Below are positions 1-64,000 of a stretch of 64,000 bases of DNA, piece by piece. Source of the stretch: a virus; the IMG/VR virus record IMGVR_UViG_3300042402_002841, positions 1 through 64,000 of that record. One strand, written 5' to 3'. The notes beneath the pieces were generated by a model that saw nothing but the letters and a program-made list of their open reading frames with translations, was not told the DNA's origin and did not search any database. Each line of letters begins with the position of its first letter. The first letter of the stretch is position 1. Made by a program: the position numbers and the translations under genes.

Positions 1-1323
1 AGTGCATTGGTTCGCAAGGACCTCAGAGAATCCCTGATTCGGACCACAGACTCCACCGTCAGTCACCCAAATAACTGGAGCAGAAGAGTGTTGTCGGTGC
101 TTCACTGCCCATTCAAGAGCAGGGAAGTCCACGCCGTTGCCTTGACCCATTCGGGGAATCTCGTCTACCATGCGACCCTTGTCGGCAAGAATCCAAGCGT
201 TTGTGTACTCGCAGTCGGAATCCATTTGGGAGTATGCAATCACTGTTGCCCCTGGGGAAGCCTCAAGAATCTTCACAATATCATCACGAGTAATCGCCAT
301 TGAACCTGAAGCGTCCACACAGATGACTCCACCCAGCCCACGCCGTTTCGTATCAAAGATTCGGCGTTGTGGGTCAGTCATGTATCGGTGCAATCGGCGT
401 GGTGAGCGACCAACATTAGAGACGGACTTCTTCTTTCCCAATCCACCCTTTGCCACAATCGGCTTCGGTGGATTTTCAATATTCAACTCGCCCCAATACG
501 GGATTCCTCCTTCCATGCGGTCAGGAGTGATAGAGGAGATTCGCTCTTTTACTTTCTTCTCTGAGTCTTTTGAGATTCCTTTGTTGGAATGTTCACGCTT
601 GTGATTTTCACCGTTCTCTTCGCCTGAACCCTCTCCTGATTCTGAAGATTCTGAATCTTGTACTTCCTCTTCATTTTCGGAAGGTGGCTCCATTCCAGCA
701 AGACGGTCAATCCATTCAGCAATCTTTTCAGTGAAGAAGAATCCGTACGGAGCGAGACCAGTGTTCTTGTGAACACTTGTTGAGCCAAGTTTTCCAGTCT
801 TGTACGCCTTGTCAATTTCTTTGAGTGCTCGCTTTGAGATATCCAACAATGCAGAGCCCCACAAGCGATTATGTCGGCGCACACCGTTGAGAAAAGGCTT
901 GCTAGACGCAGTACCAGCGGTAGCGACTGCCATATAGACAGCATTACGCCAATCTTCGGTACAAGCAAGTCGCTCACCGTCAGCGGTCTCTCCACCGTCA
1001 GACAGGTACTCTTCAACATTGAAGCCAGCCTTCTTACACAGGTAGTTCACTCGCAATTCCTCACAAGCGATTAGAGATTCCTTGGTAGCAATCTTACGAT
1101 TCTGCCACTCACCCCATTCTCCAGCAGGAGAAACCTTTGCATGCATGAGTTCATGTGCTCGGATAACTCTCGCTTGTTCAGTGTCATGAGACGGAACACG
1201 CATGATTCGTTCAACGACTGCAGTCGCAGGGATTCCTCGGCGTGGCTCGCAATCTTCTACGAGCCACTGACCGTTCTCAATATCCTTACGACCAAGCCAT
1301 TCAGGTTCGGCTATGTGCTTCAT
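1..1323 (-). CDS. HExxH metallopeptidase-like + VWA domain protein, partner of MoxR ATPase (runs off window edge)
   Basis: Hand translation from ATG 1323: MKHIAEPEWLGRK...RAHELMHAKV (HExxH), later GGVICVDASGSM (MIDAS DxSxS) and VIWVTDG. Overlaps the stop of the AAA gene. Not in the ORF track because it is truncated. Confidence 0.75.
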   Translation of the reverse strand, partial: MKHIAEPEWLGRKDIENGQWLVEDCEPRRGIPATAVVERIMRVPSHDTEQARVIRAHELMHAKVSPAGEWGEWQNRKIATKESLIACEELRVNYLCKKAGFNVEEYLSDGGETADGERLACTEDWRNAVYMAVATAGTASSKPFLNGVRRHNRLWGSALLDISKRALKEIDKAYKTGKLGSTSVHKNTGLAPYGFFFTEKIAEWIDRLAGMEPPSENEEEVQDSESSESGEGSGEENGENHKREHSNKGISKDSEKKVKERISSITPDRMEGGIPYWGELNIENPPKPIVAKGGLGKKKSVSNVGRSPRRLHRYMTDPQRRIFDTKRRGLGGVICVDASGSMAITRDDIVKILEASPGATVIAYSQMDSDCEYTNAWILADKGRMVDEIPRMGQGNGVDFPALEWAVKHRQHSSAPVIWVTDGGVCGPNQGFSEVLANQCT

Positions 1324-2039
1324 GAGATTTTATCTACAGCGATAGCGTCAAGAACAGATGAGGCTCGGTCACCAAAGATGATTTTCGCTGAACGCTCATC
1401 GCCCAACTGCTTGCGCAATTTGTCAAATGCCATAAATGTGCGGAGCGAGATTCGGTTCTTGCCAGCGTCAGCCATACGGACTGCGTAGCCACGCAACTCA
1501 CGGCTCAACTTGTCCAGCGCACTAGGGTGCGGAGCGTTGATACGGATACGGATAGGGAATCGGTCAGCGAGCGCCATTGGCAACTCTTCCATGTTCTCAA
1601 TATTTGTAGTCATGATTGCTGAGAATCCGTCTTTCGGACGATGGACACGACCAGTCTCAGGGTGCTCCCAAGAAGCAGACTCAGGTGAGTCAAGCATGGC
1701 AAGCAAGAGTGCGAACACATCGCCTGACGCCTTGTCAATCTCATCCACGATGAGACGACCACCAGTAATTCCATTGCCTTCCCAAGCCTTGAGACCAGCG
1801 CCAGCGACCCATGAGAACTTACCGTTCCCGTCAGGCATGAATGCGCCAGTCACATCCATTGAAGTCATATCTTCTGTGCAGACCAATCGGTGTGCTCCAG
1901 CCTCAATGTTTCCAAAGTTGAGTCCTGCATATGTCTTGCCAGTTCCAGCAGGACCAAACAAGATAATTCGGTCAATGCCTGCGTCTAGGCAATCTTTTAC
2001 ATCTTGCCAACATTGTGGCAATTGGGTTGTTGTTTCCAC
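1320..2039 (-). CDS. MoxR/CbbQ-like AAA+ ATPase
   Basis: Walker A GPAGTGKT, Walker B LIVDEIDKA, sensor TTN, ALADRF arginine finger. Confidence 0.85.
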   Translation of the reverse strand: METTTQLPQCWQDVKDCLDAGIDRIILFGPAGTGKTYAGLNFGNIEAGAHRLVCTEDMTSMDVTGAFMPDGNGKFSWVAGAGLKAWEGNGITGGRLIVDEIDKASGDVFALLLAMLDSPESASWEHPETGRVHRPKDGFSAIMTTNIENMEELPMALADRFPIRIRINAPHPSALDKLSRELRGYAVRMADAGKNRISLRTFMAFDKLRKQLGDERSAKIIFGDRASSVLDAIAVDKIS

Positions 2040-2109
2040 TTTTTTCTCCTTTGTGAGTGGATTGATAACTTCAGATTATAGGTAGTAAGTAGCAGTCACA
2101 ACCTTGGTG

Positions 2110-2595
2110 TCAAGATTTTTCTGCTTTTCTATCTGCCTCAGCATCACGGATTTCCCATAGACCTTTTTTGATTTTTCGGAATGTGGGTGATTCGCTAATG
2201 AACTTCAAGGTAGTTGCGTAAGAGAACCCTGATACTTCCTCTAACTGCTCGGTAGTAAATTGCTCAAAGAGATGGTCTTTAGTCCAGTCCAAGAAAGCGT
2301 CATACTTGTCGGCACGGCGGGGCTTTGGTGACATCAGTTCATCCTCAGACACAATTTCGTTACAGTACTCGGCGACAACCTGTGTGATTACATCTGTCGG
2401 AATTGAATATGTGGCTAGGTAGCGCGCTGGATTCCCTGACCCATTCCATGTTTGCAGGACATACAAAGCACGAGTCTGTTGCGACATTTCATGGATTACC
2501 TCAAAAGGAACCTTGTACTTCTCTCCATACTCCTTTACGGCTTCATCCCACAGGGATTTATGCAGTTTGTTGATTTGTTCTAATGTGATGTTCAT
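2110..2595 (-). CDS. hypothetical protein, possible C-terminal winged HTH
   Basis: ORF; ATG overlaps the stop of the upstream small ORF; ends FRKIKKGLWEI. Confidence 0.6.
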   Translation of the reverse strand: MNITLEQINKLHKSLWDEAVKEYGEKYKVPFEVIHEMSQQTRALYVLQTWNGSGNPARYLATYSIPTDVITQVVAEYCNEIVSEDELMSPKPRRADKYDAFLDWTKDHLFEQFTTEQLEEVSGFSYATTLKFISESPTFRKIKKGLWEIRDAEADRKAEKS

Positions 2596-2771
2596 CGCAG
2601 TATCTCCTGTACGCAGGTGTAGCAGACCCATTGTCCTGACTCAAAATCATAAGGCTTCAGGAAAGTCCACTTTCCCTCACCGAAGTATCCGCACTCACAA
2701 TCAAGTTCAGGCATATCTTCAATATTGTCCTCAGTTATTTCTAATGTGTCTAAGTCTTTGTATTCACTCAT
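2592..2771 (-). CDS. small Cys-containing hypothetical protein (leaderless)
   Basis: ATG 35 nt from the promoter at 2806; MSEYKDLD...CECG...CYTC. Confidence 0.6.
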   Translation of the reverse strand: MSEYKDLDTLEITEDNIEDMPELDCECGYFGEGKWTFLKPYDFESGQWVCYTCVQEILR

Positions 2772-2893
2772 ACCATCACTCTATCGGTAGTAGGTCATAA
2801 ACACAACATCTCTAGACAGATTTATCTACAGCCCCTTAGGGGCCCCGATGCTGTATTATCTTTTTATTGATTATTTTTAGGAAGGTCAGACTC

Positions 2894-3145
2894 ATGAGAA
2901 AACTTACTCCAGAAGAAAGAGCAGCGAAGAAGGCGGGACAGGTCGCCGAGGTTGTTGCAGCAGAACCAAAGAAGAAGGCAAAGAAGGCTGAGAAGGTTGT
3001 TGATGCCGAACCAAAAGGAATCGGCGCAGATTCTTTCGTGATGCCTTCAGGTAAATCTATTAAAGAAGAAGCCCCAGTTGCAGCAGAAAAAGACGAAAAA
3101 GTCACCAATTCTGTACCTGCGGCGGAAGAAGATTCAGCCAAGTAG
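2894..3145 (+). CDS. Lys/Ala/Glu-rich low-complexity protein
   Basis: ORF; composition. Confidence 0.55.
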   Translation: MRKLTPEERAAKKAGQVAEVVAAEPKKKAKKAEKVVDAEPKGIGADSFVMPSGKSIKEEAPVAAEKDEKVTNSVPAAEEDSAK

Positions 3146-3201
3146 CAAAAAAGTGAACACACTCAAGGGGTGTGTCAGGGTTTCCGCCACCGTTAGTGCA
3201 T

Positions 3202-3390
3202 TTAGATAACAGCGTCTCTAAGCGCTCTATGCACCGAGTATCCGTGTCTAAGGGCGATATCGGTAATCTGTGAATCGCTACCCTCTTCTAGTTCAGAGTT
3301 CTCAATGTCGCTCAGTTGCTCCGTGTCTACGATGTAGCAGTCTGCAGCATTCACGATAGTCCCGCTCTGTGCGTCAATAATAAGTTTCAT
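3202..3390 (-). CDS. hypothetical protein
   Basis: ORF with AAAGGA SD. Confidence 0.55.
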   Translation of the reverse strand: MKLIIDAQSGTIVNAADCYIVDTEQLSDIENSELEEGSDSQITDIALRHGYSVHRALRDAVI

Positions 3391-3440
3391 GGTTTCCTTT
3401 CATAGGTGAGTGGGGATTTCTCCCCACCCACCCAACTTGA

Positions 3441-3854
3441 TTAGGCGCTTATGCGGTCAAACGCTTCACGGAGAGCGTCAGCAAGAAAGCCAACGCCACC
3501 TGTGTCGGTAATGATTTCTTCATCATCTGCGAAACGCATAGCCGACAGTATTTCTTCTGCTGTCACTAGCGCCACGAGAAGGACACGCTTGCGGTCAGGG
3601 TGTAGGCTAGGTTGTCCATCCACTTCGCCATTTTCGTTGAGTGGCGCAGCCCAGCCACTAGTAGTTACCGCTAATCCAGCGATTTTTAGTGGTGAGTCTA
3701 TTTTTTGACTAAGCAAGTGATAAACATCAAAGCCATTTCCGATAAGAAATGTCTCGCCCGTTTCTAGGACTCCATAGAGACCTGCTTCGGGAAGTCGTGC
3801 GTCTTGGAAGTCTTGTTCACGCACTATTTTTTCTGCTATTTCTTTTGTGTTCAC
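3441..3854 (-). CDS. hypothetical protein
   Basis: GTG start after AGGAG SD, downstream of the conserved promoter at 3914. Confidence 0.65.
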   Translation of the reverse strand: MNTKEIAEKIVREQDFQDARLPEAGLYGVLETGETFLIGNGFDVYHLLSQKIDSPLKIAGLAVTTSGWAAPLNENGEVDGQPSLHPDRKRVLLVALVTAEEILSAMRFADDEEIITDTGGVGFLADALREAFDRISA

Positions 3855-3914
3855 CTTTTCTCCTTTTTTGATTGGTGATACTTTTAGGTTATCGGTAGTA
3901 GGTCGCAATCACAA

Positions 3915-4229
3915 CTAAGCAACTGAATAAGTTGGCTTGATTGTTTTTGCGATAAACGAACCGAGACTATCTGCGAACATCATGTCAAAGATGACAGAGT
4001 GAGGAACGCCCTCGTATGTGTAGTGGATGTCGCTAGACTTGTACTTGACCACAAGTTCCTTTGTTACAACATTGTATGACCAAAAGTTGATAGCGGTGCT
4101 ATACAAGGTTGATGACGCAATACTATCGTCATTGAGCCAAGCCATTTCATCATTGGCGTAACGGAGACCCTTACGAACCTCGCCATACTTCTCTGATGTT
4201 GCTATTGGGGTAAGTGCTGTTTCATTCAT
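3915..4229 (-). CDS. KTSC domain protein
   Basis: YN...ELVVKYK...YTYEGVP...MMFADSLGSFIAKTIK resembles the KTSC pattern; leaderless start. Confidence 0.7.
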   Translation of the reverse strand: MNETALTPIATSEKYGEVRKGLRYANDEMAWLNDDSIASSTLYSTAINFWSYNVVTKELVVKYKSSDIHYTYEGVPHSVIFDMMFADSLGSFIAKTIKPTYSVA

Positions 4230-4323
4230 ACCTTCAGATTATCGGTAGTAAGCAGTAAGCACAACCTGTATTTATTTTTTTCTTCATGTTGTGATTATCA
4301 CTTACAACCTGTACCTTGTAAGT

Positions 4324-4740
4324 ATGAAAGAAAAAGAAGAACTTGTACGACTGGCAAAAGAACTAGACGCTCTTATGCCATTACCTGACTCACCTGAAGA
4401 TGAGAAAGTCCCTGTCATGTTTGGCGAGGGTGGCTTCATTGTCATGGGTGATAATGGTTCACCACTAATCTTAGGGACATACAACGACCCTGAAGTGATG
4501 TTTGGTGACAAGTCAATCTCGCCGTTCGCAAACGGCTTCGGACACTTGTTCGCCGTGAACTATGGCGCACTTTTTGATGAAGATGAGGACACCCTTCGGG
4601 CTATGCGTGTCATTGTAGGCGTAACAGCAGACGGACTCGCTACTAGCGTCTTTCGTGACCTCTTGACAAACGAGATTATCTTCATAGATGAGAACTGCGA
4701 GCAGACACCGTTTGACCCCGTGTTGGGAATGTTTGAGTGA
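4324..4740 (+). CDS. hypothetical protein (leaderless)
   Basis: ATG 35 nt after the promoter at 4289. Confidence 0.65.
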   Translation: MKEKEELVRLAKELDALMPLPDSPEDEKVPVMFGEGGFIVMGDNGSPLILGTYNDPEVMFGDKSISPFANGFGHLFAVNYGALFDEDEDTLRAMRVIVGVTADGLATSVFRDLLTNEIIFIDENCEQTPFDPVLGMFE

Positions 4741-4919
4741 GAAAGTTGAGAAACCTTGCCGAACAGGAGCCCCGTGCTCTTGCTCCTAAGTTATTGCTTG
4801 CGCTCTTGGGTGCTGGCTATCTTATTCTGTTCGTGTGGTCGGGGCTTGCGCTCGCACTCGGAGTTTTTACTATCTACATACTTTTCCTACTAAACATTAT
4901 TAGAAAAGTTTTAGATTGA
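4737..4919 (+). CDS. small membrane protein
   Basis: Two hydrophobic stretches; start overlaps the upstream stop. Confidence 0.5.
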   Translation: MRKLRNLAEQEPRALAPKLLLALLGAGYLILFVWSGLALALGVFTIYILFLLNIIRKVLD

Positions 4920-4980
4920 GGTTGTCATTACAACTTACAACCGATAATCTGAAAGTACCACCAAGTAAAAGGAGACAAAA

Positions 4981-5400
4981 GTGGCACAACAAAAATCCAT
5001 AAATGTAAAGGTGACTACGGCAAAAGTCATAGAAGCCTTAGAGAAATCACTTGCTAGTCGCAAGAAGATAATGTCTGATTATGAAAAGTCAGGACAGGCT
5101 CACGAAAAGGCTGTCGCTGATTGGGAAAAGTCAGTCATTGAGTATGTCAAGTCAGGCAAGGCAAAACCTACTCAGGTGTCGCAGTCCAATAACTGGCGAA
5201 CAGACACAAAGGAAGCATCTATCCTGATTACACTTCCAGCGAGCCTTGTATGTCCTGAGAAGCCCGACACGCCACGCGAGGTATGGAATCTCAATTCAGA
5301 AATTGAGGAACTGGAAAACGCTATCGCTCTGCTCAAGATGACAGACGAGGAGTATGTATCTACTAGCACCTACCGAGGCGTTTCTCGTCTAATCAAATAG
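4981..5400 (+). CDS. hypothetical coiled-coil protein
   Basis: GTG start, AAGGAG SD, conserved promoter upstream and hairpin downstream. Confidence 0.7.
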   Translation: MAQQKSINVKVTTAKVIEALEKSLASRKKIMSDYEKSGQAHEKAVADWEKSVIEYVKSGKAKPTQVSQSNNWRTDTKEASILITLPASLVCPEKPDTPREVWNLNSEIEELENAIALLKMTDEEYVSTSTYRGVSRLIK

Positions 5401-5559
5401 TTCCCACTCACAGATTGGGTGGCAGTCCTAGTGGCTGTCCACCCATTTTGTGTGCCGAGCGGGGCTCGGCTACGAGCACGAAAAATCTTTGTCGGTCAGG
5501 TTGTGGTTGTTACCTACAACCGATAATCTGAAAGTACCTACTACTAAAGGAGATAAAAA

Positions 5560-6045
5560 GTGGGCTTAGACCAATACCTTACAGCGAAGAAGTTTCTTTC
5601 GCCCTCAGAGTGGCGTGGAGAAACTGTGAACGCACAGTACGACACAGTCGTCAAGGCTATTCAGGCAGAGAAATTAGTAAACTCGCCGTATCCTTCCGCT
5701 TCTGTGGAAATTAGCGTTGGCTACTGGCGTAAAGAAAACGCCATTCACCAGTGGTTTGTAGACAACTGTCAAGACGGCGAAGATGATTGTCGTGAGGCTC
5801 GTGTTAGCCGTGAGCAACTTGAGACACTGAAGTCTGTATGTGAAACGATTTTGCTTGACAAGCAACTCGTGAAAACAGATGACCTCGCTAAGGAGATGTT
5901 ACCCACGGCTTCAGGTTTCTTTTTCGGCTCTACCGACTTTGACGAGTGGTACTACAAAGGGCTAGAGGACACGATTGAGATTATCAAGCATTGTCTTTCT
6001 CCCCAGTTTGAGGGCTGGGAGTTCTACTACCAATCATCTTGGTAG
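5560..6045 (+). CDS. conserved phage hypothetical protein (MGLDQY...YWRKxNAIHxWF family)
   Basis: Recognisable motifs YWRKENAIHQWF, GFFFGS, YQSSW; SD AAGGAG. Confidence 0.75.
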   Translation: MGLDQYLTAKKFLSPSEWRGETVNAQYDTVVKAIQAEKLVNSPYPSASVEISVGYWRKENAIHQWFVDNCQDGEDDCREARVSREQLETLKSVCETILLDKQLVKTDDLAKEMLPTASGFFFGSTDFDEWYYKGLEDTIEIIKHCLSPQFEGWEFYYQSSW

Positions 6046-6156
6046 CAGGGCGAGGGGGGCGAGAGCCCCGAGTGGGGTTCCCCTAGTGACATCAGTCAGG
6101 TTGTCATTAGGGGTTACTACCGTTATCCTGACGCAACCCCTATGAAAAGGAAAATT

Positions 6157-6423
6157 ATGAACATTATTGAGACGCAATCAAAGCCGATTACATCACTAGC
6201 ACGAACAGACAATGGCAAAGTGGACATCAACGCTTACATCAACCTAGAAGGTGTAATCAGTCAAGACGGCTTGAGTATCGCTGTGAAGACAATCGGGGCT
6301 CGTGTTCGCTACGGACATCTTGATTTAGAGATTGTTCCAGTTGCTGGAACTGGTCACCGTTGGATTGAGCGCAAAAACATTCTTCTAATGAACGACCCTG
6401 CGCTAAATACTTCTCCGTTCTAA
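6157..6423 (+). CDS. hypothetical protein
   Basis: ORF downstream of the promoter at 6101. Confidence 0.55.
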   Translation: MNIIETQSKPITSLARTDNGKVDINAYINLEGVISQDGLSIAVKTIGARVRYGHLDLEIVPVAGTGHRWIERKNILLMNDPALNTSPF

Positions 6424-6460
6424 GGTTGTCATTACGACTTACTACCGATAAAGTGAACTT

Positions 6461-6613
6461 ATGAATACATACAAAGTTGTTCGCTTCTATAAAGACGCAA
6501 TGCGTGACAAGAAAGTGATTCTCACAGGTCTCACTTTAGAAGATGCGCAAGCACACTGTAAGCGTGAAGACACCCGTGGTGACGACTGGTTTGATGGGTA
6601 CGAAGAGGAATGA
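6461..6613 (+). CDS. 50-aa hypothetical protein (leaderless)
   Basis: MNTYKVVRFYKD...AQAHC...WFDGYEEE; ATG 35 nt after the promoter at 6426. Confidence 0.65.
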   Translation: MNTYKVVRFYKDAMRDKKVILTGLTLEDAQAHCKREDTRGDDWFDGYEEE

Positions 6614-6837
6614 AAATTCCTTTCCGCCACCGTAAGCAGATTAGAAAACACGAAAATGCCCACAGGGAACACCTAAAAGGGCTGGAATCCAAGAATGTAA
6701 CCAACCTGCGCATCGGGGCCTCGGGCGCTGCTGACGCAGGTATGTTCTTGGATAAATCTAAAAAAGACTTGGTAAATGTTGTCATTCCCACCTACAACCG
6801 ATACATTGGAAGTATGAGTGGGAAGGAGGTGAACCAA

Positions 6838-6981
6838 ATGAACAAGTCTTACCGTGTGGCTATGGCACAGGCTCTCTTGACAGAGTTGGCTGAAGCAGTA
6901 GCCCGTTACGGCGCAGACAACGAAGGCGTAAAGCGTCTCCACCGCATGGTGCGAGCGATGGTCGCTGAGTTGTTAGCCTAA
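6838..6981 (+). CDS. 47-aa helical protein, paralog of 14101-14244
   Basis: MNKSYRVAMAQALLTELAEAVARYGADNEGVKRLHRMVRAMVAELLA; GGAGGTGA SD; second in-frame ATG at 6814. Confidence 0.75.
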   Translation: MNKSYRVAMAQALLTELAEAVARYGADNEGVKRLHRMVRAMVAELLA

Positions 6982-7004
6982 CAACTAACGGAACCGCCAT
7001 TGGA

Positions 7005-7220
7005 ACGGCGCTCGGGGGAGCGTGGCAACAGAATCCCCCAGCCCCCCACAGGCGTTGCCGTGGGCGTTCACAGAGCATGGCTCTGAGGCGCAGGCAAAGC
7101 GAGACCCGTACGGGTGCCCCGCTACAAACTTTGCTTGCGTTGGTACTCAGAGTGCTGTGAACACCTACGGGAGCGTCGGCACGGGGCTTTTCTTCCCACT
7201 CTTTCAGCCCTGTGCCGATT
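7005..7220 (+). ncRNA. putative structured RNA: long imperfect hairpin plus terminal hairpin
   Basis: 7058-7099 pairs with 7129-7170 using G-U wobbles and bulges; followed by the TCGGCACGGGGCT/AGCCCTGTGCCGA hairpin. Confidence 0.55.
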
Positions 7221-7268
7221 GCCCATTCTCAGGTTGTGATTATGACCTACAACCGATAAAGTGAAATT

Positions 7269-7490
7269 ATGGATACAAAATACGACATTGCGTGTAAGCG
7301 CAAGTTCTATGAACTACTAGAAACTCACGAGCGACAGGCAGGTTACTCACCTAGTCAGTTACTGTCCGTGATGATTGTCATGGAGTGTGAGAAAGAAAAG
7401 GCTATGAGCCTGATTGACGAACACGCTCACGGATTGGATTGGTCTGAGGCGACTTGGACTGAGTTGCGTGATTACTTCCAAAATGTATGA
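7269..7490 (+). CDS. hypothetical protein (leaderless)
   Basis: ATG 35 nt after the promoter. Confidence 0.65.
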   Translation: MDTKYDIACKRKFYELLETHERQAGYSPSQLLSVMIVMECEKEKAMSLIDEHAHGLDWSEATWTELRDYFQNV

Positions 7491-7693
7491 AGTTACTCAT
7501 TGACTTGATAAAGCAAGAGTACGGCGTTGCGGAGTGCGAGCACCTGATAGGCCCCGACCCTTGCGCCAAACTTGACCGACTCACCGAAACTATCGTATTG
7601 GAGTCGGGGCTATGGCGCGTGCGTGATGTGTGCGCCGAGTGCAGAGACGAGGCGTTGAGTCACCCAATAGGGAAATTGAACAACGGGTTGTGA
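7487..7693 (+). CDS. hypothetical Cys-containing protein
   Basis: ATGA overlap; CxxC motif. Confidence 0.55.
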   Translation: MKLLIDLIKQEYGVAECEHLIGPDPCAKLDRLTETIVLESGLWRVRDVCAECRDEALSHPIGKLNNGL

Positions 7694-7722
7694 TTACGAC
7701 TTATAACCGATAATCTGAAGGT

Positions 7723-8148
7723 ATGACTACTACAGACACGCTCAAGGGCGAAATTACTAACACCTGCACCTGCAACCTTTTTGAGGAAGATGGTGAAGAA
7801 AAGTCACTTGACGAAACTTACAACACTGGTTGTTTCGGAGATTGTTGGGAGTTCGCAGTTGAGGACTTTGCAATGATTACCGAGGAACTTCGTGACTCCA
7901 ACGAAACTGGTTGGTGGAAGGTTGAGAATCTTCGTCTATGGAATGGCGACACTGGTGGACTCTTTCCTGCCGACACGGTAGCGAAACTCATTGAGGGCAT
8001 GACCGTTCGTAGCGAGTGGACAATGCGCTATGAAGTATTTGCAGACCGCATTGAGTACTCACTGTCTCACCATGACGCACCTACTGGTAGCACCACAACC
8101 GTTCGCCCAGTCACGGAAGATGAGCGTGAGGAATGGGGGTTGTACTAA
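7723..8148 (+). CDS. hypothetical protein (leaderless)
   Basis: ATG 35 nt after the promoter; CTC, CxxxC and SHHD motifs. Confidence 0.7.
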   Translation: MTTTDTLKGEITNTCTCNLFEEDGEEKSLDETYNTGCFGDCWEFAVEDFAMITEELRDSNETGWWKVENLRLWNGDTGGLFPADTVAKLIEGMTVRSEWTMRYEVFADRIEYSLSHHDAPTGSTTTVRPVTEDEREEWGLY

Positions 8149-8459
8149 TGGCTCAAGGCAAACGACATTCAGACGAATACCTGCGTGAAGTCGCCCGTGT
8201 GTACAACGAGGCGTTTGAGTCCCGTACTTTAGTTCAAGTTCACGGGTTTGTACAAGAGGCAGTAATGAAGCACTTTGACATACCGCTAACAACCGCAACG
8301 AAACAAATAATGGAAGCCCGCAAACGGGGCTTTATCCTCACAGCCAAAGAACTAAAAACTCAACTGAAACAAGACAAGTTGCAGAGAGAGTACGACAAGG
8401 CAAAAGAAGCAGTGGAGAGGTTGTCATTACAACTTACAACCGATAAGGTGAAGGTATGA
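8148..8459 (+). CDS. HTH-like hypothetical protein
   Basis: EAVMKHFDIPLTTATKQIMEARKRG; TAATG coupling; its last codons overlap the next promoter. Confidence 0.55.
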   Translation: MAQGKRHSDEYLREVARVYNEAFESRTLVQVHGFVQEAVMKHFDIPLTTATKQIMEARKRGFILTAKELKTQLKQDKLQREYDKAKEAVERLSLQLTTDKVKV

Positions 8460-8806
8460 AACGAGCATTAGTTATCCCAGCAGAATCCGCACCTACAACC
8501 ATCATGGTTGAGGATAATCACATCACTATCCGTAACATCGTTGGCGGTTGGTTTGATTGTGTGCGCCAAAAATCCTTTCATGGCTATGTCAATGACACTG
8601 GCTTGATTGACGGACTTCCTTTCAACCCTGTTGCGAGCATTGTGTTCGGTCAGGTCATCTGTGGTGACGCAGTCCTGTTCGGCTCTCTCAATGCTCAAGG
8701 CGAGTATGACGGTTATGAACACGCCATTGACCCAGCCATCTGTGAAGCGGTACGCCAGCAGTGGTTCCTGTTCAAGACGAACGCTAACGCAGGAGTGAAG
8801 TCGTAA
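8456..8806 (+). CDS. DUF3846-like protein
   Basis: IVGGWFDCV...YVNDTGL...LPFNPVAS...ICGDAVL pattern. Confidence 0.65.
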   Translation: MKRALVIPAESAPTTIMVEDNHITIRNIVGGWFDCVRQKSFHGYVNDTGLIDGLPFNPVASIVFGQVICGDAVLFGSLNAQGEYDGYEHAIDPAICEAVRQQWFLFKTNANAGVKS

Positions 8807-9108
8807 TGGGGTGGGTTATTTACTCATTCATTCTCGGTTGGGTCATCGCCAAGCACGACTGGTCTGACTTGTTCAGCGAAGCCCCGATGGACTGTACACA
8901 CGCATGGGAAAACAACCATTGTTATGCGTGTGGAGTAAATCGCTAAGGGCTTTCCGCCACCGTCAGAGGATTAGAAAACACACAGTTCTGGTCGGGGCTC
9001 GTGCCCTTCTTCCCACTCATAAACGAGCCCTGACCACCCTTCTCAGTTGTATAAAAAAATGTTCTTCCGCAAGTTGTTATTATTACTTACTACCTATAAT
9101 CTGAAATT

Positions 9109-9360
9109 ATGAGCAATTTACCCCCAGGCTGTAGCCATAGCGACCTTCCAGGTTGGCACGACATTGAGCGTGACTTTGACTTCTATTGTGAGTCATGCGA
9201 CCACGAGTGGACAGAGGTGGATTACACCGTTGATAGTCGTGGTGGTAGCGAGGTTGAGTCCAAGTGTCCGTTGTGCGGAGAACCGCACACGATTGAGGAT
9301 AATCCCGACTACGACAATAGCCCTTCTTACGAGGATTGGGTTGACGCAGGGCGACCCTAA
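9109..9360 (+). CDS. zinc-ribbon protein (leaderless)
   Basis: CESC...CPLC; SNLPPG N-terminus. Confidence 0.7.
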   Translation: MSNLPPGCSHSDLPGWHDIERDFDFYCESCDHEWTEVDYTVDSRGGSEVESKCPLCGEPHTIEDNPDYDNSPSYEDWVDAGRP

Positions 9361-9413
9361 CCACCCGAACTGGTGAAGTTGTTTTTTGTACCTACTACCG
9401 ATAAAGTGAAATT

Positions 9414-9623
9414 ATGAACGGCGAAATAATAGACATTCAGACACGGAATCTTGACGGAGAACAAGCAACAATGCTAATCGTCAAGAACCACAACATCTAC
9501 GAGGTCACCTTGACTCTTGACGGCAATACTACTAATCGTTACAAAACTTCAGAACTAGAACTGTGCTACCTATGGGCACAGGGACAGATACGGAATCACG
9601 GTTATTCTGTGGAGTATGAGTAA
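9414..9623 (+). CDS. hypothetical protein (leaderless)
   Basis: ATG 35 nt after the promoter. Confidence 0.6.
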   Translation: MNGEIIDIQTRNLDGEQATMLIVKNHNIYEVTLTLDGNTTNRYKTSELELCYLWAQGQIRNHGYSVEYE

Positions 9624-9805
9624 TGGGTTTGCTCTCGCACATTCTCGCCTATCAGGTAGGCAAACGGCGGGGCAGGCGCAAGACCCAACGCACGATTGTG
9701 TACGCTCACGAAGGCGACCCCGTGTGTGTGAACTACGAAAGTTTCTGCCTAAATTACGGCAGTTGTGACGGAATGGAATGTGATTATGAACACGATGAAA
9801 TGTAG
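9623..9805 (+). CDS. small Cys-rich protein
   Basis: Coupled ORF. Confidence 0.5.
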   Translation: MGLLSHILAYQVGKRRGRRKTQRTIVYAHEGDPVCVNYESFCLNYGSCDGMECDYEHDEM

Positions 9806-10151
9806 CAACTGTGAAACCGAAGTTCCTGATGAACTCGGTGACTACACATACGGTCTTTACCTAGACAGCGTTGCAATGGGTTACTACGGTGGCTTTATTG
9901 ACAACTTCCCGCCGAGCGAGAGCCCAGCGTTTTGGATTTGTCACGATTGCGTGGTCAAGGTCATTGAGGTTCTTCCCAAGTTGCGTGGATACCTTAGTGG
10001 TGGACACCCAAACATCAACTGGGAAAGCGGAGACGGAGACGGGACTGCCTACGAACCGTGCTGTCCATGCGCTTGGACATGGAAAGACGGACAGACCTAT
10101 CAGGTCGGCGCAGACGGAAAATGGGAAAAGAAACACGACAACGAGTTGTAA
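9795..10151 (+). CDS. Cys-rich hypothetical protein
   Basis: CSNC, CHDC and CCPC motifs; start uncertain. Confidence 0.6.
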   Translation: MKCSNCETEVPDELGDYTYGLYLDSVAMGYYGGFIDNFPPSESPAFWICHDCVVKVIEVLPKLRGYLSGGHPNINWESGDGDGTAYEPCCPCAWTWKDGQTYQVGADGKWEKKHDNEL

Positions 10152-10180
10152 TTAGTACCTACTACCTATAATATGGTGGT

Positions 10181-10489
10181 ATGACTGATTACATCTACTA
10201 CAACAACCTAACCGACACACAACTGCTTGACCTCATTGACGAGCACTACTACTCCATTGGCGCAACTGGCGCACAGGCGTTAGAGGCATTGCGTGAGGAC
10301 ATTCCTGCTTGGGAGACCAAGCACGGCGTACCACAGGCTCGTATGGAAATCGTCTTGGGGTGGTTTGAGAACTCTCTCATTGAGCGTGGGCTACTTGATG
10401 TGGTCGCTGGTCTTATCGTTGGTAAGCCAATGACACGCAAAATGAAGGTTGGTCGTTTCGCACGAATGATTAGAAAGGTTGGTCGCTAA
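10181..10489 (+). CDS. hypothetical protein (leaderless)
   Basis: ATG 35 nt after the promoter. Confidence 0.65.
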   Translation: MTDYIYYNNLTDTQLLDLIDEHYYSIGATGAQALEALREDIPAWETKHGVPQARMEIVLGWFENSLIERGLLDVVAGLIVGKPMTRKMKVGRFARMIRKVGR

Positions 10490-10706
10490 TGCGTAAGCAC
10501 ATGGCTCAGCGCCGTTGGACACCTGAAGAACGGCAACTCTACATTGACGGTGTGGGTAGACCTCGTGCCTCAACCATTCCATGCGCCAAACGGAAACAAA
10601 ACCGTCTAGCGTGTAGAAAATGGAAATGATTACCTTTTATGTTGTTGGAAGTTTCTTCTTCCTTTTCTTTGCTTTTTGGATAAAGAACGGATAACTTCGG
10701 GGCTCT

Positions 10707-10895
10707 ATGGCGCGATACAAATGCGAAATCTGCGATGAAGAGATTGACCCGAAGGGGAGTACTACACTCAGGCTTTTGACTGGCTGGGTGAAGGGCGCAT
10801 CAAACACAATCAAGCAAACCGAAACAAACCATTACCGCTTTGTTCATGAGTTCTGTCAGCCCCGAGCAGACGAGAACCAACTACCTTTGTTCTAA
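10707..10895 (+). CDS. small zinc-finger protein
   Basis: CEIC...HEFC; ends QLPLF, resembling a beta-clamp binding motif. Confidence 0.55.
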   Translation: MARYKCEICDEEIDPKGSTTLRLLTGWVKGASNTIKQTETNHYRFVHEFCQPRADENQLPLF

Positions 10896-10949
10896 ATAAA
10901 TCTTTCTAGCGAGGTTGTCTTTTCTACCTCATACCGATACATTGGTCTT

Positions 10950-11258
10950 ATGAACAACATTACAATGACAGACAAGGAGTTGCTGGTAGACGGCAACCCT
11001 GTCGCAACAATAAAAGACTTTGACAGATTGCGTGAAGCACTTTTATCAAAACTCACACGAGTAGAGGCTGTGTATCTTGCTGTTGCCTTGATAGGAGAGG
11101 CACGAACTAGCGAGGTAGCAGACTACTTGGAAATGGATAAGGCAAATGCTACGAAGCGTCTGATGATGTTGGAAGAAGAAGGTCGTGTGCTTATCGCTGA
11201 TGAGTCTCGCAACTCGGGGCATAGAGGTCGCCCCTCACGAGTGTGGACTGTAAAATAA
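10950..11258 (+). CDS. winged-HTH transcription regulator
   Basis: ARTSEVADYLEMDKANATKRLMMLEEEGRV...RGRPSRVW. Confidence 0.75.
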   Translation: MNNITMTDKELLVDGNPVATIKDFDRLREALLSKLTRVEAVYLAVALIGEARTSEVADYLEMDKANATKRLMMLEEEGRVLIADESRNSGHRGRPSRVWTVK

Positions 11259-11306
11259 TTTATCGGTCAGGTTGTTTTTTATACCTACTACCTGTAATAT
11301 GAAAGT

Positions 11307-11411
11307 AACGACAAAGTAGTTGCGTTCAGTAGGCAAGCAGTAAGCCCTACTCGCCCCAGCGAAATAAGTCGCAGAGACCCCACCTGCTTACCCTTCACAG
11401 GTGGGGTCTCT
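11307..11411 (+). ncRNA. putative small RNA
   Basis: Conserved promoter (11272) with no ORF; stems CGAC/GTCG and AGTAGG/CCTACT; ends in a 13-bp hairpin. Confidence 0.5.
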
Positions 11412-11592
11412 CCCTTTCCGCCACCGTACATAGATTAGAAACACTTATTTTTGGGCGGTTGCCCCGATTGTGTTTTTGCGTTTCTGACCCTTGGGTCTGC
11501 GGATAATTTAGTTGCACACTACAAGTAAATGTTTCACGCGAAACATTTTGGGCGAGGTTGGTTTTGGTACTTACTACCTGTATCTTGAAAGT

Positions 11593-11877
11593 ATGGCAGT
11601 TAGTCAAGCCGAGCGAAATACGCAGGCGAATGTTTCACATGAAACATTGTTGTTAGTATTGGAGAACCGAGTGCAATCCGCACAAGGTGCAACACGAGCA
11701 TGGGCAGAACAGATGGTCTCCTATGTAACCAAAGCGACCCAGCAGGGCATGACAGCCCACTGGGCACGAGTCATTCAGCAGTGCGCAACTTCGCTCGCTG
11801 AGGCGGCGACCAAAGAGGAAGCGCTCACCGAAATCCTGCGAGGGCTAAAGGGAGAACACGCTCTCCACCTCGGTTAG
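11593..11877 (+). CDS. hypothetical helical protein (leaderless)
   Basis: ATG 35 nt after the promoter at 11558. Confidence 0.65.
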   Translation: MAVSQAERNTQANVSHETLLLVLENRVQSAQGATRAWAEQMVSYVTKATQQGMTAHWARVIQQCATSLAEAATKEEALTEILRGLKGEHALHLG

Positions 11878-11961
11878 TCGGGTCGGGTCGGGTGGGAAAC
11901 TGCCCGACCCAATCTCGGCGGTCAGGTTGGTTTTACGACCTACTACCGATAACATGAAATT

Positions 11962-12123
11962 ATGAATGAGACAGAAGGTAAGACAATGGAAACTTGGGAC
12001 AAGGTCATTGAGGACATCGCAGACAAGAAAGCGAAGAACGAAGAAATTGACGCAGTGCTTGAAAAACATAAAATTACTGAGCGTGAGTTGCTAGTTGCAA
12101 TTTGGGAGAAAGCGAAATCGTGA
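11962..12123 (+). CDS. 53-aa hypothetical protein (leaderless)
   Basis: ATG 35 nt after the promoter at 11927. Confidence 0.6.
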   Translation: MNETEGKTMETWDKVIEDIADKKAKNEEIDAVLEKHKITERELLVAIWEKAKS

Positions 12124-12419
12124 GATTCCACGAACGACTCAAGTTGCGCCAAGAAACGGAAGCAAAGTTGCGTCGTGAGGAGAAACGGCGCAAACGGAAC
12201 TGGAAGCGAACTGCTGGGCTCCCAGCGTTCTGCTATTCCTGTAAAAAAGAGATGACTTACAAGGAACTTTTTTCACGCAACGCAGGTCGTCAGAACCCGC
12301 ACGGAAAGAACAACCGTTGTGAGAAGTGCTTTGATGCGGAGTTGAACAGCCCAGCAGATGACTTTGGAGGGGGAGAGAACTACGCAGGGGAAGAAATTTG
12401 GTGGAAACTCGCACCATGA
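12102..12419 (+). CDS. zinc-finger hypothetical protein
   Basis: CYSC...CEKC; start uncertain. Confidence 0.5.
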   Translation: MGESEIVRFHERLKLRQETEAKLRREEKRRKRNWKRTAGLPAFCYSCKKEMTYKELFSRNAGRQNPHGKNNRCEKCFDAELNSPADDFGGGENYAGEEIWWKLAP

Positions 12420-12641
12420 TAGAAGCCGACATTCTTGGACTCATACTCCGCTACTTGGAAGTTCCAGAGATGCGTATGGATACCTCAAAGAAAGAGAACC
12501 TTCTTTGGTTACAACGCAACTTACCTATCAACAACGGGGCTACCCCTGAGGTGGAACGAGCCCTGACACTAATACGACACAAACTCAAAACTTTTTCGTA
12601 GACAGGTTGTTTTTAGTACCTACTACCGATAATCTAAAAGT

Positions 12642-12899
12642 ATGTCAGTTACTATTGAAACACCAACAGGTAGCGTCACAGTCACTTCAACAGGTGACTT
12701 TGTCTGTTACAACGCAAAATCCGAAGCAATCACCACTTGGGTCTATCAAGGACTTCACAACGCTCTCGCCGTTGTTTGGGGTGACAAGATGTACACATAC
12801 CTAGATGTTGAGTTCTCCGAAATTCACGCAATGATGTCGGCAGATAGCCTCGGTAAATTTATCAACGAAGAAATCAAGCCAAAGCACAAATTCTTCTAA
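12642..12899 (+). CDS. KTSC domain protein (second copy)
   Basis: YTYLDV...AMMSADSLGKFINEEIKPKH. Confidence 0.7.
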   Translation: MSVTIETPTGSVTVTSTGDFVCYNAKSEAITTWVYQGLHNALAVVWGDKMYTYLDVEFSEIHAMMSADSLGKFINEEIKPKHKFF

Positions 12900-12959
12900 C
12901 AGTTCCCACTCACAACAAGAACCCACCTGCCAACTCGGTAGGTGGGTTTCTTACTGCCT

Positions 12960-13211
12960 CTACTCGGTTGTGTCGGGGCTCAGACCACGCATGGTCATGT
13001 AGCAGTCGTTGAGCGCATGGAACAAGTCTGAGTGACTATCGCTTTCAGCAACTGTCTGTCCATTGTTTGTAATCGTGACCGTCCACAGCCCAGCGTTGCG
13101 AGCAAAGTTCATATCGCAACCCCATATCGTGAAGAAACGGCAGTATTGCTCAATGTCGTAGCCACTTACGGTTGGCGGTTGTGATGAGTATGTACCCCAA
13201 GAAATTGGCAT
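12960..13211 (-). CDS. hypothetical protein
   Basis: ORF opposing its neighbours and converging on the hairpin at 12918-12952. Confidence 0.45.
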   Translation of the reverse strand: MPISWGTYSSQPPTVSGYDIEQYCRFFTIWGCDMNFARNAGLWTVTITNNGQTVAESDSHSDLFHALNDCYMTMRGLSPDTTE

Positions 13212-13313
13212 GGGCAAACAGTAACACACGGGGCCCCTGACTGCGAAGAAAAAAAGTCAATAAAGTTGTGCGGTCAGGTTGTTTATTGTACCTACTACCG
13301 ATAAATTGAAGAT

Positions 13314-13724
13314 ATGACAGCAACAACAGCCGAGCGTATTACGCAGGCGAAAGTCCACTACGATTACCGTCAGGTCACTTATGTATGGCAGAACCCTGTC
13401 CTAGATAAAGACTGGGACGGAACCCCTGCAGGCGAGCAGGTGGAGTTGTGTTTCGCACACGACCCCAAGCGCAAGCAATACACAGCGACCATTCGCCTAG
13501 TGTGGTGGCAACCCAACGACCGAGGTTTCACCGTCACCATGTACGCACCATTTGACGGAGTGACCTACCCGTCCTCACGGTTTCACAACGAGTCTGTCGC
13601 CCGATACGGCGAGAAGTCATTTGAGAACTTTCAGTTTGAGACTCTCGGACTAATCGCAGACCTTGACCTTGCCACTAGCGAGACAGTCCTCGCAAAGTTG
13701 CTGAAGAAAGTCCTGTCGTTCTAG
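13314..13724 (+). CDS. hypothetical protein (leaderless)
   Basis: ATG 35 nt after the promoter; terminator hairpin follows. Confidence 0.7.
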   Translation: MTATTAERITQAKVHYDYRQVTYVWQNPVLDKDWDGTPAGEQVELCFAHDPKRKQYTATIRLVWWQPNDRGFTVTMYAPFDGVTYPSSRFHNESVARYGEKSFENFQFETLGLIADLDLATSETVLAKLLKKVLSF

Positions 13725-14100
13725 TTCCCCTCATCAGGTGACTCCCCTGCCTACATGGTGGGGGAGTTCACTTGGGGCAAACGCTGGGCTACTGAACACG
13801 CAGTCGCAAGTCCTTTCCGCCACCGTACATGGATTAGGAAACACACATTCCTGCCCCCTTCCAACTCAGGGGTGACTTCCTGTGAGAGAGACCCTGCCCT
13901 AATCGGGTGGGGTTTCTTTTTTATCCCCGTGTCGGCAGCCCAGGATTTCGTCTAGCGCAACTGGGAACCCTGGGCTCCCCGCGCGAGCGCAGGCGCAGGG
14001 GTGTGGGCGCAGAGAAGGTTGCGTAAAAAAATGTTGGTGGCAGGTTGTTTTTTGTACTTGCTACCTGTATTATGGACTTATGAGTGGGAAGGAGGTGAAA

Positions 14101-14244
14101 ATGAATAAGTCACATCGTGTGGCGATGGCGCAGGCTCTCTTGGCAGAGTTGTCTGAAGCCACTGCACGCTACGGTGCGAACAATGACGGTGTCCGCCGTC
14201 TCCACCGTTTGGTGCGAGACATGGTCGCCCAGTTGCTCGCCTAA
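14101..14244 (+). CDS. 47-aa helical protein, paralog of 6838-6981
   Basis: MNKSHRVAMAQALLAELSEATARYGANNDGVRRLHRLVRDMVAQLLA. Confidence 0.75.
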   Translation: MNKSHRVAMAQALLAELSEATARYGANNDGVRRLHRLVRDMVAQLLA

Positions 14245-14501
14245 GGCGGTCAAGCACACTTGAGTCGGACTCGGCGCTCGGAGGGGCGTGGCAACAGAAC
14301 CCTCACGGCGGGCTCACCCTTTGGGGTGGGCTTTTTGCTTGCCCCCGTTCGGGAGCCCAGCATCTCGCCTTTCGGGGGGTTGCGCAAGCGAAAACGCTGG
14401 GCTGTTTGTTTGCGCAGAAACTAGCAAGCAGGCTTGGTAAGTTGCTCAAAAAAATCTTCCGCAAGGTTGTTTTTTGTCCTTACTACCGATAATATGAAGG
14501 T

Positions 14502-14627
14502 ATGGGATTACTACCTTTCAAAGACCAAGAAGAATACGATGCCTACTTTAGTAGGTGCTTAGAATGCGAGCAGGCAGATAGCGTGTTCTGTGACGAGTGC
14601 GAAGATAAGAAAGACGAGGAGGAATAG
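14502..14627 (+). CDS. 41-aa Cys-rich acidic peptide (leaderless)
   Basis: CLEC...CDEC; ATG 35 nt after the promoter. Confidence 0.6.
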   Translation: MGLLPFKDQEEYDAYFSRCLECEQADSVFCDECEDKKDEEE

Positions 14628-14753
14628 CCGTGACGACCTTTCTAGTTCTATACATGGGTGCGGGTGTAGGTGTGACAGCCTTGCTTGCAACCTTCCTAGC
14701 GAAATAGCCCAAAACCTACTTGACCAGCCCAGCAATTGTGGCTAGTATCACTA

Positions 14754-14824
14754 ACAGACCTCACCACACCCCCACTCATGAGGCGATAGATGCCCCCGAC
14801 CTGAAAATGGTTGAGGGGCATTTG
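14754..14824 (+). ncRNA. putative ~70-nt sRNA with C-rich loop
   Basis: TTGACC-17-TAGTAT promoter (14720-14748); hairpin CCTCA-ccacacccccactca-TGAGG; terminal hairpin ATGCCCC...GGGGCAT. Confidence 0.5.
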
Positions 14825-14964
14825 TCGTATTATGGGTAGATGACAAATGAAAACGCTGGGCTCCCGCCTGAGGAAAAAAAGAAGAAAAAGAACAAGCCAC
14901 GCTTCTTGCAGAAAAAACCCAAGCGAGGTTGTCGTACCTGCCTATAACCTATATCCTCAGAATC

Positions 14965-15285
14965 ATGTTAGCAAAAGATGCAGAAAACTTTGACCCAAGC
15001 GAAGTGGCGGTCAAGCCTCTAACACGAGACGACATTCAGGAACATCTTGATGCGTTAGGAGAGACAGCACTTTTGATGGATGGGTTTGACGAAGCACTCA
15101 TCGGGTTTTCACAGCGCATCAACGCCCCGTTTCTTGCCGTGTACTCATGGGAAAAGATGATGGATGTCTGTATGGAGCGTGACGGAATGACTTGGGAAGA
15201 AGCAGAGGAGTACATTAGTTTCAACTGCATCGGGGCTTGGGTCGGTGAGCAGACTCCGATAATCGTTATGCCCGTAGTTTTCTAG
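14965..15285 (+). CDS. conserved phage hypothetical protein
   Basis: DGFDEALIG...DGMTWEEAEEYISFNCIGAWVGEQTP family pattern. Confidence 0.75.
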   Translation: MLAKDAENFDPSEVAVKPLTRDDIQEHLDALGETALLMDGFDEALIGFSQRINAPFLAVYSWEKMMDVCMERDGMTWEEAEEYISFNCIGAWVGEQTPIIVMPVVF

Positions 15286-15339
15286 GTAAATTTTACTCAC
15301 CATGTTGCAATAGGTACTTACTACCTGTAATATGAATGT

Positions 15340-15513
15340 ATGAACGAAACTCAAGTCGTCACAAAAAAGCCAAAGGCTTGGCGTAATGGTCGGTACTATT
15401 ACTGCCTAAGCCATAGCACGAAGCAGGTCATTGACCACGAAGTTATCTACGAAGGTGACACCGCCCTATGGGAAGGTCGCAAGTGCGACTGGTGTAAAGC
15501 AGGTCTGAAATGA
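15340..15513 (+). CDS. small Cys/His protein (leaderless)
   Basis: CLSH...CDWC. Confidence 0.6.
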   Translation: MNETQVVTKKPKAWRNGRYYYCLSHSTKQVIDHEVIYEGDTALWEGRKCDWCKAGLK

Positions 15514-15769
15514 AAGACTGGACACAAGAAGAAGTAGAAGCCTACGATGACTTCATGGAGTCATGGGCGAACTCACACATGTGTGACCAGCAAGAAGATG
15601 ATGACCGATAAGCCCCCTTTGGCTCTTCACCTAAAAGGTAGGAATGGTATTTTGCAAACCTATGACGGGGCTACTCCTTGCGTAGTTACCGCATGTGGTT
15701 GGGTAAATCCACCCGAAGATAGAATGGCGTCTGACATTAGTGAGACGACCTGCGTTTTGTGTTTAGAAA

Positions 15770-16012
15770 ATGCTTACTGACAGCCCATACGAGATGTTTA
15801 TAGAGCGAGTGTATGCCTCTTACGAACACCCAGCAAACACTAAAAACATTGGACAGGTTTTCTTCACAAAGTTGAATAAAGAGCGCCCCGCTATCGCATC
15901 TCGTATTAAAGACACCATGTTTGACCCACGCAAAAGCGACTTCCTCCACCCGAAGATTGTTGATACAGTTCGCTTGCAATGGGAAGAAGAAGACAACCTC
16001 TCATCTGACTGA
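15770..16012 (+). CDS. hypothetical protein
   Basis: GQVFFTKL...RPAIASRIKDTMFDP pattern. Confidence 0.6.
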   Translation: MLTDSPYEMFIERVYASYEHPANTKNIGQVFFTKLNKERPAIASRIKDTMFDPRKSDFLHPKIVDTVRLQWEEEDNLSSD

Positions 16013-16084
16013 TGGACTCGGGGCTCCTACACAAAGAGTTCCACTCAGGTTGTGATTCGTACTTACTGCCGATATCATGGAAGT

Positions 16085-16248
16085 AAGTGGAAGTGAAAGC
16101 GGATACTGGTGGAAAAGGCTGACGCCAACCGAAAGGTTGGAGGTTATGCGGTGAACAAACATAATCAAAGCAGACCACACAACAATTAGTTTCTGCTAAC
16201 GGGAAACGGGAAACAAACCTCACGAGAAATCGTGGGGTTTTTTCTTTT
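16085..16248 (+). ncRNA. putative small RNA
   Basis: Conserved promoter (16050); no ORF longer than about 12 aa seen on +; CCAACC-GAAA-GGTTGG hairpin; U-tailed terminator. Confidence 0.5.
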
Positions 16249-16598
16249 ATCCACCCACGCACAGCCCAGCGTTTTAGATTGCTGTTTCCAACGGTTGTGT
16301 AATTGCTTTCCGCCACCGTAAATGGATTAGGGATAACACATTCGCCTTTTCGGCGCACACGACACTCATTTGTTTATTTTATTGGTTTTGTTTTAGGGAT
16401 GGTTTCTGGCTCGGTTTTTCTGGTTCTGGCAGCCCAGCCTTTCTACTTCCCTGAACTCAGAACCCTGGGCTCCCCGCGCGCGGGCGAGCAAGCAAAAAAG
16501 TGATGGGGTAAGTTTCAGAAAAAAATGTAGTCGGCAGGTTGTTTTTTGTACCTTCTACCGATAAAGTGGAAGTACAAGTGGGATGGAGGTGAAAAATT

Positions 16599-16742
16599 AT
16601 GGAAAATGAATGCACATGTGCAGGTGACCCTGCGCTCGCCTGCACGGGCGAGGTCGTCATGCGTGCGGTGGGGTTCCCTGCGGAGCCTGAGCCGTTCTGC
16701 GTGGCGCATTGGGAGCAGACCCTAGACGCACTGGGGCTCTAG
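16599..16742 (+). CDS. 47-aa Cys-rich peptide
   Basis: GGAGGTGA SD; MENECTCAGDPALAC...FCVAHW; UUCG hairpin follows. Confidence 0.6.
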   Translation: MENECTCAGDPALACTGEVVMRAVGFPAEPEPFCVAHWEQTLDALGL

Positions 16743-17049
16743 TCCTCGTGCGTTGTCCCCACCTTCGGGTGGGGACTCTCGCCATGCCCCCGTTCGGGCA
16801 GCCCCGTCGCTCCCTTTCAAGCAGTCAATGCGAACATCAAACCAACCTGAAGTTCACGCCAAAAGTCATTTGGGAAGCCCAGCCTTTCATCTTCACGCAA
16901 GTCAAACTGCTGGGCTCTTGGGTGCACCGCAAAAACCGCAATAAAGTTTCGCAAAAAAATGTTGTAGCAAAGTTGTTATTGGTACTTACAACCTATAACA
17001 TGGGTGTTGTTGGGAATCCCCCCAACCTCGTCCTGAAAGGGGACACTCC

Positions 17050-17271
17050 TTGTCCAAATCCACAGCCCTTCGCTTTTCTTTAGCGACACTTCTATCTCGG
17101 CTCTCATTCCGAGTTTGTCCGTTAGAGTTCAAACGCCGTTTCTGTGAAGAAGTGGAAGAACTCATTGAGGACATGGAACCACTCAACAACTGGACGCCCA
17201 ACGAGTGGGAAACTTGGTCAGCAGACGGAACACGACGCCTACCTGCTGGCGGTCGCACAGGGCGCTTCTGA
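17050..17271 (+). CDS. hypothetical protein
   Basis: TTG start; SD lies inside hairpin GTCCT-GAAA-GGGGAC; terminator at 17298-17333. Confidence 0.4.
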   Translation: MSKSTALRFSLATLLSRLSFRVCPLEFKRRFCEEVEELIEDMEPLNNWTPNEWETWSADGTRRLPAGGRTGRF

Positions 17272-17382
17272 CGATAAGCCCTCACCCCACAACAGAGACC
17301 CCGTGCGAGTTCCCTCCCTCGCACGGGGTTTTCTGCTGTCTGCCCCCGAACGAAACAGCAAACGCTGGGCTATGATGCAGGC

Positions 17383-19290
17383 GTGAAACAACTCAAACTT
17401 GATGACGACCACCTAGTTCTTGACTTTCCATACGACCCAAGCGAAGTGGCTCAGGTGAAGGGGATAAAAGGTGCGAAGTGGGACAAGGTATCCCGTGTGT
17501 GGCGAGTGCCGATGTCAAGCCTCACAGAGGCAAGAGAGTTCGCTCAGACGCACGGCTTTGAGATAGACACCGAGGTACTGCTGTTCACCTTGCCAGCCCC
17601 CAAGAACGAAAAACGGGGCGTCACGGCCATCGGAAACTGGCTGATGATGTCCTTTGGGTACGACAGAGTAATGGTTCAGTCAGTCAAACAAGTTCCAGGA
17701 GTTACATGGGACAACAAAACCCACTCGTGGCGAGCCCCGATGACAAGTATCGCCGAGGTAGTGAAGTGGGCTGACACCTTCAAACAACCCGTACCTGAAG
17801 ATGTGCGACAAATGCTTACAGAAATAAACAACTCCATGTCAGAACTCAGTAATGCTTCTCGTCAAACTGACGCTGAACTGGAAGTTGCTGGGCTCCCGCT
17901 TCTTCCGTATCAACGAGCAGGAGTTGCATACGCTTCAAACGCACGGAGAACTTTCATCGCTGATGAGATGGGCTTGGGTAAAACACTACAAGCCATTGCG
18001 ACACTGGAGTATGTCTCCGACTCATATCCAGCCGTTGTCGTGTGCCCCGCAACACTCGTACTCAACTGGAAAGCCGAATACAACAGGTGGCTCCCACACA
18101 GAACTGTCAAGGTCGTAACCGACAGGAAGGAGTTCCCTTCTGACTATGATGTGGTCGTTATTGGTTATTCTAACATTAGTAACTGGGAAAAGCAACTTTT
18201 GAACCACAAATCTTATGTGTTTGACGAAAGCCATTACTGCAAGACCCCTAAAGCACAACGAACAAAGAGTGCGGTAAAGATTGCAAAATCAGCCCCGAAA
18301 GATGGCATCGTACTGTGTCTTACGGGAACTCCAGTTACCAACCGACCTGCCGAATACGCAAGCCAACTCAACATCATCGGGAAGTTAGACAAGTTTGGTG
18401 GAGAGTGGGGCTTCTACAGACGCTATTGCGGGGCCTTTAAGGACAAATGGGGACAATGGCATCTTGATGGTCACTCAAACTTGGATGAACTCAACGAGCG
18501 ACTTCGTTCCACTTGCTACATCAGACGCACTAAAGAGCAGGTTCTTACCGAACTGCCACCCGTTTTGCACAACCCTGTTCTGGTTGACGGGACTGCGGCG
18601 GGATTAAAAGAATACAAAAAAGCAGAAGCAGACATCGTTGCATACCTCGTTCAGCGAGCAAAGGAAATCGCTCAAGAACTTGGACTTAACCCGAACTCGG
18701 CTGCGGTTGTAGCAAAAATCAAAGCAGAGTCAAACCAGCATCTTGTCCGTCTATCCGTACTTCGCCGTTTGTCAGCCAAAGCAAAAATGCCAGCAATCAA
18801 GGAGTGGGTGGAGTCCCGTGTTGCCGACGGAAAGAAAGTCGTAATCGCTGCGCACCACAGGGATGTAGTAGACGAACTAGCACTTGCATTTGGCAACCTG
18901 CGTATTCAAGGGGGAATGGACATTACTGACATTGAGGAACAGAAGCGCAAGTTTATTGAACTTCCATGTGAAGAAGCGCCAGTCATTGTTCTCTCAATCC
19001 AAGCGGCAAAAACGGGGCACAACCTTCAGATTGCACAAGATGTACTTTTTGTGGAACTTCCTTGGACACCTGCTGATGTAGACCAAACTTATAGTCGGTG
19101 CCACAGGCTTGGACAGAAGTCTTCCGTCACCGCTACTTATTTGTTATGTGATGGAACCATAGATGAGGACATCTACTCACTGATTGAACGCAAGCGTGGT
19201 GTTGTCAATCAGGCTGTTGATGGCGGTGGCCCCGCTGATGAAGACAACTCTGTTCAAGAATTGCTGTTCAAATATCTAAATAAAGGGTAA
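17383..19290 (+). CDS. SNF2-family helicase with two N-terminal HARP-like domains (SMARCAL1-like)
   Basis: ADEMGLGKT, DESH, LTGTP and QTYSRCHRLGQ motifs; two FxYD...VKxxxGxxWD...W repeats. Confidence 0.85.
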   Translation: MKQLKLDDDHLVLDFPYDPSEVAQVKGIKGAKWDKVSRVWRVPMSSLTEAREFAQTHGFEIDTEVLLFTLPAPKNEKRGVTAIGNWLMMSFGYDRVMVQSVKQVPGVTWDNKTHSWRAPMTSIAEVVKWADTFKQPVPEDVRQMLTEINNSMSELSNASRQTDAELEVAGLPLLPYQRAGVAYASNARRTFIADEMGLGKTLQAIATLEYVSDSYPAVVVCPATLVLNWKAEYNRWLPHRTVKVVTDRKEFPSDYDVVVIGYSNISNWEKQLLNHKSYVFDESHYCKTPKAQRTKSAVKIAKSAPKDGIVLCLTGTPVTNRPAEYASQLNIIGKLDKFGGEWGFYRRYCGAFKDKWGQWHLDGHSNLDELNERLRSTCYIRRTKEQVLTELPPVLHNPVLVDGTAAGLKEYKKAEADIVAYLVQRAKEIAQELGLNPNSAAVVAKIKAESNQHLVRLSVLRRLSAKAKMPAIKEWVESRVADGKKVVIAAHHRDVVDELALAFGNLRIQGGMDITDIEEQKRKFIELPCEEAPVIVLSIQAAKTGHNLQIAQDVLFVELPWTPADVDQTYSRCHRLGQKSSVTATYLLCDGTIDEDIYSLIERKRGVVNQAVDGGGPADEDNSVQELLFKYLNKG

Positions 19291-19663
19291 TTGCAAGGTT
19301 GTTATTTGTACCTGCTACCGATAAAGTGATAGTAAGACAAGAAAGGAATACACATGGACTTGTCAATTAGTATCCACCCAATGCTGGTGGTAACAATCAT
19401 CACAGCATTTATTGCGCTTCGCATCATGCGGTTTGAGAAACGGGGCACCCGTGTGCGCAAAATAATTCGCAAGTAGGAAGGGCTTTCCGCCACCGTTAAC
19501 AGATTAGGGATATTTGTTAGGGTTTGCTTGCGCCCCTCACTACCATTATTCACGACTTTCGGTGGGTTTCGTTTCGCAATCCTGTGGATAACTTTTTTCT
19601 TCCGAGGTTGTTTTTTGTACCTTCTACCTATATCATGGAAGTATGAGTGGGAAGGAGGTGATT

Positions 19664-19744
19664 ATGTACCCAGTCTATTACACCTGTGAGGTGTGCGGTT
19701 ATGAGTTCGCTTATGACCGACCTGACTCTTGCGATTGCGAGTAG
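19664..19744 (+). CDS. 26-aa zinc-finger-like micropeptide
   Basis: MYPVYYTCEVCGYEFAYDRPDSCDCE; has its own promoter, SD and terminator. Confidence 0.55.
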   Translation: MYPVYYTCEVCGYEFAYDRPDSCDCE

Positions 19745-19986
19745 TCAGCCCTCCGCAAAGCCCTCGTGCGAGTTCCCTCCCTCGCACGGGGGCTTTTTGC
19801 CGTACCCACACCTCCACGCACAGCCCAGCGTTTTTATCCCCACGAACCTGAGATGCTGGGCTCCCCGCCCGCACGGGCGCAAGCAGACTGGATAGGGGTG
19901 CGAGTTTCAGAAAAAAATGTTGTCGTGAGGTTGCTTTTTGTACTTCCTACCTGTATATTGGAAGTATGAGTGGAACGGAGGTGAAA

Positions 19987-20112
19987 ATGTATACGAAATA
20001 TCCCGTGAACGGGTTTTTTCGCCACTGGGGATTAGTCCTCGGCTTGGTGAAGCCCAAGCGCCCAGTGCGCCGTGGGGGCGAGCCTAAGGGCTGTGGTTGC
20101 GAGTCCTGCTAG
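19987..20112 (+). CDS. 41-aa basic peptide
   Basis: Own promoter, GGAGGTGA SD and terminator; ends GCGCESC. Confidence 0.5.
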   Translation: MYTKYPVNGFFRHWGLVLGLVKPKRPVRRGGEPKGCGCESC

Positions 20113-20277
20113 GGCTCGCAATCCCCACCCTTCCATCACAAAGAACCCACCTGCACCCCCACTCGGCAGGTGGGTTCTTTGCTGTCCTAAAACAAGCGCA
20201 AATGCTGGGCTCTCGCAATGTTGTGTTTTTTGGTTTTTCGTAGTATGCTTCTCATAAATCTAACGGAAGGTTACGAG

Positions 20278-21303
20278 ATGGCACACGCACTAGAAATCAA
20301 CGCATTAGGCAAAGCGAAAATGGCTTACGCAGACAGGGAAATCCCGTGGCACAGACTCGGAAAGCCAATGGCTGGGCTCCAAACCGCAGAGGCAATGCTT
20401 GTCGCAGCCCAAGCCGACTTTGATGTTGCACTCACGAAGGTAATCGCCGTAGATGACGACCTGAACCCCCTCCGCAACCCAGATGGCAGCCCCGTGTTTA
20501 TTGAGGACAGCCGAGCCACAGTTCGTTTAAATCCAGACGGAACTATTGATGGTTTGTCTACTGTTGGAACTCGCTTTGTTGTTCAGCAAAACAAGGACTG
20601 TCTTGACCGTGCACTTGCGATTGTCGGGGCCTCAGCGGGAGACGCACTCGTGGACACCTGTGGTGTATTAAACGATGGTCGTGAATTCTTTGCTTGTCTT
20701 GACTTGGGTTCGCTCATTATTGACCCGAACGGCATTAACGACAAAATCCAACGCTATTTGCTTGTACGCAACGGGCATGATGGCAAGACCGCCATCACTT
20801 ATGCAAACACATCAATCCGAGCCGTTTGCAAGAACACTGTCGTAGCGGGGCAGAAGACCGCCTCAGCAGTTTTCACTGCACGACACACACGAAACGCAGA
20901 AGCCGCAATTGAAGATGCAACCGAGGTTCTTAAACTGTCAACTGTTTGGGCAAGCAACTTCAATATTGTTGCAACCCAACTGCTGTCAGTCCCGATTCTC
21001 GCAGGTTCTTCGCAATTAGACAAAGTCGTCAATACCGTATTCCCTCATAGAAAAGACGAAACAGACCGTCAGAAGAAGAACATTGAAGAAATACACACAC
21101 TTGTTCGTGGTTTGTATGTAAACAGCAAAAACGCAGGTGGATACGGATTCAACGGCTGGTCAATGTACAACGCAATCGGCGAATACCTAGACCATTATCG
21201 GGACGCCAAGCCGAACGAACGAGCAATCGCATCAATGGACATCAACTCGTGGGTTACTCGCAAAAAGATTGAAGCACAGCAAACTATTCTTGCGTTAGTT
21301 TGA
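20278..21303 (+). CDS. DUF932 (LGT_TIGR03299-like) protein
   Basis: PWHRLG, NGHDG, IRAVCKNT, HTRN and WSMYNAIGEYLDH motifs. Confidence 0.85.
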   Translation: MAHALEINALGKAKMAYADREIPWHRLGKPMAGLQTAEAMLVAAQADFDVALTKVIAVDDDLNPLRNPDGSPVFIEDSRATVRLNPDGTIDGLSTVGTRFVVQQNKDCLDRALAIVGASAGDALVDTCGVLNDGREFFACLDLGSLIIDPNGINDKIQRYLLVRNGHDGKTAITYANTSIRAVCKNTVVAGQKTASAVFTARHTRNAEAAIEDATEVLKLSTVWASNFNIVATQLLSVPILAGSSQLDKVVNTVFPHRKDETDRQKKNIEEIHTLVRGLYVNSKNAGGYGFNGWSMYNAIGEYLDHYRDAKPNERAIASMDINSWVTRKKIEAQQTILALV

Positions 21304-21346
21304 CACACCCAAGTGAGACAATAGAGTGAACTACAATGGGGGGCGT

Positions 21347-21754
21347 ATGAGCGAACCGTTTGACGAATCGGAAGACCCAAAAGAAATGATGGCTGAGTTT
21401 CTTAGCCAGTTCATGTCTTCAAGCACATCAGAGTACTTGTATCGCAGACACTACTGCGACATTGTTGCCCATAAGGTGTATAACGAGTTCGGTGTTGACG
21501 GAATGTGCGAACTAATGATGGCTATGGATAAGAGAGCCGACTGGATTTCTGACATAATCATTGAAGCACCCGACCTTGATAATATTGCGTTCAAGAAGTA
21601 CGGGACTTTTGATGCAGAACTTGCGAAAAAAGCACGACATACAAAGGCTTTAGAAGAACTTAATCAGAAACTGTGGAGACTCAGAAGAAAGTATGCACGC
21701 CTGATTGTTGATGAAATCATGGGCGAAGAAGAAGAAGAAGAGATACAAAGTTGA
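21347..21754 (+). CDS. hypothetical protein
   Basis: ORF. Confidence 0.6.
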   Translation: MSEPFDESEDPKEMMAEFLSQFMSSSTSEYLYRRHYCDIVAHKVYNEFGVDGMCELMMAMDKRADWISDIIIEAPDLDNIAFKKYGTFDAELAKKARHTKALEELNQKLWRLRRKYARLIVDEIMGEEEEEEIQS

Positions 21755-22062
21755 CAATTCCGTACATTATGCTTGCGGGTGAGGTTGCCCCGTTTTCTGG
21801 AACTGGCGAAGAAGCCGACCAAAACCTAATGACCCACACATGGCAGGAAGTTGAGCAAACATTCCAGCCGTACATTCCTGAAGCATGGAAAAAGCAGGTG
21901 GACATTGATGCGTTTGCGATGACGACACACAAGTGCTCTACATGTGAGGCAATGTGGTTTAGTCAGCAGTCTTATTATCCGTGTGGTAAAGAAGTGCGCC
22001 TGACTGAAGATTTGTGGCTAAAAAAATACCCCAGTAGACCGAAGTATTCCAACGAGCAATAG
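21751..22062 (+). CDS. hypothetical protein
   Basis: Coupled ORF; CSTC motif. Confidence 0.55.
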   Translation: MTIPYIMLAGEVAPFSGTGEEADQNLMTHTWQEVEQTFQPYIPEAWKKQVDIDAFAMTTHKCSTCEAMWFSQQSYYPCGKEVRLTEDLWLKKYPSRPKYSNEQ

Positions 22063-22388
22063 ATTAGTTTGAGGACTTAACTTCCTCTTGATTGACATAA
22101 ATATCTATGCAATCGTTTATGCGTTGCATTCGTTCTTGAATGTCTGAACCTTCATAGTAATAGTTGTCCATAACTTCATATTATCGGTAGTAAGGACAAA
22201 TAACAACTAGCGTGGGTATTTTTCCAGCACATCTTCCCAATTTGCGCCGAACAGAACCATTGTCATTCTTTTGCAAGTCGGGCAAGTCGGGGCTCGCCCA
22301 TCCATGTAGTGCGAGGGAATATCTTTGCATTCACAACGCAGAATTATCTCAATACCGTATTGTGCTATCAAAGACTCACGAGACATGG

Positions 22389-22931
22389 TTACGGGAACAC
22401 TCTGCCACTAGTTGCTTTCCAGTGAGACATACCACCATTTTTATACAGATACTTAGCAACCTTCAAGTTGCACTCTGGGTCTTGCAGGACCAGCATCTTG
22501 CCAAACTTTGTTTTGCATACTTTGGCTGTTACGGTTTTCCAACTGCTATTGATTTGCAACAGCCCGACATCGTATGACCTGACTGCCTTGCATTTGCGAT
22601 AAGTGCTGGCGTGAGAAAGTTTGCAGTCCCGATGACTCATGCCTTTGTGGTAGTTCCAACCGACAGCCTTTGCTTGACATCGGGATTCACGCCACATAAT
22701 TGGTGCAAATACTTTGACTGGCAGACCGTGCTTACGCAGTGCGCTGTGCCACTTTTGGCAGGGGAGCGAACTCGTGGAGCCAACACCGTTGACTACTTCC
22801 GTCTTTGCGACCACACCTCCGTTCTGAGTTAGTGGCGAGGTCGGGGCCTCAGCCTTAGCCACAGATGGCGTAATGGTCAATAAAGAAATGGCAATAGCCA
22901 TAAGGTGTTTCTTACTCAAAGTGTTCTCCAA
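22389..22931 (-). CDS. secreted lysozyme-like/SLT transglycosylase
   Basis: Signal peptide; IMWRESRC catalytic Glu; DVGLLQIN; DPECNL...GMSHW. Confidence 0.75.
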   Translation of the reverse strand: MENTLSKKHLMAIAISLLTITPSVAKAEAPTSPLTQNGGVVAKTEVVNGVGSTSSLPCQKWHSALRKHGLPVKVFAPIMWRESRCQAKAVGWNYHKGMSHRDCKLSHASTYRKCKAVRSYDVGLLQINSSWKTVTAKVCKTKFGKMLVLQDPECNLKVAKYLYKNGGMSHWKATSGRVFP

Positions 22932-23102
22932 TGCTCGGCGGATAGGTCAACAAGCAAATAACAAGCGCTTGCCTATGTCGTCGTCAGCCCTTAACTGAAC
23001 ACTTCTATTTTACTACCTACACACTCGTTTGCAACCATCATGAAACCCTTACCCAATAAGGCTTTTACGAGGTTACCTTCTAAAACCCTTGTAAAATAAG
23101 GC

Positions 23103-23387
23103 TTAAATATCCCCGTTTTCTTTCAAAAAGTTTTTGATGTACTCTTCGGGCTCAATAATCGTGAAATTAGCACTAAAACTAACGCCATCTTCACTATCTG
23201 TGGGCTTAAACATCATTGAATCAAGAAGGTGCCCCGCTACTTCTTCATAATCTTCCAACATTTCTTGCTCTTCTTGAGGGGTTAATTTATTGAAATCAAC
23301 GAAAGCCATCTCAAGCATCATTTTAGAAATGTGTTTGATAACAGAAAGGCGTACTTCAAATTCATTTTGTTTTGTCATGAGTTGCAT
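23103..23387 (-). CDS. hypothetical acidic protein
   Basis: ORF; start uncertain. Confidence 0.5.
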   Translation of the reverse strand: MQLMTKQNEFEVRLSVIKHISKMMLEMAFVDFNKLTPQEEQEMLEDYEEVAGHLLDSMMFKPTDSEDGVSFSANFTIIEPEEYIKNFLKENGDI

Positions 23388-23453
23388 CGTACCGTTAATA
23401 CTGATAAAGTTCAACCCAGTCGGATAAAACCGAAACATTGGAGATAAACAATT

Positions 23454-23882
23454 ATGGCAATTACACCAACAACAATCGTGGGAAACCTCACATCAGACCC
23501 CGAGTTAAAGTACACAAGCAATCAGAAGGCTCAGTTGAAGTTTTCTGTTGCAGTGAACGACAACTACACAGACGCATCAGGAGAGAAAGTTGAAAAGACT
23601 TCCTACTTCAATGTGGTTGCATGGGGTTACTTGGCTGAGAACTCAGCAAATGTTCTTGAAAAGGGCATGGGCGTAGTCGTGGTCGGGACTCTTGACCAAC
23701 GCTCATGGGATGACAAAGAAACTGGACAGAAGCGTTCAACCGTAGAAGTTAAAGCAATGGAAGTTGGACTCCGTGCTGGCTCACTTGAGTCAGTGGAGCG
23801 TCGCCGTGCAAATAGCACTGGCGATTCAAAGCCAACACCTCCACGCACAAAGCAAACAGTCCCAGCAGACGAACCTTTCTAA
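23454..23882 (+). CDS. ssb: single-stranded DNA-binding protein
   Basis: IVGNLTSDPELKYT OB-fold start; C-terminal DEPF. Confidence 0.92.
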   Translation: MAITPTTIVGNLTSDPELKYTSNQKAQLKFSVAVNDNYTDASGEKVEKTSYFNVVAWGYLAENSANVLEKGMGVVVVGTLDQRSWDDKETGQKRSTVEVKAMEVGLRAGSLESVERRRANSTGDSKPTPPRTKQTVPADEPF

Positions 23883-23950
23883 TACAAGTTCCCTCCTAAG
23901 GATGCGAGCCCCACCTGAGAAATCGGGTGGGGTTTTGCTATTGTGGGGCA

Positions 23951-24361
23951 ATGACGACAGAACACCGTAAAGCACCTCGTAGAGAAGTCGTTGACATCAG
24001 GAGAGTTGGTGGTTGGGGCTCGGTTGTTTATCATCATGTGTTGTCTTGTGGTCACATTGAGAAAAGACCCCGTGCAACAAAAGCCCCGAAATTAGCATGC
24101 GTGTTTTGTTTGCGTGCAGAAGAAGTCGTAAAGACGATGTCATCATTAAAGACGCCAATCAAGTCGGAAGTTCTTGATGATGAAGAGTTCGCATCGTTTG
24201 AAACAAAAGTGCAAATGATTAAAGCATCACTCGCTTCACAAATGAACATTCCAATTGACGCTGTTGATGTTGCAATTGCAGACGAAGCAGGTATCCTTCG
24301 CATTCGTTACGCAACAATCTTTCTCACCGAAAAAGATGTTCGTAAAATTACGGGGCTCTAG
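23951..24361 (+). CDS. hypothetical protein with CGH/CxxC motif
   Basis: ORF in the replication operon. Confidence 0.6.
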   Translation: MTTEHRKAPRREVVDIRRVGGWGSVVYHHVLSCGHIEKRPRATKAPKLACVFCLRAEEVVKTMSSLKTPIKSEVLDDEEFASFETKVQMIKASLASQMNIPIDAVDVAIADEAGILRIRYATIFLTEKDVRKITGL

Positions 24362-24370
24362 GGAGGCAAT

Positions 24371-24733
24371 GTGGAACAAGGTAGTTTTTCGCCTGAAAAC
24401 GGTATATGCAAAGGTCACCCAACAGAGTGGTGGTATCCGTTGCAGAAAACTGGCAGACGAGAAGAACTTGTAGAGATACGAAATAACACAGAGCGAGCAA
24501 AGACGATTTGCAATCAATGTCCAGTGAATCTAGAATGTCTTGAGTATTCACTAAAGTGGGAACCGTGGGGTATTTGGGGTGGTAAAGATGAACAAGAGCG
24601 AGCACAACTTCGCTGGTCAAAACAAGTTCACCTTGGTCGTGAGGGGCGCATAGTTTTCAGAGGAATCGGATTGCGTGATGCAAACGGTGGAGACTTCCTG
24701 AAGAAAACAGTTTTTGACAATGACTACGCTTAA
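24371..24733 (+). CDS. whiB: WhiB-family Fe-S transcription factor
   Basis: C...AKTICNQCPVNLECLEYSL...GIWGG. Confidence 0.9.
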   Translation: MEQGSFSPENGICKGHPTEWWYPLQKTGRREELVEIRNNTERAKTICNQCPVNLECLEYSLKWEPWGIWGGKDEQERAQLRWSKQVHLGREGRIVFRGIGLRDANGGDFLKKTVFDNDYA

Positions 24734-26435
24734 ACACACAGACGAATTTTTATCTCGCCTAAAGGGTGTATCCGAGACAGGTAATGGCTGGCAAGCACGC
24801 TGTCCGTGCCGTCACGATGATGAGAACCCATCTCTTTCTGTGTCCGAAGACGAGCGCACGGGAAACATCTTGGTTACTTGCCATCGGGGCTCACCATGTT
24901 CATCAAAAGAGATTTGCGAAGCAATGGGTGTTACACAAGCCGCATTGTTCCCACCTCAGAAGCGCACTAAAGAAAAACTTGAACTCGTTAAGTCATATGA
25001 CTATACTGATGAAGAAGGCAATCTCTTATTTCAGAAATTGCGTTATGTGGATAGTGCTGGCAAGAAGACATTTCGCCAACGCAAACCAGACGGTCGTGGT
25101 GGCTGGGAGTACTCACTGGGCGATACGCCAAAAGTTTTATACAACCTTCCAACGGTAATTAAGGGAATCCGAGAGGGATACCCGATTTGGATTGTTGAGG
25201 GCGAGAAAGATGCTGACACTCTCACTGAGATGGGCATTATCGCAACCACAATGCCAGGCGGGGCTGGGAAGTGGCTGGAAATACACACCAATACACTCGC
25301 AGGTGGAACAATTGTTGTGGTCGCAGACAATGACGAACCAGGAATTGCCCACGCAAAGGTCGTAACAGAAGAACTTGCTAAAGCAGGATGCGATGTGTCT
25401 GCTTGGCGCACACCACAGTGCAAAGATATAACCGATTTCCTCGCTATTGACGGAGACCTTGATGATTTGTTGGTTATTGAAGACTTCGCCACACCTGCCC
25501 CGCAGGTGGCGGTACAGGAACCCGTAGTCAATCCTTTCAGTGAAGCGAGACTCAAACTGGAACAGTTGCTTTTACGCAACGACCTCAGTCCTCAGCAGAT
25601 TGTCACAAAAGCACACGACATTGCGTTATCAGTTGGTCGTGAGAAGCCGATGGATTTTGGCAGACTCGTTAGTTGGGACTCGTTTGTTAAAGAAAGTAGT
25701 GATGACTCATATGATTGGGTTATTGATGATTTGATTGAGCGCACTGAGCGTGTTATTGTTGTGGCGGCTGAAGGCGTTGGAAAGACAATGCTTGCTAGAC
25801 AGATTGCCATACTCTCGGGTTGCGGAGTACACCCGTTCACTTATCAGCGAATGAAACAAATCAGAACGCTGACGATTGACTTGGAAAACCCTGAACGCAT
25901 TATTCGCCGTACATCACGAAGCATCTACGGTGCTGCGATGGGGCGGGGCTACACGAACTCGCCGACAGCAGAACTTCTTGTAAAACCATCAGGGTTTGAC
26001 TTGATGAAGCCTGAAGATAGACAGGCATTAGAGCAAGCAATTGAGGAAGCAAAACCCGAACTTCTCGTTATGGGTCCGCTGTACAAAGCGTTCGTAGACC
26101 CAGGTGGTCGCACGGCAGAAGCAGTTGCTATTGAGGTTGCTAAGTATCTTGACTATGTGCGAGATACATACAAATGTGCATTGTGGCTGGAACACCACGC
26201 TCCATTGGGAGAAAGTATGACCAATCGTCAATTGCGCCCGTTCGGCTCCGCTGTGTGGTCCCGTTGGCCAGAGTTCGGCATCTCCCTTACACCCGACATT
26301 TCTTCAGGAACTGCCTACACATATGATGTCAAGCATTTCCGAGGTGCTCGTGACGATAGGCCTTGGCCTACTAGAATTAGGAGAGGGAAATTATTCCCTT
26401 TTGAGGTCATTGAGTACGCTAAGGTAAATAAATGA
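24714..26435 (+). CDS. primase-helicase (Zn finger + TOPRIM + RepA/AAA_25-type helicase)
   Basis: CPCRHDDENPSLS, IVEGEKDAD, DNDEPG, AAEGVGKT, DLEN and LEHHA motifs. Confidence 0.85.
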   Translation: MTMTTLKHTDEFLSRLKGVSETGNGWQARCPCRHDDENPSLSVSEDERTGNILVTCHRGSPCSSKEICEAMGVTQAALFPPQKRTKEKLELVKSYDYTDEEGNLLFQKLRYVDSAGKKTFRQRKPDGRGGWEYSLGDTPKVLYNLPTVIKGIREGYPIWIVEGEKDADTLTEMGIIATTMPGGAGKWLEIHTNTLAGGTIVVVADNDEPGIAHAKVVTEELAKAGCDVSAWRTPQCKDITDFLAIDGDLDDLLVIEDFATPAPQVAVQEPVVNPFSEARLKLEQLLLRNDLSPQQIVTKAHDIALSVGREKPMDFGRLVSWDSFVKESSDDSYDWVIDDLIERTERVIVVAAEGVGKTMLARQIAILSGCGVHPFTYQRMKQIRTLTIDLENPERIIRRTSRSIYGAAMGRGYTNSPTAELLVKPSGFDLMKPEDRQALEQAIEEAKPELLVMGPLYKAFVDPGGRTAEAVAIEVAKYLDYVRDTYKCALWLEHHAPLGESMTNRQLRPFGSAVWSRWPEFGISLTPDISSGTAYTYDVKHFRGARDDRPWPTRIRRGKLFPFEVIEYAKVNK

Positions 26436-27037
26436 GCGAACAACGCAGTAACAAGGTAATGACTAAAGAGTACCTTGCCGAAAGAGACTTGCGTATTTTC
26501 AAGATGCGTCAGGCTGGCGTTTCTGTAGCCGAGATTGCTAGAAGGTTTGACATCTCGTCTGCGTCTGTGAACAGAGCGGTACAAAGACAGTTGGAGAAAC
26601 TCAACAAGGAAGCACTGATGGCTTATCCTGAAGTTCTCCGTATGGAACTGGAACGCCTAGACAACCTACAAGCGGCTATTTGGCCCCTAACACAGCATCG
26701 CAAGGTCAAGATGGATGACGGGACTGAGGTGGCCGTAGAACCAGACCTGAAGGCTATTCAGCAGGTTTTGTCCATTATGGACAGGCGCACAAAGTTGCTC
26801 GGCATGGAGGCAACAAACATCAATGTACAGATGGATGTTCGTGGTAGCGAAACAGTCAAGGCGAGTCTCGCTGGTGAAGCAAACAAGGCTGCCGCCATTG
26901 ATGCTTTTGACCCAGAAACAGAAGCCAGAAAACTTTTGGAACTCATGGGCGCATCTGGCGTATTGCCTCCATCTGCGGTTGCTGGTATCCTCGGTGAAGC
27001 ACCAATTCAGGAAGCGGAAGTGGTTGAAGATGAGTGA
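26432..27037 (+). CDS. HTH protein, possible terminase small subunit
   Basis: MRQAGVSVAEIARRF...LERLDNL...RRTKLLG pattern. Confidence 0.55.
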   Translation: MSEQRSNKVMTKEYLAERDLRIFKMRQAGVSVAEIARRFDISSASVNRAVQRQLEKLNKEALMAYPEVLRMELERLDNLQAAIWPLTQHRKVKMDDGTEVAVEPDLKAIQQVLSIMDRRTKLLGMEATNINVQMDVRGSETVKASLAGEANKAAAIDAFDPETEARKLLELMGASGVLPPSAVAGILGEAPIQEAEVVEDE

Positions 27038-27347
27038 CGAACAAGAATTTGACAATTTAGTATCGGCTATTGAACGAGAGGCGCAATCTGCCGATAAGGC
27101 TATTGCTCATGAGATTTCTCCTGAGGATGGCCCCGCTGGAAAGAACATACTCATCCGTCTTACAGAGAAAGACAGAGAGAGATGGAAGGAAGCCGCAGAA
27201 AAGATGGGCGTAACCGTTTCTCAAATGATTAGAGATACGGTCAACGCTAAAGTTCAGGATGTAATTGATTGTTCACACCCAATCAGTAGTCGTAGATACT
27301 ACCCGTGGTCTGAATTTTGTCTAGCCTGTGGGACTAGACTTCGGTGA
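27030..27347 (+). CDS. ribbon-helix-helix DNA-binding protein
   Basis: ILIRLTEKDRERWKEAAEKMGVTVSQMIR. Confidence 0.65.
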   Translation: MSDEQEFDNLVSAIEREAQSADKAIAHEISPEDGPAGKNILIRLTEKDRERWKEAAEKMGVTVSQMIRDTVNAKVQDVIDCSHPISSRRYYPWSEFCLACGTRLR

Positions 27348-27692
27348 ATGCGCCCGTACAGGTATCTGTCGCTGTGACGGCTCGCAGGTATGCAATTTGC
27401 AAAAAGTGTCCCCATATGAGAAAATGGCGCAAGACATGCAAGGTTTGCGGTTGCCTCTTGCTTACTAAGGTAAAGTTTGAGCAGGAATCTTGCCCGATTG
27501 GAAAGTGGTAGTTATGGTAGAGATACTTATTGCGGTGATTTGTGTATGGATGTTGGTTTTAAACTACTTCATTCTAAAACTAGCAAAAGCATCAAAAGTT
27601 CACGAACGCCACATCTTTGAGATGACTTCTAAAATTCGTGGCTTGAAACTCGCCGTCAAAATTCTCGGGGCTCGTCGCTTCGTAGACGCTGA

Positions 27693-28355
27693 TTAGTTTC
27701 TGGCTCTACGGGAAGCATTCGCTGCACTTCGTGTATTTGCAACAAACTGATTGCCTGCCCGACTTCCCGTGATTTTCTTACGATTCGTCGCTGCCCTCTG
27801 CGCTGGTGTAAGACGACTCCAAGCAGAAGAGGGAAGATAGCGACGAGTGCCACCTTTACGAATCGCTGGTTTACCATCTGAAGTTCTCCACTTCTCTCTT
27901 GTCCACTTCTTTAGTGAACGCTGTGTTTTGCGAACACCGCCTCTGTAGCCACCGCCCGCTTTGCGATACTCCAATGCTACCAACTGTGCTTTGCGAGCAG
28001 ACCACTGACCTGGCTTACCACCCTTACTGCCAGCCATAATTCTATTCTTAATGCGCTCACGCAACTCTGGCTTTGTGTACTTTAGTGACTTGATATCAAA
28101 TGACGGGGCCTCATTAATGAACGACTTCGTGGACACATTGACCCATTCAAGAGTCTTGCCTCTGACTTCTCTTTCTTGTTTTGGTGGTTCTTCCCAATAA
28201 CCACGAGAGAGAACAACATCAACTTCAACATAAAGTTTGTCGTTTGAATTTCCCTTAATAATGTAGCCAATTCGTGTTTTTTTGCCATTTTCTTCTTCGT
28301 CATGGGTGTAGAAGAGTTTGTCACTACCACGAACTGCTATTAGTTCTTTTCTCAT
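27693..28355 (-). CDS. DUF5872-like basic protein
   Basis: YTKPELRERIK...GGKPGQWSARKAQL...SLKKWTREKW pattern. Confidence 0.65.
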   Translation of the reverse strand: MRKELIAVRGSDKLFYTHDEEENGKKTRIGYIIKGNSNDKLYVEVDVVLSRGYWEEPPKQEREVRGKTLEWVNVSTKSFINEAPSFDIKSLKYTKPELRERIKNRIMAGSKGGKPGQWSARKAQLVALEYRKAGGGYRGGVRKTQRSLKKWTREKWRTSDGKPAIRKGGTRRYLPSSAWSRLTPAQRAATNRKKITGSRAGNQFVANTRSAANASRRARN

Positions 28356-31300
28356 ACTACTGCTTCAATTTCTTCTTCTGGTAAAACATTACCACCGTTC
28401 CATGTATCAATAATTTCTCCTTCTCTTATTGGAACAACCCGTATTCCTACTCTTGCAAGCCTTCCACTAATTGACTCAAAATCTTCTTCTGAAATCACAT
28501 TGCTCTGTTCCCAGTCCCAGTCATTTTGTTCACCTACATTGACTACCACATAGTCAACATCACCAAGGCTAACGCCTCCGTGTATCTGTGCTTCTGCATA
28601 CAGTGTTGCTCCTGGCTCAGCAGATGCATCAACGCTAGGAACACCCATAGGAGACGGAATCAATCCTGTTGAGAGACTGTCATGTGTTGTGTATGTTGAG
28701 CGTGAATGTGTATCTCTCTTGAGAACAAACTGAATTTCACCATACTGCTGTATGTCTTTAAGTCTTCTTTCATCAAGAAACCCGCCTTCGCTCAGATAGC
28801 CATAAACGGGGCGCATCTCTGGTGCAGTGCTTGGGTGATAACCAAAGTGTGCAACATCTGTTTGCATTCTTCCTGATGGATGAAGAGTGCCACGAGAAGA
28901 CCTTGTTTCAAATTGTGTTTTAAATCTCCCGTCTTCTATTAACTTGTCAAGAAGTTCAATCGGGAAGGCAATTGCTATATCTGATTTGTCAAGCGCTCTT
29001 TCTGAATTCTTAAGTCTACCTTCAGAACTCCAGATTTCTGGTCTTGTAAGTATTTGGTAATCATAAACGCGTCTGTCTCTAAGGTGTTGAATTATTCCTT
29101 CAGTAACAATATCTACATCATCAGGGCTAAGACCAGCAGAAATAAATTCACTATTCATAGCGAATTGAAGTTCATCATATGTATTCCTCTCTCCTTGACC
29201 CATTACCTGATTAGCCAATTCATAAAATTTTTTATTTGCTTCACGAATTTCATCTGTCAACGGAATATTTAACCTAGCCCGTCTGTCTGCTTCGTCTAGT
29301 AGGTCTTTATTTTCTTCTCTAAACGCTGATGCTTCTTTCATTTTTTCAGCACGAGAATTTACAATCCTGTCGTACTCTACCTGTGTCTTCGGTGGCATTG
29401 TTCCTGGGCGCAGGATAGACAATGGGCGACCAGTGGCTTTGGCTTCTTCGGGGCTATCCGTCGGCTGAAGTTGTCTAGATGAAGAAGCAAGACCACCAGT
29501 AATTGATGCTCTCACGATATCGTTTGTTGCTATGAATTCTCTTTGAGCATTGGTTGAATCGTTGTAGGATACATCGGAGTTTGGTTTTGATGTGTTTCGC
29601 TTCTCAATGAGAGATACTAATTCAGCAACAACATCGTCATCTTCATAAATGATGCCGCTGGAAATACTTTCAAGTATGTACCAATTATCTGGGTCCTGCT
29701 CCATGAACTCTTCACGAGTGGGGGTAAATTCACCTTTGATTCTGCTTGCTTCAAGATTTTGGTACCAAGAAAGTTTAACTCTATTTAATTTTTCTTTAGA
29801 TATGTCGTTTTCTTGTGCCCATCTATCCATAAGAGAAAACATAAAGAGCATATTCGCCCATTCGCCGTGTCTGTCAAACCCTCTACCAGTCCCAACATGG
29901 CCCCAAACATCATGAGCGTCTAGGAACTCGTCAACTCCCGAAAACTGACTTACTTGATTGAGGTTTTGTAATGCGTTTAGCCACATAAATATGTATGTGC
30001 TATTTCCGTCACTTCTAGTTACACTGGCTGGCTTATAACCATCGCTGGGAGAATTATCTTTTGCTATTTTATTAAGCAAATTGAGCGACCATGCAGAGAA
30101 CGAGTCTGAGTCTCTGACTGTTTGAGAAAATCTAACATCATACTGTTGTTGTTCTGACCTATTTCTCCAGTATTCAGATAAACCAGACTTTTTAATTTTT
30201 TCTGTTAACTTCTTATATACCTCACGGATTTGTTCTAACTGTTCACCACTTGGTCTAGACACAGATGACCAATCGGTATCAGAGTCTCCCTCTTTCACTA
30301 AAAGTGGATGTGGTTCTGCATAGGCGTATGGAATACCATCTTCTCCGACTGCTACACGAATAGAATTAAGCAAGCGTTCTCTATCGTTGGATAGCGCAGG
30401 GAGTAAATCAACTTCTTGAAAGTCAATTCCCATCTTGGAAAGAGTTCCGATTATGTCACTAGGAAGTATTGACTCAAGAATGCTTCTTTCGTTATCTGTA
30501 AGTTCCAGTTCTTTAACGATTGATTCTGTGTCAACACTGATTGGATTTATTCTGTCAGTTCTGGAAGCCAGACCTGTTCTAGAAGCCAGACCATTGCGTT
30601 GAACTATGTCGGAAACTTGATTCTGAACATTGCCGACGACACGGGACTGCTGTGGTGTCAATCTCGTAGAAGCAAGACCGCCACGACGGCGCTCCTTGTC
30701 CTGTTCAATAACAATGTCTACCCATCCAGCCCATGTGTCGCTGGCAGGATTGGTTCTTTTATCATTGTTGTCGGCAATCAAGGAGGCGATAGGTGTGTGT
30801 TTACCAACAAGGTGTGTCTCGCCAATAGAGTTCTCTTCCATAGCGTCTTCGCCTATTTTTACCCTAAACAAGTGAATACCAGTAAACGGAGATTTGGCAA
30901 GATTGTCTCCCCATTGTTCTGAGTCCTCTTCTGCGTATCTTCCTCCGTATGAACTGAACAACTCTTGGGACATGGAGGCTCTATATGTACTGGTGTACTG
31001 ATAGTCGTCAGCAATCAACTGGTCGGCTATCTTGTCCAGCCTAGAAAGAATTTTGTTTTCAGAGTCTATTTGATTATTAATCATGCTGATTTTGTATGCG
31101 TCGGCAGTTGCTGTCGGGACATCACCGTCACGGCGAGAGACTCCGAATAGGAGTCTTGCTCTTCCTCCTCTCCACGGGTTTTGGGGGTCGCTTCTACCTA
31201 TCGCTTCAAAGTCAATAACACCATCTCGTTCAGCCTGTAGTTTCATTTCTTCTAAAATAGATAGGTCTCTTCTTGCGTCGTTACGCTTGCCTACTATAAA

Positions 31301-34300
31301 TCTTGCTGTCTCTTCATTTACCCGACGAGTATTACCAGCGGCTACTGCTCCTAACTGTCCTCGTGAACGAGCGGGGTCTAGTTGCCCACCAACCAAGTTA
31401 CTTGCGCCCCAGTGGAGAACATATATGTAACCTTCGTCATCTTTATATATGGCGTCACGCTCATTTGCGGTCATTGACTTAATCAGTGCGTGTCTTCTGC
31501 GAAGTTCGTCTGCTAATTCTTCGTCAGCGAGAAGTTCATCAATTGAGAAACTGTTATTGTTTTGCTCTCTTTTTTCAAGGAAATCAAGTTTTTGTTTCAG
31601 AGTGTCTAGTTCTCTCTCTGCTTCTTCAATCTGTGATTTTCTTGTAAAGCCAGCAGAGTTAATATCATTTATAAGTTTCTGCTTTAATTGCTCAAATGTT
31701 TGACCTTCTTCAAGGCTTGCTTCAAGTTCTTCTCTTGTGTATGTGGTTGGCGGGTGGTTGCCATTCATATCTATGCGTATGTTCCACTTTTGACCTTCCC
31801 AGTTACCTGTCTCCTCAAATTCAGCCCCTGCTGAACGGAGTCTGTTGTTAAGGTCTTCAAGCGCATCAATTTCTTCCTGCTTACTAGCAATAGAGGCACG
31901 CAATTTTGTTTTCGCTCTTTCTGGAATATCTGAGTCGCTTCTTCGCATTGGGGCACTTGTTGACGCAAGACCTGGCATTGAACGCTCATCCATTGAACGA
32001 CGAACTGCTTGGTTGGCTAGTTCTTCTGTTGGGTAGTCACCGAGATAGTCACGACCACGGTAAGCGCCCCATGACGGCTTGCCACCAACCGTGTAGCGAC
32101 GGACATGGTGCTCGTCACCGCTCTTCATCAGGTTGCGAAGGTTTTGTATCGCTGTTCTGCGAGCAAACGCAGTACCCGCATCAACATCTCTGTTCAGGTG
32201 CTCGTCTACTATTTGTGTGAATGCCTTGTAGACACCAACTAATTCCATGTGGTTCATCTTGACTGGTAGTTGCTTTGACCGCTCAAGGAAGTCGTCTATC
32301 CACGGCAAATCAATTGTCTGACCGTAAACATCATCTCTGATTGGGTTAACGAGCAGGTAATCCCTACTCTCGTTAACCAACTTCATGAAATCGTCTCTAA
32401 TTTCTAGGGGGATATCTATGTTTCTATCAAAACTAGAGGCACTCACAAGACCAGTGCGAATACCTTCTGTTGTTGTTCTGTATGGTTCTGACGGGTTTGG
32501 CATTTCACCGAACTCTTTTGCGCCCATCTCTTTGCGCTTAGCGTCAATCTTCTTAATTAAGCGTTGATTGCGAACCCGTGATGCTTCTGCGAGCACAGCA
32601 AAACGCGGACCCAATACTGGGTCGTCAGCAAACGACTCCGCAAGCCAAGATGCGTGCCCGAATGCTATTGGGTATTCACCCCTTGAGAGTTCCTCAACAT
32701 CAATCCAGTTGAATTGGCTGGCGTCGTCGCCTGCCCGTACAACACTTGATTGTTCGTCACTTATGTCAAAACGAATACCCGCAACACGACCACCCTCTAC
32801 GAAGCGAGGGTCCCAGTCTCTAGCGTCTATCTGTCCGAGTATTCTTCTGTCGGTTGCGTCTGTTGGTGAGATATTTACTTCTTCAAGCATCTCTCGTTCC
32901 GCTGTGTCGTAGAGGTCTTCGTTTTCGTCTTGTAGACCGCCAGGTAATGATAGTGCGCCACGGAATGGTCCTCTTTTGCGCTCAATAGTGAGGATTTCTT
33001 TCTTTCCGTCATTGCGTGTGCGTACAACAACTACATCGCCAGCCATAACCTTGTCGGTTTTTGACAAAGACCACTCGTTTGTTGACCATTCAATGTCGTC
33101 ATTATCCATACTTTCATCATTAAATGCTTCCAATGAGACCTCGTGACGCTTTGCTCTATCTTCTATCCGTGAAGACGAAGCAAGACCACCAATTCTTGTC
33201 GGAATGTCAAACTTGTCTATTGCGTCATTGTCTGAACGAAGTTGGCGTGTGATTGATGAATATCTGTGTGTCTCAAAAGCAATATCGTCAATTGCTCTAG
33301 TCTTTTCGCCATATGTAGTGGCTTGCTCAAGGTTTTGACGGGCTTGTTTCACGCTGTTTAGCGACTCCGTCATATTGGCTGTTAGTACGGCGTTGCGTTT
33401 GTTCTTTCTCACCAGAGCGTCACTACCATCAAAACTTGAACCCAATGTTGGGTGGATAACCCGTGATTGTTCCAATTCAATAACTTCTAGACCGTTTTTG
33501 GTCTTGACGCTCTTGACGGTGAATTCACCCGCAGTCAATGCCTCAATCGGCATATCTACTATTCTTCCGTCTCTGTCTTTGGCTGGCTTGGTCACGGGTG
33601 CGTTTGCTACAGCAACACCTTCACGCAGTTTAAGTACGACATTTTTCTTGGTAGATGACAGACCTGATGAAATAGCGTCTGGTAAAGAAACTAAATCATC
33701 GGTTTTTGAGTATTTTACAATGTCGTCGTAGTTAGGACTAAATGAGGTTAACGGCATTGAGATTACAGAACCAATTTGTGGTTCAAATAAACCAGAACCC
33801 GTGTCAACATTTCTCACCGAACGATACAGTGGTGCGTCAGAGGAGTATCCGCCCTCTGCGATTTCCTTCATTGCGGAAATGGTGAACATAGTAGAGCGTT
33901 GTACTTCTTCTTTTGATTGTTCGTTTGCGCTGTTTACTGAACCCGAAAGCAGGTATTGGTTCGTATCCGACCCGTAAGAGTTGTCCCTATCTTCTCTGTC
34001 AATGCCATCAATGCCCATTATTTGACTTGAAATAAAACGCATTCTCCAGTTTTCTACCCCATCAACCCATTGTTCGTAAACCTTATCCATAGCCAAAGGT
34101 TTTTCGTTCATTGAGAATGTGTAGTCGCCAATTGTTGCTGTGGTTAGTCCGTCTCGTACATACACTGAATCTTTTTGCGAGTGAGCCCGCTGAGCCTTCG
34201 GGAATGAGTCTTTATGAGAAGAAACTCTCTTATCAACACTAGATATCGCTATTTGTTTCTTTGCGCTACTTGAAGCGAGTCCTTGTCTTGCTTCCCACGG

Positions 34301-37300
34301 CTTTTGGTACGGAGAAATATCAGGACTTGATTTCAACCCGAAAACATATGCCATTGCGTGTTCAAGTTCTGGTGTTAGATACTGCGCTCTTATGTTTTGA
34401 TTTGGTGTTGTAAAAAGTACATTTAGTTCCGCAAATTGTTCCTGACGGTTGAAGTTTCCGTACTGAACACGAAGCAAAGGCAATAGGTCGCTTGTTAAAA
34501 ACGGATAAAGAGTATTTATTTCTTCAAGAAGGTCATCACCGAAACTTGGTCTCCACCTATCACGACCACTGCTTCTATCTATAAGCGTAGCGGTGTAGGT
34601 ATTCATCATATCTTCAAAGTCTTGGGCTGCCTTATCACCTAGTGTGCGTTGAACTTGTTTTTTTGCGTTAGCAATGATGTAACCAGAACTTTTTGCTGAT
34701 GAGTAAGGAATAAAAGATGTTTTATCAAAGGAATCTTTAATAAACTTTCCAATATTCATTGCTTCTGGGTTACCAGGAAATAGATACGACATTCTGTCGG
34801 CTCTACTTCCAAGAACTCCACTTTTCTTTGCGTAAGAAAGTCCGACCACCCGACTCCAGAAAGAGTGAGCCCATTCGTGATGAATAATTCCTTCTGGTGA
34901 CAAATCAACATTGAGCAAATACGGAGTGCTACCTGGCTCTGGTACACCATAAGCAATGCGATTGTCAGCAGTTTCAAACATTGAAAGATATGGACTTACT
35001 TCTCCTGATTGTGAAGGACTCCTAAACGGGCTTGAATCAAAGTTTAAAAATATTCCGAAAGGACCCATTGACCACCCACCAGTTTCACCACTCCTAACAA
35101 GGGGTGACAAAACGGTAGGACCTAGTAATTTTTCTAACTCCCGTGCTTGCTCAATAGCATCAGGGTCTGTGCCAATGAAACCCGAAGAACCAAATGTTCT
35201 GATTTGCCAAGCGAATAATGGAGATGCGTCTAACGCTCTTTTCAAATACTCTCTTACCCTGTCAACACCTTTTGGTGAAAAATCAGGAAACAACATACCA
35301 TTAGGAGAACCATATCCAAGAAATTGTTCTTCAAAAATATCTTTCAATACAGCAAGTTGAGTAGGCGTGAATTGCGAAGCGTCTTGACCGTAAAGAAGGT
35401 TCATCAAGAAAAGATTGAAGGCATCAGTCTCGCTTCTTACGGAAAGAATGTCTGAAATCTCATCATTTGTTGCGTCTTTCAGATAATCACGACCACCTAT
35501 TGGGCTCAACTCTGATTCTGCGCTAAACAAGTTCGGTATTATTCTGTCGCCCGAACTGTCTCGTGGAATAGAGAATGACGCCAAGCCTGCCCGTGACTCG
35601 TCTATGCCACCTGCGATATCACGCTCATACGAGTACGGCTTACCGATAATGTCAAAAATGTCCTCCCGTAAGGCAGGGCTAACTTTGTCTCTGAAACTTG
35701 CGTCGTTAATAAGTATGCCCGAAACGCCCTCTGCGAACGCTTCTGCTGGCATTGTTTGACCGTATTGAGTCATTGCGTGTGGATAGCCGTTCCATCTTTG
35801 TTGTTTGCCGTCTGCGACTCTTTTGCCAAACTTTTTTGCGCCGATTAGGCGACTTGTGAACTTATCTTTTCCGACATCTACGCCTAAGTCGCCGAGAACT
35901 TTCCATACACCCGTGAGACCTGCGTCGTGTTCCCAAGTGTTTGAAAACCAGAATGTAGCAAGCCTTCTTACTTCTGGGTCTGGGTGATTGGTTATTGCGA
36001 GTCTATTTATGTAGTGCCCCCATTCGTGAGCAAGTAACGCATCTTCACGAGTGGACATCATAAACTGTTCGGTGTTTTTTAGTTTAGGAGAGTTAGGTTC
36101 TACGGCGTTTGTAATTCTGCCTGCGACAAGTTCTTGACGAACATCTTGGTTCACAATGATTGCTGGGAAGCCTTCTATCATTGACACTGCGTTAGTGTTG
36201 TCGCCGTCGTCCCATTCGGCACCACGCTTGGTAATCAGTAGCGGTGGAAATCCGTGACGCTCTACTGCTTCTCTAAATAGTCGGTTGTTTGCGAGAGCAC
36301 CCGTGAGTGCTTGGCGCATTTCTTCCACAATTACTGGAGAAAAGTCAAGCGCCTCAACGCCGTCTTTTATGACACTCTTTATTGCGTCTGGTCTAACGCT
36401 CTTGTCGTCATCATCAAATGCCATAAGTGCTTGGTGTTCTTCTAACGCAAGCATTGCTTCCGCTATGTTTGACGGCACAATAAGGCTCGCCATTTCTGCT
36501 GGCTCAAGCCCTCTCATACCACTACCCGTGGTGCTCTGGCGATTTCCACTAGACGACGCTAGACCGCCACTGCGAACGCCTAAGAATACGCTCTCCACCA
36601 TTTCAGCGCCTGCTGTATTCAGTAGTTCTCTAGTCTTTTTGTTTGGAGAGAAGTAGGCGGCGATTGACTCTCCTACAAACTCAACGGGTGAGGTCGTGCC
36701 ATAACCTGTCTTGACAAACGGTATGTCATCAGTTGGTGGGTCTATCTTGTCATCACTAATAGAAGCGTCTGCGAAGTATCTGTAAAAGTCTCGCAGACCA
36801 CCTGTACGAAGCGACTCCTCTGTTTGCCATTGTGGCGTAAGGTAAGACCACGAGTCGCCATACAGAAGGCTTGCTATCTGTCTTGTCTCTGCGTTGGGGT
36901 GATAGTCCGATGTGAGCCTATGTAGGTAGTGTCCCCATTCGTGCGTTACCGTATCCTCTGCGCTTTCACCTGTGACCCACCGCTTGACTCCCCTGATAGG
37001 CAGTGCGTTCATAGTGTTCATAAACCTATTGCCACCTACTGCGCCAATCAACTTTGACAGTTTCTTGTTTGTAGATTTTGAGTCAATAAGTATTGAGTCG
37101 GTCATAAAGATACCTGAGAAACTATTGTCACCTGTAACCATTGCTATTGGTGGCGCACCAAACCTGTCCCACGAAGCCCGTAAGGCAGGGCGGTCATCTA
37201 GCATTTTCTCAACTATCTGACGCAGTTCTTCAACATCATCAGCGTCAAACGATACGGCATCATAGAGGTCATCAATTCGCAGTTGTCCTCTACTGTGTTG

Positions 37301-37690
37301 TAGGCGTTGCTCTGTGAATGCGATTGGAGTATCAGGCACGACACGCTCTGCTACTTCTCTATTACTAAGACCTACTAGTTGTGACTTGCCATTAGAAAAG
37401 ATACCCGTGGCACCTCCTGCGCTTGCGAGTCCTCCTCTAATTGTTGAGGCAATGTTAGATAATACTGCTGGTCTCTCAAACGGAGTTGAGTCTTGTACGA
37501 GACCGTCACCGTCGCCGTCTTCAGCGTTCGGGTCATAAACCGCTGCGCCTCTTGCTAGTGAACCAATGTTTGCGCCTAGTGCTTTGTACTGTACGCCTTT
37601 GTCGTTATCTCTTGACGAACGACGACGCATACGACTTGATTCATCAGGATTGATTTCATACGAGAAAGGCATTGACTTATTGTAGAACAC
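28352..37690 (-). CDS. 3112-aa polyvalent protein: three zincins, ADP-ribosyltransferase, Nudix, HDxxGH domain, DUF3626-like
   Basis: HEWGH twice and HEWAH, each with a downstream ExFxE; LYRS..LTSFS..E (ART); GGLQDENEDLYDTAEREMLEEV (Nudix box); RFKTQFET..RPVYG..QYGE; ten GLAS linkers. Confidence 0.85.
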   Translation of the reverse strand: MFYNKSMPFSYEINPDESSRMRRRSSRDNDKGVQYKALGANIGSLARGAAVYDPNAEDGDGDGLVQDSTPFERPAVLSNIASTIRGGLASAGGATGIFSNGKSQLVGLSNREVAERVVPDTPIAFTEQRLQHSRGQLRIDDLYDAVSFDADDVEELRQIVEKMLDDRPALRASWDRFGAPPIAMVTGDNSFSGIFMTDSILIDSKSTNKKLSKLIGAVGGNRFMNTMNALPIRGVKRWVTGESAEDTVTHEWGHYLHRLTSDYHPNAETRQIASLLYGDSWSYLTPQWQTEESLRTGGLRDFYRYFADASISDDKIDPPTDDIPFVKTGYGTTSPVEFVGESIAAYFSPNKKTRELLNTAGAEMVESVFLGVRSGGLASSSGNRQSTTGSGMRGLEPAEMASLIVPSNIAEAMLALEEHQALMAFDDDDKSVRPDAIKSVIKDGVEALDFSPVIVEEMRQALTGALANNRLFREAVERHGFPPLLITKRGAEWDDGDNTNAVSMIEGFPAIIVNQDVRQELVAGRITNAVEPNSPKLKNTEQFMMSTREDALLAHEWGHYINRLAITNHPDPEVRRLATFWFSNTWEHDAGLTGVWKVLGDLGVDVGKDKFTSRLIGAKKFGKRVADGKQQRWNGYPHAMTQYGQTMPAEAFAEGVSGILINDASFRDKVSPALREDIFDIIGKPYSYERDIAGGIDESRAGLASFSIPRDSSGDRIIPNLFSAESELSPIGGRDYLKDATNDEISDILSVRSETDAFNLFLMNLLYGQDASQFTPTQLAVLKDIFEEQFLGYGSPNGMLFPDFSPKGVDRVREYLKRALDASPLFAWQIRTFGSSGFIGTDPDAIEQARELEKLLGPTVLSPLVRSGETGGWSMGPFGIFLNFDSSPFRSPSQSGEVSPYLSMFETADNRIAYGVPEPGSTPYLLNVDLSPEGIIHHEWAHSFWSRVVGLSYAKKSGVLGSRADRMSYLFPGNPEAMNIGKFIKDSFDKTSFIPYSSAKSSGYIIANAKKQVQRTLGDKAAQDFEDMMNTYTATLIDRSSGRDRWRPSFGDDLLEEINTLYPFLTSDLLPLLRVQYGNFNRQEQFAELNVLFTTPNQNIRAQYLTPELEHAMAYVFGLKSSPDISPYQKPWEARQGLASSSAKKQIAISSVDKRVSSHKDSFPKAQRAHSQKDSVYVRDGLTTATIGDYTFSMNEKPLAMDKVYEQWVDGVENWRMRFISSQIMGIDGIDREDRDNSYGSDTNQYLLSGSVNSANEQSKEEVQRSTMFTISAMKEIAEGGYSSDAPLYRSVRNVDTGSGLFEPQIGSVISMPLTSFSPNYDDIVKYSKTDDLVSLPDAISSGLSSTKKNVVLKLREGVAVANAPVTKPAKDRDGRIVDMPIEALTAGEFTVKSVKTKNGLEVIELEQSRVIHPTLGSSFDGSDALVRKNKRNAVLTANMTESLNSVKQARQNLEQATTYGEKTRAIDDIAFETHRYSSITRQLRSDNDAIDKFDIPTRIGGLASSSRIEDRAKRHEVSLEAFNDESMDNDDIEWSTNEWSLSKTDKVMAGDVVVVRTRNDGKKEILTIERKRGPFRGALSLPGGLQDENEDLYDTAEREMLEEVNISPTDATDRRILGQIDARDWDPRFVEGGRVAGIRFDISDEQSSVVRAGDDASQFNWIDVEELSRGEYPIAFGHASWLAESFADDPVLGPRFAVLAEASRVRNQRLIKKIDAKRKEMGAKEFGEMPNPSEPYRTTTEGIRTGLVSASSFDRNIDIPLEIRDDFMKLVNESRDYLLVNPIRDDVYGQTIDLPWIDDFLERSKQLPVKMNHMELVGVYKAFTQIVDEHLNRDVDAGTAFARRTAIQNLRNLMKSGDEHHVRRYTVGGKPSWGAYRGRDYLGDYPTEELANQAVRRSMDERSMPGLASTSAPMRRSDSDIPERAKTKLRASIASKQEEIDALEDLNNRLRSAGAEFEETGNWEGQKWNIRIDMNGNHPPTTYTREELEASLEEGQTFEQLKQKLINDINSAGFTRKSQIEEAERELDTLKQKLDFLEKREQNNNSFSIDELLADEELADELRRRHALIKSMTANERDAIYKDDEGYIYVLHWGASNLVGGQLDPARSRGQLGAVAAGNTRRVNEETARFIVGKRNDARRDLSILEEMKLQAERDGVIDFEAIGRSDPQNPWRGGRARLLFGVSRRDGDVPTATADAYKISMINNQIDSENKILSRLDKIADQLIADDYQYTSTYRASMSQELFSSYGGRYAEEDSEQWGDNLAKSPFTGIHLFRVKIGEDAMEENSIGETHLVGKHTPIASLIADNNDKRTNPASDTWAGWVDIVIEQDKERRRGGLASTRLTPQQSRVVGNVQNQVSDIVQRNGLASRTGLASRTDRINPISVDTESIVKELELTDNERSILESILPSDIIGTLSKMGIDFQEVDLLPALSNDRERLLNSIRVAVGEDGIPYAYAEPHPLLVKEGDSDTDWSSVSRPSGEQLEQIREVYKKLTEKIKKSGLSEYWRNRSEQQQYDVRFSQTVRDSDSFSAWSLNLLNKIAKDNSPSDGYKPASVTRSDGNSTYIFMWLNALQNLNQVSQFSGVDEFLDAHDVWGHVGTGRGFDRHGEWANMLFMFSLMDRWAQENDISKEKLNRVKLSWYQNLEASRIKGEFTPTREEFMEQDPDNWYILESISSGIIYEDDDVVAELVSLIEKRNTSKPNSDVSYNDSTNAQREFIATNDIVRASITGGLASSSRQLQPTDSPEEAKATGRPLSILRPGTMPPKTQVEYDRIVNSRAEKMKEASAFREENKDLLDEADRRARLNIPLTDEIREANKKFYELANQVMGQGERNTYDELQFAMNSEFISAGLSPDDVDIVTEGIIQHLRDRRVYDYQILTRPEIWSSEGRLKNSERALDKSDIAIAFPIELLDKLIEDGRFKTQFETRSSRGTLHPSGRMQTDVAHFGYHPSTAPEMRPVYGYLSEGGFLDERRLKDIQQYGEIQFVLKRDTHSRSTYTTHDSLSTGLIPSPMGVPSVDASAEPGATLYAEAQIHGGVSLGDVDYVVVNVGEQNDWDWEQSNVISEEDFESISGRLARVGIRVVPIREGEIIDTWNGGNVLPEEEIEAVV

Positions 37691-37912
37691 CTATCACGAT
37701 AGTGTATGAAGGTGTTACGAATGACTAGTGATTGTGTGTGTATTTGTTTGTGTGTGTGTTTTTGTTTGTGTCGTGAGCAGTGCCATACGAGCGTGTGCGG
37801 TTGCGATTACGAATCACTCTTAGCACATCTGTAATCGTTTGTCAAGTATTAGGTGAAACTATTTTTTGACCTCGTGAGCAGGTATCGTTATGCCACTGTC
37901 GTTGGCTTGACT

Positions 37913-37980
37913 TTATCCACAGACTTGTTCACAGCCTGTGGATAACTTTGTCCACACCCTTATACACAGCCTGTGGACAA
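37913..37980. promoter_or_regulatory. Cluster of six DnaA boxes (oriC-like)
   Basis: TTATCCACA 37913, TTGTTCACA 37925, TGTGGATAA 37937, TTGTCCACA 37948, TTATACACA 37960, TGTGGACAA 37972. Confidence 0.85.
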
Positions 37981-38355
37981 CCACACTGAGTGGCTGGCGG
38001 TCACTGTCCGTAACCCACATCTCGGGGCTTTTTCTGGACACATAGGGCGCGCGTGGGGGGACCAGTACAGGTTTTTGAGGTTCCCTCATCATCAGAAAGA
38101 TTTATCTAAACCGCATGGGGTCTGGCGTGGTATTTAAGTCGTGTGTGCGGCGAGCGTGTATGACTCTCGTGTCGTAGTTGTTGTTCTCCACTACCGTATT
38201 CTTGCCGTTTTAGCGTACATGGTAGGGATTACAGGGCCGTTTATCCGTTTTCGCATTTTACAGGGACCCCCTAAAATACAAAATAGCGTTGTGTGGTGGT
38301 GGATAAATTTATCTAATGTGTTGTGAAAAAACATCATGAATGGTAGAGTATGTGA

Positions 38356-38868
38356 ATGGCTATTAGAACTTTTGTTATTGCAGATACCCACTGGAGCCAA
38401 GAGAGCGTGTGCGAGTATTCAAAGAAGCACGACAACAAGATGCGTCCGTGGGATTCCGCCGAAGAGATGGACGAGGCGATGATTGAGTTGTGGAACGAAA
38501 CTGTGCGCCCCAAGGATAAGGTGATTCATCTTGGTGATGTGTCGCCCTATGAGAGCGGTGTGCGGATTACTGGCTATTTACATGGTAGGCACACTCTAAT
38601 AAAGGGCAACTACGACAGACTTTCTCTTTCACTGTATGCCGAGTACTTTGATGACATATTTGGCTGCTTGTCTCTGGATAGATTTATCTTAAGTCACATA
38701 CCAGTATCCGACCATCAGAAGTACAGGTATAGAGGGAACATCCATGGACATCTTCACTGCGAGTCCTTAGAAGACCCTTGGTATCAGTGTGTAAGCGTTG
38801 AGCAGACAGAATTTAAACCAATCTTGCTTGATGAGGTAAAAGCACGATACGATGTCCGCAATGCCTGA
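38356..38868 (+). CDS. calcineurin-like metallophosphoesterase
   Basis: DTH, HLGD, GNYD, SHIP and HGHLH motifs. Confidence 0.85.
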   Translation: MAIRTFVIADTHWSQESVCEYSKKHDNKMRPWDSAEEMDEAMIELWNETVRPKDKVIHLGDVSPYESGVRITGYLHGRHTLIKGNYDRLSLSLYAEYFDDIFGCLSLDRFILSHIPVSDHQKYRYRGNIHGHLHCESLEDPWYQCVSVEQTEFKPILLDEVKARYDVRNA

Positions 38869-39505
38869 ATTAAACGCTAACACGCCACCCATTCACTGTT
38901 ATGTGAGAGGGAACTTCCTGACAAACCAAAAACATAGTCACGACCTAAAGTTTCCTGTTGTTATCTTTGGTGTTGCGTCTATAACCGACAGGGCACCAGT
39001 TTTCCACTTCTTGATGGAAGATGGGGGGATTTGGTGGAGAGCGCCAATTAATGCTTTCTGCATGTACGAGGACAGCCCTATTGTGGACATTCATGACTTA
39101 GTAATGTGGAACTGCTTCTCTCCGTACATCACCGTTACAACATTTGAACATATGCGAGGTAGGTCAATGACTTATGTTGACCGCCACAGAAAAGATGTGA
39201 ATGGTAAGTACATGTTCACTCTTGACTGGCACCACCCAGATAACAACATTGTTGACTCTAATTACTCAATAAATTCAGCCAACCACAAGTGCGGTCATGT
39301 TATTGAGCGTGAAGATGGCAACTTTGCTATCCAACCAAACAATCGTGTCCACCTTTGGGACCCCTCCCACACAACCAAGAAGGGCGTTCATCTAATTGAC
39401 CGTGAAGTAAGTGACTATATTTGGGGCGTAGAAGACGGCTCTAAATGGCTCACCTCTGACGATAATTTGTATCACTACGACATTCAGGATGTGGAAAATG
39501 GCTGA
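38861..39505 (+). CDS. conserved phage hypothetical protein
   Basis: WNCFS...YMFTLDW...HKCGH...GNFAIQPNNR pattern. Confidence 0.7.
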   Translation: MPELNANTPPIHCYVRGNFLTNQKHSHDLKFPVVIFGVASITDRAPVFHFLMEDGGIWWRAPINAFCMYEDSPIVDIHDLVMWNCFSPYITVTTFEHMRGRSMTYVDRHRKDVNGKYMFTLDWHHPDNNIVDSNYSINSANHKCGHVIEREDGNFAIQPNNRVHLWDPSHTTKKGVHLIDREVSDYIWGVEDGSKWLTSDDNLYHYDIQDVENG

Positions 39506-39701
39506 TTACGATTTTGGCTCCACTGGAATCCAAATTAAAGGCGGAGATTCCTACCATGTTGTTAAAGTCTTCAACAAAGATGAGTGGCTTCTTCTTCGTA
39601 AGCGAGATGGGCAGTTCTATCAGGCTGCATCCTTTGTTTCCCCAGATGAGGCTCGTGCATTTATAAATGCATGCGATTTGACTCTGGATAAAATTAAATG
39701 A
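39498..39701 (+). CDS. hypothetical protein
   Basis: ORF. Confidence 0.45.
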   Translation: MADYDFGSTGIQIKGGDSYHVVKVFNKDEWLLLRKRDGQFYQAASFVSPDEARAFINACDLTLDKIK

Positions 39702-39761
39702 AATACGCTGTTTATGTGTATTCAAAAAAAAAAATCTTACAATAGATAAGGAAAATAAAAA

Positions 39762-40154
39762 ATGAAAAAATTACTTGCAGTTGCTCTTATTACATTAAGT
39801 GTTTCCGCTTGTGGAACCAGAACGGTTGTCGTTGAAAAGGAGCCAGAAATTACTACGGCACCTGTTCAGGATGTGCCGCAAAGCAGTTCAGAGAGAGAGC
39901 AAAACTTTCTTAATGGATTAACCTCTAGCCACCCAACACAGGTGTCACGACTTGGTAAAGCAGGTGTGCTGAATCTCGGTCTCTTGACATGCGAGACAAT
40001 TGATGAAGGCTCTACGCTCGCAGATTTTGTTCAAATGGCTGAGGACACTGGTGTTGATGCTGGATTTATTGGTGCACTAATTCGTGAAGCGGTTGAAAAC
40101 TTTTGCCCCCAAAACCAATGGTTTATTGATTCCGCACTAAATAGCGGAGCCTAA
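39762..40154 (+). CDS. lipoprotein, DUF732-like
   Basis: Lipobox VSAC; FL..L..G..TC..ID.G...AVENFCP pattern. Confidence 0.7.
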   Translation: MKKLLAVALITLSVSACGTRTVVVEKEPEITTAPVQDVPQSSSEREQNFLNGLTSSHPTQVSRLGKAGVLNLGLLTCETIDEGSTLADFVQMAEDTGVDAGFIGALIREAVENFCPQNQWFIDSALNSGA

Positions 40155-40160
40155 AAACTG

Positions 40161-40247
40161 GGAGAGGTGACCGAGTGGCCGAAGGTACTTGTCTTGAAAA
40201 CAAGCGTAGGTTTACGCCTACCGTGGGTTCAAATCCCACTCTCTCCG
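40161..40247 (+). tRNA. tRNA-Ser(UGA)
   Basis: Acceptor GGAGAGG/TCTCTCC; anticodon arm CTTGT-CTTGAAA-ACAAG; long variable arm; GGTTCAAATCC. Confidence 0.92.
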
Positions 40248-40496
40248 CATTATGAACAAAGAATACGAACAAGCATTAAAAATGATTGCAGACGCAATCA
40301 CCAATAAAGAATTAACTCCTAAGCAACACAAGATGATGGACGACAAACTTAGGTCTGGATGGCCAGAGTTGTGGCGTGCAGTTCACTATGCTGCTGATGT
40401 TTATAAGGAAAACAATGATTAGTATTCTTGTAGACCTTGAGCCCGTAATCCAAATTTGGGTTTTGGGTACTTTAATATTCTATAAATACATGAAAT

Positions 40497-40997
40497 TTAC
40501 TGGCATTTTTTCAACTGCAAACCAAGCAAATAGGTAACGAGTTCATCCATGCTACGCAAATCAGACTTACTGACAATATAAAAATTGTCGGTCAGTTTCT
40601 GTTTTTTATCATACAGACTTTTTTTAGCCCATCTATTTTTTGATGATGGTCCAACTGCAAGCATCGCTCCAGTCGGTTTGCTTCTGAGTATGTAGGCAAC
40701 TGGCTTAGTTATCTTGTCTTCATAACTACTAACTGTGTCAACAATTGTTGTTGGAAACGGAAACTCTTTTGGTTCCCAGGAAAAATTAATGCTGACATTT
40801 TTTACTTCAAGAACATGTGGGATAAGGTTCAAGATTATGTCCTGCTCCTCAAGTGTCAATTTTCTACGCTCTTCTGCTGTTTTTGCAATTTGAAGTTCTG
40901 GAACCGTACATGGAATACCTCTATCGGTTAAGTATTTGGCAACAATTTTATTGTAAGAGTGACCTTCCGTAAAGGCTTTTATATAGTCGTAAGTCAT
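40497..40997 (-). CDS. hypothetical protein, possible PD-(D/E)xK fold
   Basis: DII...LEVK motif. Confidence 0.5.
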   Translation of the reverse strand: MTYDYIKAFTEGHSYNKIVAKYLTDRGIPCTVPELQIAKTAEERRKLTLEEQDIILNLIPHVLEVKNVSINFSWEPKEFPFPTTIVDTVSSYEDKITKPVAYILRSKPTGAMLAVGPSSKNRWAKKSLYDKKQKLTDNFYIVSKSDLRSMDELVTYLLGLQLKKCQ

Positions 40998-41046
40998 GTT
41001 TCTGTCCTTGATTCCTGACACAGTTTATGTGTATTGTTTCATACAT

Positions 41047-41119
41047 GCCCTCGTGGCGCAATGGATAGCGCAACGGACTTCTAATCCGCAGGTTGTAGGT
41101 TCAAATCCTGCCGAGGGCG
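41047..41119 (+). tRNA. tRNA-Arg(UCU)
   Basis: Acceptor GCCCTCG/CGAGGGC; CGGA-CTTCTAA-TCCG anticodon arm. Confidence 0.92.
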
Positions 41120-41125
41120 CGAATA

Positions 41126-41356
41126 TCACTTAGAAAGAAGTTTCTTGCCTATTGGTGTAACCTTTATACCTCTAGAGATACCTTCGGTAATAACTATGAT
41201 TCCATCGTCATGATATTTACGAAGAATCTTATAAATGGTTGAAGATGAAGAAACACCAACAAAAGAACCTATTTCCCGCATAGTGGGAGGATATCCATTT
41301 TCTTTTGTGTATTTACCAATGAATTCAACTACCTGTTTTTGCCGATTGTTTTGCAC
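41126..41356 (-). CDS. LexA-like N-terminal DNA-binding domain protein
   Basis: RQKQV..FI...NGYPPTMREIG..VGVSS.ST...SRGI; no peptidase domain. Confidence 0.8.
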   Translation of the reverse strand: MQNNRQKQVVEFIGKYTKENGYPPTMREIGSFVGVSSSSTIYKILRKYHDDGIIVITEGISRGIKVTPIGKKLLSK

Positions 41357-41723
41357 TTTGTAATTCCTTTCTAAGGTTTTCTCGTTTTATTGTTCTACGA
41401 ATAGATGCTCTTTTTGAGCGTAGATTGTCAACAAACTTTTCACGATGTTCATTCATGTAAACGGCAATATGGTATTCAGGTCCCCATATGTATGCTGGAT
41501 GAAGACCAAGTTTTGCTGAAAGATTTTCGGCATGATAGAGAGTTATTCCCTCTTGCATCCATCTATATATTGACTTTCTGGGTACGGAAATAGTTAGGGC
41601 TAAATGCGCTATTGCATGCTCAGTGTCTTGTAGTTGTTCTTCTCTCAGAAGTCTAAACATAGGTTCAATAGATAAAAGTATTTGTGGGGGGACTGGGGGT
41701 AGATGTTTGTATATGTCTTTCAC
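41325..41723 (-). CDS. HTH-like hypothetical protein
   Basis: SIYRWMQEG...LGLHPAYIWG. Confidence 0.55.
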   Translation of the reverse strand: MKDIYKHLPPVPPQILLSIEPMFRLLREEQLQDTEHAIAHLALTISVPRKSIYRWMQEGITLYHAENLSAKLGLHPAYIWGPEYHIAVYMNEHREKFVDNLRSKRASIRRTIKRENLRKELQSAKQSAKTGS

Positions 41724-41938
41724 TATTTTCCTAAATCTATGCCATATATTTTGCGAAAATCAGACTTGATTGGTTTGATTGCTTTTGGAGTTCCGTGCGT
41801 GGTATAGATGCGCCCACCTATATTGGAAGGTGGATAAATTCGGTAAACATTAGATTTTGTAACTTCAACACGAAATCCAATGCTTTCAATCTCTTTTAGA
41901 AGGGCTTTAAATTCTTTATTCCCGTGAGTTCTTGCCAT
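41723..41938 (-). CDS. HicA-like small protein
   Basis: KEFKALLKEIESIGFRVEVTKS...TTHGTP; resembles the HicA fold, but the canonical GSH is absent. Confidence 0.4.
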   Translation of the reverse strand: MARTHGNKEFKALLKEIESIGFRVEVTKSNVYRIYPPSNIGGRIYTTHGTPKAIKPIKSDFRKIYGIDLGK

Positions 41939-42041
41939 TTTCTTTCCTTTACGCAGTAAAAAGAAGGGTACAAACGGGGGCAATAAAAAACAACCCTCAA
42001 GCGAACAAATTTTCGCCTAAGGGTTGTTTTTGTTGAGATAT

Positions 42042-42383
42042 TTACTTTTTAAGCCAAGAAAACAGTTTCTTGAGAAGTCCCTTTTTGTTCTTTGCAATCT
42101 CTTTTGAAATTTTTTCTGCAATTTCGTTCACGACTTCTTCGGCCTTGTCTGCAGCATCTTCAATGATTTCAATAGCCTTATCTTCGTAGGCGTCAACATC
42201 AATACCGTGCTCTTCGGCAATCGCTTCCACTTTCGCATAAGCCTTCTTGACTGCATCCTTTTTAGGTGCAGTCTTCTTTGCTGTTGGCTTCTTCTTGGGG
42301 GCAGCCTTCTTTGCTGAAGTCTTCTTCTTCGCTGGAGCCTTCTTGGCTGCCTTCTTCTTTTCGGTTGGTTTTTGTACTGCCAT
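42042..42383 (-). CDS. histone-like Lys/Ala-rich protein
   Basis: AKKAPAKK-type repeats; terminator hairpin at about 41988-42031. Confidence 0.65.
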   Translation of the reverse strand: MAVQKPTEKKKAAKKAPAKKKTSAKKAAPKKKPTAKKTAPKKDAVKKAYAKVEAIAEEHGIDVDAYEDKAIEIIEDAADKAEEVVNEIAEKISKEIAKNKKGLLKKLFSWLKK

Positions 42384-42454
42384 TTTCCTGTCCTGTGATG
42401 TTGAAATTTTTACACTTATGTATCACAAACTATAGCATGTTCATGAACTAGTGT

Positions 42455-43090
42455 ATGTACATGGACGACACCTATCCAGATGAATTTTCAAAAATTGCAC
42501 TAGCATTGACATCCGCTCAATTAGCCAAACAAGACTTTGTTGGCGAATCGGGAATCGGTGAAGATTTGGCATTTAATTTCATAGGCTGGAAAAGCGGAAA
42601 AATATTAACTATCGCTCAATTGGGTAAAGACCACATGAAAGAACCGCCAATTGACAGACTTCAAAGATGCGCTGGCATGTTAAGAGTTATGAAAGGTTTT
42701 TGGGAGATAGATAGCATCTCAATGGTGGCCGAAGGTTACTGTTCGCCAGATATTGAGAAAACAAGAGGTTTAGATTTGCAGAAAGCATATCTTGATGATT
42801 CAACTGGTGTTGCGGAATGCATAACCATAACCCATGCTGAACCAGATGATTTTGGTGATGTTGAACTCACTCTTGTGTCAACAAGTTATGAGTACAGGGC
42901 TAATAGTAAAATGCACTTTAAGCCAATAACGGTTTATCCAAATGGAGCAGTAAAAACACTTCGTGACAAGAGTTATCCAGCATTACTGTACAAAACAGTA
43001 CTAGAGGATTATGTGGTTAACGAAAAAGACGAAGATGAAGCAGCGGAATCAATAAATAAAATGGGATTTCATCTTCAAGTGTTTTATTAG
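42455..43090 (+). CDS. hypothetical protein
   Basis: 211-aa ORF. Confidence 0.65.
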   Translation: MYMDDTYPDEFSKIALALTSAQLAKQDFVGESGIGEDLAFNFIGWKSGKILTIAQLGKDHMKEPPIDRLQRCAGMLRVMKGFWEIDSISMVAEGYCSPDIEKTRGLDLQKAYLDDSTGVAECITITHAEPDDFGDVELTLVSTSYEYRANSKMHFKPITVYPNGAVKTLRDKSYPALLYKTVLEDYVVNEKDEDEAAESINKMGFHLQVFY

Positions 43091-43162
43091 TACCCCTGGG
43101 TGGAATTGAACCACCTTAACGACCTTATAAGAGTCGCGTCTTAACCAGTAGACGACAGGGGC
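43091..43162 (-). tRNA. tRNA-Ile(UAU)
   Basis: Reverse complement GCCCCTG...CGACT-CTTATAA-GGTCG...GGTTCAATTCC...CAGGGGTA. Confidence 0.85.
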
Positions 43163-43177
43163 GTGTTAAAATTGGCT

Positions 43178-43480
43178 ATGTTTAGAGATTCATCTGTGGA
43201 AAAACTTGGGGATAACATTTCCATTTTAAGAGCAACTCGTGAGGCTTGTCCAGTGTGTGGACATCCTACTGGTGATTGCGATGGAGACAGTGGGCCACCA
43301 CAGAAAATTGTTGGTCTTGGAAATGTTATTGAATCATTAAAAGAGTCACAGACAGTTCTTGTTGAAGAAAATATTTATGAAGACCGCCAAATTACACCGT
43401 TTACAAAAGCAAAAGTAATAATTCATCACAAGGGTTCCTACATAACCCTTGAGCAAGCAAAAAATTTGGGCATTGCTTAG
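43178..43480 (+). CDS. hypothetical protein with CPVCGH motif
   Basis: ORF. Confidence 0.55.
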   Translation: MFRDSSVEKLGDNISILRATREACPVCGHPTGDCDGDSGPPQKIVGLGNVIESLKESQTVLVEENIYEDRQITPFTKAKVIIHHKGSYITLEQAKNLGIA

Positions 43481-43553
43481 ACAGGGGCAATTGCTCATCT
43501 ACCTGTATCATATACTTCTCGCAAGTTTAAAAAACAGAAAGTGGAGTATCAAG

Positions 43554-45599
43554 GTGTCTTCCTTTTTTTCATTCCGTCTATCAGAAGATTTCATAAACAG
43601 TTACAAAGATAAGAAATCTCCATTTGGTTATGTTGATGCGGGTGGAAATTCCGTTGGGGAAATTACTTTTCTTCGCACATACTCACGCTTAAAAGAAGAT
43701 GGCACAAAAGAAACATGGGTTGATGTTTGTGAGCGTGTTATTAACGGCATGTACTCACTTCAAAAAGACCATTGCAAATCAAATCGTCTTCCGTGGAATG
43801 ATTCAAAAGCGCAAGCCAGCGCAAAAGAAGCCTTTGAACGCCTCTTTCAGTTGAAGTGGACTCCACCAGGTCGTGGTCTTTGGGTTATGGGAACACCTTT
43901 GGTGAATGTTCAAAAGAACTCCGCTGCTCTTCAGAACTGTGCGTTTGTTTCAACTACCGAAATGACAAAGAACAACCCTGCAAAACCTTTTGCTTTTCTC
44001 ATGGAAGCATCAATGCTTGGTGTTGGCGTTGGGTTTGACAATAAGGGCGCAGACAAAGACTTCACCATCTACGAACCAACAAAGCCAGCAGTTACCGAGG
44101 TGATTGAAGATAGCCGTGAAGGATGGGTTGCTTCACTTGTATCCATCATTAACTCATATTTAAAGGCCGACCAGAGTCCTGTTGAATTTGATTACTCTCT
44201 TATCCGTCCTGCTGGAACACCAATCAAAACATTTGGTGGAACAGCCGCAGGGCATGCGTCTCTTGAGCGCTTACATAACCACATTCGTTCAATGTTTAAG
44301 GGTCGCAACGGAGAAAAGTTAACACGAGTAGATATTGCTGATATCGGAAACATGATTGGTGTTTGTGTTGTTTCTGGAAATGTTCGTCGCTCTGCTGAAT
44401 TACTAATTGGAAGTCTTGACGATAAAGATTTCTTAAACCTCAAAAACTCTGCAGTATTTCCTGAACGCAATTCATATGACGCAGATGCTCCAGGCTGGGG
44501 ATGGATGTCAAACAACTCTGTAGAAACATCTGTCGGGAAAGACCTTTCTGGAATTGTTGAAGGGATTGCACTTAATGGAGAGCCTGGAGTTATTTGGCTT
44601 GACATGTCTCGCAAGTACGGTCGTTTGGTTGACCCAGTAAACAACAAGGACTGGCGTGTTGCTGGTTACAATCCATGTGCAGAGCAGTCTCTTGAGTCTT
44701 ACGAATGTTGCACTCTTGTTGAAACATATCTGAACCGACATGAATCTTTGGACGACTACAAGCGCACACTCAAGTTTGCTTACTTGTACGCAAAGACCGT
44801 GACTCTTCTTCCTACACACTGGGAGGAGACAAACGCAATCATGCAGCGCAACCGTCGCATCGGTGCGTCAATGTCTGGTGTTGCAAACTTTGCTGACCGT
44901 GTAGGTATGCCAGTTCTTCGTGAATGGATGGATACTGGATACAACACGGTGAAAGCATACGATGTTTCTTACTCTGAGTGGCTTGGGATTCGTGAGTCAA
45001 TCAAGATGACGACAGTAAAGCCTTCAGGGACTGTTTCAATCCTTGCTGGTGAGTCTCCTGGAGTTCACTGGACACCAGGCGGAAAGTTCTTCAACCGAGC
45101 AATCCGCTTCGCAAATGATGACCCAATGCTTCCTTTGTTCAAGATGGCTAACTACCGTGTTGAGCCAGCATCAGAGTCTCCAGATACAACCTCTGTCGTA
45201 TTTTTTCCAATCAAGTCAGATGCGGAACGAGCAGAGAACGATGTAACTATCTTTGAGAAGATGTCTCTTGCTGCAGTTGCTCAGCGTTACTGGTCAGATA
45301 ATTCGGTGTCGGTTACTATTTCTTTTGATGCAGAAAAAGAAAAAGAACATATAGGCACTGTTCTTCATATGTATGACGGTCAACTTAAGACTGTTTCATT
45401 TTTACCTCAAGGTAATTTCACTTATCCGCAAATGCCTTATACGCAGATAACTGAAGAGGAATATCTTGAAGAAACCAATAATCTTTTCCCTATTGACTTT
45501 ACAGGTGTATACGCTGGAATGGCTGCCGATGCAATTGGGGAGTCTTATTGCACTACGGACTCCTGTGAGATAAAATTAATCAAGGACAATCAGGGGTAA
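43554..45599 (+). CDS. nrdJ: class II adenosylcobalamin-dependent ribonucleotide reductase
   Basis: RTYSR, PPGRGLW, NC, GNVRRSA, NPCAEQ, TVKPSGT and C-terminal CTTDSC motifs. Confidence 0.92.
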   Translation: MSSFFSFRLSEDFINSYKDKKSPFGYVDAGGNSVGEITFLRTYSRLKEDGTKETWVDVCERVINGMYSLQKDHCKSNRLPWNDSKAQASAKEAFERLFQLKWTPPGRGLWVMGTPLVNVQKNSAALQNCAFVSTTEMTKNNPAKPFAFLMEASMLGVGVGFDNKGADKDFTIYEPTKPAVTEVIEDSREGWVASLVSIINSYLKADQSPVEFDYSLIRPAGTPIKTFGGTAAGHASLERLHNHIRSMFKGRNGEKLTRVDIADIGNMIGVCVVSGNVRRSAELLIGSLDDKDFLNLKNSAVFPERNSYDADAPGWGWMSNNSVETSVGKDLSGIVEGIALNGEPGVIWLDMSRKYGRLVDPVNNKDWRVAGYNPCAEQSLESYECCTLVETYLNRHESLDDYKRTLKFAYLYAKTVTLLPTHWEETNAIMQRNRRIGASMSGVANFADRVGMPVLREWMDTGYNTVKAYDVSYSEWLGIRESIKMTTVKPSGTVSILAGESPGVHWTPGGKFFNRAIRFANDDPMLPLFKMANYRVEPASESPDTTSVVFFPIKSDAERAENDVTIFEKMSLAAVAQRYWSDNSVSVTISFDAEKEKEHIGTVLHMYDGQLKTVSFLPQGNFTYPQMPYTQITEEEYLEETNNLFPIDFTGVYAGMAADAIGESYCTTDSCEIKLIKDNQG

Positions 45600-45677
45600 T
45601 TACGCATCCTGACCCCGTGTTGATGTATTATTTACAGAGAGCGCCGAAAGGCTAAAAAGAGAACATTAGGAGTTCAA

Positions 45678-46064
45678 ATGTCAGCAATTATTGCACCACA
45701 AACCATTACCCTTACCATCCCAGGAACGCTTAGCACCAGCAGCATCGTTTCAGCAGTAATGCCTTTTAAGGGTGTTATTCTTGACGCTTATGTGGCTGTT
45801 ACTACTGCTCCAGTAGGTTCCGCCTTGACTGCAGACCTCAAGGTTGGCAACGATGTGGCAGCAGCGTTTTCAATCGCAGCCGCTGGAACATCTGACCAAG
45901 GAACGCTTACTGCAGCAAATGTTGACTTCGCAAAGGGCGATATTGTGAGCCTTGATGTGTCAGCGGTTGGCTCAAGCACCGCAGGCGCAAACATGACTGT
46001 CACATTTACTGTTACCGAGGCTTCAGAGGCAACAAAGACCGCTGACCCTTCATACAACGACTAA
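45678..46064 (+). CDS. small beta-rich protein, possibly a virion component
   Basis: Thr/Ala/Val-rich; followed by a terminator. Confidence 0.5.
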   Translation: MSAIIAPQTITLTIPGTLSTSSIVSAVMPFKGVILDAYVAVTTAPVGSALTADLKVGNDVAAAFSIAAAGTSDQGTLTAANVDFAKGDIVSLDVSAVGSSTAGANMTVTFTVTEASEATKTADPSYND

Positions 46065-46079
46065 TAATCAAAACTAAAG

Positions 46080-46120
46080 AAAAACCCCGCCCTCTTAATT
46101 GAGTGGCGGGTTTTTTTTTA
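46080..46120. terminator. bidirectional intrinsic terminator
   Basis: AAAAACCCCGCC...GGCGGGTTTTTTTTT between convergent genes. Confidence 0.8.
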
Positions 46121-46816
46121 TTATTTCTTTTTCTTAGAGTTTTCGTATCTCTCTAAAAGTCTTCTTCCTTTAGCGGCTAACGCTGCTGCGTCCGACCTGT
46201 CCTGAGGCACTGGTTCGCCCCATGCTGCGGCTGAAAGTGCAAGGCGCGTAGGACGACCCTTTTCGTCTTTCATGGGCCCAGAAGGGTTTGTGAAGAATCT
46301 GGTGAGGAATGAGCCTTTTCTGCGCAACTTCTCTGGCGTATCCGCTCTTCCTTTTACCCCAGGCTTAAGGTTTGCACCTTCTTTTCTCTTGAAGTATCTT
46401 CTACCAGCGGCAGTAAGGCCACCCTTGGGATTTTTTAATTTTGCCGATTTTGTCCCTAGTCCCATTTTTTGTCTTGCGTGCAGTTTGGAGACCTCATTAT
46501 TAATGCTCTTTTTTTGAAATGCTTCACCATCAAATGACTCAACCAACCATTTGACTTGAGCAATATTTCCTATTGCTGTTCTGTCTTCAAAATGTCTATT
46601 AGCCCAAGACTCGCGAAGATTCAATACTTCAACCTGTTCTGGCGTTAATGCATAACCATCATTTCCTAGAATTTCCATTAAAATCTCATGGGCTTCGTCA
46701 GATTTTTGTCCGCCAGACATTGACCAAACTTCTGGATATTGATGCTTTAAGTCAAGGGAATAGTTAATGTCAAAAAAGGCCCACTTGCTTTCCGATACAT
46801 GGTAGATGTCTTGCAT
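46121..46816 (-). CDS. DUF6321-like domain protein
   Basis: KNPKGGLTAAGR..NLKP..RKGSF..RF..GPMKDEKGRPTRLAL pattern. Confidence 0.65.
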   Translation of the reverse strand: MQDIYHVSESKWAFFDINYSLDLKHQYPEVWSMSGGQKSDEAHEILMEILGNDGYALTPEQVEVLNLRESWANRHFEDRTAIGNIAQVKWLVESFDGEAFQKKSINNEVSKLHARQKMGLGTKSAKLKNPKGGLTAAGRRYFKRKEGANLKPGVKGRADTPEKLRRKGSFLTRFFTNPSGPMKDEKGRPTRLALSAAAWGEPVPQDRSDAAALAAKGRRLLERYENSKKKK

Positions 46817-46963
46817 TATTTACCTTCTCCATAAACGGCTTTTTTGGCTTCTTCAAAAGAATTTTCTGAATCCGAATTAAGAGCAATAGTCATAAAGTCG
46901 TGAAAGTCTTGTTGCCTTTTTCTGTCTGCTTGTATTGCTTTTTCAAACTCTTCAGGGCTTGCG

Positions 46964-47176
46964 TTAGGCGAAATCTTCATTACCCGACTCCCTGTCTTCC
47001 TGCTCTTTTTTTAGTTGATTCCACGGGTTATTGGGCGATTCGTGAAATGGCTTTGAAGGGCGTTTCAGGGATTCCATCATCTGTTCCCGACTAAACCCTA
47101 TTGAGTTCTTTTTTACAAACTTAGCAAAACTATCTTTGTCTTTGAATGCGTCTCTATTCGGAGTCGTCATATCCAT
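46964..47176 (-). CDS. hypothetical protein
   Basis: ORF downstream of the capsid gene. Confidence 0.5.
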   Translation of the reverse strand: MDMTTPNRDAFKDKDSFAKFVKKNSIGFSREQMMESLKRPSKPFHESPNNPWNQLKKEQEDRESGNEDFA

Positions 47177-47439
47177 CCTCGTGTTTTATCGTTTTTCTTT
47201 TTGTCGGCAATTTTATATTATTGTCAACAGCCCAATCTTCAAAATCTTCAGGCGTTCCTCTTAGTTTACTAGCGTACTTAATGTACTCGTCAAGAGGCTC
47301 TTCTTCGTCTTTTCTAGGCATAACAATTCCTATTTGTCATAAACAAATTGTAGTCCATAAATGCGAAAGGCTCGGGTACTACTCTTTTCAGAGTTTCCCC
47401 GAGCCCACGCCTAAGGTAGCGTTAGGTCGCTGTTATTGA

Positions 47440-48798
47440 TTATGCCGATGGGGCAGCGTCAAAGTCAACTTTCACGAACGACTCTGGACGCTTCACTGCA
47501 AGTGCCAAGCGCTGCTCTGCGAGCACCACGATGGCGTTGCGTACGAAGAAGTCTGAGTGCTGTTCCGAAATGCGGATTGAAGCCTGCTCGCGGTCGTACA
47601 ACTGGGCACCTGTACCGAATGCGCCGACAAGTGCGGTGCCTTCTGGGATTGCAGGGGTCTCAACGACTGGCAAACGCCAAACCTTTGGCTCGCCACCCAT
47701 TGCAACTGAAACTGCAACGAGGTACTGGCCATTGCCATCCTTGGTCAACTCAATGTCTTCCCAGTCGTTCGGGTGCAACACGACGCCTGATGGCTCGTAG
47801 TAAGCAAGGAATGAAAGGGTTGCTGCACGGCGGATTGCGTCTGCCTTGGTGTCTGACATGCCTGCTGTTGGTGAGTAGAAACCATCTGACCATGCGTATT
47901 CCTGGATACCAGTGGTCTGAAGAACACCAGTCAAGTTTTCGCCTGTGCCGTCGCCGTTAAGGATTTGAGCATCTTCCTGAAGACGGAGACCGTACATCAG
48001 TTCGTTGTCAATGATTGAACGCAACTGTGGCTCGTCTGCGAGCACATTGCGGTGTGCTGCTTCCCAGTGAGCGATGGTGCGAACTGGAGCCTGGTGGCCT
48101 TCAAACACCATTGACGACTGTGGCTTAGCAGCGAATGCTGTATTGCCAGAGTTACGCTCAGCAACGGTACCTGCGTTGTTCGTGCCACCACCAGCAGTGG
48201 TGAAGCCGAGCATGCGGAAGTATTCAATAACTGCAGCGGTTGTCGTACGGGTTGGGAAAAGGTCACGGACTCGCTTCACACGCTGTGGTGGGATAACGAT
48301 TGGGTCACGCTGGATTGTTCCGAATTGTGCGTCTGCACCACGGCCCATTGTGCCTGATGGAAGGGCTGAGTAAACATCCTTCACATTAAATGCACCGTGT
48401 GTGGTGAGTGATGAGCCCAATTGGAATGGCGATGGCATGTTTGCACCATTGCGTCCACCTGCGAGGGCCTTGAATTCTGCTGAATCAAGGAACAATTGGC
48501 CGATTGAGTTTGAAGAACCAAGGCTCTTCACTGAGTATCCAGCGGCTGCTGCTGCTGCGATTGACTCTGCTGGTGCCTGTGAGCCCCAGTTGTCAACGGT
48601 GTTCATTGCCTCAAGACCCTCAATGAGGCCCTTGATTTCCTTGATGTCTTGCATGTTCTTGTCAAATGCGCTCTTTTGCTGAGCGTTGACAACAACAGTT
48701 CCATCTTCAATACGGAATGAGTCTGCAATTGCCTTGTTGTCGGCCATCTTGGCACGAAGGGCGGATTGCAATTCTGTAAGTCTTGCTTGGTCTGACAT
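47440..48798 (-). CDS. major capsid protein, HK97 fold
   Basis: Coiled-coil delta-domain-like N-terminus; RVRDLF, VRTIAHW, QILNGDGTGENLTG, LHPNDW, FVRN..VLAEQRLAL.V.RP motifs. Confidence 0.92.
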   Translation of the reverse strand: MSDQARLTELQSALRAKMADNKAIADSFRIEDGTVVVNAQQKSAFDKNMQDIKEIKGLIEGLEAMNTVDNWGSQAPAESIAAAAAAGYSVKSLGSSNSIGQLFLDSAEFKALAGGRNGANMPSPFQLGSSLTTHGAFNVKDVYSALPSGTMGRGADAQFGTIQRDPIVIPPQRVKRVRDLFPTRTTTAAVIEYFRMLGFTTAGGGTNNAGTVAERNSGNTAFAAKPQSSMVFEGHQAPVRTIAHWEAAHRNVLADEPQLRSIIDNELMYGLRLQEDAQILNGDGTGENLTGVLQTTGIQEYAWSDGFYSPTAGMSDTKADAIRRAATLSFLAYYEPSGVVLHPNDWEDIELTKDGNGQYLVAVSVAMGGEPKVWRLPVVETPAIPEGTALVGAFGTGAQLYDREQASIRISEQHSDFFVRNAIVVLAEQRLALAVKRPESFVKVDFDAAPSA

Positions 48799-49000
48799 TA
48801 TATTTTTTTCTCCTGGTAAAGGTTGTTTTTTTGGATATAGGAACGGCCCAGGTAAGCACCAAGCCCTGTATTAAAAATGATAACGCTAATTATGGTTGAG
48901 TAGTGGAAGTATGGTGTCTTTATTGTTGTTTTTTACTATTATGACATTAAGGGTAAAAATATAGTTTTGCTATACTTTTGTTAAAGAATTGTGTTAATTT

Positions 49001-51385
49001 TTATTCTTCATCTTCAATTGCATCTAGTAATTCTTTTATTTCTTCCTCTGACATTTTTGCAATTTCTTCTAGAGTAAACCCCTCGTTTGTTAGTTTTGAA
49101 ATTTCCATTTCTGAAAATCCAATTTTTTTAGCAATTTCTTCTATTGTTACTTTGTCAGTTTCAATGCTAAATCTTCCAGATGTTAACTCTTCAAATCTTG
49201 ATTCACCATTTGGTCCGTCAATCGGCGCTTTGGCAAACAATTTTTCTAAAACTTTAGGGTCGCTTGACAAAACCAGTTGTCTTAAATTTTTTGTATATCT
49301 TTTATCTGTTATTTTCTTTTTGTCAACATCTACGCCAAGAATCCATAATATGTCACCAACAATAGGGATGCCAGGCTTTCCTAGCCTTGATTGATGTGTA
49401 TTTGTTCTACCAGATTTATACTTCATAAATGGCAAAACTTTTTCCTTAAAGAACTTTTGTATTTCGCTTCCTTCTGGAAAAGAAACCTTTATAACAGGAC
49501 CGTATTCAACTGTGAACCCAGCGTTTTCTAGTCCCTTATATGCTTCGGCACCTGTGTAGGTGGAGGCGAGACCGCTACGACTATTTCCGTTTGCTGTTTC
49601 AACCCATCTATCTGCCCATTTTTTACCACCAGCAAACTCTTCAAACTTTCTGCTGTCAAATACCTCAAAATCTTCATCTCTTACTTTTTTGGCAATAAGT
49701 TTTGGTGAAGAGCCTTCTGGTATATCGTTATCCCAGAGATAAAATTCATCAAGTAAATCTTCTTCAAAAGCAGAACTTATAATTCTTGGAAGTGTGGCAG
49801 CCATATGGGATGTGTTATCTGGTATGTATCTACCTGTTTCTTCTGTTCTTTTTCTTATTCTTTGTGAGGCAACTCTTTGTGGAACATGAACCCAATGACC
49901 TCTTACCGACTCGCCTCGCGACCTGGCTTCTCTCATATGTTGAATTTGACGACGCGCTCCAGCACCCATGATTACCATGTTTAAATTATCGGCTGCTGAG
50001 TCGGATATAACTTTGTCTGTAACTACCTGAGACTCCCTGTGTACGGCACCTGCGCCAGCACCATCGTTGTATCCAACAAGTCCTTTTTTAATAAAATCAG
50101 GGTCAATAACCGCCGCTTCTTCGGAAGAAGGAACTAAACCTTTAGGAACCAGGTGTCCATCAAAGACAGTGCTTTTACCAGAACCTGTGTTTCCACCAAT
50201 AATGTAGGTCACTCTCTGTTCGCTGCCATCATTCTTGGATTTAACCATGCTTCTGATAATTTTACCCATTGCTCTTCCACCTAGATTTCTAAATGGATTT
50301 GTTGGGCTTGCTTCTGGATTGTTTAGCCCATCAATGGTTACAGATTTTTGCGGTTTCGTCATTCGTTGTGGGCCTCTTCTTTGGCCTGCAACAGTTGTTC
50401 CAGTTCTTGATGCTAAGCCAGAAGCATTCCCAGGACCATCATATGCCCCAATTGGTTCTGCCCTAAAGTCATCAATTTCCGAAGGAGACATTGATGACAT
50501 CCACTTTCTAATGGCGGAAATTTCTGAATTATCAAATTCTCTGTCTTGCACTTTCGGTTGACCAGAGGGGGGCTTTGGCGCGCCAGGAACATTAGGTCTT
50601 TCAAATGGCGTTCCATCTTGCAGTAAGCCGTCTTCATCTCCGTCAAAAGCATTAGGGTCAAATCGTGCAGAAACAAATCTTGCGGTATTACGCAGTTTGG
50701 GGCCTAGAGATTTTCCAAGCAGTTCTTCTGGAATGCTTTTTTTTCTTCTTTTTAATTCTTCGCGAACAACAGTTCTTACAACAGTGTTTCTTTTTTTTCC
50801 TTGATTTAATCTGCCAAGTGCAGTCATTCCCGTAAGATTGTTGTAATCACTCAAGTTTGTGCATGGCATCCAAACGGTTTTGCCACCTTTTGACATCCTT
50901 CTGCTAACACCAATACATCCAAGTTGTCGTGACCTTTTGCGAGCAGATTCAATATCAACAAAAACATCTGGGTCATTGTCTCTAGGCATATAAGCAGGCT
51001 GAATGCTCTTTGTTGACATATTGGGAGGAGTAGTGTTCCCGTATGTCATTGGTGGAATACTTCCTCCGCTTATTGCGTTTGCAGATGTCCTTGAGTTCCC
51101 AGAAACAAGCCCACCGCCTTCAAGAGTGTCAATACCGAGAATTCTTCGTTCTCTTAATTTTTCCCATCTTTTTTTGCGCTTCTTGCCTTTTGCTTTTCTT
51201 GCCGAAGACCATTTTTGAACATCGTCAAGAGACATTCTTGACTTTATTTCATTTGTCAGAATTAAAAATTGCTTAGTTGAAGAGCATGGCATCCATTCTC
51301 CAGTAGGCAATCTATGGGCACCAAAACATCCAAGTTCAGCAGATGCTCTTACTGCTGCAATCTGTTTAGAAAGTTCGCTTTCCAT
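49001..51385 (-). CDS. multidomain protein: two DUF3721-like repeats, DGDxDG tag, zeta-toxin-like P-loop kinase
   Basis: LGC.G...WMPC twice; GGNTGSGKST, IDPDFIK, VHRES, R..R...GR motifs; kinase module flanked by GLAS. Confidence 0.75.
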   Translation of the reverse strand: MESELSKQIAAVRASAELGCFGAHRLPTGEWMPCSSTKQFLILTNEIKSRMSLDDVQKWSSARKAKGKKRKKRWEKLRERRILGIDTLEGGGLVSGNSRTSANAISGGSIPPMTYGNTTPPNMSTKSIQPAYMPRDNDPDVFVDIESARKRSRQLGCIGVSRRMSKGGKTVWMPCTNLSDYNNLTGMTALGRLNQGKKRNTVVRTVVREELKRRKKSIPEELLGKSLGPKLRNTARFVSARFDPNAFDGDEDGLLQDGTPFERPNVPGAPKPPSGQPKVQDREFDNSEISAIRKWMSSMSPSEIDDFRAEPIGAYDGPGNASGLASRTGTTVAGQRRGPQRMTKPQKSVTIDGLNNPEASPTNPFRNLGGRAMGKIIRSMVKSKNDGSEQRVTYIIGGNTGSGKSTVFDGHLVPKGLVPSSEEAAVIDPDFIKKGLVGYNDGAGAGAVHRESQVVTDKVISDSAADNLNMVIMGAGARRQIQHMREARSRGESVRGHWVHVPQRVASQRIRKRTEETGRYIPDNTSHMAATLPRIISSAFEEDLLDEFYLWDNDIPEGSSPKLIAKKVRDEDFEVFDSRKFEEFAGGKKWADRWVETANGNSRSGLASTYTGAEAYKGLENAGFTVEYGPVIKVSFPEGSEIQKFFKEKVLPFMKYKSGRTNTHQSRLGKPGIPIVGDILWILGVDVDKKKITDKRYTKNLRQLVLSSDPKVLEKLFAKAPIDGPNGESRFEELTSGRFSIETDKVTIEEIAKKIGFSEMEISKLTNEGFTLEEIAKMSEEEIKELLDAIEDEE

Positions 51386-51744
51386 TACAGGACACCAAAT
51401 GGGACTCCAGGAGAATCTTCGTCAAGTCCTTCTAACTCAAGAGCCTTTTCAAATGCTTCTACTTTTCCCTCATAGTCTTTTCCGTATCTTTTTTGATACA
51501 AACGAGCCTCTTCTATGTCATCTTCCCATTTGACATTAACAGTAGAAAACATTCTTTCAAATGCGTCTTCGTCTCCAGAACGCATCTTTGAAATGATTCT
51601 TTGTTCTTCTTTTAAAACATCATCCATAAACCCGTCACGCTTTTTGCGCGAGATGGTAAAAGGAGGAAAATCCATATATGAACTGTATTCTTCATGCTTT
51701 GTTTTCCACAAATCAAGTTGTTCTTTTGAGTATTTATTTTCCAT
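51385..51744 (-). CDS. small acidic protein
   Basis: Coupled ORF between two kinase-module genes. Confidence 0.65.
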   Translation of the reverse strand: MENKYSKEQLDLWKTKHEEYSSYMDFPPFTISRKKRDGFMDDVLKEEQRIISKMRSGDEDAFERMFSTVNVKWEDDIEEARLYQKRYGKDYEGKVEAFEKALELEGLDEDSPGVPFGVL

Positions 51745-51749
51745 TTTAA

Positions 51750-54700
51750 CTACTTCTTAACTCCAGTTCCCCATGTTTGGACCAGATAGTCTCTTCTTGC
51801 TATAAGAGTATCTGCCAAATTCTTTGCTTCCGCACTGTCTGTTACGACATCGTTAACCATTTTTCTAATATCTGCGTCAGAAAGTGCTCCAATTGATGCT
51901 ACTTGTCTAGCGATTTCTTGCGCTGGAATATCGCTAAAGTACATGGCACCCAAAGAATTAATGCCTGGAGCACGCAATGACTCCATTTCTCCAACTATTG
52001 GTCCAAACGCTGAGCCCTTTGAATCACCTCTTGCTCGGAAAAGACCAGCACCACCAGTATCAATGATGTACGCCTCCCCATCTGCGCCCATCTTAATATT
52101 GTCGCCATTGCCAGTACCGTCCCAGTTAGCCAACCATGCGCTTGCTACAAAAGTATCTTGAACAGACTTCTTCCACTTAGGATTTCTAACCTCGGCGCTA
52201 TGATTAACGCTCCTTGAACCATCAAGCCATTCACTAAATACGCCTGGTCCAGATGATTGACCCGAAATGTGTGCAGTTCCTCCGCTATTTTTCGCAGCGC
52301 GGACACCTAGTCTTTCGTAAAGTTTTGACATCAGAACCTCGTTTTCAGCATGAAGTTGTGATTTTTGTTTCTTTACATAGAATTTTTTTCCATTTGGGTC
52401 TTCAAATTCTGCCCCAGGCTGAGAACCGCCTTGAGGCCCTACCTGTTTCCATGACTTGTTGTCAAGACTGCCAGAAGAACCGCCACCTTTGCGACTAGAT
52501 TTTTTCACCTTGGTCTTTTTATCAGTTGCTTTAACACGCTCGCCCTTGCCAACCTTCTTGATATCAGCAAGAATCATTGGCTGATTTACTGCAACCATTG
52601 CGCCTCTGTTGTGCATAACAATTCTTCCATCTCCAAACCCAAAGTCAATTCCATCGTATCCCAGAAATCCAGCATGAACAGTTGCGTCAGCATCGGCCAT
52701 TCTGTTTAAAAATTTCAAAGTCTCAATCGCTTGGTCTTTTTTAGCCGTTTCCTTGGGGCCAACTGTTTTCATCCAACTGAATACGCCTTGGTAAAGTTTG
52801 CCCCATTCCGTATTCCACACATCACTATCTGCTGGAATCATTTTACTAAGCGTCTCTTCAATTTCTTGAGCAAGTTCTTGAGCGTTGAGTTCTTTGTCCC
52901 ATCTTCCGCCGCTTCCAGGCCCAGTTATATATGCATCAACAGCATTGTTTAAGATTCTATGGTGCTCTCTGAAAGAATTTGCTTGAGCGCTTGTTGCTAT
53001 TCTGTCTTTTTTAACCATTCCTATAACGCCGTCAGCCTGTTTTCCGTCTTTACCACCGAAGTATGATTCCCATCCGCCGTCTTGATATGACCAGTATTCT
53101 CCAGCGCCAACAACTGCCATTCCTTGCCCTGGAACATGTCTTTTAGGACTGTTTAGCCAAATATCTGCGTAGGCTTCTTTTTCAAAGCCTCTTTTAATTG
53201 GAATCCATCCTTGTTCAATTAAGTCTGGAATTTCATCTTCTCTAATCCATGTTGGCAGCGCATTGTATGCGTTTCCGTTCCATAAACCCTTAAGTACTTT
53301 TTTGGCTCCCTCGTTTGTTACTACTGCTTCGCCTTTTGCACCCTTTCTCTTGGAAACTTTAAATTTTCCTGACATTCCAGCAAGAATTGAAACTGCTTTA
53401 TCATCAATAACAATAGAACCATCTGGTTTTCTAAATGCGTGAAAATTCTTATTAAGCGTTGAGTTTACTTTTGACTCAATTGCTTCAGCATCTCGTCTTT
53501 TCTTAACATTGAGAAGGAATTGGTTTTTGGCTCTTCTTATTCTTCTCTTTAATGGAGAAGCCTTATCTGATGCCTCTTCAATGTCTTCAACAGCAACACC
53601 TCTACCAGTCTTGCGAAGTCTTCTTCTTTCGGCTCTTTCTGGATTTGGTCGGGTAATTCTTCTTGCAAAGTCGGCAAGTTTAGTATCGGCTTTTTTTCCG
53701 AGTCTTGCTTTTTGTCTTTTTGCTCCGCCAACTTCTTCAAAAATTGTTGAAGGTTCACCAGTTGGCAATGCTTGCTTTACCTCTTCATAATTGCCTTTTT
53801 TGGCTGTTGGTATCTTTTTGCCAAAAGATTTTTGTCTAGTTTCTGGATGCAAGTGCTCAAGCAATGACCAGTCATCACTTTTTTGCATTTGGTCAAATGT
53901 TCTTAAATCATCAAGAGCCTTTTGTTCTCTTTCAAAATCTTTTTTAAGTTTATCTATTTTTTTCTGAATCTTTGGTGCTTCTTCAGGGCTTGCGCTTGAA
54001 AGAGTACCTTCAAGTCTTGATACTTCAAGACGCACATCATCTGAGGCATCTTCAATTGCTAAAGTTAAAGAAGTAAGAGCCTCTCCAGCGATTCTTGAAT
54101 CTTGTGACCATTCTTTTCCATCAGCATCTATTGCCGCAGTTTTCTTTTGTTTAGTGTTTTGCGAAAGAAAAGAAGACCACCAATCACCGTTTCTCTTCTT
54201 GATATCTTCCATCAGGTCTTGATATGCCTGTTTTGTGTTTTTTTCTACAACATCTTTTTGTTCTGGTGTCAAAGATTCCCACAACTGGCCATCTTTGTCA
54301 TCAACTCTGTCACGACCAGGAGTGCCTTTTAATTTTGACTTCTTCTTTGCTTTTGAACTTCTTGAAGCAAGACCGTCTACTTGTCTTTGTGTTCTTGCGG
54401 TTGAAACACGGGAACGCATACCAGACTGACCAGGCTTTTTTGCGCCAGAAGGTCTATTCTGAAGAACATTGACAACATCCGACATGAAATCTTCCATGTT
54501 TTCGTATTCACCATTATCAAAATCGTCAATATGTTCGTTGATTCTATCTTTCTGGTTTTTAGTTAATTTTGTTGACCCATCAGAACCACGGGAATTAACT
54601 AGAGAACGCAAGTCATCTGATGTTGATTTTTTGGACAGGACATCCCTGACCATATCTGTAATTTCTTTATTTGCTTGTGTTCTTGATGCAAGACCAGACC

Positions 54701-55646
54701 TGTTGGCATCAGAAGGGCTAGATGTTACGGTTCTTTGGGCGTTCTGTCCTCTGGTTCTTTTCGCAGCACCTGCACCAGCCTCCCTCAGTACACTGCGAAC
54801 ATCAACACGACCACCAGTAGAGCGGTCATTTACGCCAGGAATAGCGGGTCTTTGGTATGGGGTTCCTTCTTGAACTAGGCCGTCACCGTCTCCGTCCCAT
54901 GCTTTGGGGTCAAAATTACCTGCCCTTCTTGCAAGCCTTGCAGCGCCACCAATTCTTTGGCCAATACCTTTTTGCTCAAGGGATTCTCCAAGGCTCTTCG
55001 TTTCAAGACCGTAGATAACTCCAATGTTTTTTCTTTCATCAGTTTGAATAATTGCGTTCTTTAACTTAATGCCCAATCTTCTTTCTGTTGAGCGACCTAA
55101 GTTGTTGTCAATTCTTTGTCTAAGTGATTTAATTTCCGCTTTTGAAGGCATTGAGTTATACATTGATTTTTCAAAGTTGAATGCGTAATTATTCGCTCTT
55201 GCCTCAAAAAGAAAACTACCTTCTTTGATTTGAGTTCTCATAGTAAGCGCCTTGTAATCAACTGCGCTTGAGTATTGAGTTGTTGTAAAATGACTTATCG
55301 GTGTGTCCATTACTGCTGGAACACGAGCACTATTATCTACTGAAAAAAAACCTTTATACAAATATGACTTTGATGAAAAAATGTCATTAGATGTAGATTC
55401 TTGATAACCAAGGGAATTAATTAAAGATTTTAATGAAATTTCGTTAATATTTTTAAATGGTCCTTGAATAACTCCAGCAGGAATTTGTGATGATTCAAGA
55501 CTTTTTGTATCAACAGAGTTTGCCCACTGTGCCCATTCTCTTCCAGCACCTTCAACTCCGTAGTGCCTAATGGACATACCATCTTTGACAACGATGGCAA
55601 ATTTTTCATTACGCAGAGCGTCAAATAGTATAGATACTTGTTTCAT
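51750..55646 (-). CDS. 1298-aa multidomain protein with C-terminal HipA/PI3K-like kinase domain
   Basis: GSQPG..FYVK..NEVL..LY..LG..WLANWD..DNI..IIDTGG; DGDGDG tag; two GLAS. Confidence 0.75.
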   Translation of the reverse strand: MKQVSILFDALRNEKFAIVVKDGMSIRHYGVEGAGREWAQWANSVDTKSLESSQIPAGVIQGPFKNINEISLKSLINSLGYQESTSNDIFSSKSYLYKGFFSVDNSARVPAVMDTPISHFTTTQYSSAVDYKALTMRTQIKEGSFLFEARANNYAFNFEKSMYNSMPSKAEIKSLRQRIDNNLGRSTERRLGIKLKNAIIQTDERKNIGVIYGLETKSLGESLEQKGIGQRIGGAARLARRAGNFDPKAWDGDGDGLVQEGTPYQRPAIPGVNDRSTGGRVDVRSVLREAGAGAAKRTRGQNAQRTVTSSPSDANRSGLASRTQANKEITDMVRDVLSKKSTSDDLRSLVNSRGSDGSTKLTKNQKDRINEHIDDFDNGEYENMEDFMSDVVNVLQNRPSGAKKPGQSGMRSRVSTARTQRQVDGLASRSSKAKKKSKLKGTPGRDRVDDKDGQLWESLTPEQKDVVEKNTKQAYQDLMEDIKKRNGDWWSSFLSQNTKQKKTAAIDADGKEWSQDSRIAGEALTSLTLAIEDASDDVRLEVSRLEGTLSSASPEEAPKIQKKIDKLKKDFEREQKALDDLRTFDQMQKSDDWSLLEHLHPETRQKSFGKKIPTAKKGNYEEVKQALPTGEPSTIFEEVGGAKRQKARLGKKADTKLADFARRITRPNPERAERRRLRKTGRGVAVEDIEEASDKASPLKRRIRRAKNQFLLNVKKRRDAEAIESKVNSTLNKNFHAFRKPDGSIVIDDKAVSILAGMSGKFKVSKRKGAKGEAVVTNEGAKKVLKGLWNGNAYNALPTWIREDEIPDLIEQGWIPIKRGFEKEAYADIWLNSPKRHVPGQGMAVVGAGEYWSYQDGGWESYFGGKDGKQADGVIGMVKKDRIATSAQANSFREHHRILNNAVDAYITGPGSGGRWDKELNAQELAQEIEETLSKMIPADSDVWNTEWGKLYQGVFSWMKTVGPKETAKKDQAIETLKFLNRMADADATVHAGFLGYDGIDFGFGDGRIVMHNRGAMVAVNQPMILADIKKVGKGERVKATDKKTKVKKSSRKGGGSSGSLDNKSWKQVGPQGGSQPGAEFEDPNGKKFYVKKQKSQLHAENEVLMSKLYERLGVRAAKNSGGTAHISGQSSGPGVFSEWLDGSRSVNHSAEVRNPKWKKSVQDTFVASAWLANWDGTGNGDNIKMGADGEAYIIDTGGAGLFRARGDSKGSAFGPIVGEMESLRAPGINSLGAMYFSDIPAQEIARQVASIGALSDADIRKMVNDVVTDSAEAKNLADTLIARRDYLVQTWGTGVKK

Positions 55647-57652
55647 TTTTTGGCTCCAAGAATGTCCATGAGTGTGTCTCTGCTGTCTGCGTATTTACGA
55701 ATTCTCATATCAAGAATTCTCCCAATAATATTTAAGTGGGCTTTTTCTGCGTCTGTTAATTTTCCATCGCTGTAAAGGCGATTTTTGAATTGTGTAAAAT
55801 TAAATTGTCTAGCCCTTAATAGTAGAGCGTCAATCTCTCTTCTAAAGGCAAATCTTTGCTCTTGTTTTAATTTTTGAAAATATGCGGCATATGTATCGCC
55901 GTTCGGTCCATCAAGAAATTCAGAAATTGCCAACTTTTGTCTCTCCACTATTTTTACATTGTCAAGGTCAGTAAGTCCAGATGTAAAGTTGTTGGTTACG
56001 ACTGGTTTTGTTTCCGAGCCATTAGAGAGTGAAATTATTGAACCTGGGTCTCTGACTCTTTGGTCCGTAAGCCAATCAGAAACAAGCATTTTTGCCACAT
56101 CTTGAGGTTTATAGTCTGACATGGTTTTTTTTCTATCAACATTAAAACCTCTAATAAGTGTTGACGGGTCCTCAACTAAATATTTTCTTTTTTCACCAGT
56201 TCCAACAAAAAAGACATCTGGAGAATCAAGACCAAGATGCTGCTGCATATCTGATGCAAACTTTTGTCCAATATGTTCATACTTCATGGCTGGTGTGTAA
56301 AGAGTAAAACGAGACTTTGAAGGTGTTTCAAGTATTTCTCTTCTATTGTCAAGTTTTTGTTTTTTAAATACATTTGCTTTAGTTATTGCCTGCTGGAGGA
56401 TTGCGGGGTCAATATCTGCCAACGAGCGACCAGCAGTAATGTGCTCAATTGCTTCCGCAATACTTGTAATTTCCTTGCCAATTGCAGAATCTGAATCTGT
56501 TTCTCTGTCTGCATTTGTTTTTGGCTTGGCTTTTCTTCCTTTCCCAAATAATTCATCAGCCCATTTTGGAATGGCTTTTCCGCCTGGTTTTGAAACAACA
56601 TCATTTGGATTTTTGATATTTGTAAAGTTTTCTGAGTACCCAATACCATCGCCAGTTTGAAGAACAACTTCTTTTAACCTTGCTGTTGGGTCTTTAGAAA
56701 TATCAATTTGTGCAGCAGAGTTTACTGTTCTTCCAAGTTTTCTTCTTTCACCAACTGTTAACTGTCTTTTTTTCTCAAGAGATAGCGTGGAGCCACCAGG
56801 TAAAACATATGTAAGTTTTGTTACTCCAGTATTTGAAAGAAGACCAAGTTCCTGACCTCCAAGTTGAGGTAAATCTTGAACAGTTAAGATAAAGTCGGCA
56901 CCTTCCATATCCCTGTTGTCTGGAATCGCTCTGAGAACTTGCGCTGGAACTACTGGTTCCAGAACAAAGCCGTCTCTTCTAACCATTCTTGTAATTGGTT
57001 CACTAACTTGACCCATTTGAGAAACAATATTTTTTGCTGCGCTTGCTTTCGCTGCTGGGTTTGGGTTTCCAACTCTTGGAATCTGCGGTCTTCTTGACTG
57101 CACTATTGACTCTGGCGCAGTTTCTCCCGTAATTGGCGTTGAAGCACCAGCAGTTACTGCACGAGCACCACGAGCAAGCCTTCTTAAAGCACCGATAGCG
57201 GCTCCGAGTGGCGAAGGAATGTCAAACAATTTTTGTCCACACGACGAATATCTACTATCAGTAAATCTTCCACCGTACTGATAACCCTCTGGACATCTGT
57301 GTGTTCTATTTGTCCCCCCAGTGCCGCCAGGAATTCTTGGTTTACCAGGAGTAATTGCGCCCCACAAACCAGAACGAATCGGACTTCTAATTGGACTCAG
57401 GTTTCCTGGTGTGGCAGCAGAAACAACAGATTGCGCCGCTTGTCCTATGGTGGAGTGGGTTCCAAGAAGACCAACTTTTACTTCATAATTTCTTGTTAAA
57501 CCTGAACGCTTTGCTAACGCTTTAAATTCAATAATGTTTTGATTTCCATTTAAGCGCATGCGGATTACAGGGTTTGCCCTTTGAGCACTTTTAGAAGATA
57601 GTAAAGTCACCCTTCTTCTAATAAAAGAAATTTCAGAACCGTTCAACAGCAT
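55643..57652 (-). CDS. head-module protein with degenerate kinase-like C-terminus
   Basis: RCPEGYQYGGRFTD motif; HLGLDSPDV..DWL..RDPGSI; start uncertain. Confidence 0.6.
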   Translation of the reverse strand: MLLNGSEISFIRRRVTLLSSKSAQRANPVIRMRLNGNQNIIEFKALAKRSGLTRNYEVKVGLLGTHSTIGQAAQSVVSAATPGNLSPIRSPIRSGLWGAITPGKPRIPGGTGGTNRTHRCPEGYQYGGRFTDSRYSSCGQKLFDIPSPLGAAIGALRRLARGARAVTAGASTPITGETAPESIVQSRRPQIPRVGNPNPAAKASAAKNIVSQMGQVSEPITRMVRRDGFVLEPVVPAQVLRAIPDNRDMEGADFILTVQDLPQLGGQELGLLSNTGVTKLTYVLPGGSTLSLEKKRQLTVGERRKLGRTVNSAAQIDISKDPTARLKEVVLQTGDGIGYSENFTNIKNPNDVVSKPGGKAIPKWADELFGKGRKAKPKTNADRETDSDSAIGKEITSIAEAIEHITAGRSLADIDPAILQQAITKANVFKKQKLDNRREILETPSKSRFTLYTPAMKYEHIGQKFASDMQQHLGLDSPDVFFVGTGEKRKYLVEDPSTLIRGFNVDRKKTMSDYKPQDVAKMLVSDWLTDQRVRDPGSIISLSNGSETKPVVTNNFTSGLTDLDNVKIVERQKLAISEFLDGPNGDTYAAYFQKLKQEQRFAFRREIDALLLRARQFNFTQFKNRLYSDGKLTDAEKAHLNIIGRILDMRIRKYADSRDTLMDILGAKK

Positions 57653-58239
57653 TCTCCGTCATTGCTTGTGTAGGGAAGAGATTTTGTCTCGCCATTATTA
57701 TCTTCGCCAACTATTTCCCAGTTTGAATCTTCTGATATAACTTTACAAAAGTTTGGTTCCATGTCTGAGAAATCTCTCATAACAAGTATTGCATGCTTTT
57801 CGTCTTCGTTTGTGACTACAGAATTTTCGTATTGTTCAACTTCTTCGGCTAATGATTTCTTTTTTGAACCAGACATTTTGCGAACTCTTTTACCGAATTC
57901 AGCATCAGACCAAATAGAACCACCCTTTACTCCTTTTAACTTTTTCTTACAATTCTTCATACCAGGATGGTGACAGCCTTCGTTGGGCCACAAGCCAGTA
58001 GTTTCATGATGCAACCATGCGCAGATATTATTGAGTGGATAAAGTTCTGGGTGGTCCGCAAGAATGACTTTACATCTGCGAAATCCACCTGGTTTTTTCA
58101 TGATTGGACGCCAGTAGCGAAGAAGTCTTTCAAGATTTCCTCTTCTGGGGCCACGGCCTTTAAGAACATCGCCAGTGAATTTTTCTTGCGGTAGGTCAAG
58201 CAGGATATCCTGTGGCGCTTTGTATTCATATTCGCTCAC
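57643..58239 (-). CDS. hypothetical Cys/His protein
   Basis: LLRYW..PGGFRRC..CAWLHHETTGLWP. Confidence 0.65.
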   Translation of the reverse strand: MSEYEYKAPQDILLDLPQEKFTGDVLKGRGPRRGNLERLLRYWRPIMKKPGGFRRCKVILADHPELYPLNNICAWLHHETTGLWPNEGCHHPGMKNCKKKLKGVKGGSIWSDAEFGKRVRKMSGSKKKSLAEEVEQYENSVVTNEDEKHAILVMRDFSDMEPNFCKVISEDSNWEIVGEDNNGETKSLPYTSNDGECC

Positions 58240-58646
58240 TGCCTACCAACCTTATTTCTAATAATGTTTAAATTCTGTGTATGTTTTAGAGTTTTGAATT
58301 CCATGGCTCTATGATTTATTGATTTTTCTTTTGCTTTAGATTTCATAACATCTCTTGAAATCGTTAAACCCGATGTCATTGACTTTTCTATTTCTTGATT
58401 TTTTCTCAAGAATATACGCTCCCATGTTTCTGGGTCTTCGCCAGAAGCCCCATCCCACAAGTAGTCATGAAATTTCCCTAAACGCAATGGTACTAGATTA
58501 TTGGCTTTCATGGCGGTTCGCCAAAAACTAACCACCCTTGGCTTAACTCCGTCGTCAAGAACTCCGTCTTTTTGTTCGTCTTTTGAATCAAGCAAATAGT
58601 AAAGATTTTTTTCACCGTCAATAGTTGCAACTAAAACAGCCTTCAT
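58236..58646 (-). CDS. hypothetical protein
   Basis: Coupled ORF. Confidence 0.65.
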   Translation of the reverse strand: MKAVLVATIDGEKNLYYLLDSKDEQKDGVLDDGVKPRVVSFWRTAMKANNLVPLRLGKFHDYLWDGASGEDPETWERIFLRKNQEIEKSMTSGLTISRDVMKSKAKEKSINHRAMEFKTLKHTQNLNIIRNKVGRQ

Positions 58647-60496
58647 TATCCCTCCTTCTTTTTAGGAAGTTTTTTTAGAACTGGCTTGGGTGCGTATTTG
58701 TCAATAATTGACTCTATTTCTTTTCTTGCTATTTCTTTTAGCGCATCAAGTCCGTACTTTTTCTTTGGTCCTGGTGTTTGCCATGTGTTTTCAGTCATTA
58801 TGTCAATGCCTTCCCTGTTGGTAAACACGACATCTTGAACACCAAAAGAGACAAGTCTTTTCTTGAGTTCAATCGCTGCCTCATATTCAAGAAGATATGA
58901 CAAATACTTGGGCGTATGGCCACCGCCTATTGTTCCATCTTTTTCAAAAAAATCTCTTATTTTGTCTTCGCTAAGTTTTCTTGAACGCATCATTAGTGTC
59001 AGTCGTGACTGACCACCAATTCTATTCCCATCAGACACTTTCTTTTTTCTTATATTAAATATTGATAAAGGTATTTTTATATGCTCAATATCGTTGAGTG
59101 ATATTTCTCCAACAATAAACGCCTCAATAGAATCATCATCGTTTCTTACCAAAAGACTTGAAGGGTCTCCGCTTATGTAGGCATCCAATATCTCTATGAG
59201 GCCTGATTGACCAATATTTCCATCTCCACCAAATATTGCTAATTCAATTATTCTTTCGTCTTCTTCCGTTATGAACGAGAATACTCCACCATCTTCGTAT
59301 GAGTTTTTCTTTCCGTAACCTATTCGTGGTGCATTTTCTGCTCTTAAAACAATTTCAATACCGCGACCCGAATCCGTGAACTCTTCCGAACCGACTCTTG
59401 TTCCATAAGAGTAAAGCATTTCTTCTGTTTTTCTTACAAATGTTCCATGCATCAATTCAACTGGCACAAGAGAAAATCTAGATATTTCTCTTTTGTTACC
59501 CAATCTTCTATCTCTTTGTTTTTTTAACAATTCCAAAGACTGACTATTTACATTAATATTTAATATGGTGCCATTGTCCAAAAAATCTTCAAGAGAAGAC
59601 TTGGTCATGCTTACCCTGGCTCTCCTGTCAATATCTTGATGAATAAGTAGTGCAACGGCCTTAACTGCGAGTCTTATTTCATTTTCTGAACTAGAAGAAA
59701 TAAGTTTTCTGACCTTAGGGTTAATGTCTTCAAAAATTTTTGTTCTAATATCTGTTTTTATCTCTTTAATTGATTCTTTCAAATTAAATTCGTAATTACT
59801 GTAATACTCTTGAATTGGTATTCTTTTTTCGTTATATTTAACATATTCTGGTGTAAACATAGACAGGCCAGCATCTCTTGCTGCCTCAATTATTGACTCG
59901 GATTTTTCAAGAGTCATTTTTCCTATTTCGCTTTGTGAATTTGATGTACCAGAAGAAAGTAGTATGTTTTTTCTTTCTTTTCTTGCTTTGTCTGCTCTTT
60001 GTTTTGCAGCAAGTGAAATTTTCTTATCACCTGTAGTTTTTTCAATGCCTCTAGCAGTATCTTCTATTGCCTTCATGTAATCAGATGCGGACATTTGACT
60101 AACAAGTTCTGCTTCAAGTTGACCGTCTTCACTAACACCAGTAAATTTTATTTTTCCTGGTGGTATAACTAATTCGCTTGATGAAGATTTTCCATCTTTA
60201 AATTTTCCTTTAGAGCCAGCAGGAATAGCGACTCTAACTTTTGATTTTTTCTTAACCTCTGGCTTTTGGCCGCCCAATGTTTGACCTAATTGTTTTACAA
60301 AAACACCATCAGAAAGTCTGTTTATTGATTTTACTGCTGGTTCTTTGTTCTCTTTTTGTTCAGCATTTATTCTTGTAAGTTTTTTAATTAAAAGCAATAT
60401 TCTTTCAATCATTTCTTGGTCTTCAGTAGATGAAAGCATTGTTTTTAATTCGTTTATTTGAATTAAAATTTGGTCTTCTGGTGAATTGGGTATCAT
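58646..60496 (-). CDS. 616-aa protein with degenerate DUF3626-like region
   Basis: IEIVLR...IEAFIVGEISLNDIEHI resembles IQFVLK...AEAQIHGGVSLGDVDYV at the C-terminus of the 3112-aa protein. Confidence 0.6.
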   Translation of the reverse strand: MIPNSPEDQILIQINELKTMLSSTEDQEMIERILLLIKKLTRINAEQKENKEPAVKSINRLSDGVFVKQLGQTLGGQKPEVKKKSKVRVAIPAGSKGKFKDGKSSSSELVIPPGKIKFTGVSEDGQLEAELVSQMSASDYMKAIEDTARGIEKTTGDKKISLAAKQRADKARKERKNILLSSGTSNSQSEIGKMTLEKSESIIEAARDAGLSMFTPEYVKYNEKRIPIQEYYSNYEFNLKESIKEIKTDIRTKIFEDINPKVRKLISSSSENEIRLAVKAVALLIHQDIDRRARVSMTKSSLEDFLDNGTILNINVNSQSLELLKKQRDRRLGNKREISRFSLVPVELMHGTFVRKTEEMLYSYGTRVGSEEFTDSGRGIEIVLRAENAPRIGYGKKNSYEDGGVFSFITEEDERIIELAIFGGDGNIGQSGLIEILDAYISGDPSSLLVRNDDDSIEAFIVGEISLNDIEHIKIPLSIFNIRKKKVSDGNRIGGQSRLTLMMRSRKLSEDKIRDFFEKDGTIGGGHTPKYLSYLLEYEAAIELKKRLVSFGVQDVVFTNREGIDIMTENTWQTPGPKKKYGLDALKEIARKEIESIIDKYAPKPVLKKLPKKKEG

Positions 60497-60505
60497 TTTG
60501 AAATC

Positions 60506-63500
60506 CTATAAAAACTTAATGTCTGATGACTTGTAGTGTAATTGTTTTAATTGCTCAATTGGAACATCAAGAAATTCTGAAAGCATTTTAAAGTGCTCCT
60601 CTTTAGGCATAAAAAACTTTGTTTTTTTGCCAGGAAACATATATGTCATCAGTTCTGCAATATATTCACTTTTCTTTGTCATTGCGTATCTGCTAATTTC
60701 TCCAGCCAATTCCTGGTCTTCTGCGCTTAGCGAATAATTAATCAAATCAATTTTTTCAATGCCATTTCTCTCTGCATAAGAAATTGCTTCTTCTAGCCTG
60801 TCAATTTGTTCAGCAGTATCTTGTTCATACTTTTTTCTTGCTTTTCGGTTTTTACCCATAGCCATTGCATGAATAGTGTGACTGAGTTCGTGTCTCAAGA
60901 TGTCATCTGTAGGGATGGGCCAGTCAACGGCTTTTGATACAACCTCTTCTTGGTTCACCACTCTTGGTGGAAAAGCCAAAAATCCATATTCTGGGAAATA
61001 CTCTCCTTCAATAGATTCCCACCTGTAAGGGTCTTGATACATTTGTTCCCTATTAAATCTTCCAGGTGCGGCTCCATTTTTTGTAACAATCATTGGAGGT
61101 ATGTCAAATTCTCCAAGAAGTTCTTCAAAACCTGGAGAATCATTTAATGTTTTGTCCAACTTGGCGTTCAATCTGGATTGAGCCTCCCAGTCAATTTCCA
61201 TAATATTTATTAAATCAAGTATCTCTTGTTCACTCTTTTTGCCTTGAGTAAATGGAGATTCCTTGAGAATACTGAGCAACTCTGAGGTGTTTGTTGGTAT
61301 TGCTCTTGAAATAAGTTCTTGCCTTGTTTTAGGTTTTTCGCGAGGCTTACTATCTACTCTAAATTTTTTTGTAATTTTTTTACCAGAGCGTCTTGCTGCC
61401 GAAGATGACGCAAGACCAGTTCTTCCTGATTCTTCAAACATGTCTTCAAACGGGTCGCTGTATGGAACAGATGGAACACTTGGCGCTTCTGGTGAATAAT
61501 CTTCAAATGGGTCAGAAATAGATGGACTAGAAAATGCGGCAGGTACTGTCTCTTCAGCAAATGGGTCATTGAGTGAACCCCCAGACCTTGACGCTAAAAG
61601 ACCAGTCTGATATTCGGACCACCCTGGCTGATTTGCTAAAGCAGGATTATTGTCAACCGACTGGTTGCCCGAAGAATCACTTACATGTTCAGTCCATACT
61701 TGACCGTTAAAGTACCTAAACTGACCTGGCTTAGATGGGTCTGGACTCCACCCTGCTGAAGCACCAGGTCCAACTGCATCTGGTTTTTCTCTTCCCTCTC
61801 TCCGACGCCTAAGGCGCTCTCTAGCGCTTCCAGCAATTTCAAAAGCCTGTCCTCTTGCCGATTCTGTTAGTTCTGATACTTTTTCTCTAGTTGCTTCCGC
61901 TAGTTCTAAAGAACGCTCCTGAAATGCGGAACCCATTTCAAGTGCTTTTCTTCTGTTTTCTTCTGTCAGTAGTCTGTCTCTGGTTGCTTCTGCTGCTTGA
62001 ATAATTTCATCTGGCAAACCTTCTGATGCAATCCTATTTAATCCATGCTTTATTATTTTGTCCGCAACAGATTGGTCAATCATTCCACGCTCAACCATTA
62101 CCTCTAGTGCTTTTTCTCCCGCATCTCTACCACCTCTTCTTGCGAGTGGGACTATTGCTCCAGCAGGTCCACCAGCGGAAAATCCAATTGCCATTTCTCC
62201 AATTAGTTGAACAACATCTGCTTGTTCTGGGTTGACCCCAACTCTTTCAATAAGTTTTCTTCCAGTCCTACTTCCAAGCATTCTGCCCACCGCAGTGGCG
62301 GTCATGCTTCCACTAGGTGTAAAACTCGCAAGACCACCTCTGTCGTCTTGTTCCTCACCCATGATTTTTGCAGACTGAATTGAAGGAATGGAATACATGG
62401 AGCCAGGTTCGGTGTCTGCGATTGAATCAATTTCAATTTCTACAACAATGTCTTCCTCTATAACCGTTTTTTCAAGCGCTTGCATTGCTGGGGATGCAGA
62501 ATCAATATCGCTATCAGTTACAGAATCAGGAGGGGTAATGCCATGCCTTCTAAATGCACTCAAAACTTCTGCATTTGATTCAAGTTCAAACTCTAAATCT
62601 GGAGCAGAACGAGAAGCCAGATAAGAAATGGGAGGATTATCGGAAACAAAATCAATTGCTTCTATTTCTTCTGCGCTTAATCTTGCTTCTTGAGAAGATT
62701 TTCTTAATGCATTTCTTCCTACTGAAGCACCAAGCCTGTCAGGATATGGCCCATTTTCTACAATCGTAAGAATGTCATGAACTGCTGGTGCAAAACCACG
62801 ACCTACTCTCTGAAAGAGTGATTCATACATTTCAATTTCTTCTTGGATTTGTTCAAGGTCTGCTCGGAATTCACTAATATCATCATATGTGTCTGTAGTG
62901 CTTGTGTTTCCTTGTTGTCTTCTTTCTTCGTATCTTCTTCTTGCTTCTTCTGACTTTATTTTAAACTCATTTGCCCCATTACGAAGATGAGTAATAGCAG
63001 ACATAAGTTTTCTTTTTTCTTCTGGGGTTATGTTTTCCCCTCTTTGTGCCTTTTGTCCAATTTCTTCAAGTTCCTCAAAAGACATACCCATTGTGTCTAC
63101 AAGGTTGTTTAAAAGTTCTTTTTTCTGCGTATCTCTAAGGCGGTGTCCTTTTCTGATGCGCATATTTCTCGCACTTCTAAACATTCCCCACAAGCCACCT
63201 TTGCCATCTTCTCCGTAAAGATGCTCCTCAATGTCTTGGTTGGTAAATCTTTCTTCCTTAATCATTCGTGGAACTTTGCCGTGTCTATCCTTTTCAAATG
63301 GGTCAACAGGACCACGGGGTGTTCTTCCTGTGGGTGCCGAAGGACGACGGGGTGTCTTTATTACTCCTGCGCCTTCGGGAAGCGTCGGCTCAACCAACAC
63401 TCCTGGAGTGATTGGTCTCTTAGGTTTAACTGGCTTAGGTGAATCAATCGGAGCATCTGGTCTTCTCCCAGGAATAATTAAATCACCATCTGGCACTGGT

Positions 63501-64000
63501 GGTGCTCCAGGAACTATTAATGGACCCCAGTGAGGAGATGTTGAGCCAGGAATAATAAGCCCACTTGGTGAGGGCGGTACAGAATCTATTATTTCTATTT
63601 CTTTTTCTGGCAAGAAAGCGTCAAGGACTTCATCAACTTCTGGATTATCTCCTATTAATCCAACTTCTCTGTTTGCAACAAGTTCTGCGTGCGTTTCAAA
63701 AAACGCCAAATTTCTAGCCTGATTAAACGCACGAGGGTTTCTTGTGTCCGCAAGTACACCGAGAGCCTCTTGTTGCTTGACTTGAGAATATTGGCCTGCA
63801 AGAGCATCAAGTCTTCTATCAATTAAATCATTAAAACTTATTCCAAAAACTTGAGCAATGTTTTCATCAGAAGCAGTGTCAATAAATTCTTGCACTACAG
63901 ACATGAGTTCACTGTTAGTTAATGCGTCAAAGTTTTCATCAGGATAAGAAAGTTTGAACCATTCAAATACTGCGTCGTATTGTTTTTTGTGGGTCATTTC
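60506..64000 (-). CDS. large polyvalent protein (N-terminus probably outside window): Pro-rich region, DUF2510-like domain, C-terminal zincin
   Basis: AGWSPDPSKPGQFRYFNGQVWTEH; RHELSH...YA...EYIAE; two GLAS plus GLLAS and YLAS variants. Confidence 0.75.
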   Translation of the reverse strand, partial: EMTHKKQYDAVFEWFKLSYPDENFDALTNSELMSVVQEFIDTASDENIAQVFGISFNDLIDRRLDALAGQYSQVKQQEALGVLADTRNPRAFNQARNLAFFETHAELVANREVGLIGDNPEVDEVLDAFLPEKEIEIIDSVPPSPSGLIIPGSTSPHWGPLIVPGAPPVPDGDLIIPGRRPDAPIDSPKPVKPKRPITPGVLVEPTLPEGAGVIKTPRRPSAPTGRTPRGPVDPFEKDRHGKVPRMIKEERFTNQDIEEHLYGEDGKGGLWGMFRSARNMRIRKGHRLRDTQKKELLNNLVDTMGMSFEELEEIGQKAQRGENITPEEKRKLMSAITHLRNGANEFKIKSEEARRRYEERRQQGNTSTTDTYDDISEFRADLEQIQEEIEMYESLFQRVGRGFAPAVHDILTIVENGPYPDRLGASVGRNALRKSSQEARLSAEEIEAIDFVSDNPPISYLASRSAPDLEFELESNAEVLSAFRRHGITPPDSVTDSDIDSASPAMQALEKTVIEEDIVVEIEIDSIADTEPGSMYSIPSIQSAKIMGEEQDDRGGLASFTPSGSMTATAVGRMLGSRTGRKLIERVGVNPEQADVVQLIGEMAIGFSAGGPAGAIVPLARRGGRDAGEKALEVMVERGMIDQSVADKIIKHGLNRIASEGLPDEIIQAAEATRDRLLTEENRRKALEMGSAFQERSLELAEATREKVSELTESARGQAFEIAGSARERLRRRREGREKPDAVGPGASAGWSPDPSKPGQFRYFNGQVWTEHVSDSSGNQSVDNNPALANQPGWSEYQTGLLASRSGGSLNDPFAEETVPAAFSSPSISDPFEDYSPEAPSVPSVPYSDPFEDMFEESGRTGLASSSAARRSGKKITKKFRVDSKPREKPKTRQELISRAIPTNTSELLSILKESPFTQGKKSEQEILDLINIMEIDWEAQSRLNAKLDKTLNDSPGFEELLGEFDIPPMIVTKNGAAPGRFNREQMYQDPYRWESIEGEYFPEYGFLAFPPRVVNQEEVVSKAVDWPIPTDDILRHELSHTIHAMAMGKNRKARKKYEQDTAEQIDRLEEAISYAERNGIEKIDLINYSLSAEDQELAGEISRYAMTKKSEYIAELMTYMFPGKKTKFFMPKEEHFKMLSEFLDVPIEQLKQLHYKSSDIKFL

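Follow-up and report, generated by a model that had tools for sequence, protein, structure and literature searches.

A 13-mer confined to a single DNA strand recurs among early and replication genes in uncultured Actinobacteria phages

Why should a 13-nt word recur between the genes of a phage on one DNA strand only, at nearly even intervals? The window analyzed here, a 64,000-nt stretch, opens a circular viral contig of 132,392 bp, the ends of which overlap by 227 bp. It holds seven exact copies of TTTCCGCCACCGT, and a rescan of both strands with up to two mismatches found no other match. The coordinates, single strand, and intergenic siting given in a preliminary description of this DNA were thereby borne out, the last for all seven copies relative to ORFs backed by coding potential or homology. 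The copies and the sequence that follows them are:

3181..3193, + strand: copy 1 of the 13-mer (G variant), between two ORF ends: rightward ORF 2867-3145 stops 35 nt before it, and leftward ORF 3202-3390 has its stop 8 nt beyond it
6621..6651, + strand: copy 2 with N5-GATTAG-AAAACAC, beginning 7 nt past the TGA of ORF 6461-6613
8951..8981, + strand: copy 3 with N5-GATTAG-AAAACAC
11415..11444, + strand: copy 4 with N5-GATTAG-AAACAC, unpaired in the predicted MFE and centroid folds
13814..13844, + strand: copy 5 with N5-GATTAG-GAAACAC
16307..16339, + strand: copy 6 with N5-GATTAG-GGATAACAC, about 57 nt past a canonical + strand terminator (16215-16250)
19484..19507, + strand: copy 7 with N5-GATTAG, beginning 7 nt past the TAG of a short ORF read by eye (19354-19476)

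Shuffled controls gave a mean of 1.04 matches, and none of 100 shuffles attained seven. The 11-nt core TCCRCCACCGT returned the same seven window sites against 0.01 expected. The gaps of 3440, 2330, 2464, 2399, 2493, and 3177 are correct as first described, and so is their near-regularity: the coefficient of variation is 0.17, which five interior points placed at random matched in 0.025% of 100,000 trials. GATTAG stands 5 nt past the 13-mer in six of the seven copies, as had been claimed; the (R)AAACAC ascribed to all six follows in only four, being replaced by GGATAACAC at 16307 and by nothing alike at 19484.

The 13-mer had also been described as absent beyond 20 kb. This holds for the rest of the window, but four variant + strand copies (TTTCCACCACCGT/A; one or two mismatches) lie near the other end of the contig, at contig positions 128252, 128661, 129556, and 130588. 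Together with the seven window copies, they form an 11-copy cluster of about 23.6 kb across the junction, with gaps of 409, 895, and 1032 bp and then of 2.3–4.8 kb. In the genome-wide scan that the preliminary description had suggested, the copies were not scattered in both orientations: all 11 share one strand, and the whole contig contains zero − strand copies at up to one mismatch. The sole variable core position is a transition (R), G in 7/7 rightward-context and A in 4/4 leftward-context copies of the contig. Since the leftward-context A is a U in its RNA, every cross pair at this position would be G·U. Shared flanks lengthen the complementarity between copies 6621 and 129556 to 21 nt and that between copies 8951 and 130588 to 19 nt.

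We tentatively propose, at a probability of about 30%, that the 13-mer is an RNA tag/anti-tag, with C-rich words in early transcripts pairing with G-rich leaders of the replication module. A word kept on one DNA strand would give oppositely transcribed genes exactly complementary RNAs, and the 13-mer would keep its strand because it acts as RNA in two oppositely transcribed transcript classes. The four copies just beyond the left window edge, along with the majority of those in related phages, would belong to leftward replication-initiation transcripts (class 1), in which the perfect complement ACGGUGGYGGAAA(GG) would fall in the 5′ leader and ribosome-binding region or close to them. The seven window copies would belong to rightward early transcripts (class 2), where the C-rich word UUUCCGCCACCGU would stand just past stop codons or in promoter-driven non-coding RNA, often unpaired and with hairpins on both sides. 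RNAs of the two classes could pair as GC-rich duplexes of 13–21 bp. Abundant early transcripts might thus mask the leaders of the initiator, the helicase loader, and their neighbors, or expose these leaders to a double-strand RNase, or the reverse; in either direction of effect, the onset of replication would be tied to early expression. The sequence itself establishes positions, strands, complementarity, and the promoter cassettes described below; we infer that these cassettes fire, that both RNAs coexist, and that their pairing has a regulatory effect. If true, the phage would possess a phage-wide network in which a frozen 13–16-nt leader tag on replication-initiation mRNAs is matched by planted complements, the anti-tags, after the stops of early-gene blocks, as well as within one small RNA devoted to this role. 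Through many-to-many RNA pairing, the sheer volume of early transcription would set the timing of the replication genes or throttle them. Such a network would explain both the strict one-strand rule and the invariance of the word amid 30–70% protein identity.

The leftward genes beyond the window edge form a replication-initiation module. The complement of the 13-mer lies 8 nt (129556), 17 nt (128252), and 56 nt (130588) ahead of ATGs of leftward genes. Two copies flank a 390-bp non-coding stretch (up to 70–75% A+T) beside an O-like initiator gene (phrog_16167 match, 5e-12) and a helicase loader (phrog_2289), and this layout is kept in the relatives G001 and L262. Copy 128252 falls between the −35 and −10 elements of the initiator gene's sigma-A promoter (TTGATT-18-TATACT-6-ATG), and a copy likewise occupies the 17–18-nt spacer of the initiator promoter in G001, L102, L017, and L066. 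This copy lies upstream of a leaderless start and would enter the mRNA by read-through only, an arrangement that speaks against RNA pairing.

The early genes carry their own sigma-A-type, mostly leaderless promoter cassette, found 32 times in the window (27 +, 5 −). Its orientation flips with gene direction, unlike that of the 13-mer, and the 13-mer was rejected as the early promoter given this separate cassette. Because copies 6621 and 19484 begin 7 nt past stop codons (4 nt in relative L021), the window copies must be transcribed rightward. Several elements accompany them:

11271..11300, + strand: early-type cassette with AAC in place of ATG (inferred start site)
11373..11411, + strand: 14-bp hairpin ending about 3–5 nt before copy 4
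11437..11477, + strand: terminator-like hairpin with a U run, past copy 4
3156..3176, no strand assigned: hairpin whose right end is 4 nt short of copy 1, followed on the − strand by a T run (terminator-like)
13884..13923, + strand: strong hairpin plus T run, terminator-like, beyond copy 5
19583..19591, + strand: exact TGTGGATAA, which we take to be the DnaA-box consensus, 15 nt ahead of the next early promoter

No start codon or ORF lies between the 11271 cassette and copy 4, which makes this cassette the candidate promoter of a non-coding RNA of about 170 nt. The order of elements in the candidate RNA is hairpin, unpaired 13-mer, terminator (z = −4.0 for 11340-11480). Copy 16307 lies beyond its canonical terminator, and at copies 6621 and 8951 the predicted folds put part of the 13-mer into pairs; both observations count against RNA pairing.

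The 13-mer is a family trait of uncultured Actinobacteria phages, in which it punctuates early and replication genes. All 78 related viral loci, anchored by protein, carry several copies, with a strand split of 330 to 1. Five whole relatives have 9, 9, 5, 9, and 1 copies, each set single-stranded, and a control pattern gave 0 matches. The word is invariant across this family, whose proteins share only 30–70% identity. Spacing in the rightward arrays of relatives is looser (1.4–4.4 kb), and in most related contigs the complement is co-directional with leftward genes, as it is beyond the window edge here. The complement and a start codon are −3 to +2 nt apart in 25/330 family copies versus 7/330 random positions, and at most 11 nt apart in 64/330 versus 37/330. 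That only about a fifth of the copies lie this close to start codons, and that 125/330 lie within called ORFs, is less expected of RNA pairing. The same applies to relative G003, whose early genes run leftward and which has just one copy in a possible rightward context.

The preliminary description had read the complement as a fixed start sequence behind a −10 element, facing against the early genes. In the window, the complement does face against the rightward early genes, and TAATCT (TAnnnT) at −10 distance in three of six copies would put a minus-strand start on GGTGG. In a fuller form of this reading, which we consider rather unlikely, the complement would be the fixed initial transcribed sequence of a minus-strand promoter, yielding the replication-module mRNAs left of the window and, inside it, antisense RNAs through early-gene blocks that aid shut-off. 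The element abuts the ORF to be transcribed, in sense or antisense, and a further conserved block, GTGTTTyCTAATC, precedes the complement where promoter elements belong. For copies 129556 and 130588, sigma-A-like −35/−10 pairs (TTGACA-17 nt-TATTAT and TTGACA-17 nt-TAGTAC) are so placed that transcription would begin on the complement or inside it, and no early-type cassette was found for the genes at contig 126.6–131.2 kb. However, TAnnnT 4–8 nt upstream of the complement is no family feature (12 matches in 10/329 loci, about chance), and in a host sigma-A test TAnnnT occurred 4–9 nt after the complement in 3/103 copies, which does not support a hexamer in a fixed position. A separate cassette serves the early genes, and the complement runs with the leftward genes elsewhere. 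A strong hairpin also follows the complement within 4–5 nt at 3181 (with a T run) and 11415, G003 would have zero antisense copies, and one copy in L262 is 66 nt inside the initiator gene. Neither a phage RNA polymerase nor a sigma factor was found: profile searches with PF00940, PF04542, and PF00623 gave no match, and PDB sequence searches of three giant ORFs plus one atlas look-up gave no polymerase, although a very divergent enzyme may be encoded.

A fairly unlikely alternative to the RNA tag/anti-tag is that a conserved DNA-binding protein of the phage uses the 13-mer as an operator- or stoperator-like site; once bound, it would repress the promoter of the initiator gene and, at other copies, influence RNA polymerase directionally. 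The best candidate, whose binding is putative, is a 140-aa HA plus sigma-70-region-4 protein (contig 129596-130018), predicted (pLDDT 81) to fold as two helical domains with a flexible linker. The sequence of its recognition helix, LSRQR[VI]HQI, is unchanged in 16/16 homologues of just 40–76% identity. The complement starts with the −35-like TGACG, and sigma region 4 reads −35-like sequence of this kind. In all 78 loci encoding the candidate protein, several copies share the strand of its gene, and about half of the exact-word loci (n = 41) have a copy just upstream of the candidate gene; shared ancestry confounds this association between protein and site. The copy in the initiator-promoter spacer, here and in the four relatives named above, also suits an operator, as does the two-part form of the site. 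Its asymmetric core of 13 bp is accompanied, in a logo of 103 copies, by a weaker shared A/T-rich block 6 nt farther on, which is unneeded for RNA pairing and looks more like a protein site. The closeness of copies to stop and start codons is left unexplained.

The stoperators of Cluster A mycobacteriophages (L5 gp71 type) are described in PMC9283540 as sites whose orientation follows transcription and flips between genome arms, which lose repression when reversed, and which are recognized by a monomer with two DNA-binding domains. On that description, the 13-mer resembles them as a 13-bp asymmetric site with many copies in short intergenic gaps and one copy in a promoter, and the predicted two-domain HTH candidate resembles the L5 gp71 type. 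The stoperator option of the preliminary description thus fits in form, yet it fails the defining rule (PMC9283540) because the orientation of the 13-mer ignores local transcription: all copies here keep to one DNA strand while genes and cassettes flip. For the third option in that description, periodic loading sites for DNA entry or protection, the analysis yielded nothing in favor and nothing in opposition. Unlike the temperate Cluster A phages, this contig (estimated 88% complete) gave no match to PF00589 or PF00239; with no integrase or serine recombinase found, no immunity setting is apparent.

It is quite improbable that the 13-mer represents iteron-like or polar replication sites, direct repeats for the phage initiator that would flank the origin, spread into the early region, and set or limit fork direction or titrate the initiator. 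Every copy is a direct repeat, two flank the AT-rich 390-bp stretch beside the O-like initiator gene, and the overlap of one with the initiator promoter recalls rep genes that regulate themselves. All copies except one lie on the same side of the putative origin. In relatives, window-type copies have an excess of DnaA-box words nearby, with 7, 6, and 9 exact 9-mers in 25–30 kb (about 0.2 expected by simple arithmetic). However, the spacing of 0.4–4.8 kb is unlike that of helically phased iterons clustered within a few hundred bp, and the 13-mer is invariant though the initiator proteins are just 35–70% identical. The match of the O-like protein (124 aa) to its family is confined to the family's C-terminal half, and adjacency to stop and start codons is unexplained.

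While its function is unproven, the 13-mer appears, from its form, to be kin to asymmetric 13-bp motifs known from actinophages, namely stoperators and start-associated sequences (SAS). SAS occur in Cluster K mycobacteriophages and Cluster EF Microbacterium phages, 3–7 bp before nearly every associated start codon, and have no known function (PMC3203893; PMC7302621; PMC12699233). As described there, they are likewise 13-bp, asymmetric, single in orientation, limited to non-structural genes, and kept across subclusters before unrelated genes, sometimes overlapping an upstream stop codon, and the EF consensus also includes GGAAAGG (PMC3203893; PMC7302621; PMC12699233). A strict SAS, serving translation initiation of nothing but the downstream gene and leaving the window copies as relics, is nevertheless highly improbable. 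The complement ends in GGAAAG(G), resembling the AGAAAGG ribosome-binding words of G003, and copies are enriched beside start codons. Unlike the SAS so described, only the 64/330 family copies noted above lie within 11 nt of a start codon, and 0/7 window copies, though all exact, precede a gene in the required orientation; they follow stop codons of other-strand genes. Cluster EC Microbacterium phages have an 18-bp asymmetric motif with 12 same-orientation copies and no known function, which resembles the 13-mer in lying in small intergenic regions of an actinophage and differs in following the genes, all copies being 21–30 bp upstream of starts (PMC7302621).

The proposed tag/anti-tag has a counterpart in bacterial regulation. 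In small RNAs of the 6C and RsaE/RoxS type from Gram-positive bacteria, a C-rich seed masks G-rich ribosome-binding sites. The candidate phage RNA would share with them an unpaired C-rich stretch between hairpins, a terminator, and complementarity to a G-rich leader. Unlike theirs, the putative seed here is multi-copy, would lie mostly within the 3′ ends of early mRNAs, and would complement a fixed tag on many phage mRNAs. A CRISPR-repeat check of the 13-mer gave no Rfam CRISPR-DR match. In a genome scan for 13-mer arrays, the multi-copy cases among the matches listed were coding repeats with periods of 15–45 nt, in multiples of 3.

The polar 13-mer is real, family-wide, and very strongly non-random. 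A window scan confirmed each copy of TTTCCGCCACCGT that had been reported from the sequence (3181, 6621, 8951, 11415, 13814, 16307, and 19484), all exact and on the plus strand. No window copy lies beyond 20 kb, as the preliminary description held; the window contains no extra match on either strand at up to 2 mismatches. Shuffled controls give a mean of about 1 match at up to 2 mismatches, and 0 of 100 shuffles attain seven. The 11-nt core, TCCRCCACCGT, marks the same seven window sites (expectation 0.01). The near-regular gaps are borne out by spacing statistics, with a coefficient of variation of 0.17 that is equalled in 0.025% of random placements. The downstream extension described for six copies stands in part: GATTAG follows after 5 bases in six of the seven, but (R)AAACAC comes next in only four; one has a longer variant and one lacks anything comparable. 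As an origin of the 2.4-kb periodicity, tandem duplication is ruled out: a single paralogous gene pair was detected. These paralogues (6610-6981 and 14080-14244; 78% over 55 aa) are the first genes after two 13-mers. Several first genes after 13-mers also share an MSGKEV N-terminus, a read-through of a conserved leader.

The window makes up the opening 64 kb of one viral contig of 132,392 bp. At up to 1 mismatch over the whole contig, the 13-mer is not scattered in both orientations; it is clustered and on the plus strand only. Four further copies lie outside the window, at contig positions 128252, 128661, 129556, and 130588, three reading TTTCCACCACCGT and one TTTCCACCACCGA. The cluster thus totals 11 copies in about 23.6 kb and spans the contig junction, and the remainder of the contig holds no copy on either strand at this tolerance. 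The ends of the record, which is labelled linear, overlap by 227 bp (1-227 and 132166-132392, one mismatch) within a 497-aa gene; the assembly is therefore circular or permuted. At the gathering score, Rfam returns three tRNAs and nothing else, and at E <= 10 it gives no meaningful match in 2500-21000. Literal searches of published text for four 12-mers of the motif gave only primers or unrelated sequences among the matches listed. Intrinsic-terminator hits around 100 copies are few; the tendency to form hairpins 35-60 nt rightward of the 13-mer is modest, and strong hairpins are mildly enriched on both sides.

The WhiB gene, the HA domain, and DUF2510, together with the widespread leaderless starts, suggest that the host is an actinobacterium. 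There is no close cultured relative in the phage collection: primase relatives there reach at most about 31% identity, and megablast of 3000-20000 against cultured phages gave no match. No integrase was found in the contig, and several giant ORFs carry no sign of virion RNA polymerase or polymerase signatures. The main landmarks are as follows.

Contig 67-77 kb: portal, protease fusion, and large terminase genes.
Inside the window: helicase, primase-helicase, and ribonucleotide reductase genes.
Window 28352-37690, minus strand: 3112-aa ORF with a NUDIX domain (residues 1553-1682) and DUF3626 (residues 2915-3006).
Contig 67282-73551 (L128:7282-13551, a stretch of this contig), minus strand: 2089-aa ORF adjoining the portal gene, with a prohead protease (S78) in its first 170 residues.
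Window 49001-51385, minus strand: 794-aa ORF with a zeta-toxin/AAA_33 kinase-like domain and DUF3721, among large virion-side genes.
Window 40161-40248, 41047-41120, and 43090-43162: tRNA genes Ser-tga, Arg-tct, and Ile-tat.

The 3112-aa product has the appearance of a polyvalent protein that may be injected; for its N-terminal 1540 residues the sole atlas lead is weak and points to a toxin-like domain cluster. Residues 1142-1179 of the 2089-aa product form a faint HTH resembling sigma-70 region 4.

A scan of viral contigs for a 14-mer found at least 119 loci, and at least 44 loci among the 14-mer matches listed have DNA similarity to this contig. Five whole relatives hold 9, 9, 5, 9, and 1 copies, each set confined to one strand and to about 20 kb; a reversed control pattern has 0 matches in them. 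A protein-anchored set was built from 296 contigs encoding a relative of the HA/sigma-4 protein (an HA domain plus sigma-70 region 4), of which the best 78 loci, newly fetched, were analysed. The exact word occurs in 41 of these 78 loci, with 132 copies on the strand of the HA/sigma-4 gene and 0 on the opposite strand. The remaining 37 carry CTTCCACCACCGT or CATCCACCACCGT, 4-10 each, again on the strand of that gene. The core is invariant across the family, among genomes whose protein identity is only 30-85%. Asymmetric 13-bp multi-copy motifs are recurrent in actinobacteriophage genomes and largely unexplained; this freshwater-type, uncultured actinophage lineage of about 130 kb offers an unusually clean case, with copies in the hundreds across 78 contigs or more and near-total strand bias (330 distinct copies on one strand versus 1 on the other over the 78 loci).

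Early genes are served by a separate element, a sigma-A-type cassette in which 17 nt of spacer separate a -35-like TTGT from a -10 hexamer.

Window 2073-22207, 27 plus and 5 minus: 32 sites of GTTGT-N7-ACYTnCTACC-N2-TAnnnT (e.g., 6425-6454, 14044-14073, and 19607-19636); 0 expected, 35 in the whole contig.

Nearly every early gene has a cassette, always oriented in the direction of its own gene. ATG stands 6 bases past the hexamer in most cassettes, so the mRNAs would be leaderless. Since this distinct and far more frequent cassette serves the early genes, the 13-mer is not the early promoter; four or five cassettes lie between successive 13-mers. Relatives have the same cassette architecture but differ in the words of the spacer, suggesting a regulator specific to the lineage.

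The 13-mer occupies two gene contexts. Window copies stand at the right-hand end of rightward gene blocks, 120-230 nt before the next early promoter, and the distance from stop codon to 13-mer is 7 nt at 6621 and 19484 and 4 nt in one relative (L021). Flanking genes point leftward in most related loci and on the stretch left of the window, hence the complement (the 13-mer read on the minus strand) is co-directional with them. Of the 330 family copies, leftward ORFs flank 123 on both sides and enclose 98; rightward ORFs flank 19 on both sides and enclose 27. Copies inside ORFs concentrate in the final tenth (33/98) and are translated as TV[VA]E or [DY]GGG[KR]. Three leftward genes of this contig have the complement 8, 17, and 56 nt ahead of their ATGs; across the family the complement falls at -3 to +2 nt of a start codon in 25/330 copies versus 7/330 random positions. 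Both contexts are alike in that the TTTCC end faces the gene end and the larger non-coding space lies opposite.

What began as a vague motif question now resolves into three distinct models: RNA pairing, an antisense promoter, and a directional protein site. The favoured but tentative reading (probability roughly 0.3) is that the 13-mer functions as RNA in both contexts, via pairing. Rightward transcripts would bear UUUCCRCCACCGU and leftward transcripts its exact complement, placing complementary RNAs in the same cell. The two RNAs are complementary only if the DNA word stays on one strand, and a word that acted as RNA in both contexts would thus be strand-locked while genes and promoters flip. 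If the cassettes are promoters, the rightward RNA almost certainly exists, as no terminator separates the copies from the stop codons they follow. The sole variable core position is a transition: 7/7 rightward-context copies have G and 4/4 leftward-context copies give U, so all cross pairs are G.U. With shared flanks counted, one pair reaches 21 nt and another 19 nt, and a many-to-many pairing network would account for the invariance too. Several facts fit pairing poorly and, with the argument made at the sequence level, hold the estimate down: the 16307 copy is downstream of a terminator, the initiator copy is upstream of its gene's leaderless start, most copies in the family are not close against a start codon, G003 (a related viral genome) has few rightward-context copies, and a conserved A/T-rich block lies past the core.

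The leftward context centres on a replication module.

Contig 128252, 128661, 129556, and 130588: 13-mers at genes for an O-like replication initiator (phrog_16167, 5e-12), a helicase loader, a DUF1599 protein, and small proteins.
Contig 129596-130018, rightward: the HA/sigma-4 gene (140 aa), one rightward gene beside these copies.

Every gene adjoining these four copies lacks the early cassette. The 128252 copy is inside the spacer of the initiator's sigma-A-type promoter (TTGATT-18-TATACT-6-ATG), an arrangement that recurs in G001, another related genome, and in three loci of relatives (L102, L017, and L066). At 129556 and 130588 the complement is preceded by TTGACA-17-TATTAT and TTGACA-17-TAGTAC, from which transcripts would begin at or within the complement. 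In the first alternative of the preliminary description, the complement is a minus-strand (antisense) promoter. The geometry suits this: the element abuts what would be transcribed, and the additional conservation lies upstream of the complement. We consider this unlikely, as no polymerase or sigma gene was found in the phage, the -10 hexamer is not shared across the family, and a strong hairpin follows the complement by 4-5 nt at 3181 and 11415, with a T run at 3181. Across the family, a sigma-A promoter reading of the 13-mer is ruled out for both orientations.

Beside the initiator gene, two 13-mers flank a 390-bp non-coding stretch (128265-128660; L131:8265-8660) within which 60 nt reach 70-75% A+T and a GGAGGGGGTTCGGGGGAACC hairpin is conserved. 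Its layout is kept in G001 and in L262 (a locus of a relative), and the stretch is a plausible replication origin. That the 13-mer itself is a replication site is quite improbable: direct repeats stand either side of an AT-rich stretch, one copy is within the initiator promoter, and DnaA-box words are enriched by window-type copies in relatives, but both the wide spacing and the invariance are unlike classical iterons. The words in question, TGTGGATAA, which we take to be the DnaA-box consensus, lie directly upstream of the first early promoter past a 13-mer, often paired 12 nt apart. Exact TGTGGATAA occurs 7, 6, and 9 times in 25-30 kb of three relatives (L120-L127) and once in this region of the contig, at window 19583-19591. 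A preprint puts DnaA boxes forward as the injection-stop signal in T5 (10.1101/866236).

A DNA site for a phage protein, with the HA/sigma-4 protein as candidate binder, is a doubtful reading. This protein is predicted to have two helical domains connected through the linker WGPLKPGPATN (pLDDT 81), and its recognition helix, LSRQR[VI]HQI, is unchanged in 16 homologues; a fold search gave only weak local HTH matches (best E = 0.075). The Cluster A repressor structure reveals a two-domain monomer that reads a 13-bp asymmetric stoperator, with repression lost when the site is reversed (PMC9283540). A 13-bp asymmetric site and a two-domain candidate would therefore match that system in form and binder. 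However, the 13-mer breaks the stoperators' defining orientation rule, and their temperate setting does not apply. The element is not a member of the stoperator system, and by analogy it may have a stoperator-like action.

The start-associated sequences of Clusters K and EF resemble the 13-mer in size, asymmetry, single orientation, and genome region, and stand 3-7 bp ahead of nearly every associated start codon. The 13-mer differs, with start-codon placement at 0/7 window copies and a distance of up to 11 nt in 64/330 family copies. The function of start-associated sequences is described as open since 2011 (PMC3203893) and as still unverified in 2025 (PMC12699233). The form of the 13-mer is that of known actinophage 13-bp motifs; its strand rule is new, and so is its placement after the stop codons of opposite-strand genes.

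Besides a candidate binder and a plausible origin region, the analysis yields a candidate small RNA. In the cassette at 11271-11300, AAC replaces ATG and no ORF follows. The predicted RNA, roughly 170 nt long, comprises a 14-bp hairpin, then the 13-mer in unpaired form, then a terminator hairpin that has a U run (z = -4.0); as modelled, it is shaped like a small regulatory RNA. A further non-coding RNA candidate, about 165 nt long, lies at window 16049-16250, where a second cassette has AAG for ATG, no ORF follows, and the unit ends at a canonical terminator (16215-16250). Within it, a G-rich word resembles the 13-mer's complement. A different intergenic repeat, GGCAGCCCAG ... GAACCCTGGGCTCCCCGCGCG, is found at 13934-13990 and 16428-16485, the two copies being about 80% identical across about 140 nt; part of it, CCCCGCGCG, may resemble type I-E CRISPR repeats.

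Follow-up and report, generated by a model that had tools for sequence, protein, structure and literature searches.

A recurrent GLAS tetrapeptide at the module joints of giant phage proteins as a putative lineage-specific processing site

The window, as the term is used here, is the whole 64,000-nt stretch of viral DNA that was analysed, part of a 132-kb uncultured phage record. Four of its proteins carry the tetrapeptide GLAS in repeated copies, and the largest of them has the following features.

28352-37690, minus strand: 3112-aa polyprotein with 10 GLAS (ORF, Pfam, module HMMs)
37439-37585, minus: tag of about 45 aa preceding the first GLAS, with a DxDxDG loop (..FDPNAxDGDGDGxxQxGTPFERP..)
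37421-37432, minus: GLAS, residue 87, after the tag; same alignment column as a site in the ortholog from related genome G005
34283-37417, minus: three tandem LF/PPEP-like gluzincin modules (HMM envelopes, AF2, fold comparison)
36554-36565, minus: GLAS, residue 376, between zincins 1 and 2 (low-pLDDT model residues 1-29)
35576-35587, minus: GLAS, residue 702, between zincins 2 and 3 (low-pLDDT model residues 336-350)
34271-34282, minus: GLAS, residue 1137, between zincin 3 and the ART-like segment (ORF scan, G005 alignment, HMM envelopes)
33176-33187, minus: GLAS, residue 1502, between the ART-like and Nudix segments (ORF scan)
32645-33034, minus: NUDIX, residues 1553-1682 (Pfam 1.6e-12; phrog_1198)
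32441-32452, minus: near-cognate GLVS, residue 1747 (site matrix score 11.7, fourth among non-GLAS matches)
31961-31972, minus: GLAS, residue 1907 (ORF scan, G005 ortholog alignment)
30563-30679, minus: three GLAS, residues 2338, 2367 and 2373 (ORF scan, G005 ortholog alignment)
29483-29494, minus: GLAS, residue 2733, before the DUF3626 segment (ORF scan)
28673-28948, minus: DUF3626 match, residues 2915-3006 (Pfam 2e-07; 30.8 bits, cut-off 27)

The order of parts is thus an N-terminal tag, three LF-like zincins, a tentative ART-like segment, Nudix, three unknown segments and DUF3626, and the GLAS copies at residues 2367 and 2373 form a tandem, GLASRTGLASRT. The zincin HMM envelopes (residues 92-374, 381-701 and 729-1136) fall one to each inter-GLAS segment and fill it. 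HExxH...Y...E...E is invariant in 13 zincin modules, the three copies here being a single repeated module, for which the AF2 model has a pTM of 0.76 and the comparison with the catalytic domain of anthrax LF gives Z 8.9 and an rmsd of 4.3 over 179 residues. The original prediction had listed these modules as zincins and pointed to the MPTase domains of phage polyvalent proteins; the HExxH repeat stands, but no Pfam MPTase-PolyVal match was found and the modules are LF/PPEP-like instead. Its Nudix, DUF3626 and zeta-kinase calls were confirmed by Pfam, each within an inter-GLAS segment, whereas its other modules lack a Pfam match: the ART-like segment is a language-model lead (0.92 to ADPrib_exo_Tox clusters), and the segments named 'HYE-type ART' and 'HDxxGH' had no Pfam support at E<=1. 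The DxDxDG tag, which matches phrog_7924, recurs in the 794-, 1298- and 2089-aa proteins. Further along the window lie the capsid gene and the remaining GLAS-bearing proteins.

47440-48798, minus: HK97-fold major capsid protein (Pfam 6e-44)
49001-51385, minus: 794-aa protein, directly upstream of the capsid gene
51098-51112, minus: GGLVS, residues 92-96, candidate extra site in a disordered, indel-rich stretch
50408-50419, minus: GLAS, residue 323, before the kinase (pLDDT<50 segment 311-345)
49796-50230, minus: Zeta_toxin-type P-loop kinase, residues 386-530 (Pfam 1e-09)
49562-49573, minus: GLAS, residue 605, after the kinase (pLDDT<50 segment 601-610)
51750-55646, minus: 1298-aa protein: N-domain, tag (residue 251), GLAS 318, GLAS 425, unknown part of about 870 aa
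54363-54695, minus: its two GLAS (54684-54695 and 54363-54374), identical columns in the G005 ortholog
60506-64000, minus: C-terminal 1163 aa of a 1744-aa protein whose gene extends to genome position 65740
61406-62335, minus: its two GLAS (62324-62335 and 61406-61417; ORF scan, G005 ortholog alignment)

The 794-aa protein runs from two DUF3721 domains through GGLVS, the tag, GLAS, the zeta-like kinase and a second GLAS to a C-terminal module, and the claim that GLAS brackets the kinase holds. Most of 16 aligned orthologs keep GGLVS, with G92 invariant and conservation of at least 90% at V94 and S95. In 13 of the 16 rows of the alignment the pre-kinase site reads GLAS, GMAS, GFAS, GFSS, GLRS, GMRS or GFRS. 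At residue 605, nine of 15 aligned orthologs stop and four go on into a different C-terminal module. The N-domain of the 1744-aa protein, outside the window, has a zincin-like HExxH...ExxAE kept in all six genomes, and is followed by two GLAS and one LF-like zincin module. The major capsid protein has no GLAS; its presumed delta/N-arm junction is VK-SLGSS.

GLAS occurs 16 times in the four proteins, which total 6367 aa (10 copies in the 3112-aa protein and two each in the 794-aa, 1298-aa and open-ended >1163-aa proteins), against 0.24 expected from composition; shuffled window proteins held at most three copies (n=2000 shuffles), and the most frequent 4-mer, whatever its letters, peaked at six (n=200 shuffles). 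All 16 are on the minus strand and in frame with their ORFs, while the six-frame scan of the window found 20 in total, the remaining four lying in short frames of 21-117 codons. The neighbouring 669-, 616-, 452-, 231-, 220- and 198-aa window proteins have none. The repetition first noticed is therefore borne out, as is the GLVS at 32441, and the codon usage, which varies among copies, agrees with the proposal that conservation acts at the protein level. (Positions in the original prediction are the low end of the 12-nt motif, that is, the codon-1 coordinate minus 11.) Arginine stands at -2 in 10/16 copies and S, T or R at +4 in 13/16, giving an extended consensus in this phage of R-x-G-L-A-S-[STR]-[ST].

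The motif had been said to fall between self-contained modules, and the structure prediction suggested along with that claim gave folded modules joined by low-confidence linkers. Coil of pLDDT<50 beside confident folds holds the two GLAS of the 794-aa protein and the pair around zincin module 2 (pLDDT about 80-92 across residues 350-600 of the 794-aa model). Flanks of GLAS sites are poor in hydrophobic residues (fraction 0.202 vs a background of 0.277, z = -5.3). The linkers that carry GLAS are thus low-confidence, hydrophobic-poor, indel-rich and placed exactly between folded modules.

Across the whole record, the count suggested earlier gave 29 GLAS against 1.43 expected, of which 28 fall in six proteins where 0.43 would be expected. 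Outside the window, a 2089-aa protein with an N-terminal S78 prohead protease has nine copies and the tape measure protein three. Effector polyproteins do carry the motif, as proposed, but it is not confined to them, since the tape measure and the S78-headed protein carry it too.

Comparison with related phages shows that the joints keep their position while their letters change. Equivalent joints read GFAS, GMAS, GLRS, GMRS, RLSSG, PLGSRS, ISGRM, ITGAM or STRS. In alignments with G005 orthologs, 14 of 26 sites in the studied phage fall in exactly the column of a G[LFM][AS]S site and a fifteenth is off by one column; the giants are roughly 33-45% identical to these orthologs by column count, and site flanks are indel-rich. 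All six whole genomes use a variant of their own, spread over several proteins. In relatives the variant of a genome's joints recurs near the N-terminus of the tape measure, the first 70 aa of which hold the exact lineage motif in five genomes and a close match in the remaining one; G000 and G005 have it in mid-protein as well. Phages with 92% identical capsids can nevertheless differ, for example strict GLAS vs G[FL][AS]S. A motif-type, non-low-complexity 4-mer occurs at least four times in 35 of 36 protease-fused ORFs of at least 1500 aa, these loci being partly redundant. On these alignments GLAS is the studied lineage's variant of a family-wide code, hydrophobic-x-S/G, and the fact that variants differ between genomes while each is common to several proteins of one genome points to a lineage-specific trans-acting reader of the motif.

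In view of the enrichment, the linker position, the conserved positions with changed letters and the co-variation across proteins, GLAS is quite probably a site of proteolytic processing, to be cleaved by some protease. We propose that the giant proteins would open with an N-terminal part for structure or targeting, in many cases closed by the DxDxDG tag, and continue as a series of independent enzyme modules (LF-like zincins, ART-like, Nudix, zeta-like kinase, DUF3626 and unknowns), with an additional conserved C-terminal domain in the protease protein and a short, disordered, motif-bearing linker at essentially every joint. A phage-encoded protease would recognise the motif and split the chains into separate proteins. 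As cutter we favour the S78 (HK97-type) prohead serine protease, the N-terminal domain of the 2089-aa protein: the chains would enter the procapsid and be cut inside it, much as T4 Alt and internal proteins or phiKZ and SPN3US ejection proteins are, and the released modules would be ejected along with the DNA. To this complete statement, a lineage-specific processing site cut by the S78 protease, we assign a probability of roughly 0.4. A dedicated cleavage or recognition site, as originally suggested, is still the best reading, but the HExxH domains implied as its cutter are one candidate among others, the S78 protease fused to a GLAS array being at least as likely.

S78 is the only such match in the genome, in which no ClpP or MPTase-PolyVal match was found, and it stands at the N-terminal end in 84/84 S78-bearing ORFs found (367-3984 aa, many ended by contig ends). 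The protease protein carries the motif after its conserved N-part (residue 526; about 485-520 in relatives) and again 120-165 aa before its conserved C-terminus (residue 1968), the latter also in relatives with GLRS, SLRS, GLSS, GLAS and RLTS variants. This would parallel prohead protease self-cleavage; SPN3US gp245 is described as shedding its own C-terminal propeptide and cutting ejection proteins at one motif (PMC10052503). Against S78, identity in its domain stays at 72-93% over the whole range of variants, and the blocks surrounding the presumed catalytic His and Ser are invariant, while the motif shifts from GLAS to ISGRM. The tape measure is a tail protein, which a procapsid-confined protease should not meet. 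Furthermore, among 46 distinct relatives the presumed capsid maturation junction is K/R-[ST]-[ILV]-G in 32, irrespective of variant (eight more have K-[SG]-[LVI] a few residues upstream), so that the capsid site fails to follow the polyprotein motif; RLSSG lineages alone show their own motif (QLSS) there. HMMER aligns the HK97 mature N-terminus to residue ~145-150 of the capsid protein, not to SLGSS at residue 92.

A close rival, possible though in our view doubtful, keeps the cleavage but gives it to a phage zincin, either the N-domain of the 1744-aa family or an LF/PPEP-like module, the bond then being x/L-A-S, N-terminal to the hydrophobic residue. Thermolysin-like gluzincins prefer a hydrophobic P1', which suits the hydrophobic-small-S/G core. 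The N-domain, with its HExxH and downstream ExxAE, is kept in this head-module giant in 6/6 genomes, and is far more divergent than S78 (51% vs 89% identity between G000 and G005), leaving room for changed specificity. The inner residues of HExxH differ among variants (MT, RA, LN, SA, AG, FG), but match them imperfectly, GLRS lineages having FS or LA and GLAS lineages MT or LT. Sites in the tape measure are natural if cutting occurs outside the procapsid, and it could even follow ejection, with tape measure and head cargo processed in the new host. Among 50,697 cultured phage records, tblastn gave no match for either zincin family, whereas S78 and capsid do match cultured phages, and two cultured phages with such matches, ChisanaKitsune and Gilgamesh, show no recurrent motif in the head regions scanned. 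Against this, no member of the LF-like family appears in G003 or G004 even at E<=10, and its three to five diverged copies per genome resemble cargo more than a single processing enzyme. The S78 protein, with the motif at its own junctions, bears the classical signature of prohead protease self-processing. In Iyer et al. 2017 the processing of polyvalent proteins by zincins, possibly post-injection, is a prediction (PMC5512222), and we found no measured precedent in the literature consulted.

Co-variation across proteins demands only a trans-acting reader, not a protease, and it is conceivable, if unlikely, that the motif stays uncut as a short recognition or modification element in flexible linkers, for example for docking a virion or assembly partner, for Ser/Thr modification, or as translocation or unfolding punctuation for tail passage. 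Disordered linkers, the invariant Ser, S/T-rich flanks and the kinase and ART-like modules encoded by the genome would fit, and the large head proteins P1 DarB and N4 virion RNA polymerase have no processing described in the passages that treat them (PMC9024508, PMC5512222). Such an element sits poorly with a motif that marks nearly all module joints, those of the protease protein included, and with orthologs that stop or exchange modules exactly at the site, which is the anatomy of polyprotein cleavage sites. To our knowledge, the short-motif codes described for phage head proteins all serve proteases. Cutting by a host protease, with variants following different hosts, seems very improbable. 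A precedent is staphylococcal phage 80alpha, in which capsid and scaffold imitate the site where the host protease Prp cleaves ribosomal protein L27, and cutting of this kind would accommodate both the tape measure and variants that differ among phages with barely differing S78. However, variants differ even with 92% identical capsids, housekeeping proteases usually have conserved specificities, and at least two protease types of the phage's own adjoin the substrates.

Returning to processing by the S78 protease, the closest known kinds appear to be prohead-protease cargo processing and polyvalent proteins. In T4, gp21 cuts Alt and the internal proteins IPI-III at a consensus L/I-x-E. Processing of head cargo at a short consensus is also described for phiKZ gp175 and SPN3US gp245 (PMC10052503). 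In common with these three, the studied phage encodes a head maturation protease, shares one short motif, here a putative cleavage site, among several virion proteins and the protease itself, and has among its putative substrates enzymes and other proteins that would be ejected together with the DNA. It differs in that its protease is of the S78 type and fused to a cargo array, in a motif of the form hydrophobic-x-Ser without Glu, in sites between up to ten modules per chain where they remove one N-terminal propeptide, and in a motif, read from sequence alone, that varies among close relatives and extends to the tape measure. In form it is closer to the Ala/Ser cleavage rule of herpesvirus assemblin.

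Polyvalent proteins string together 2-15 unrelated effector domains in phages and conjugative elements, with packaging and peptidase processing proposed (Iyer, Burroughs, Anand, de Souza, Aravind 2017, PMC5512222). The giants resemble them in their zincin, ART, Nudix-like and zeta kinase domains and in being encoded beside virion genes, but here the zincins lack a Pfam MPTase-PolyVal match and a recurrent, lineage-specific junction peptide is visible. In the parts of that paper bearing on the subject no linker motif is named and no prohead-protease role is given, the term appearing in the reference list only (PMC5512222). P1 DarB (251 kDa) is listed among the P1 virion head proteins with no cleavage mentioned there, and P1 uses an N-terminal signal for capsid targeting with which the DxDxDG tag can be compared (PMC9024508); N4 virion RNA polymerase is packaged unprocessed (PMC5512222), and neither is described in these accounts as cut into modules at repeated sites (PMC9024508, PMC5512222). 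These are likewise very large proteins, in their case carried in the capsid.

Another way to view the system is beside the polyproteins of RNA viruses, processed by picornavirus 3C, flavivirus NS3 or alphavirus nsP2, with which it would share a multi-enzyme chain, a protease inside it and one short site per joint co-evolving with the protease. Here, by contrast, one code would serve several polyproteins of a tailed dsDNA phage in which most functions have ordinary genes of their own, and the likely purpose would be the delivery of cargo rather than genome expression.

Each copy of the GLAS tetrapeptide (Gly-Leu-Ala-Ser) named in the original prediction was found, in four minus-strand open reading frames, at exactly the coordinate given for it, which is the low end of the 12-nt motif:

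window 29483, 30563, 30581, 30668, 31961, 33176, 34271, 35576, 36554 and 37421, minus strand: 10 copies, 3112-aa protein
window 49562 and 50408, minus strand: 2 copies, 794-aa protein
window 54363 and 54684, minus strand: 2 copies, 1298-aa protein
window 61406 and 62324, minus strand: 2 copies, >1163-aa protein

The composition of these 6367 residues predicts 0.24 copies; no more than 3 arose in 2000 shuffles, the commonest 4-mer of any kind reached up to 6 copies in 200 shuffles, and six neighbouring window proteins (198-669 aa) lack GLAS. The surrounding context is R-x-G-L-A-S-[STR]-[ST]. Codons do vary between copies, as had been claimed, and because they are unlike one another we exclude DNA-level repeats or recent linker duplication as the origin of the copies. 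Over the whole source record (132,392 bases, CheckV completeness 88, the window being its bases 1-64000), the genome-wide count that had been proposed as a check gave 29 copies against 1.43 expected (162 ORFs, 41,253 aa, from crude longest-ORF calls), which together with the shuffles excludes chance. All but one of the 29 fall within six proteins, and GLAS is the most enriched 4-mer of the genome, collagen-like fibre repeats aside. A 1224-aa protein of collagen-like G-A-T-G-P-T repeats, presumably a fibre, lies outside the window (genome 102412-106086, plus strand); such repeats, and P-P-F-F repeats in the related genomes G002 and G003, are the only 4-mers with enrichment above that of the junction motifs.

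The >1163-aa ORF proved to be the C-terminal portion of a 1744-aa protein. Outside the window, GLAS occurs three times in a 1517-aa protein encoded downstream of the tail sheath gene, whose homologues occupy the tape measure position, and nine times in a 2089-aa ORF that begins with the only S78 domain (HK97-type prohead serine protease) of the genome. The layout is as follows:

genome 60506-65740, minus strand: 1744-aa protein
genome 65758-67212, minus strand, outside the window (L007:7758-9212): 484-aa protein with a long Asp/Glu run, after the protease fusion
residues 2-172 of the 2089-aa ORF, minus strand, outside the window, directly after the portal gene: S78 domain (Peptidase_S78, 3.3e-10; phrog_80, 1.4e-26)
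minus-strand gene order: portal, S78 fusion (2089 aa), acidic scaffold-like protein (484), 1744, 616, 198, 669, 1298, 794, capsid
about 10 kb past the capsid gene in that order: 3112-aa gene

Four lines of evidence place the GLAS copies in linkers. The 30 residues flanking 28 of the sites are depleted in hydrophobic residues (fraction 0.202 vs 0.277, z = -5.3, by hydropathy and disorder scales). In the 3112-aa protein, one module recurs as the three HExxH segments, and the envelopes of its HMM (92-374, 381-701 and 729-1136) occupy the segments between the sites at 87, 376, 702 and 1137. An AlphaFold2 model of the 794-aa protein (16 orthologs, mean pLDDT 66.8) has a confident kinase fold at 350-600 between low-pLDDT stretches that hold GLAS, with values below 50 at 311-345 (GLAS 323) and 601-610 (GLAS 605); in a model of residues 360-720 of the 3112-aa protein (aligned with 13 modules, pTM 0.76), both flanking copies fall within the two low-confidence ends. 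Finally, no site lies inside the Pfam envelopes of NUDIX, DUF3626 or Zeta_toxin. Copies mapping inside folded domains, which would have told against the original prediction, were thus found neither in Pfam envelopes nor in the modelled regions. The effector-type domains so separated in the 3112-aa protein are NUDIX, DUF3626, an ART-like segment and three modules resembling anthrax lethal factor (LF); PDB sequence searches with the ART-like and DUF3626 segments singly gave no significant match. In the 794-aa protein, whose gene adjoins that of the capsid, Zeta_toxin (PF06414) scores 38.6 bits against a cut-off of 22.3 at residues 386-530, and the P-loop GxxGxGKS/T is kept across the 16 orthologs. 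A related peptide, GGLVS (window 51098-51112), follows the first DUF3721 repeat of the same protein in a disordered stretch of variable length and is kept in most of the 16 aligned orthologs regardless of variant (G92 invariant; V94 and S95 at least 90%). From this alignment, the G-hydrophobic-x-S lineages may have GGLVS as a shared site.

We confirmed 455 capsid relatives in IMG/VR and at least 584 relatives of the S78 domain, the nearest cultured phages being Gordonia and Brevibacterium myophages with 46-48% capsid identity. GLAS itself is mostly not retained among these relatives; in its place, the same giant ORFs hold a recurrent peptide particular to each lineage: GFAS, GFSS, GMAS, GLRS, GMRS, GLSSG, RLSSG, PLGSRS, ISGRM, ITGAM, GVSGxM or STRS (nine copies of the last in locus L072). 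The core common to these variants is hydrophobic-x-S/G. Among the 36 protease-fused ORFs that reach 1500 aa or more, 35 contain such a 4-mer at least four times, although the loci are partly redundant and the sets include near-duplicate contigs. Between this phage and the related genome G005, the capsid is 92% and the S78 domain 89% identical, and the cargo giants only roughly 33-51% (L200-L205; the lower values, 33-45%, are by alignment-column count). Of 26 own sites, 14 stand at the exact column of a G[LFM][AS]S site in G005, and one more is off by one column, with indels surrounding the matched sites. Thirteen of the 16 aligned rows show the site ahead of the kinase, spelled in seven ways, and at the second site of the 794-aa protein 9 of 15 orthologs terminate and 4 continue with a different module. 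Judged from these alignments, the placement of the motif is conserved while its letters change, and by the identities the cargo evolves very fast. Modules are also seen to be gained or lost at sites between the two genomes.

We then compared six whole genomes, this phage and five additional records. The lineage motif recurs over several giants in each: LSSG 23 times in G001, LGSR 22 times in G002, TGAM 12 times in G003, SGRM 14 times in G004 and G[FL][AS]S 26 times in G005. The tape measure carries its own genome's exact variant within the first 70 residues in five of the six, and in the remaining genome a near match (ALASRS vs PLGSRS); copies also occur in mid-protein, and no cross-variant matches were found save between this phage and G005, which have a common variant. 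The motif is therefore not confined to head proteins. As unrelated proteins within a genome switch motif jointly, one lineage-specific reading factor is required. The original reading of GLAS as a dedicated site is partly supported: its linker placement stands, and the tetrapeptide itself is one lineage's variant.

We conclude from these sequence comparisons that the motif is probably a proteolytic processing site, whichever enzyme cuts it (probability roughly 0.75-0.8). That it is a recognition element bound without cleavage we regard as improbable, and cutting by a host protease, for which phage 80alpha and Prp provide a precedent, as more improbable by some way. Among phage enzymes, the S78 protease is a plausible though tentative choice. 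It was found in every relative examined, at the ORF N-terminus each time. Members of its protein family are conserved at both ends, in an N-part (about 1-500) and in a C-terminal domain of about 130 aa, and carry variable cargo between them (both ends are present in 18 of 30 distinct relatives of 900-1400 aa). In the 2089-aa protein this variable middle lies between sites 526 and 1968; of 10 relatives examined, 8, of several variants, have equivalent border sites, one following the N-part and the other 120-165 aa short of the C-terminal end. On this sequence evidence the protease protein is a predicted substrate of itself. In T4, phiKZ and SPN3US, the prohead protease uses a single motif to cut both itself and the ejection proteins (PMC10052503). 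Counting against S78 is that the tape measure is a tail protein. Because the domain is so conserved across variants (72-93% identity), no specificity switch is visible in a search for its co-variation with the variants, and a complex predicted for the domain (alignment A3) and a 51-aa GLAS linker scored 0.00, which we counted neither way. We also asked whether the capsid junction copies the motif, for which only the RLSSG lineages, with QLSS there, gave a suggestive match; the capsid of this phage reads VK-SLGSS, with no GLAS, and 40 of the 46 distinct sequences read K/R-[SGT]-hydrophobic at the presumed junction regardless of variant. Being largely constant over variants, it is probably not a copy of the variable motif, and the idea is further weakened because the mature HK97 N-terminus aligns some 55 residues beyond it. 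The HK97 capsid is cleaved at K103/S104, and herpesviruses follow an Ala|Ser rule. Repeats of P-G-M-P or G-M-P-G (up to 9 copies) lie just past the S78 domain in many relatives (L088-L167; G001).

A phage zincin (HExxH metallopeptidase) as the cutter, in place of S78, seems to us somewhat less likely again. In all six genomes the N-domain of the 1744-aa family (motif ..RCPxG[TS]PxANxFT..) keeps HExxH followed by ExxAE, and it is far more divergent than S78; the 1744-aa protein has a second HExxH at window 60878-60892. Thermolysin prefers a hydrophobic P1' residue, and a gluzincin with this preference would match the core of the motif; cutting after ejection would also account for the tape measure sites. 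Modules resembling LF or PPEP occur in four of the six genomes. In the 13 LF-like modules, candidates for the M34-type gluzincins (LF/PPEP), HExxH, Y284, E291 and E295 are invariant, a Y-x6-E spacing that presumably corresponds to LF Tyr728/Glu735. VIA-align superposed the module on the LF catalytic domain with Z 8.9 (rmsd 4.3, 179 aa, 18% identity) and on PPEP-3 and PPEP-2 with Z 6.5 and 6.2, whereas Foldseek against the PDB gave a best E of 0.42, with no match at E<=0.001, and a PDB profile search E 0.24; a Pfam match was not found. The N-domain has no match in Pfam or PHROG, and tblastn against 50,697 cultured phage records matched neither it nor the LF-like modules. Set against a zincin, the inner HExxH residues of the 1744-aa family do not map cleanly onto the variants, and our literature search found no measured precedent of zincin processing, Iyer et al. 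2017 (PMC5512222) offering prediction only.

Four of the giants also carry a tag of about 45 aa:

window 37439-37585: tag in the 3112-aa protein
window 50570-50710: tag in the 794-aa protein
window 54822-54962: tag in the 1298-aa protein
genome about 72070-72210: tag in the 2089-aa protein

There is one copy per protein, in every case 29-75 residues ahead of the first GLAS, with the consensus ..LG....AR...FDPNAxDGDGDGxxQxGTPFERP.. and a calcium-loop-like DxDxDG core. It matches phrog_7924 (function unknown) and has pLDDT below 50. The tag is seen in G005 and G002 and missing or altered in G001, G003 and G004; its candidate role is that of a signal for capsid targeting or anchoring.

Among known kinds, the closest are the processing of head cargo by prohead proteases and the polyvalent proteins described by Iyer et al. 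2017. As in T4, phiKZ and SPN3US, a head maturation protease lies beside the portal and capsid genes, and as in polyvalent proteins several unrelated effector-type domains share a polypeptide near virion genes. MPTase-PolyVal (PF18818), the commonest though not obligatory hub of polyvalent proteins, found no match at E<=0.01 anywhere in the genome. What is new here is a prohead protease fused with a cargo array, up to 10 sites per chain at module joints, and a code that differs among close relatives and includes the tape measure; our searches of the open literature found no account of phage polyvalent proteins with a recurrent peptide at their junctions, nor of a prohead protease fused to cargo. 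In Gordonia phage ChisanaKitsune (protease 39% identical) the protease-scaffold protein is an ordinary one of 501 aa, in which neither recurrent motif nor tag was found. The C-terminus of that protein shares the motif ALPDGSYPI...GRAKDK... with that of the 484-aa protein, so that in this clade protease and scaffold-like tail appear to be split into separate genes. The cultured Streptomyces phage Gilgamesh, an actinophage, also has a giant in its head module, between a portal-MuF fusion and an S78-like 'hydrolase' with the capsid gene; a recurrent junction peptide was not found in it:

L207:11979-25853: Gilgamesh gene 48, 4624-aa hypothetical protein

A wider reading, which we hold to be doubtful, is that this uncultured tailed-phage clade of at least 584 IMG/VR contigs would follow a true polyprotein strategy for all that leaves the virion. 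The head cargo giants and the tape measure would share a single cut-site code, private and fast-switching, and a co-delivered phage protease would read it, possibly only after ejection in the new host. Drift of the code among close relatives would then mean that cargo is processed by its own phage's protease only, serving as a specificity lock in conflicts among phages or between phage and host.

If the sites are cut, a simple sequence rule would divide unannotated phage protein, thousands of residues of it, into single functional units that can be annotated, folded and expressed separately, and whether polyvalent proteins are processed, by which enzyme and when would become directly testable. 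Module swaps exactly at the sites would explain the fast evolution of the cargo arrays, and the sites in the tape measure would connect head maturation with tail maturation in a new way. A multi-site polyprotein system whose site code co-evolves, a design otherwise typical of RNA viruses, would then be within the reach of double-stranded DNA phages.
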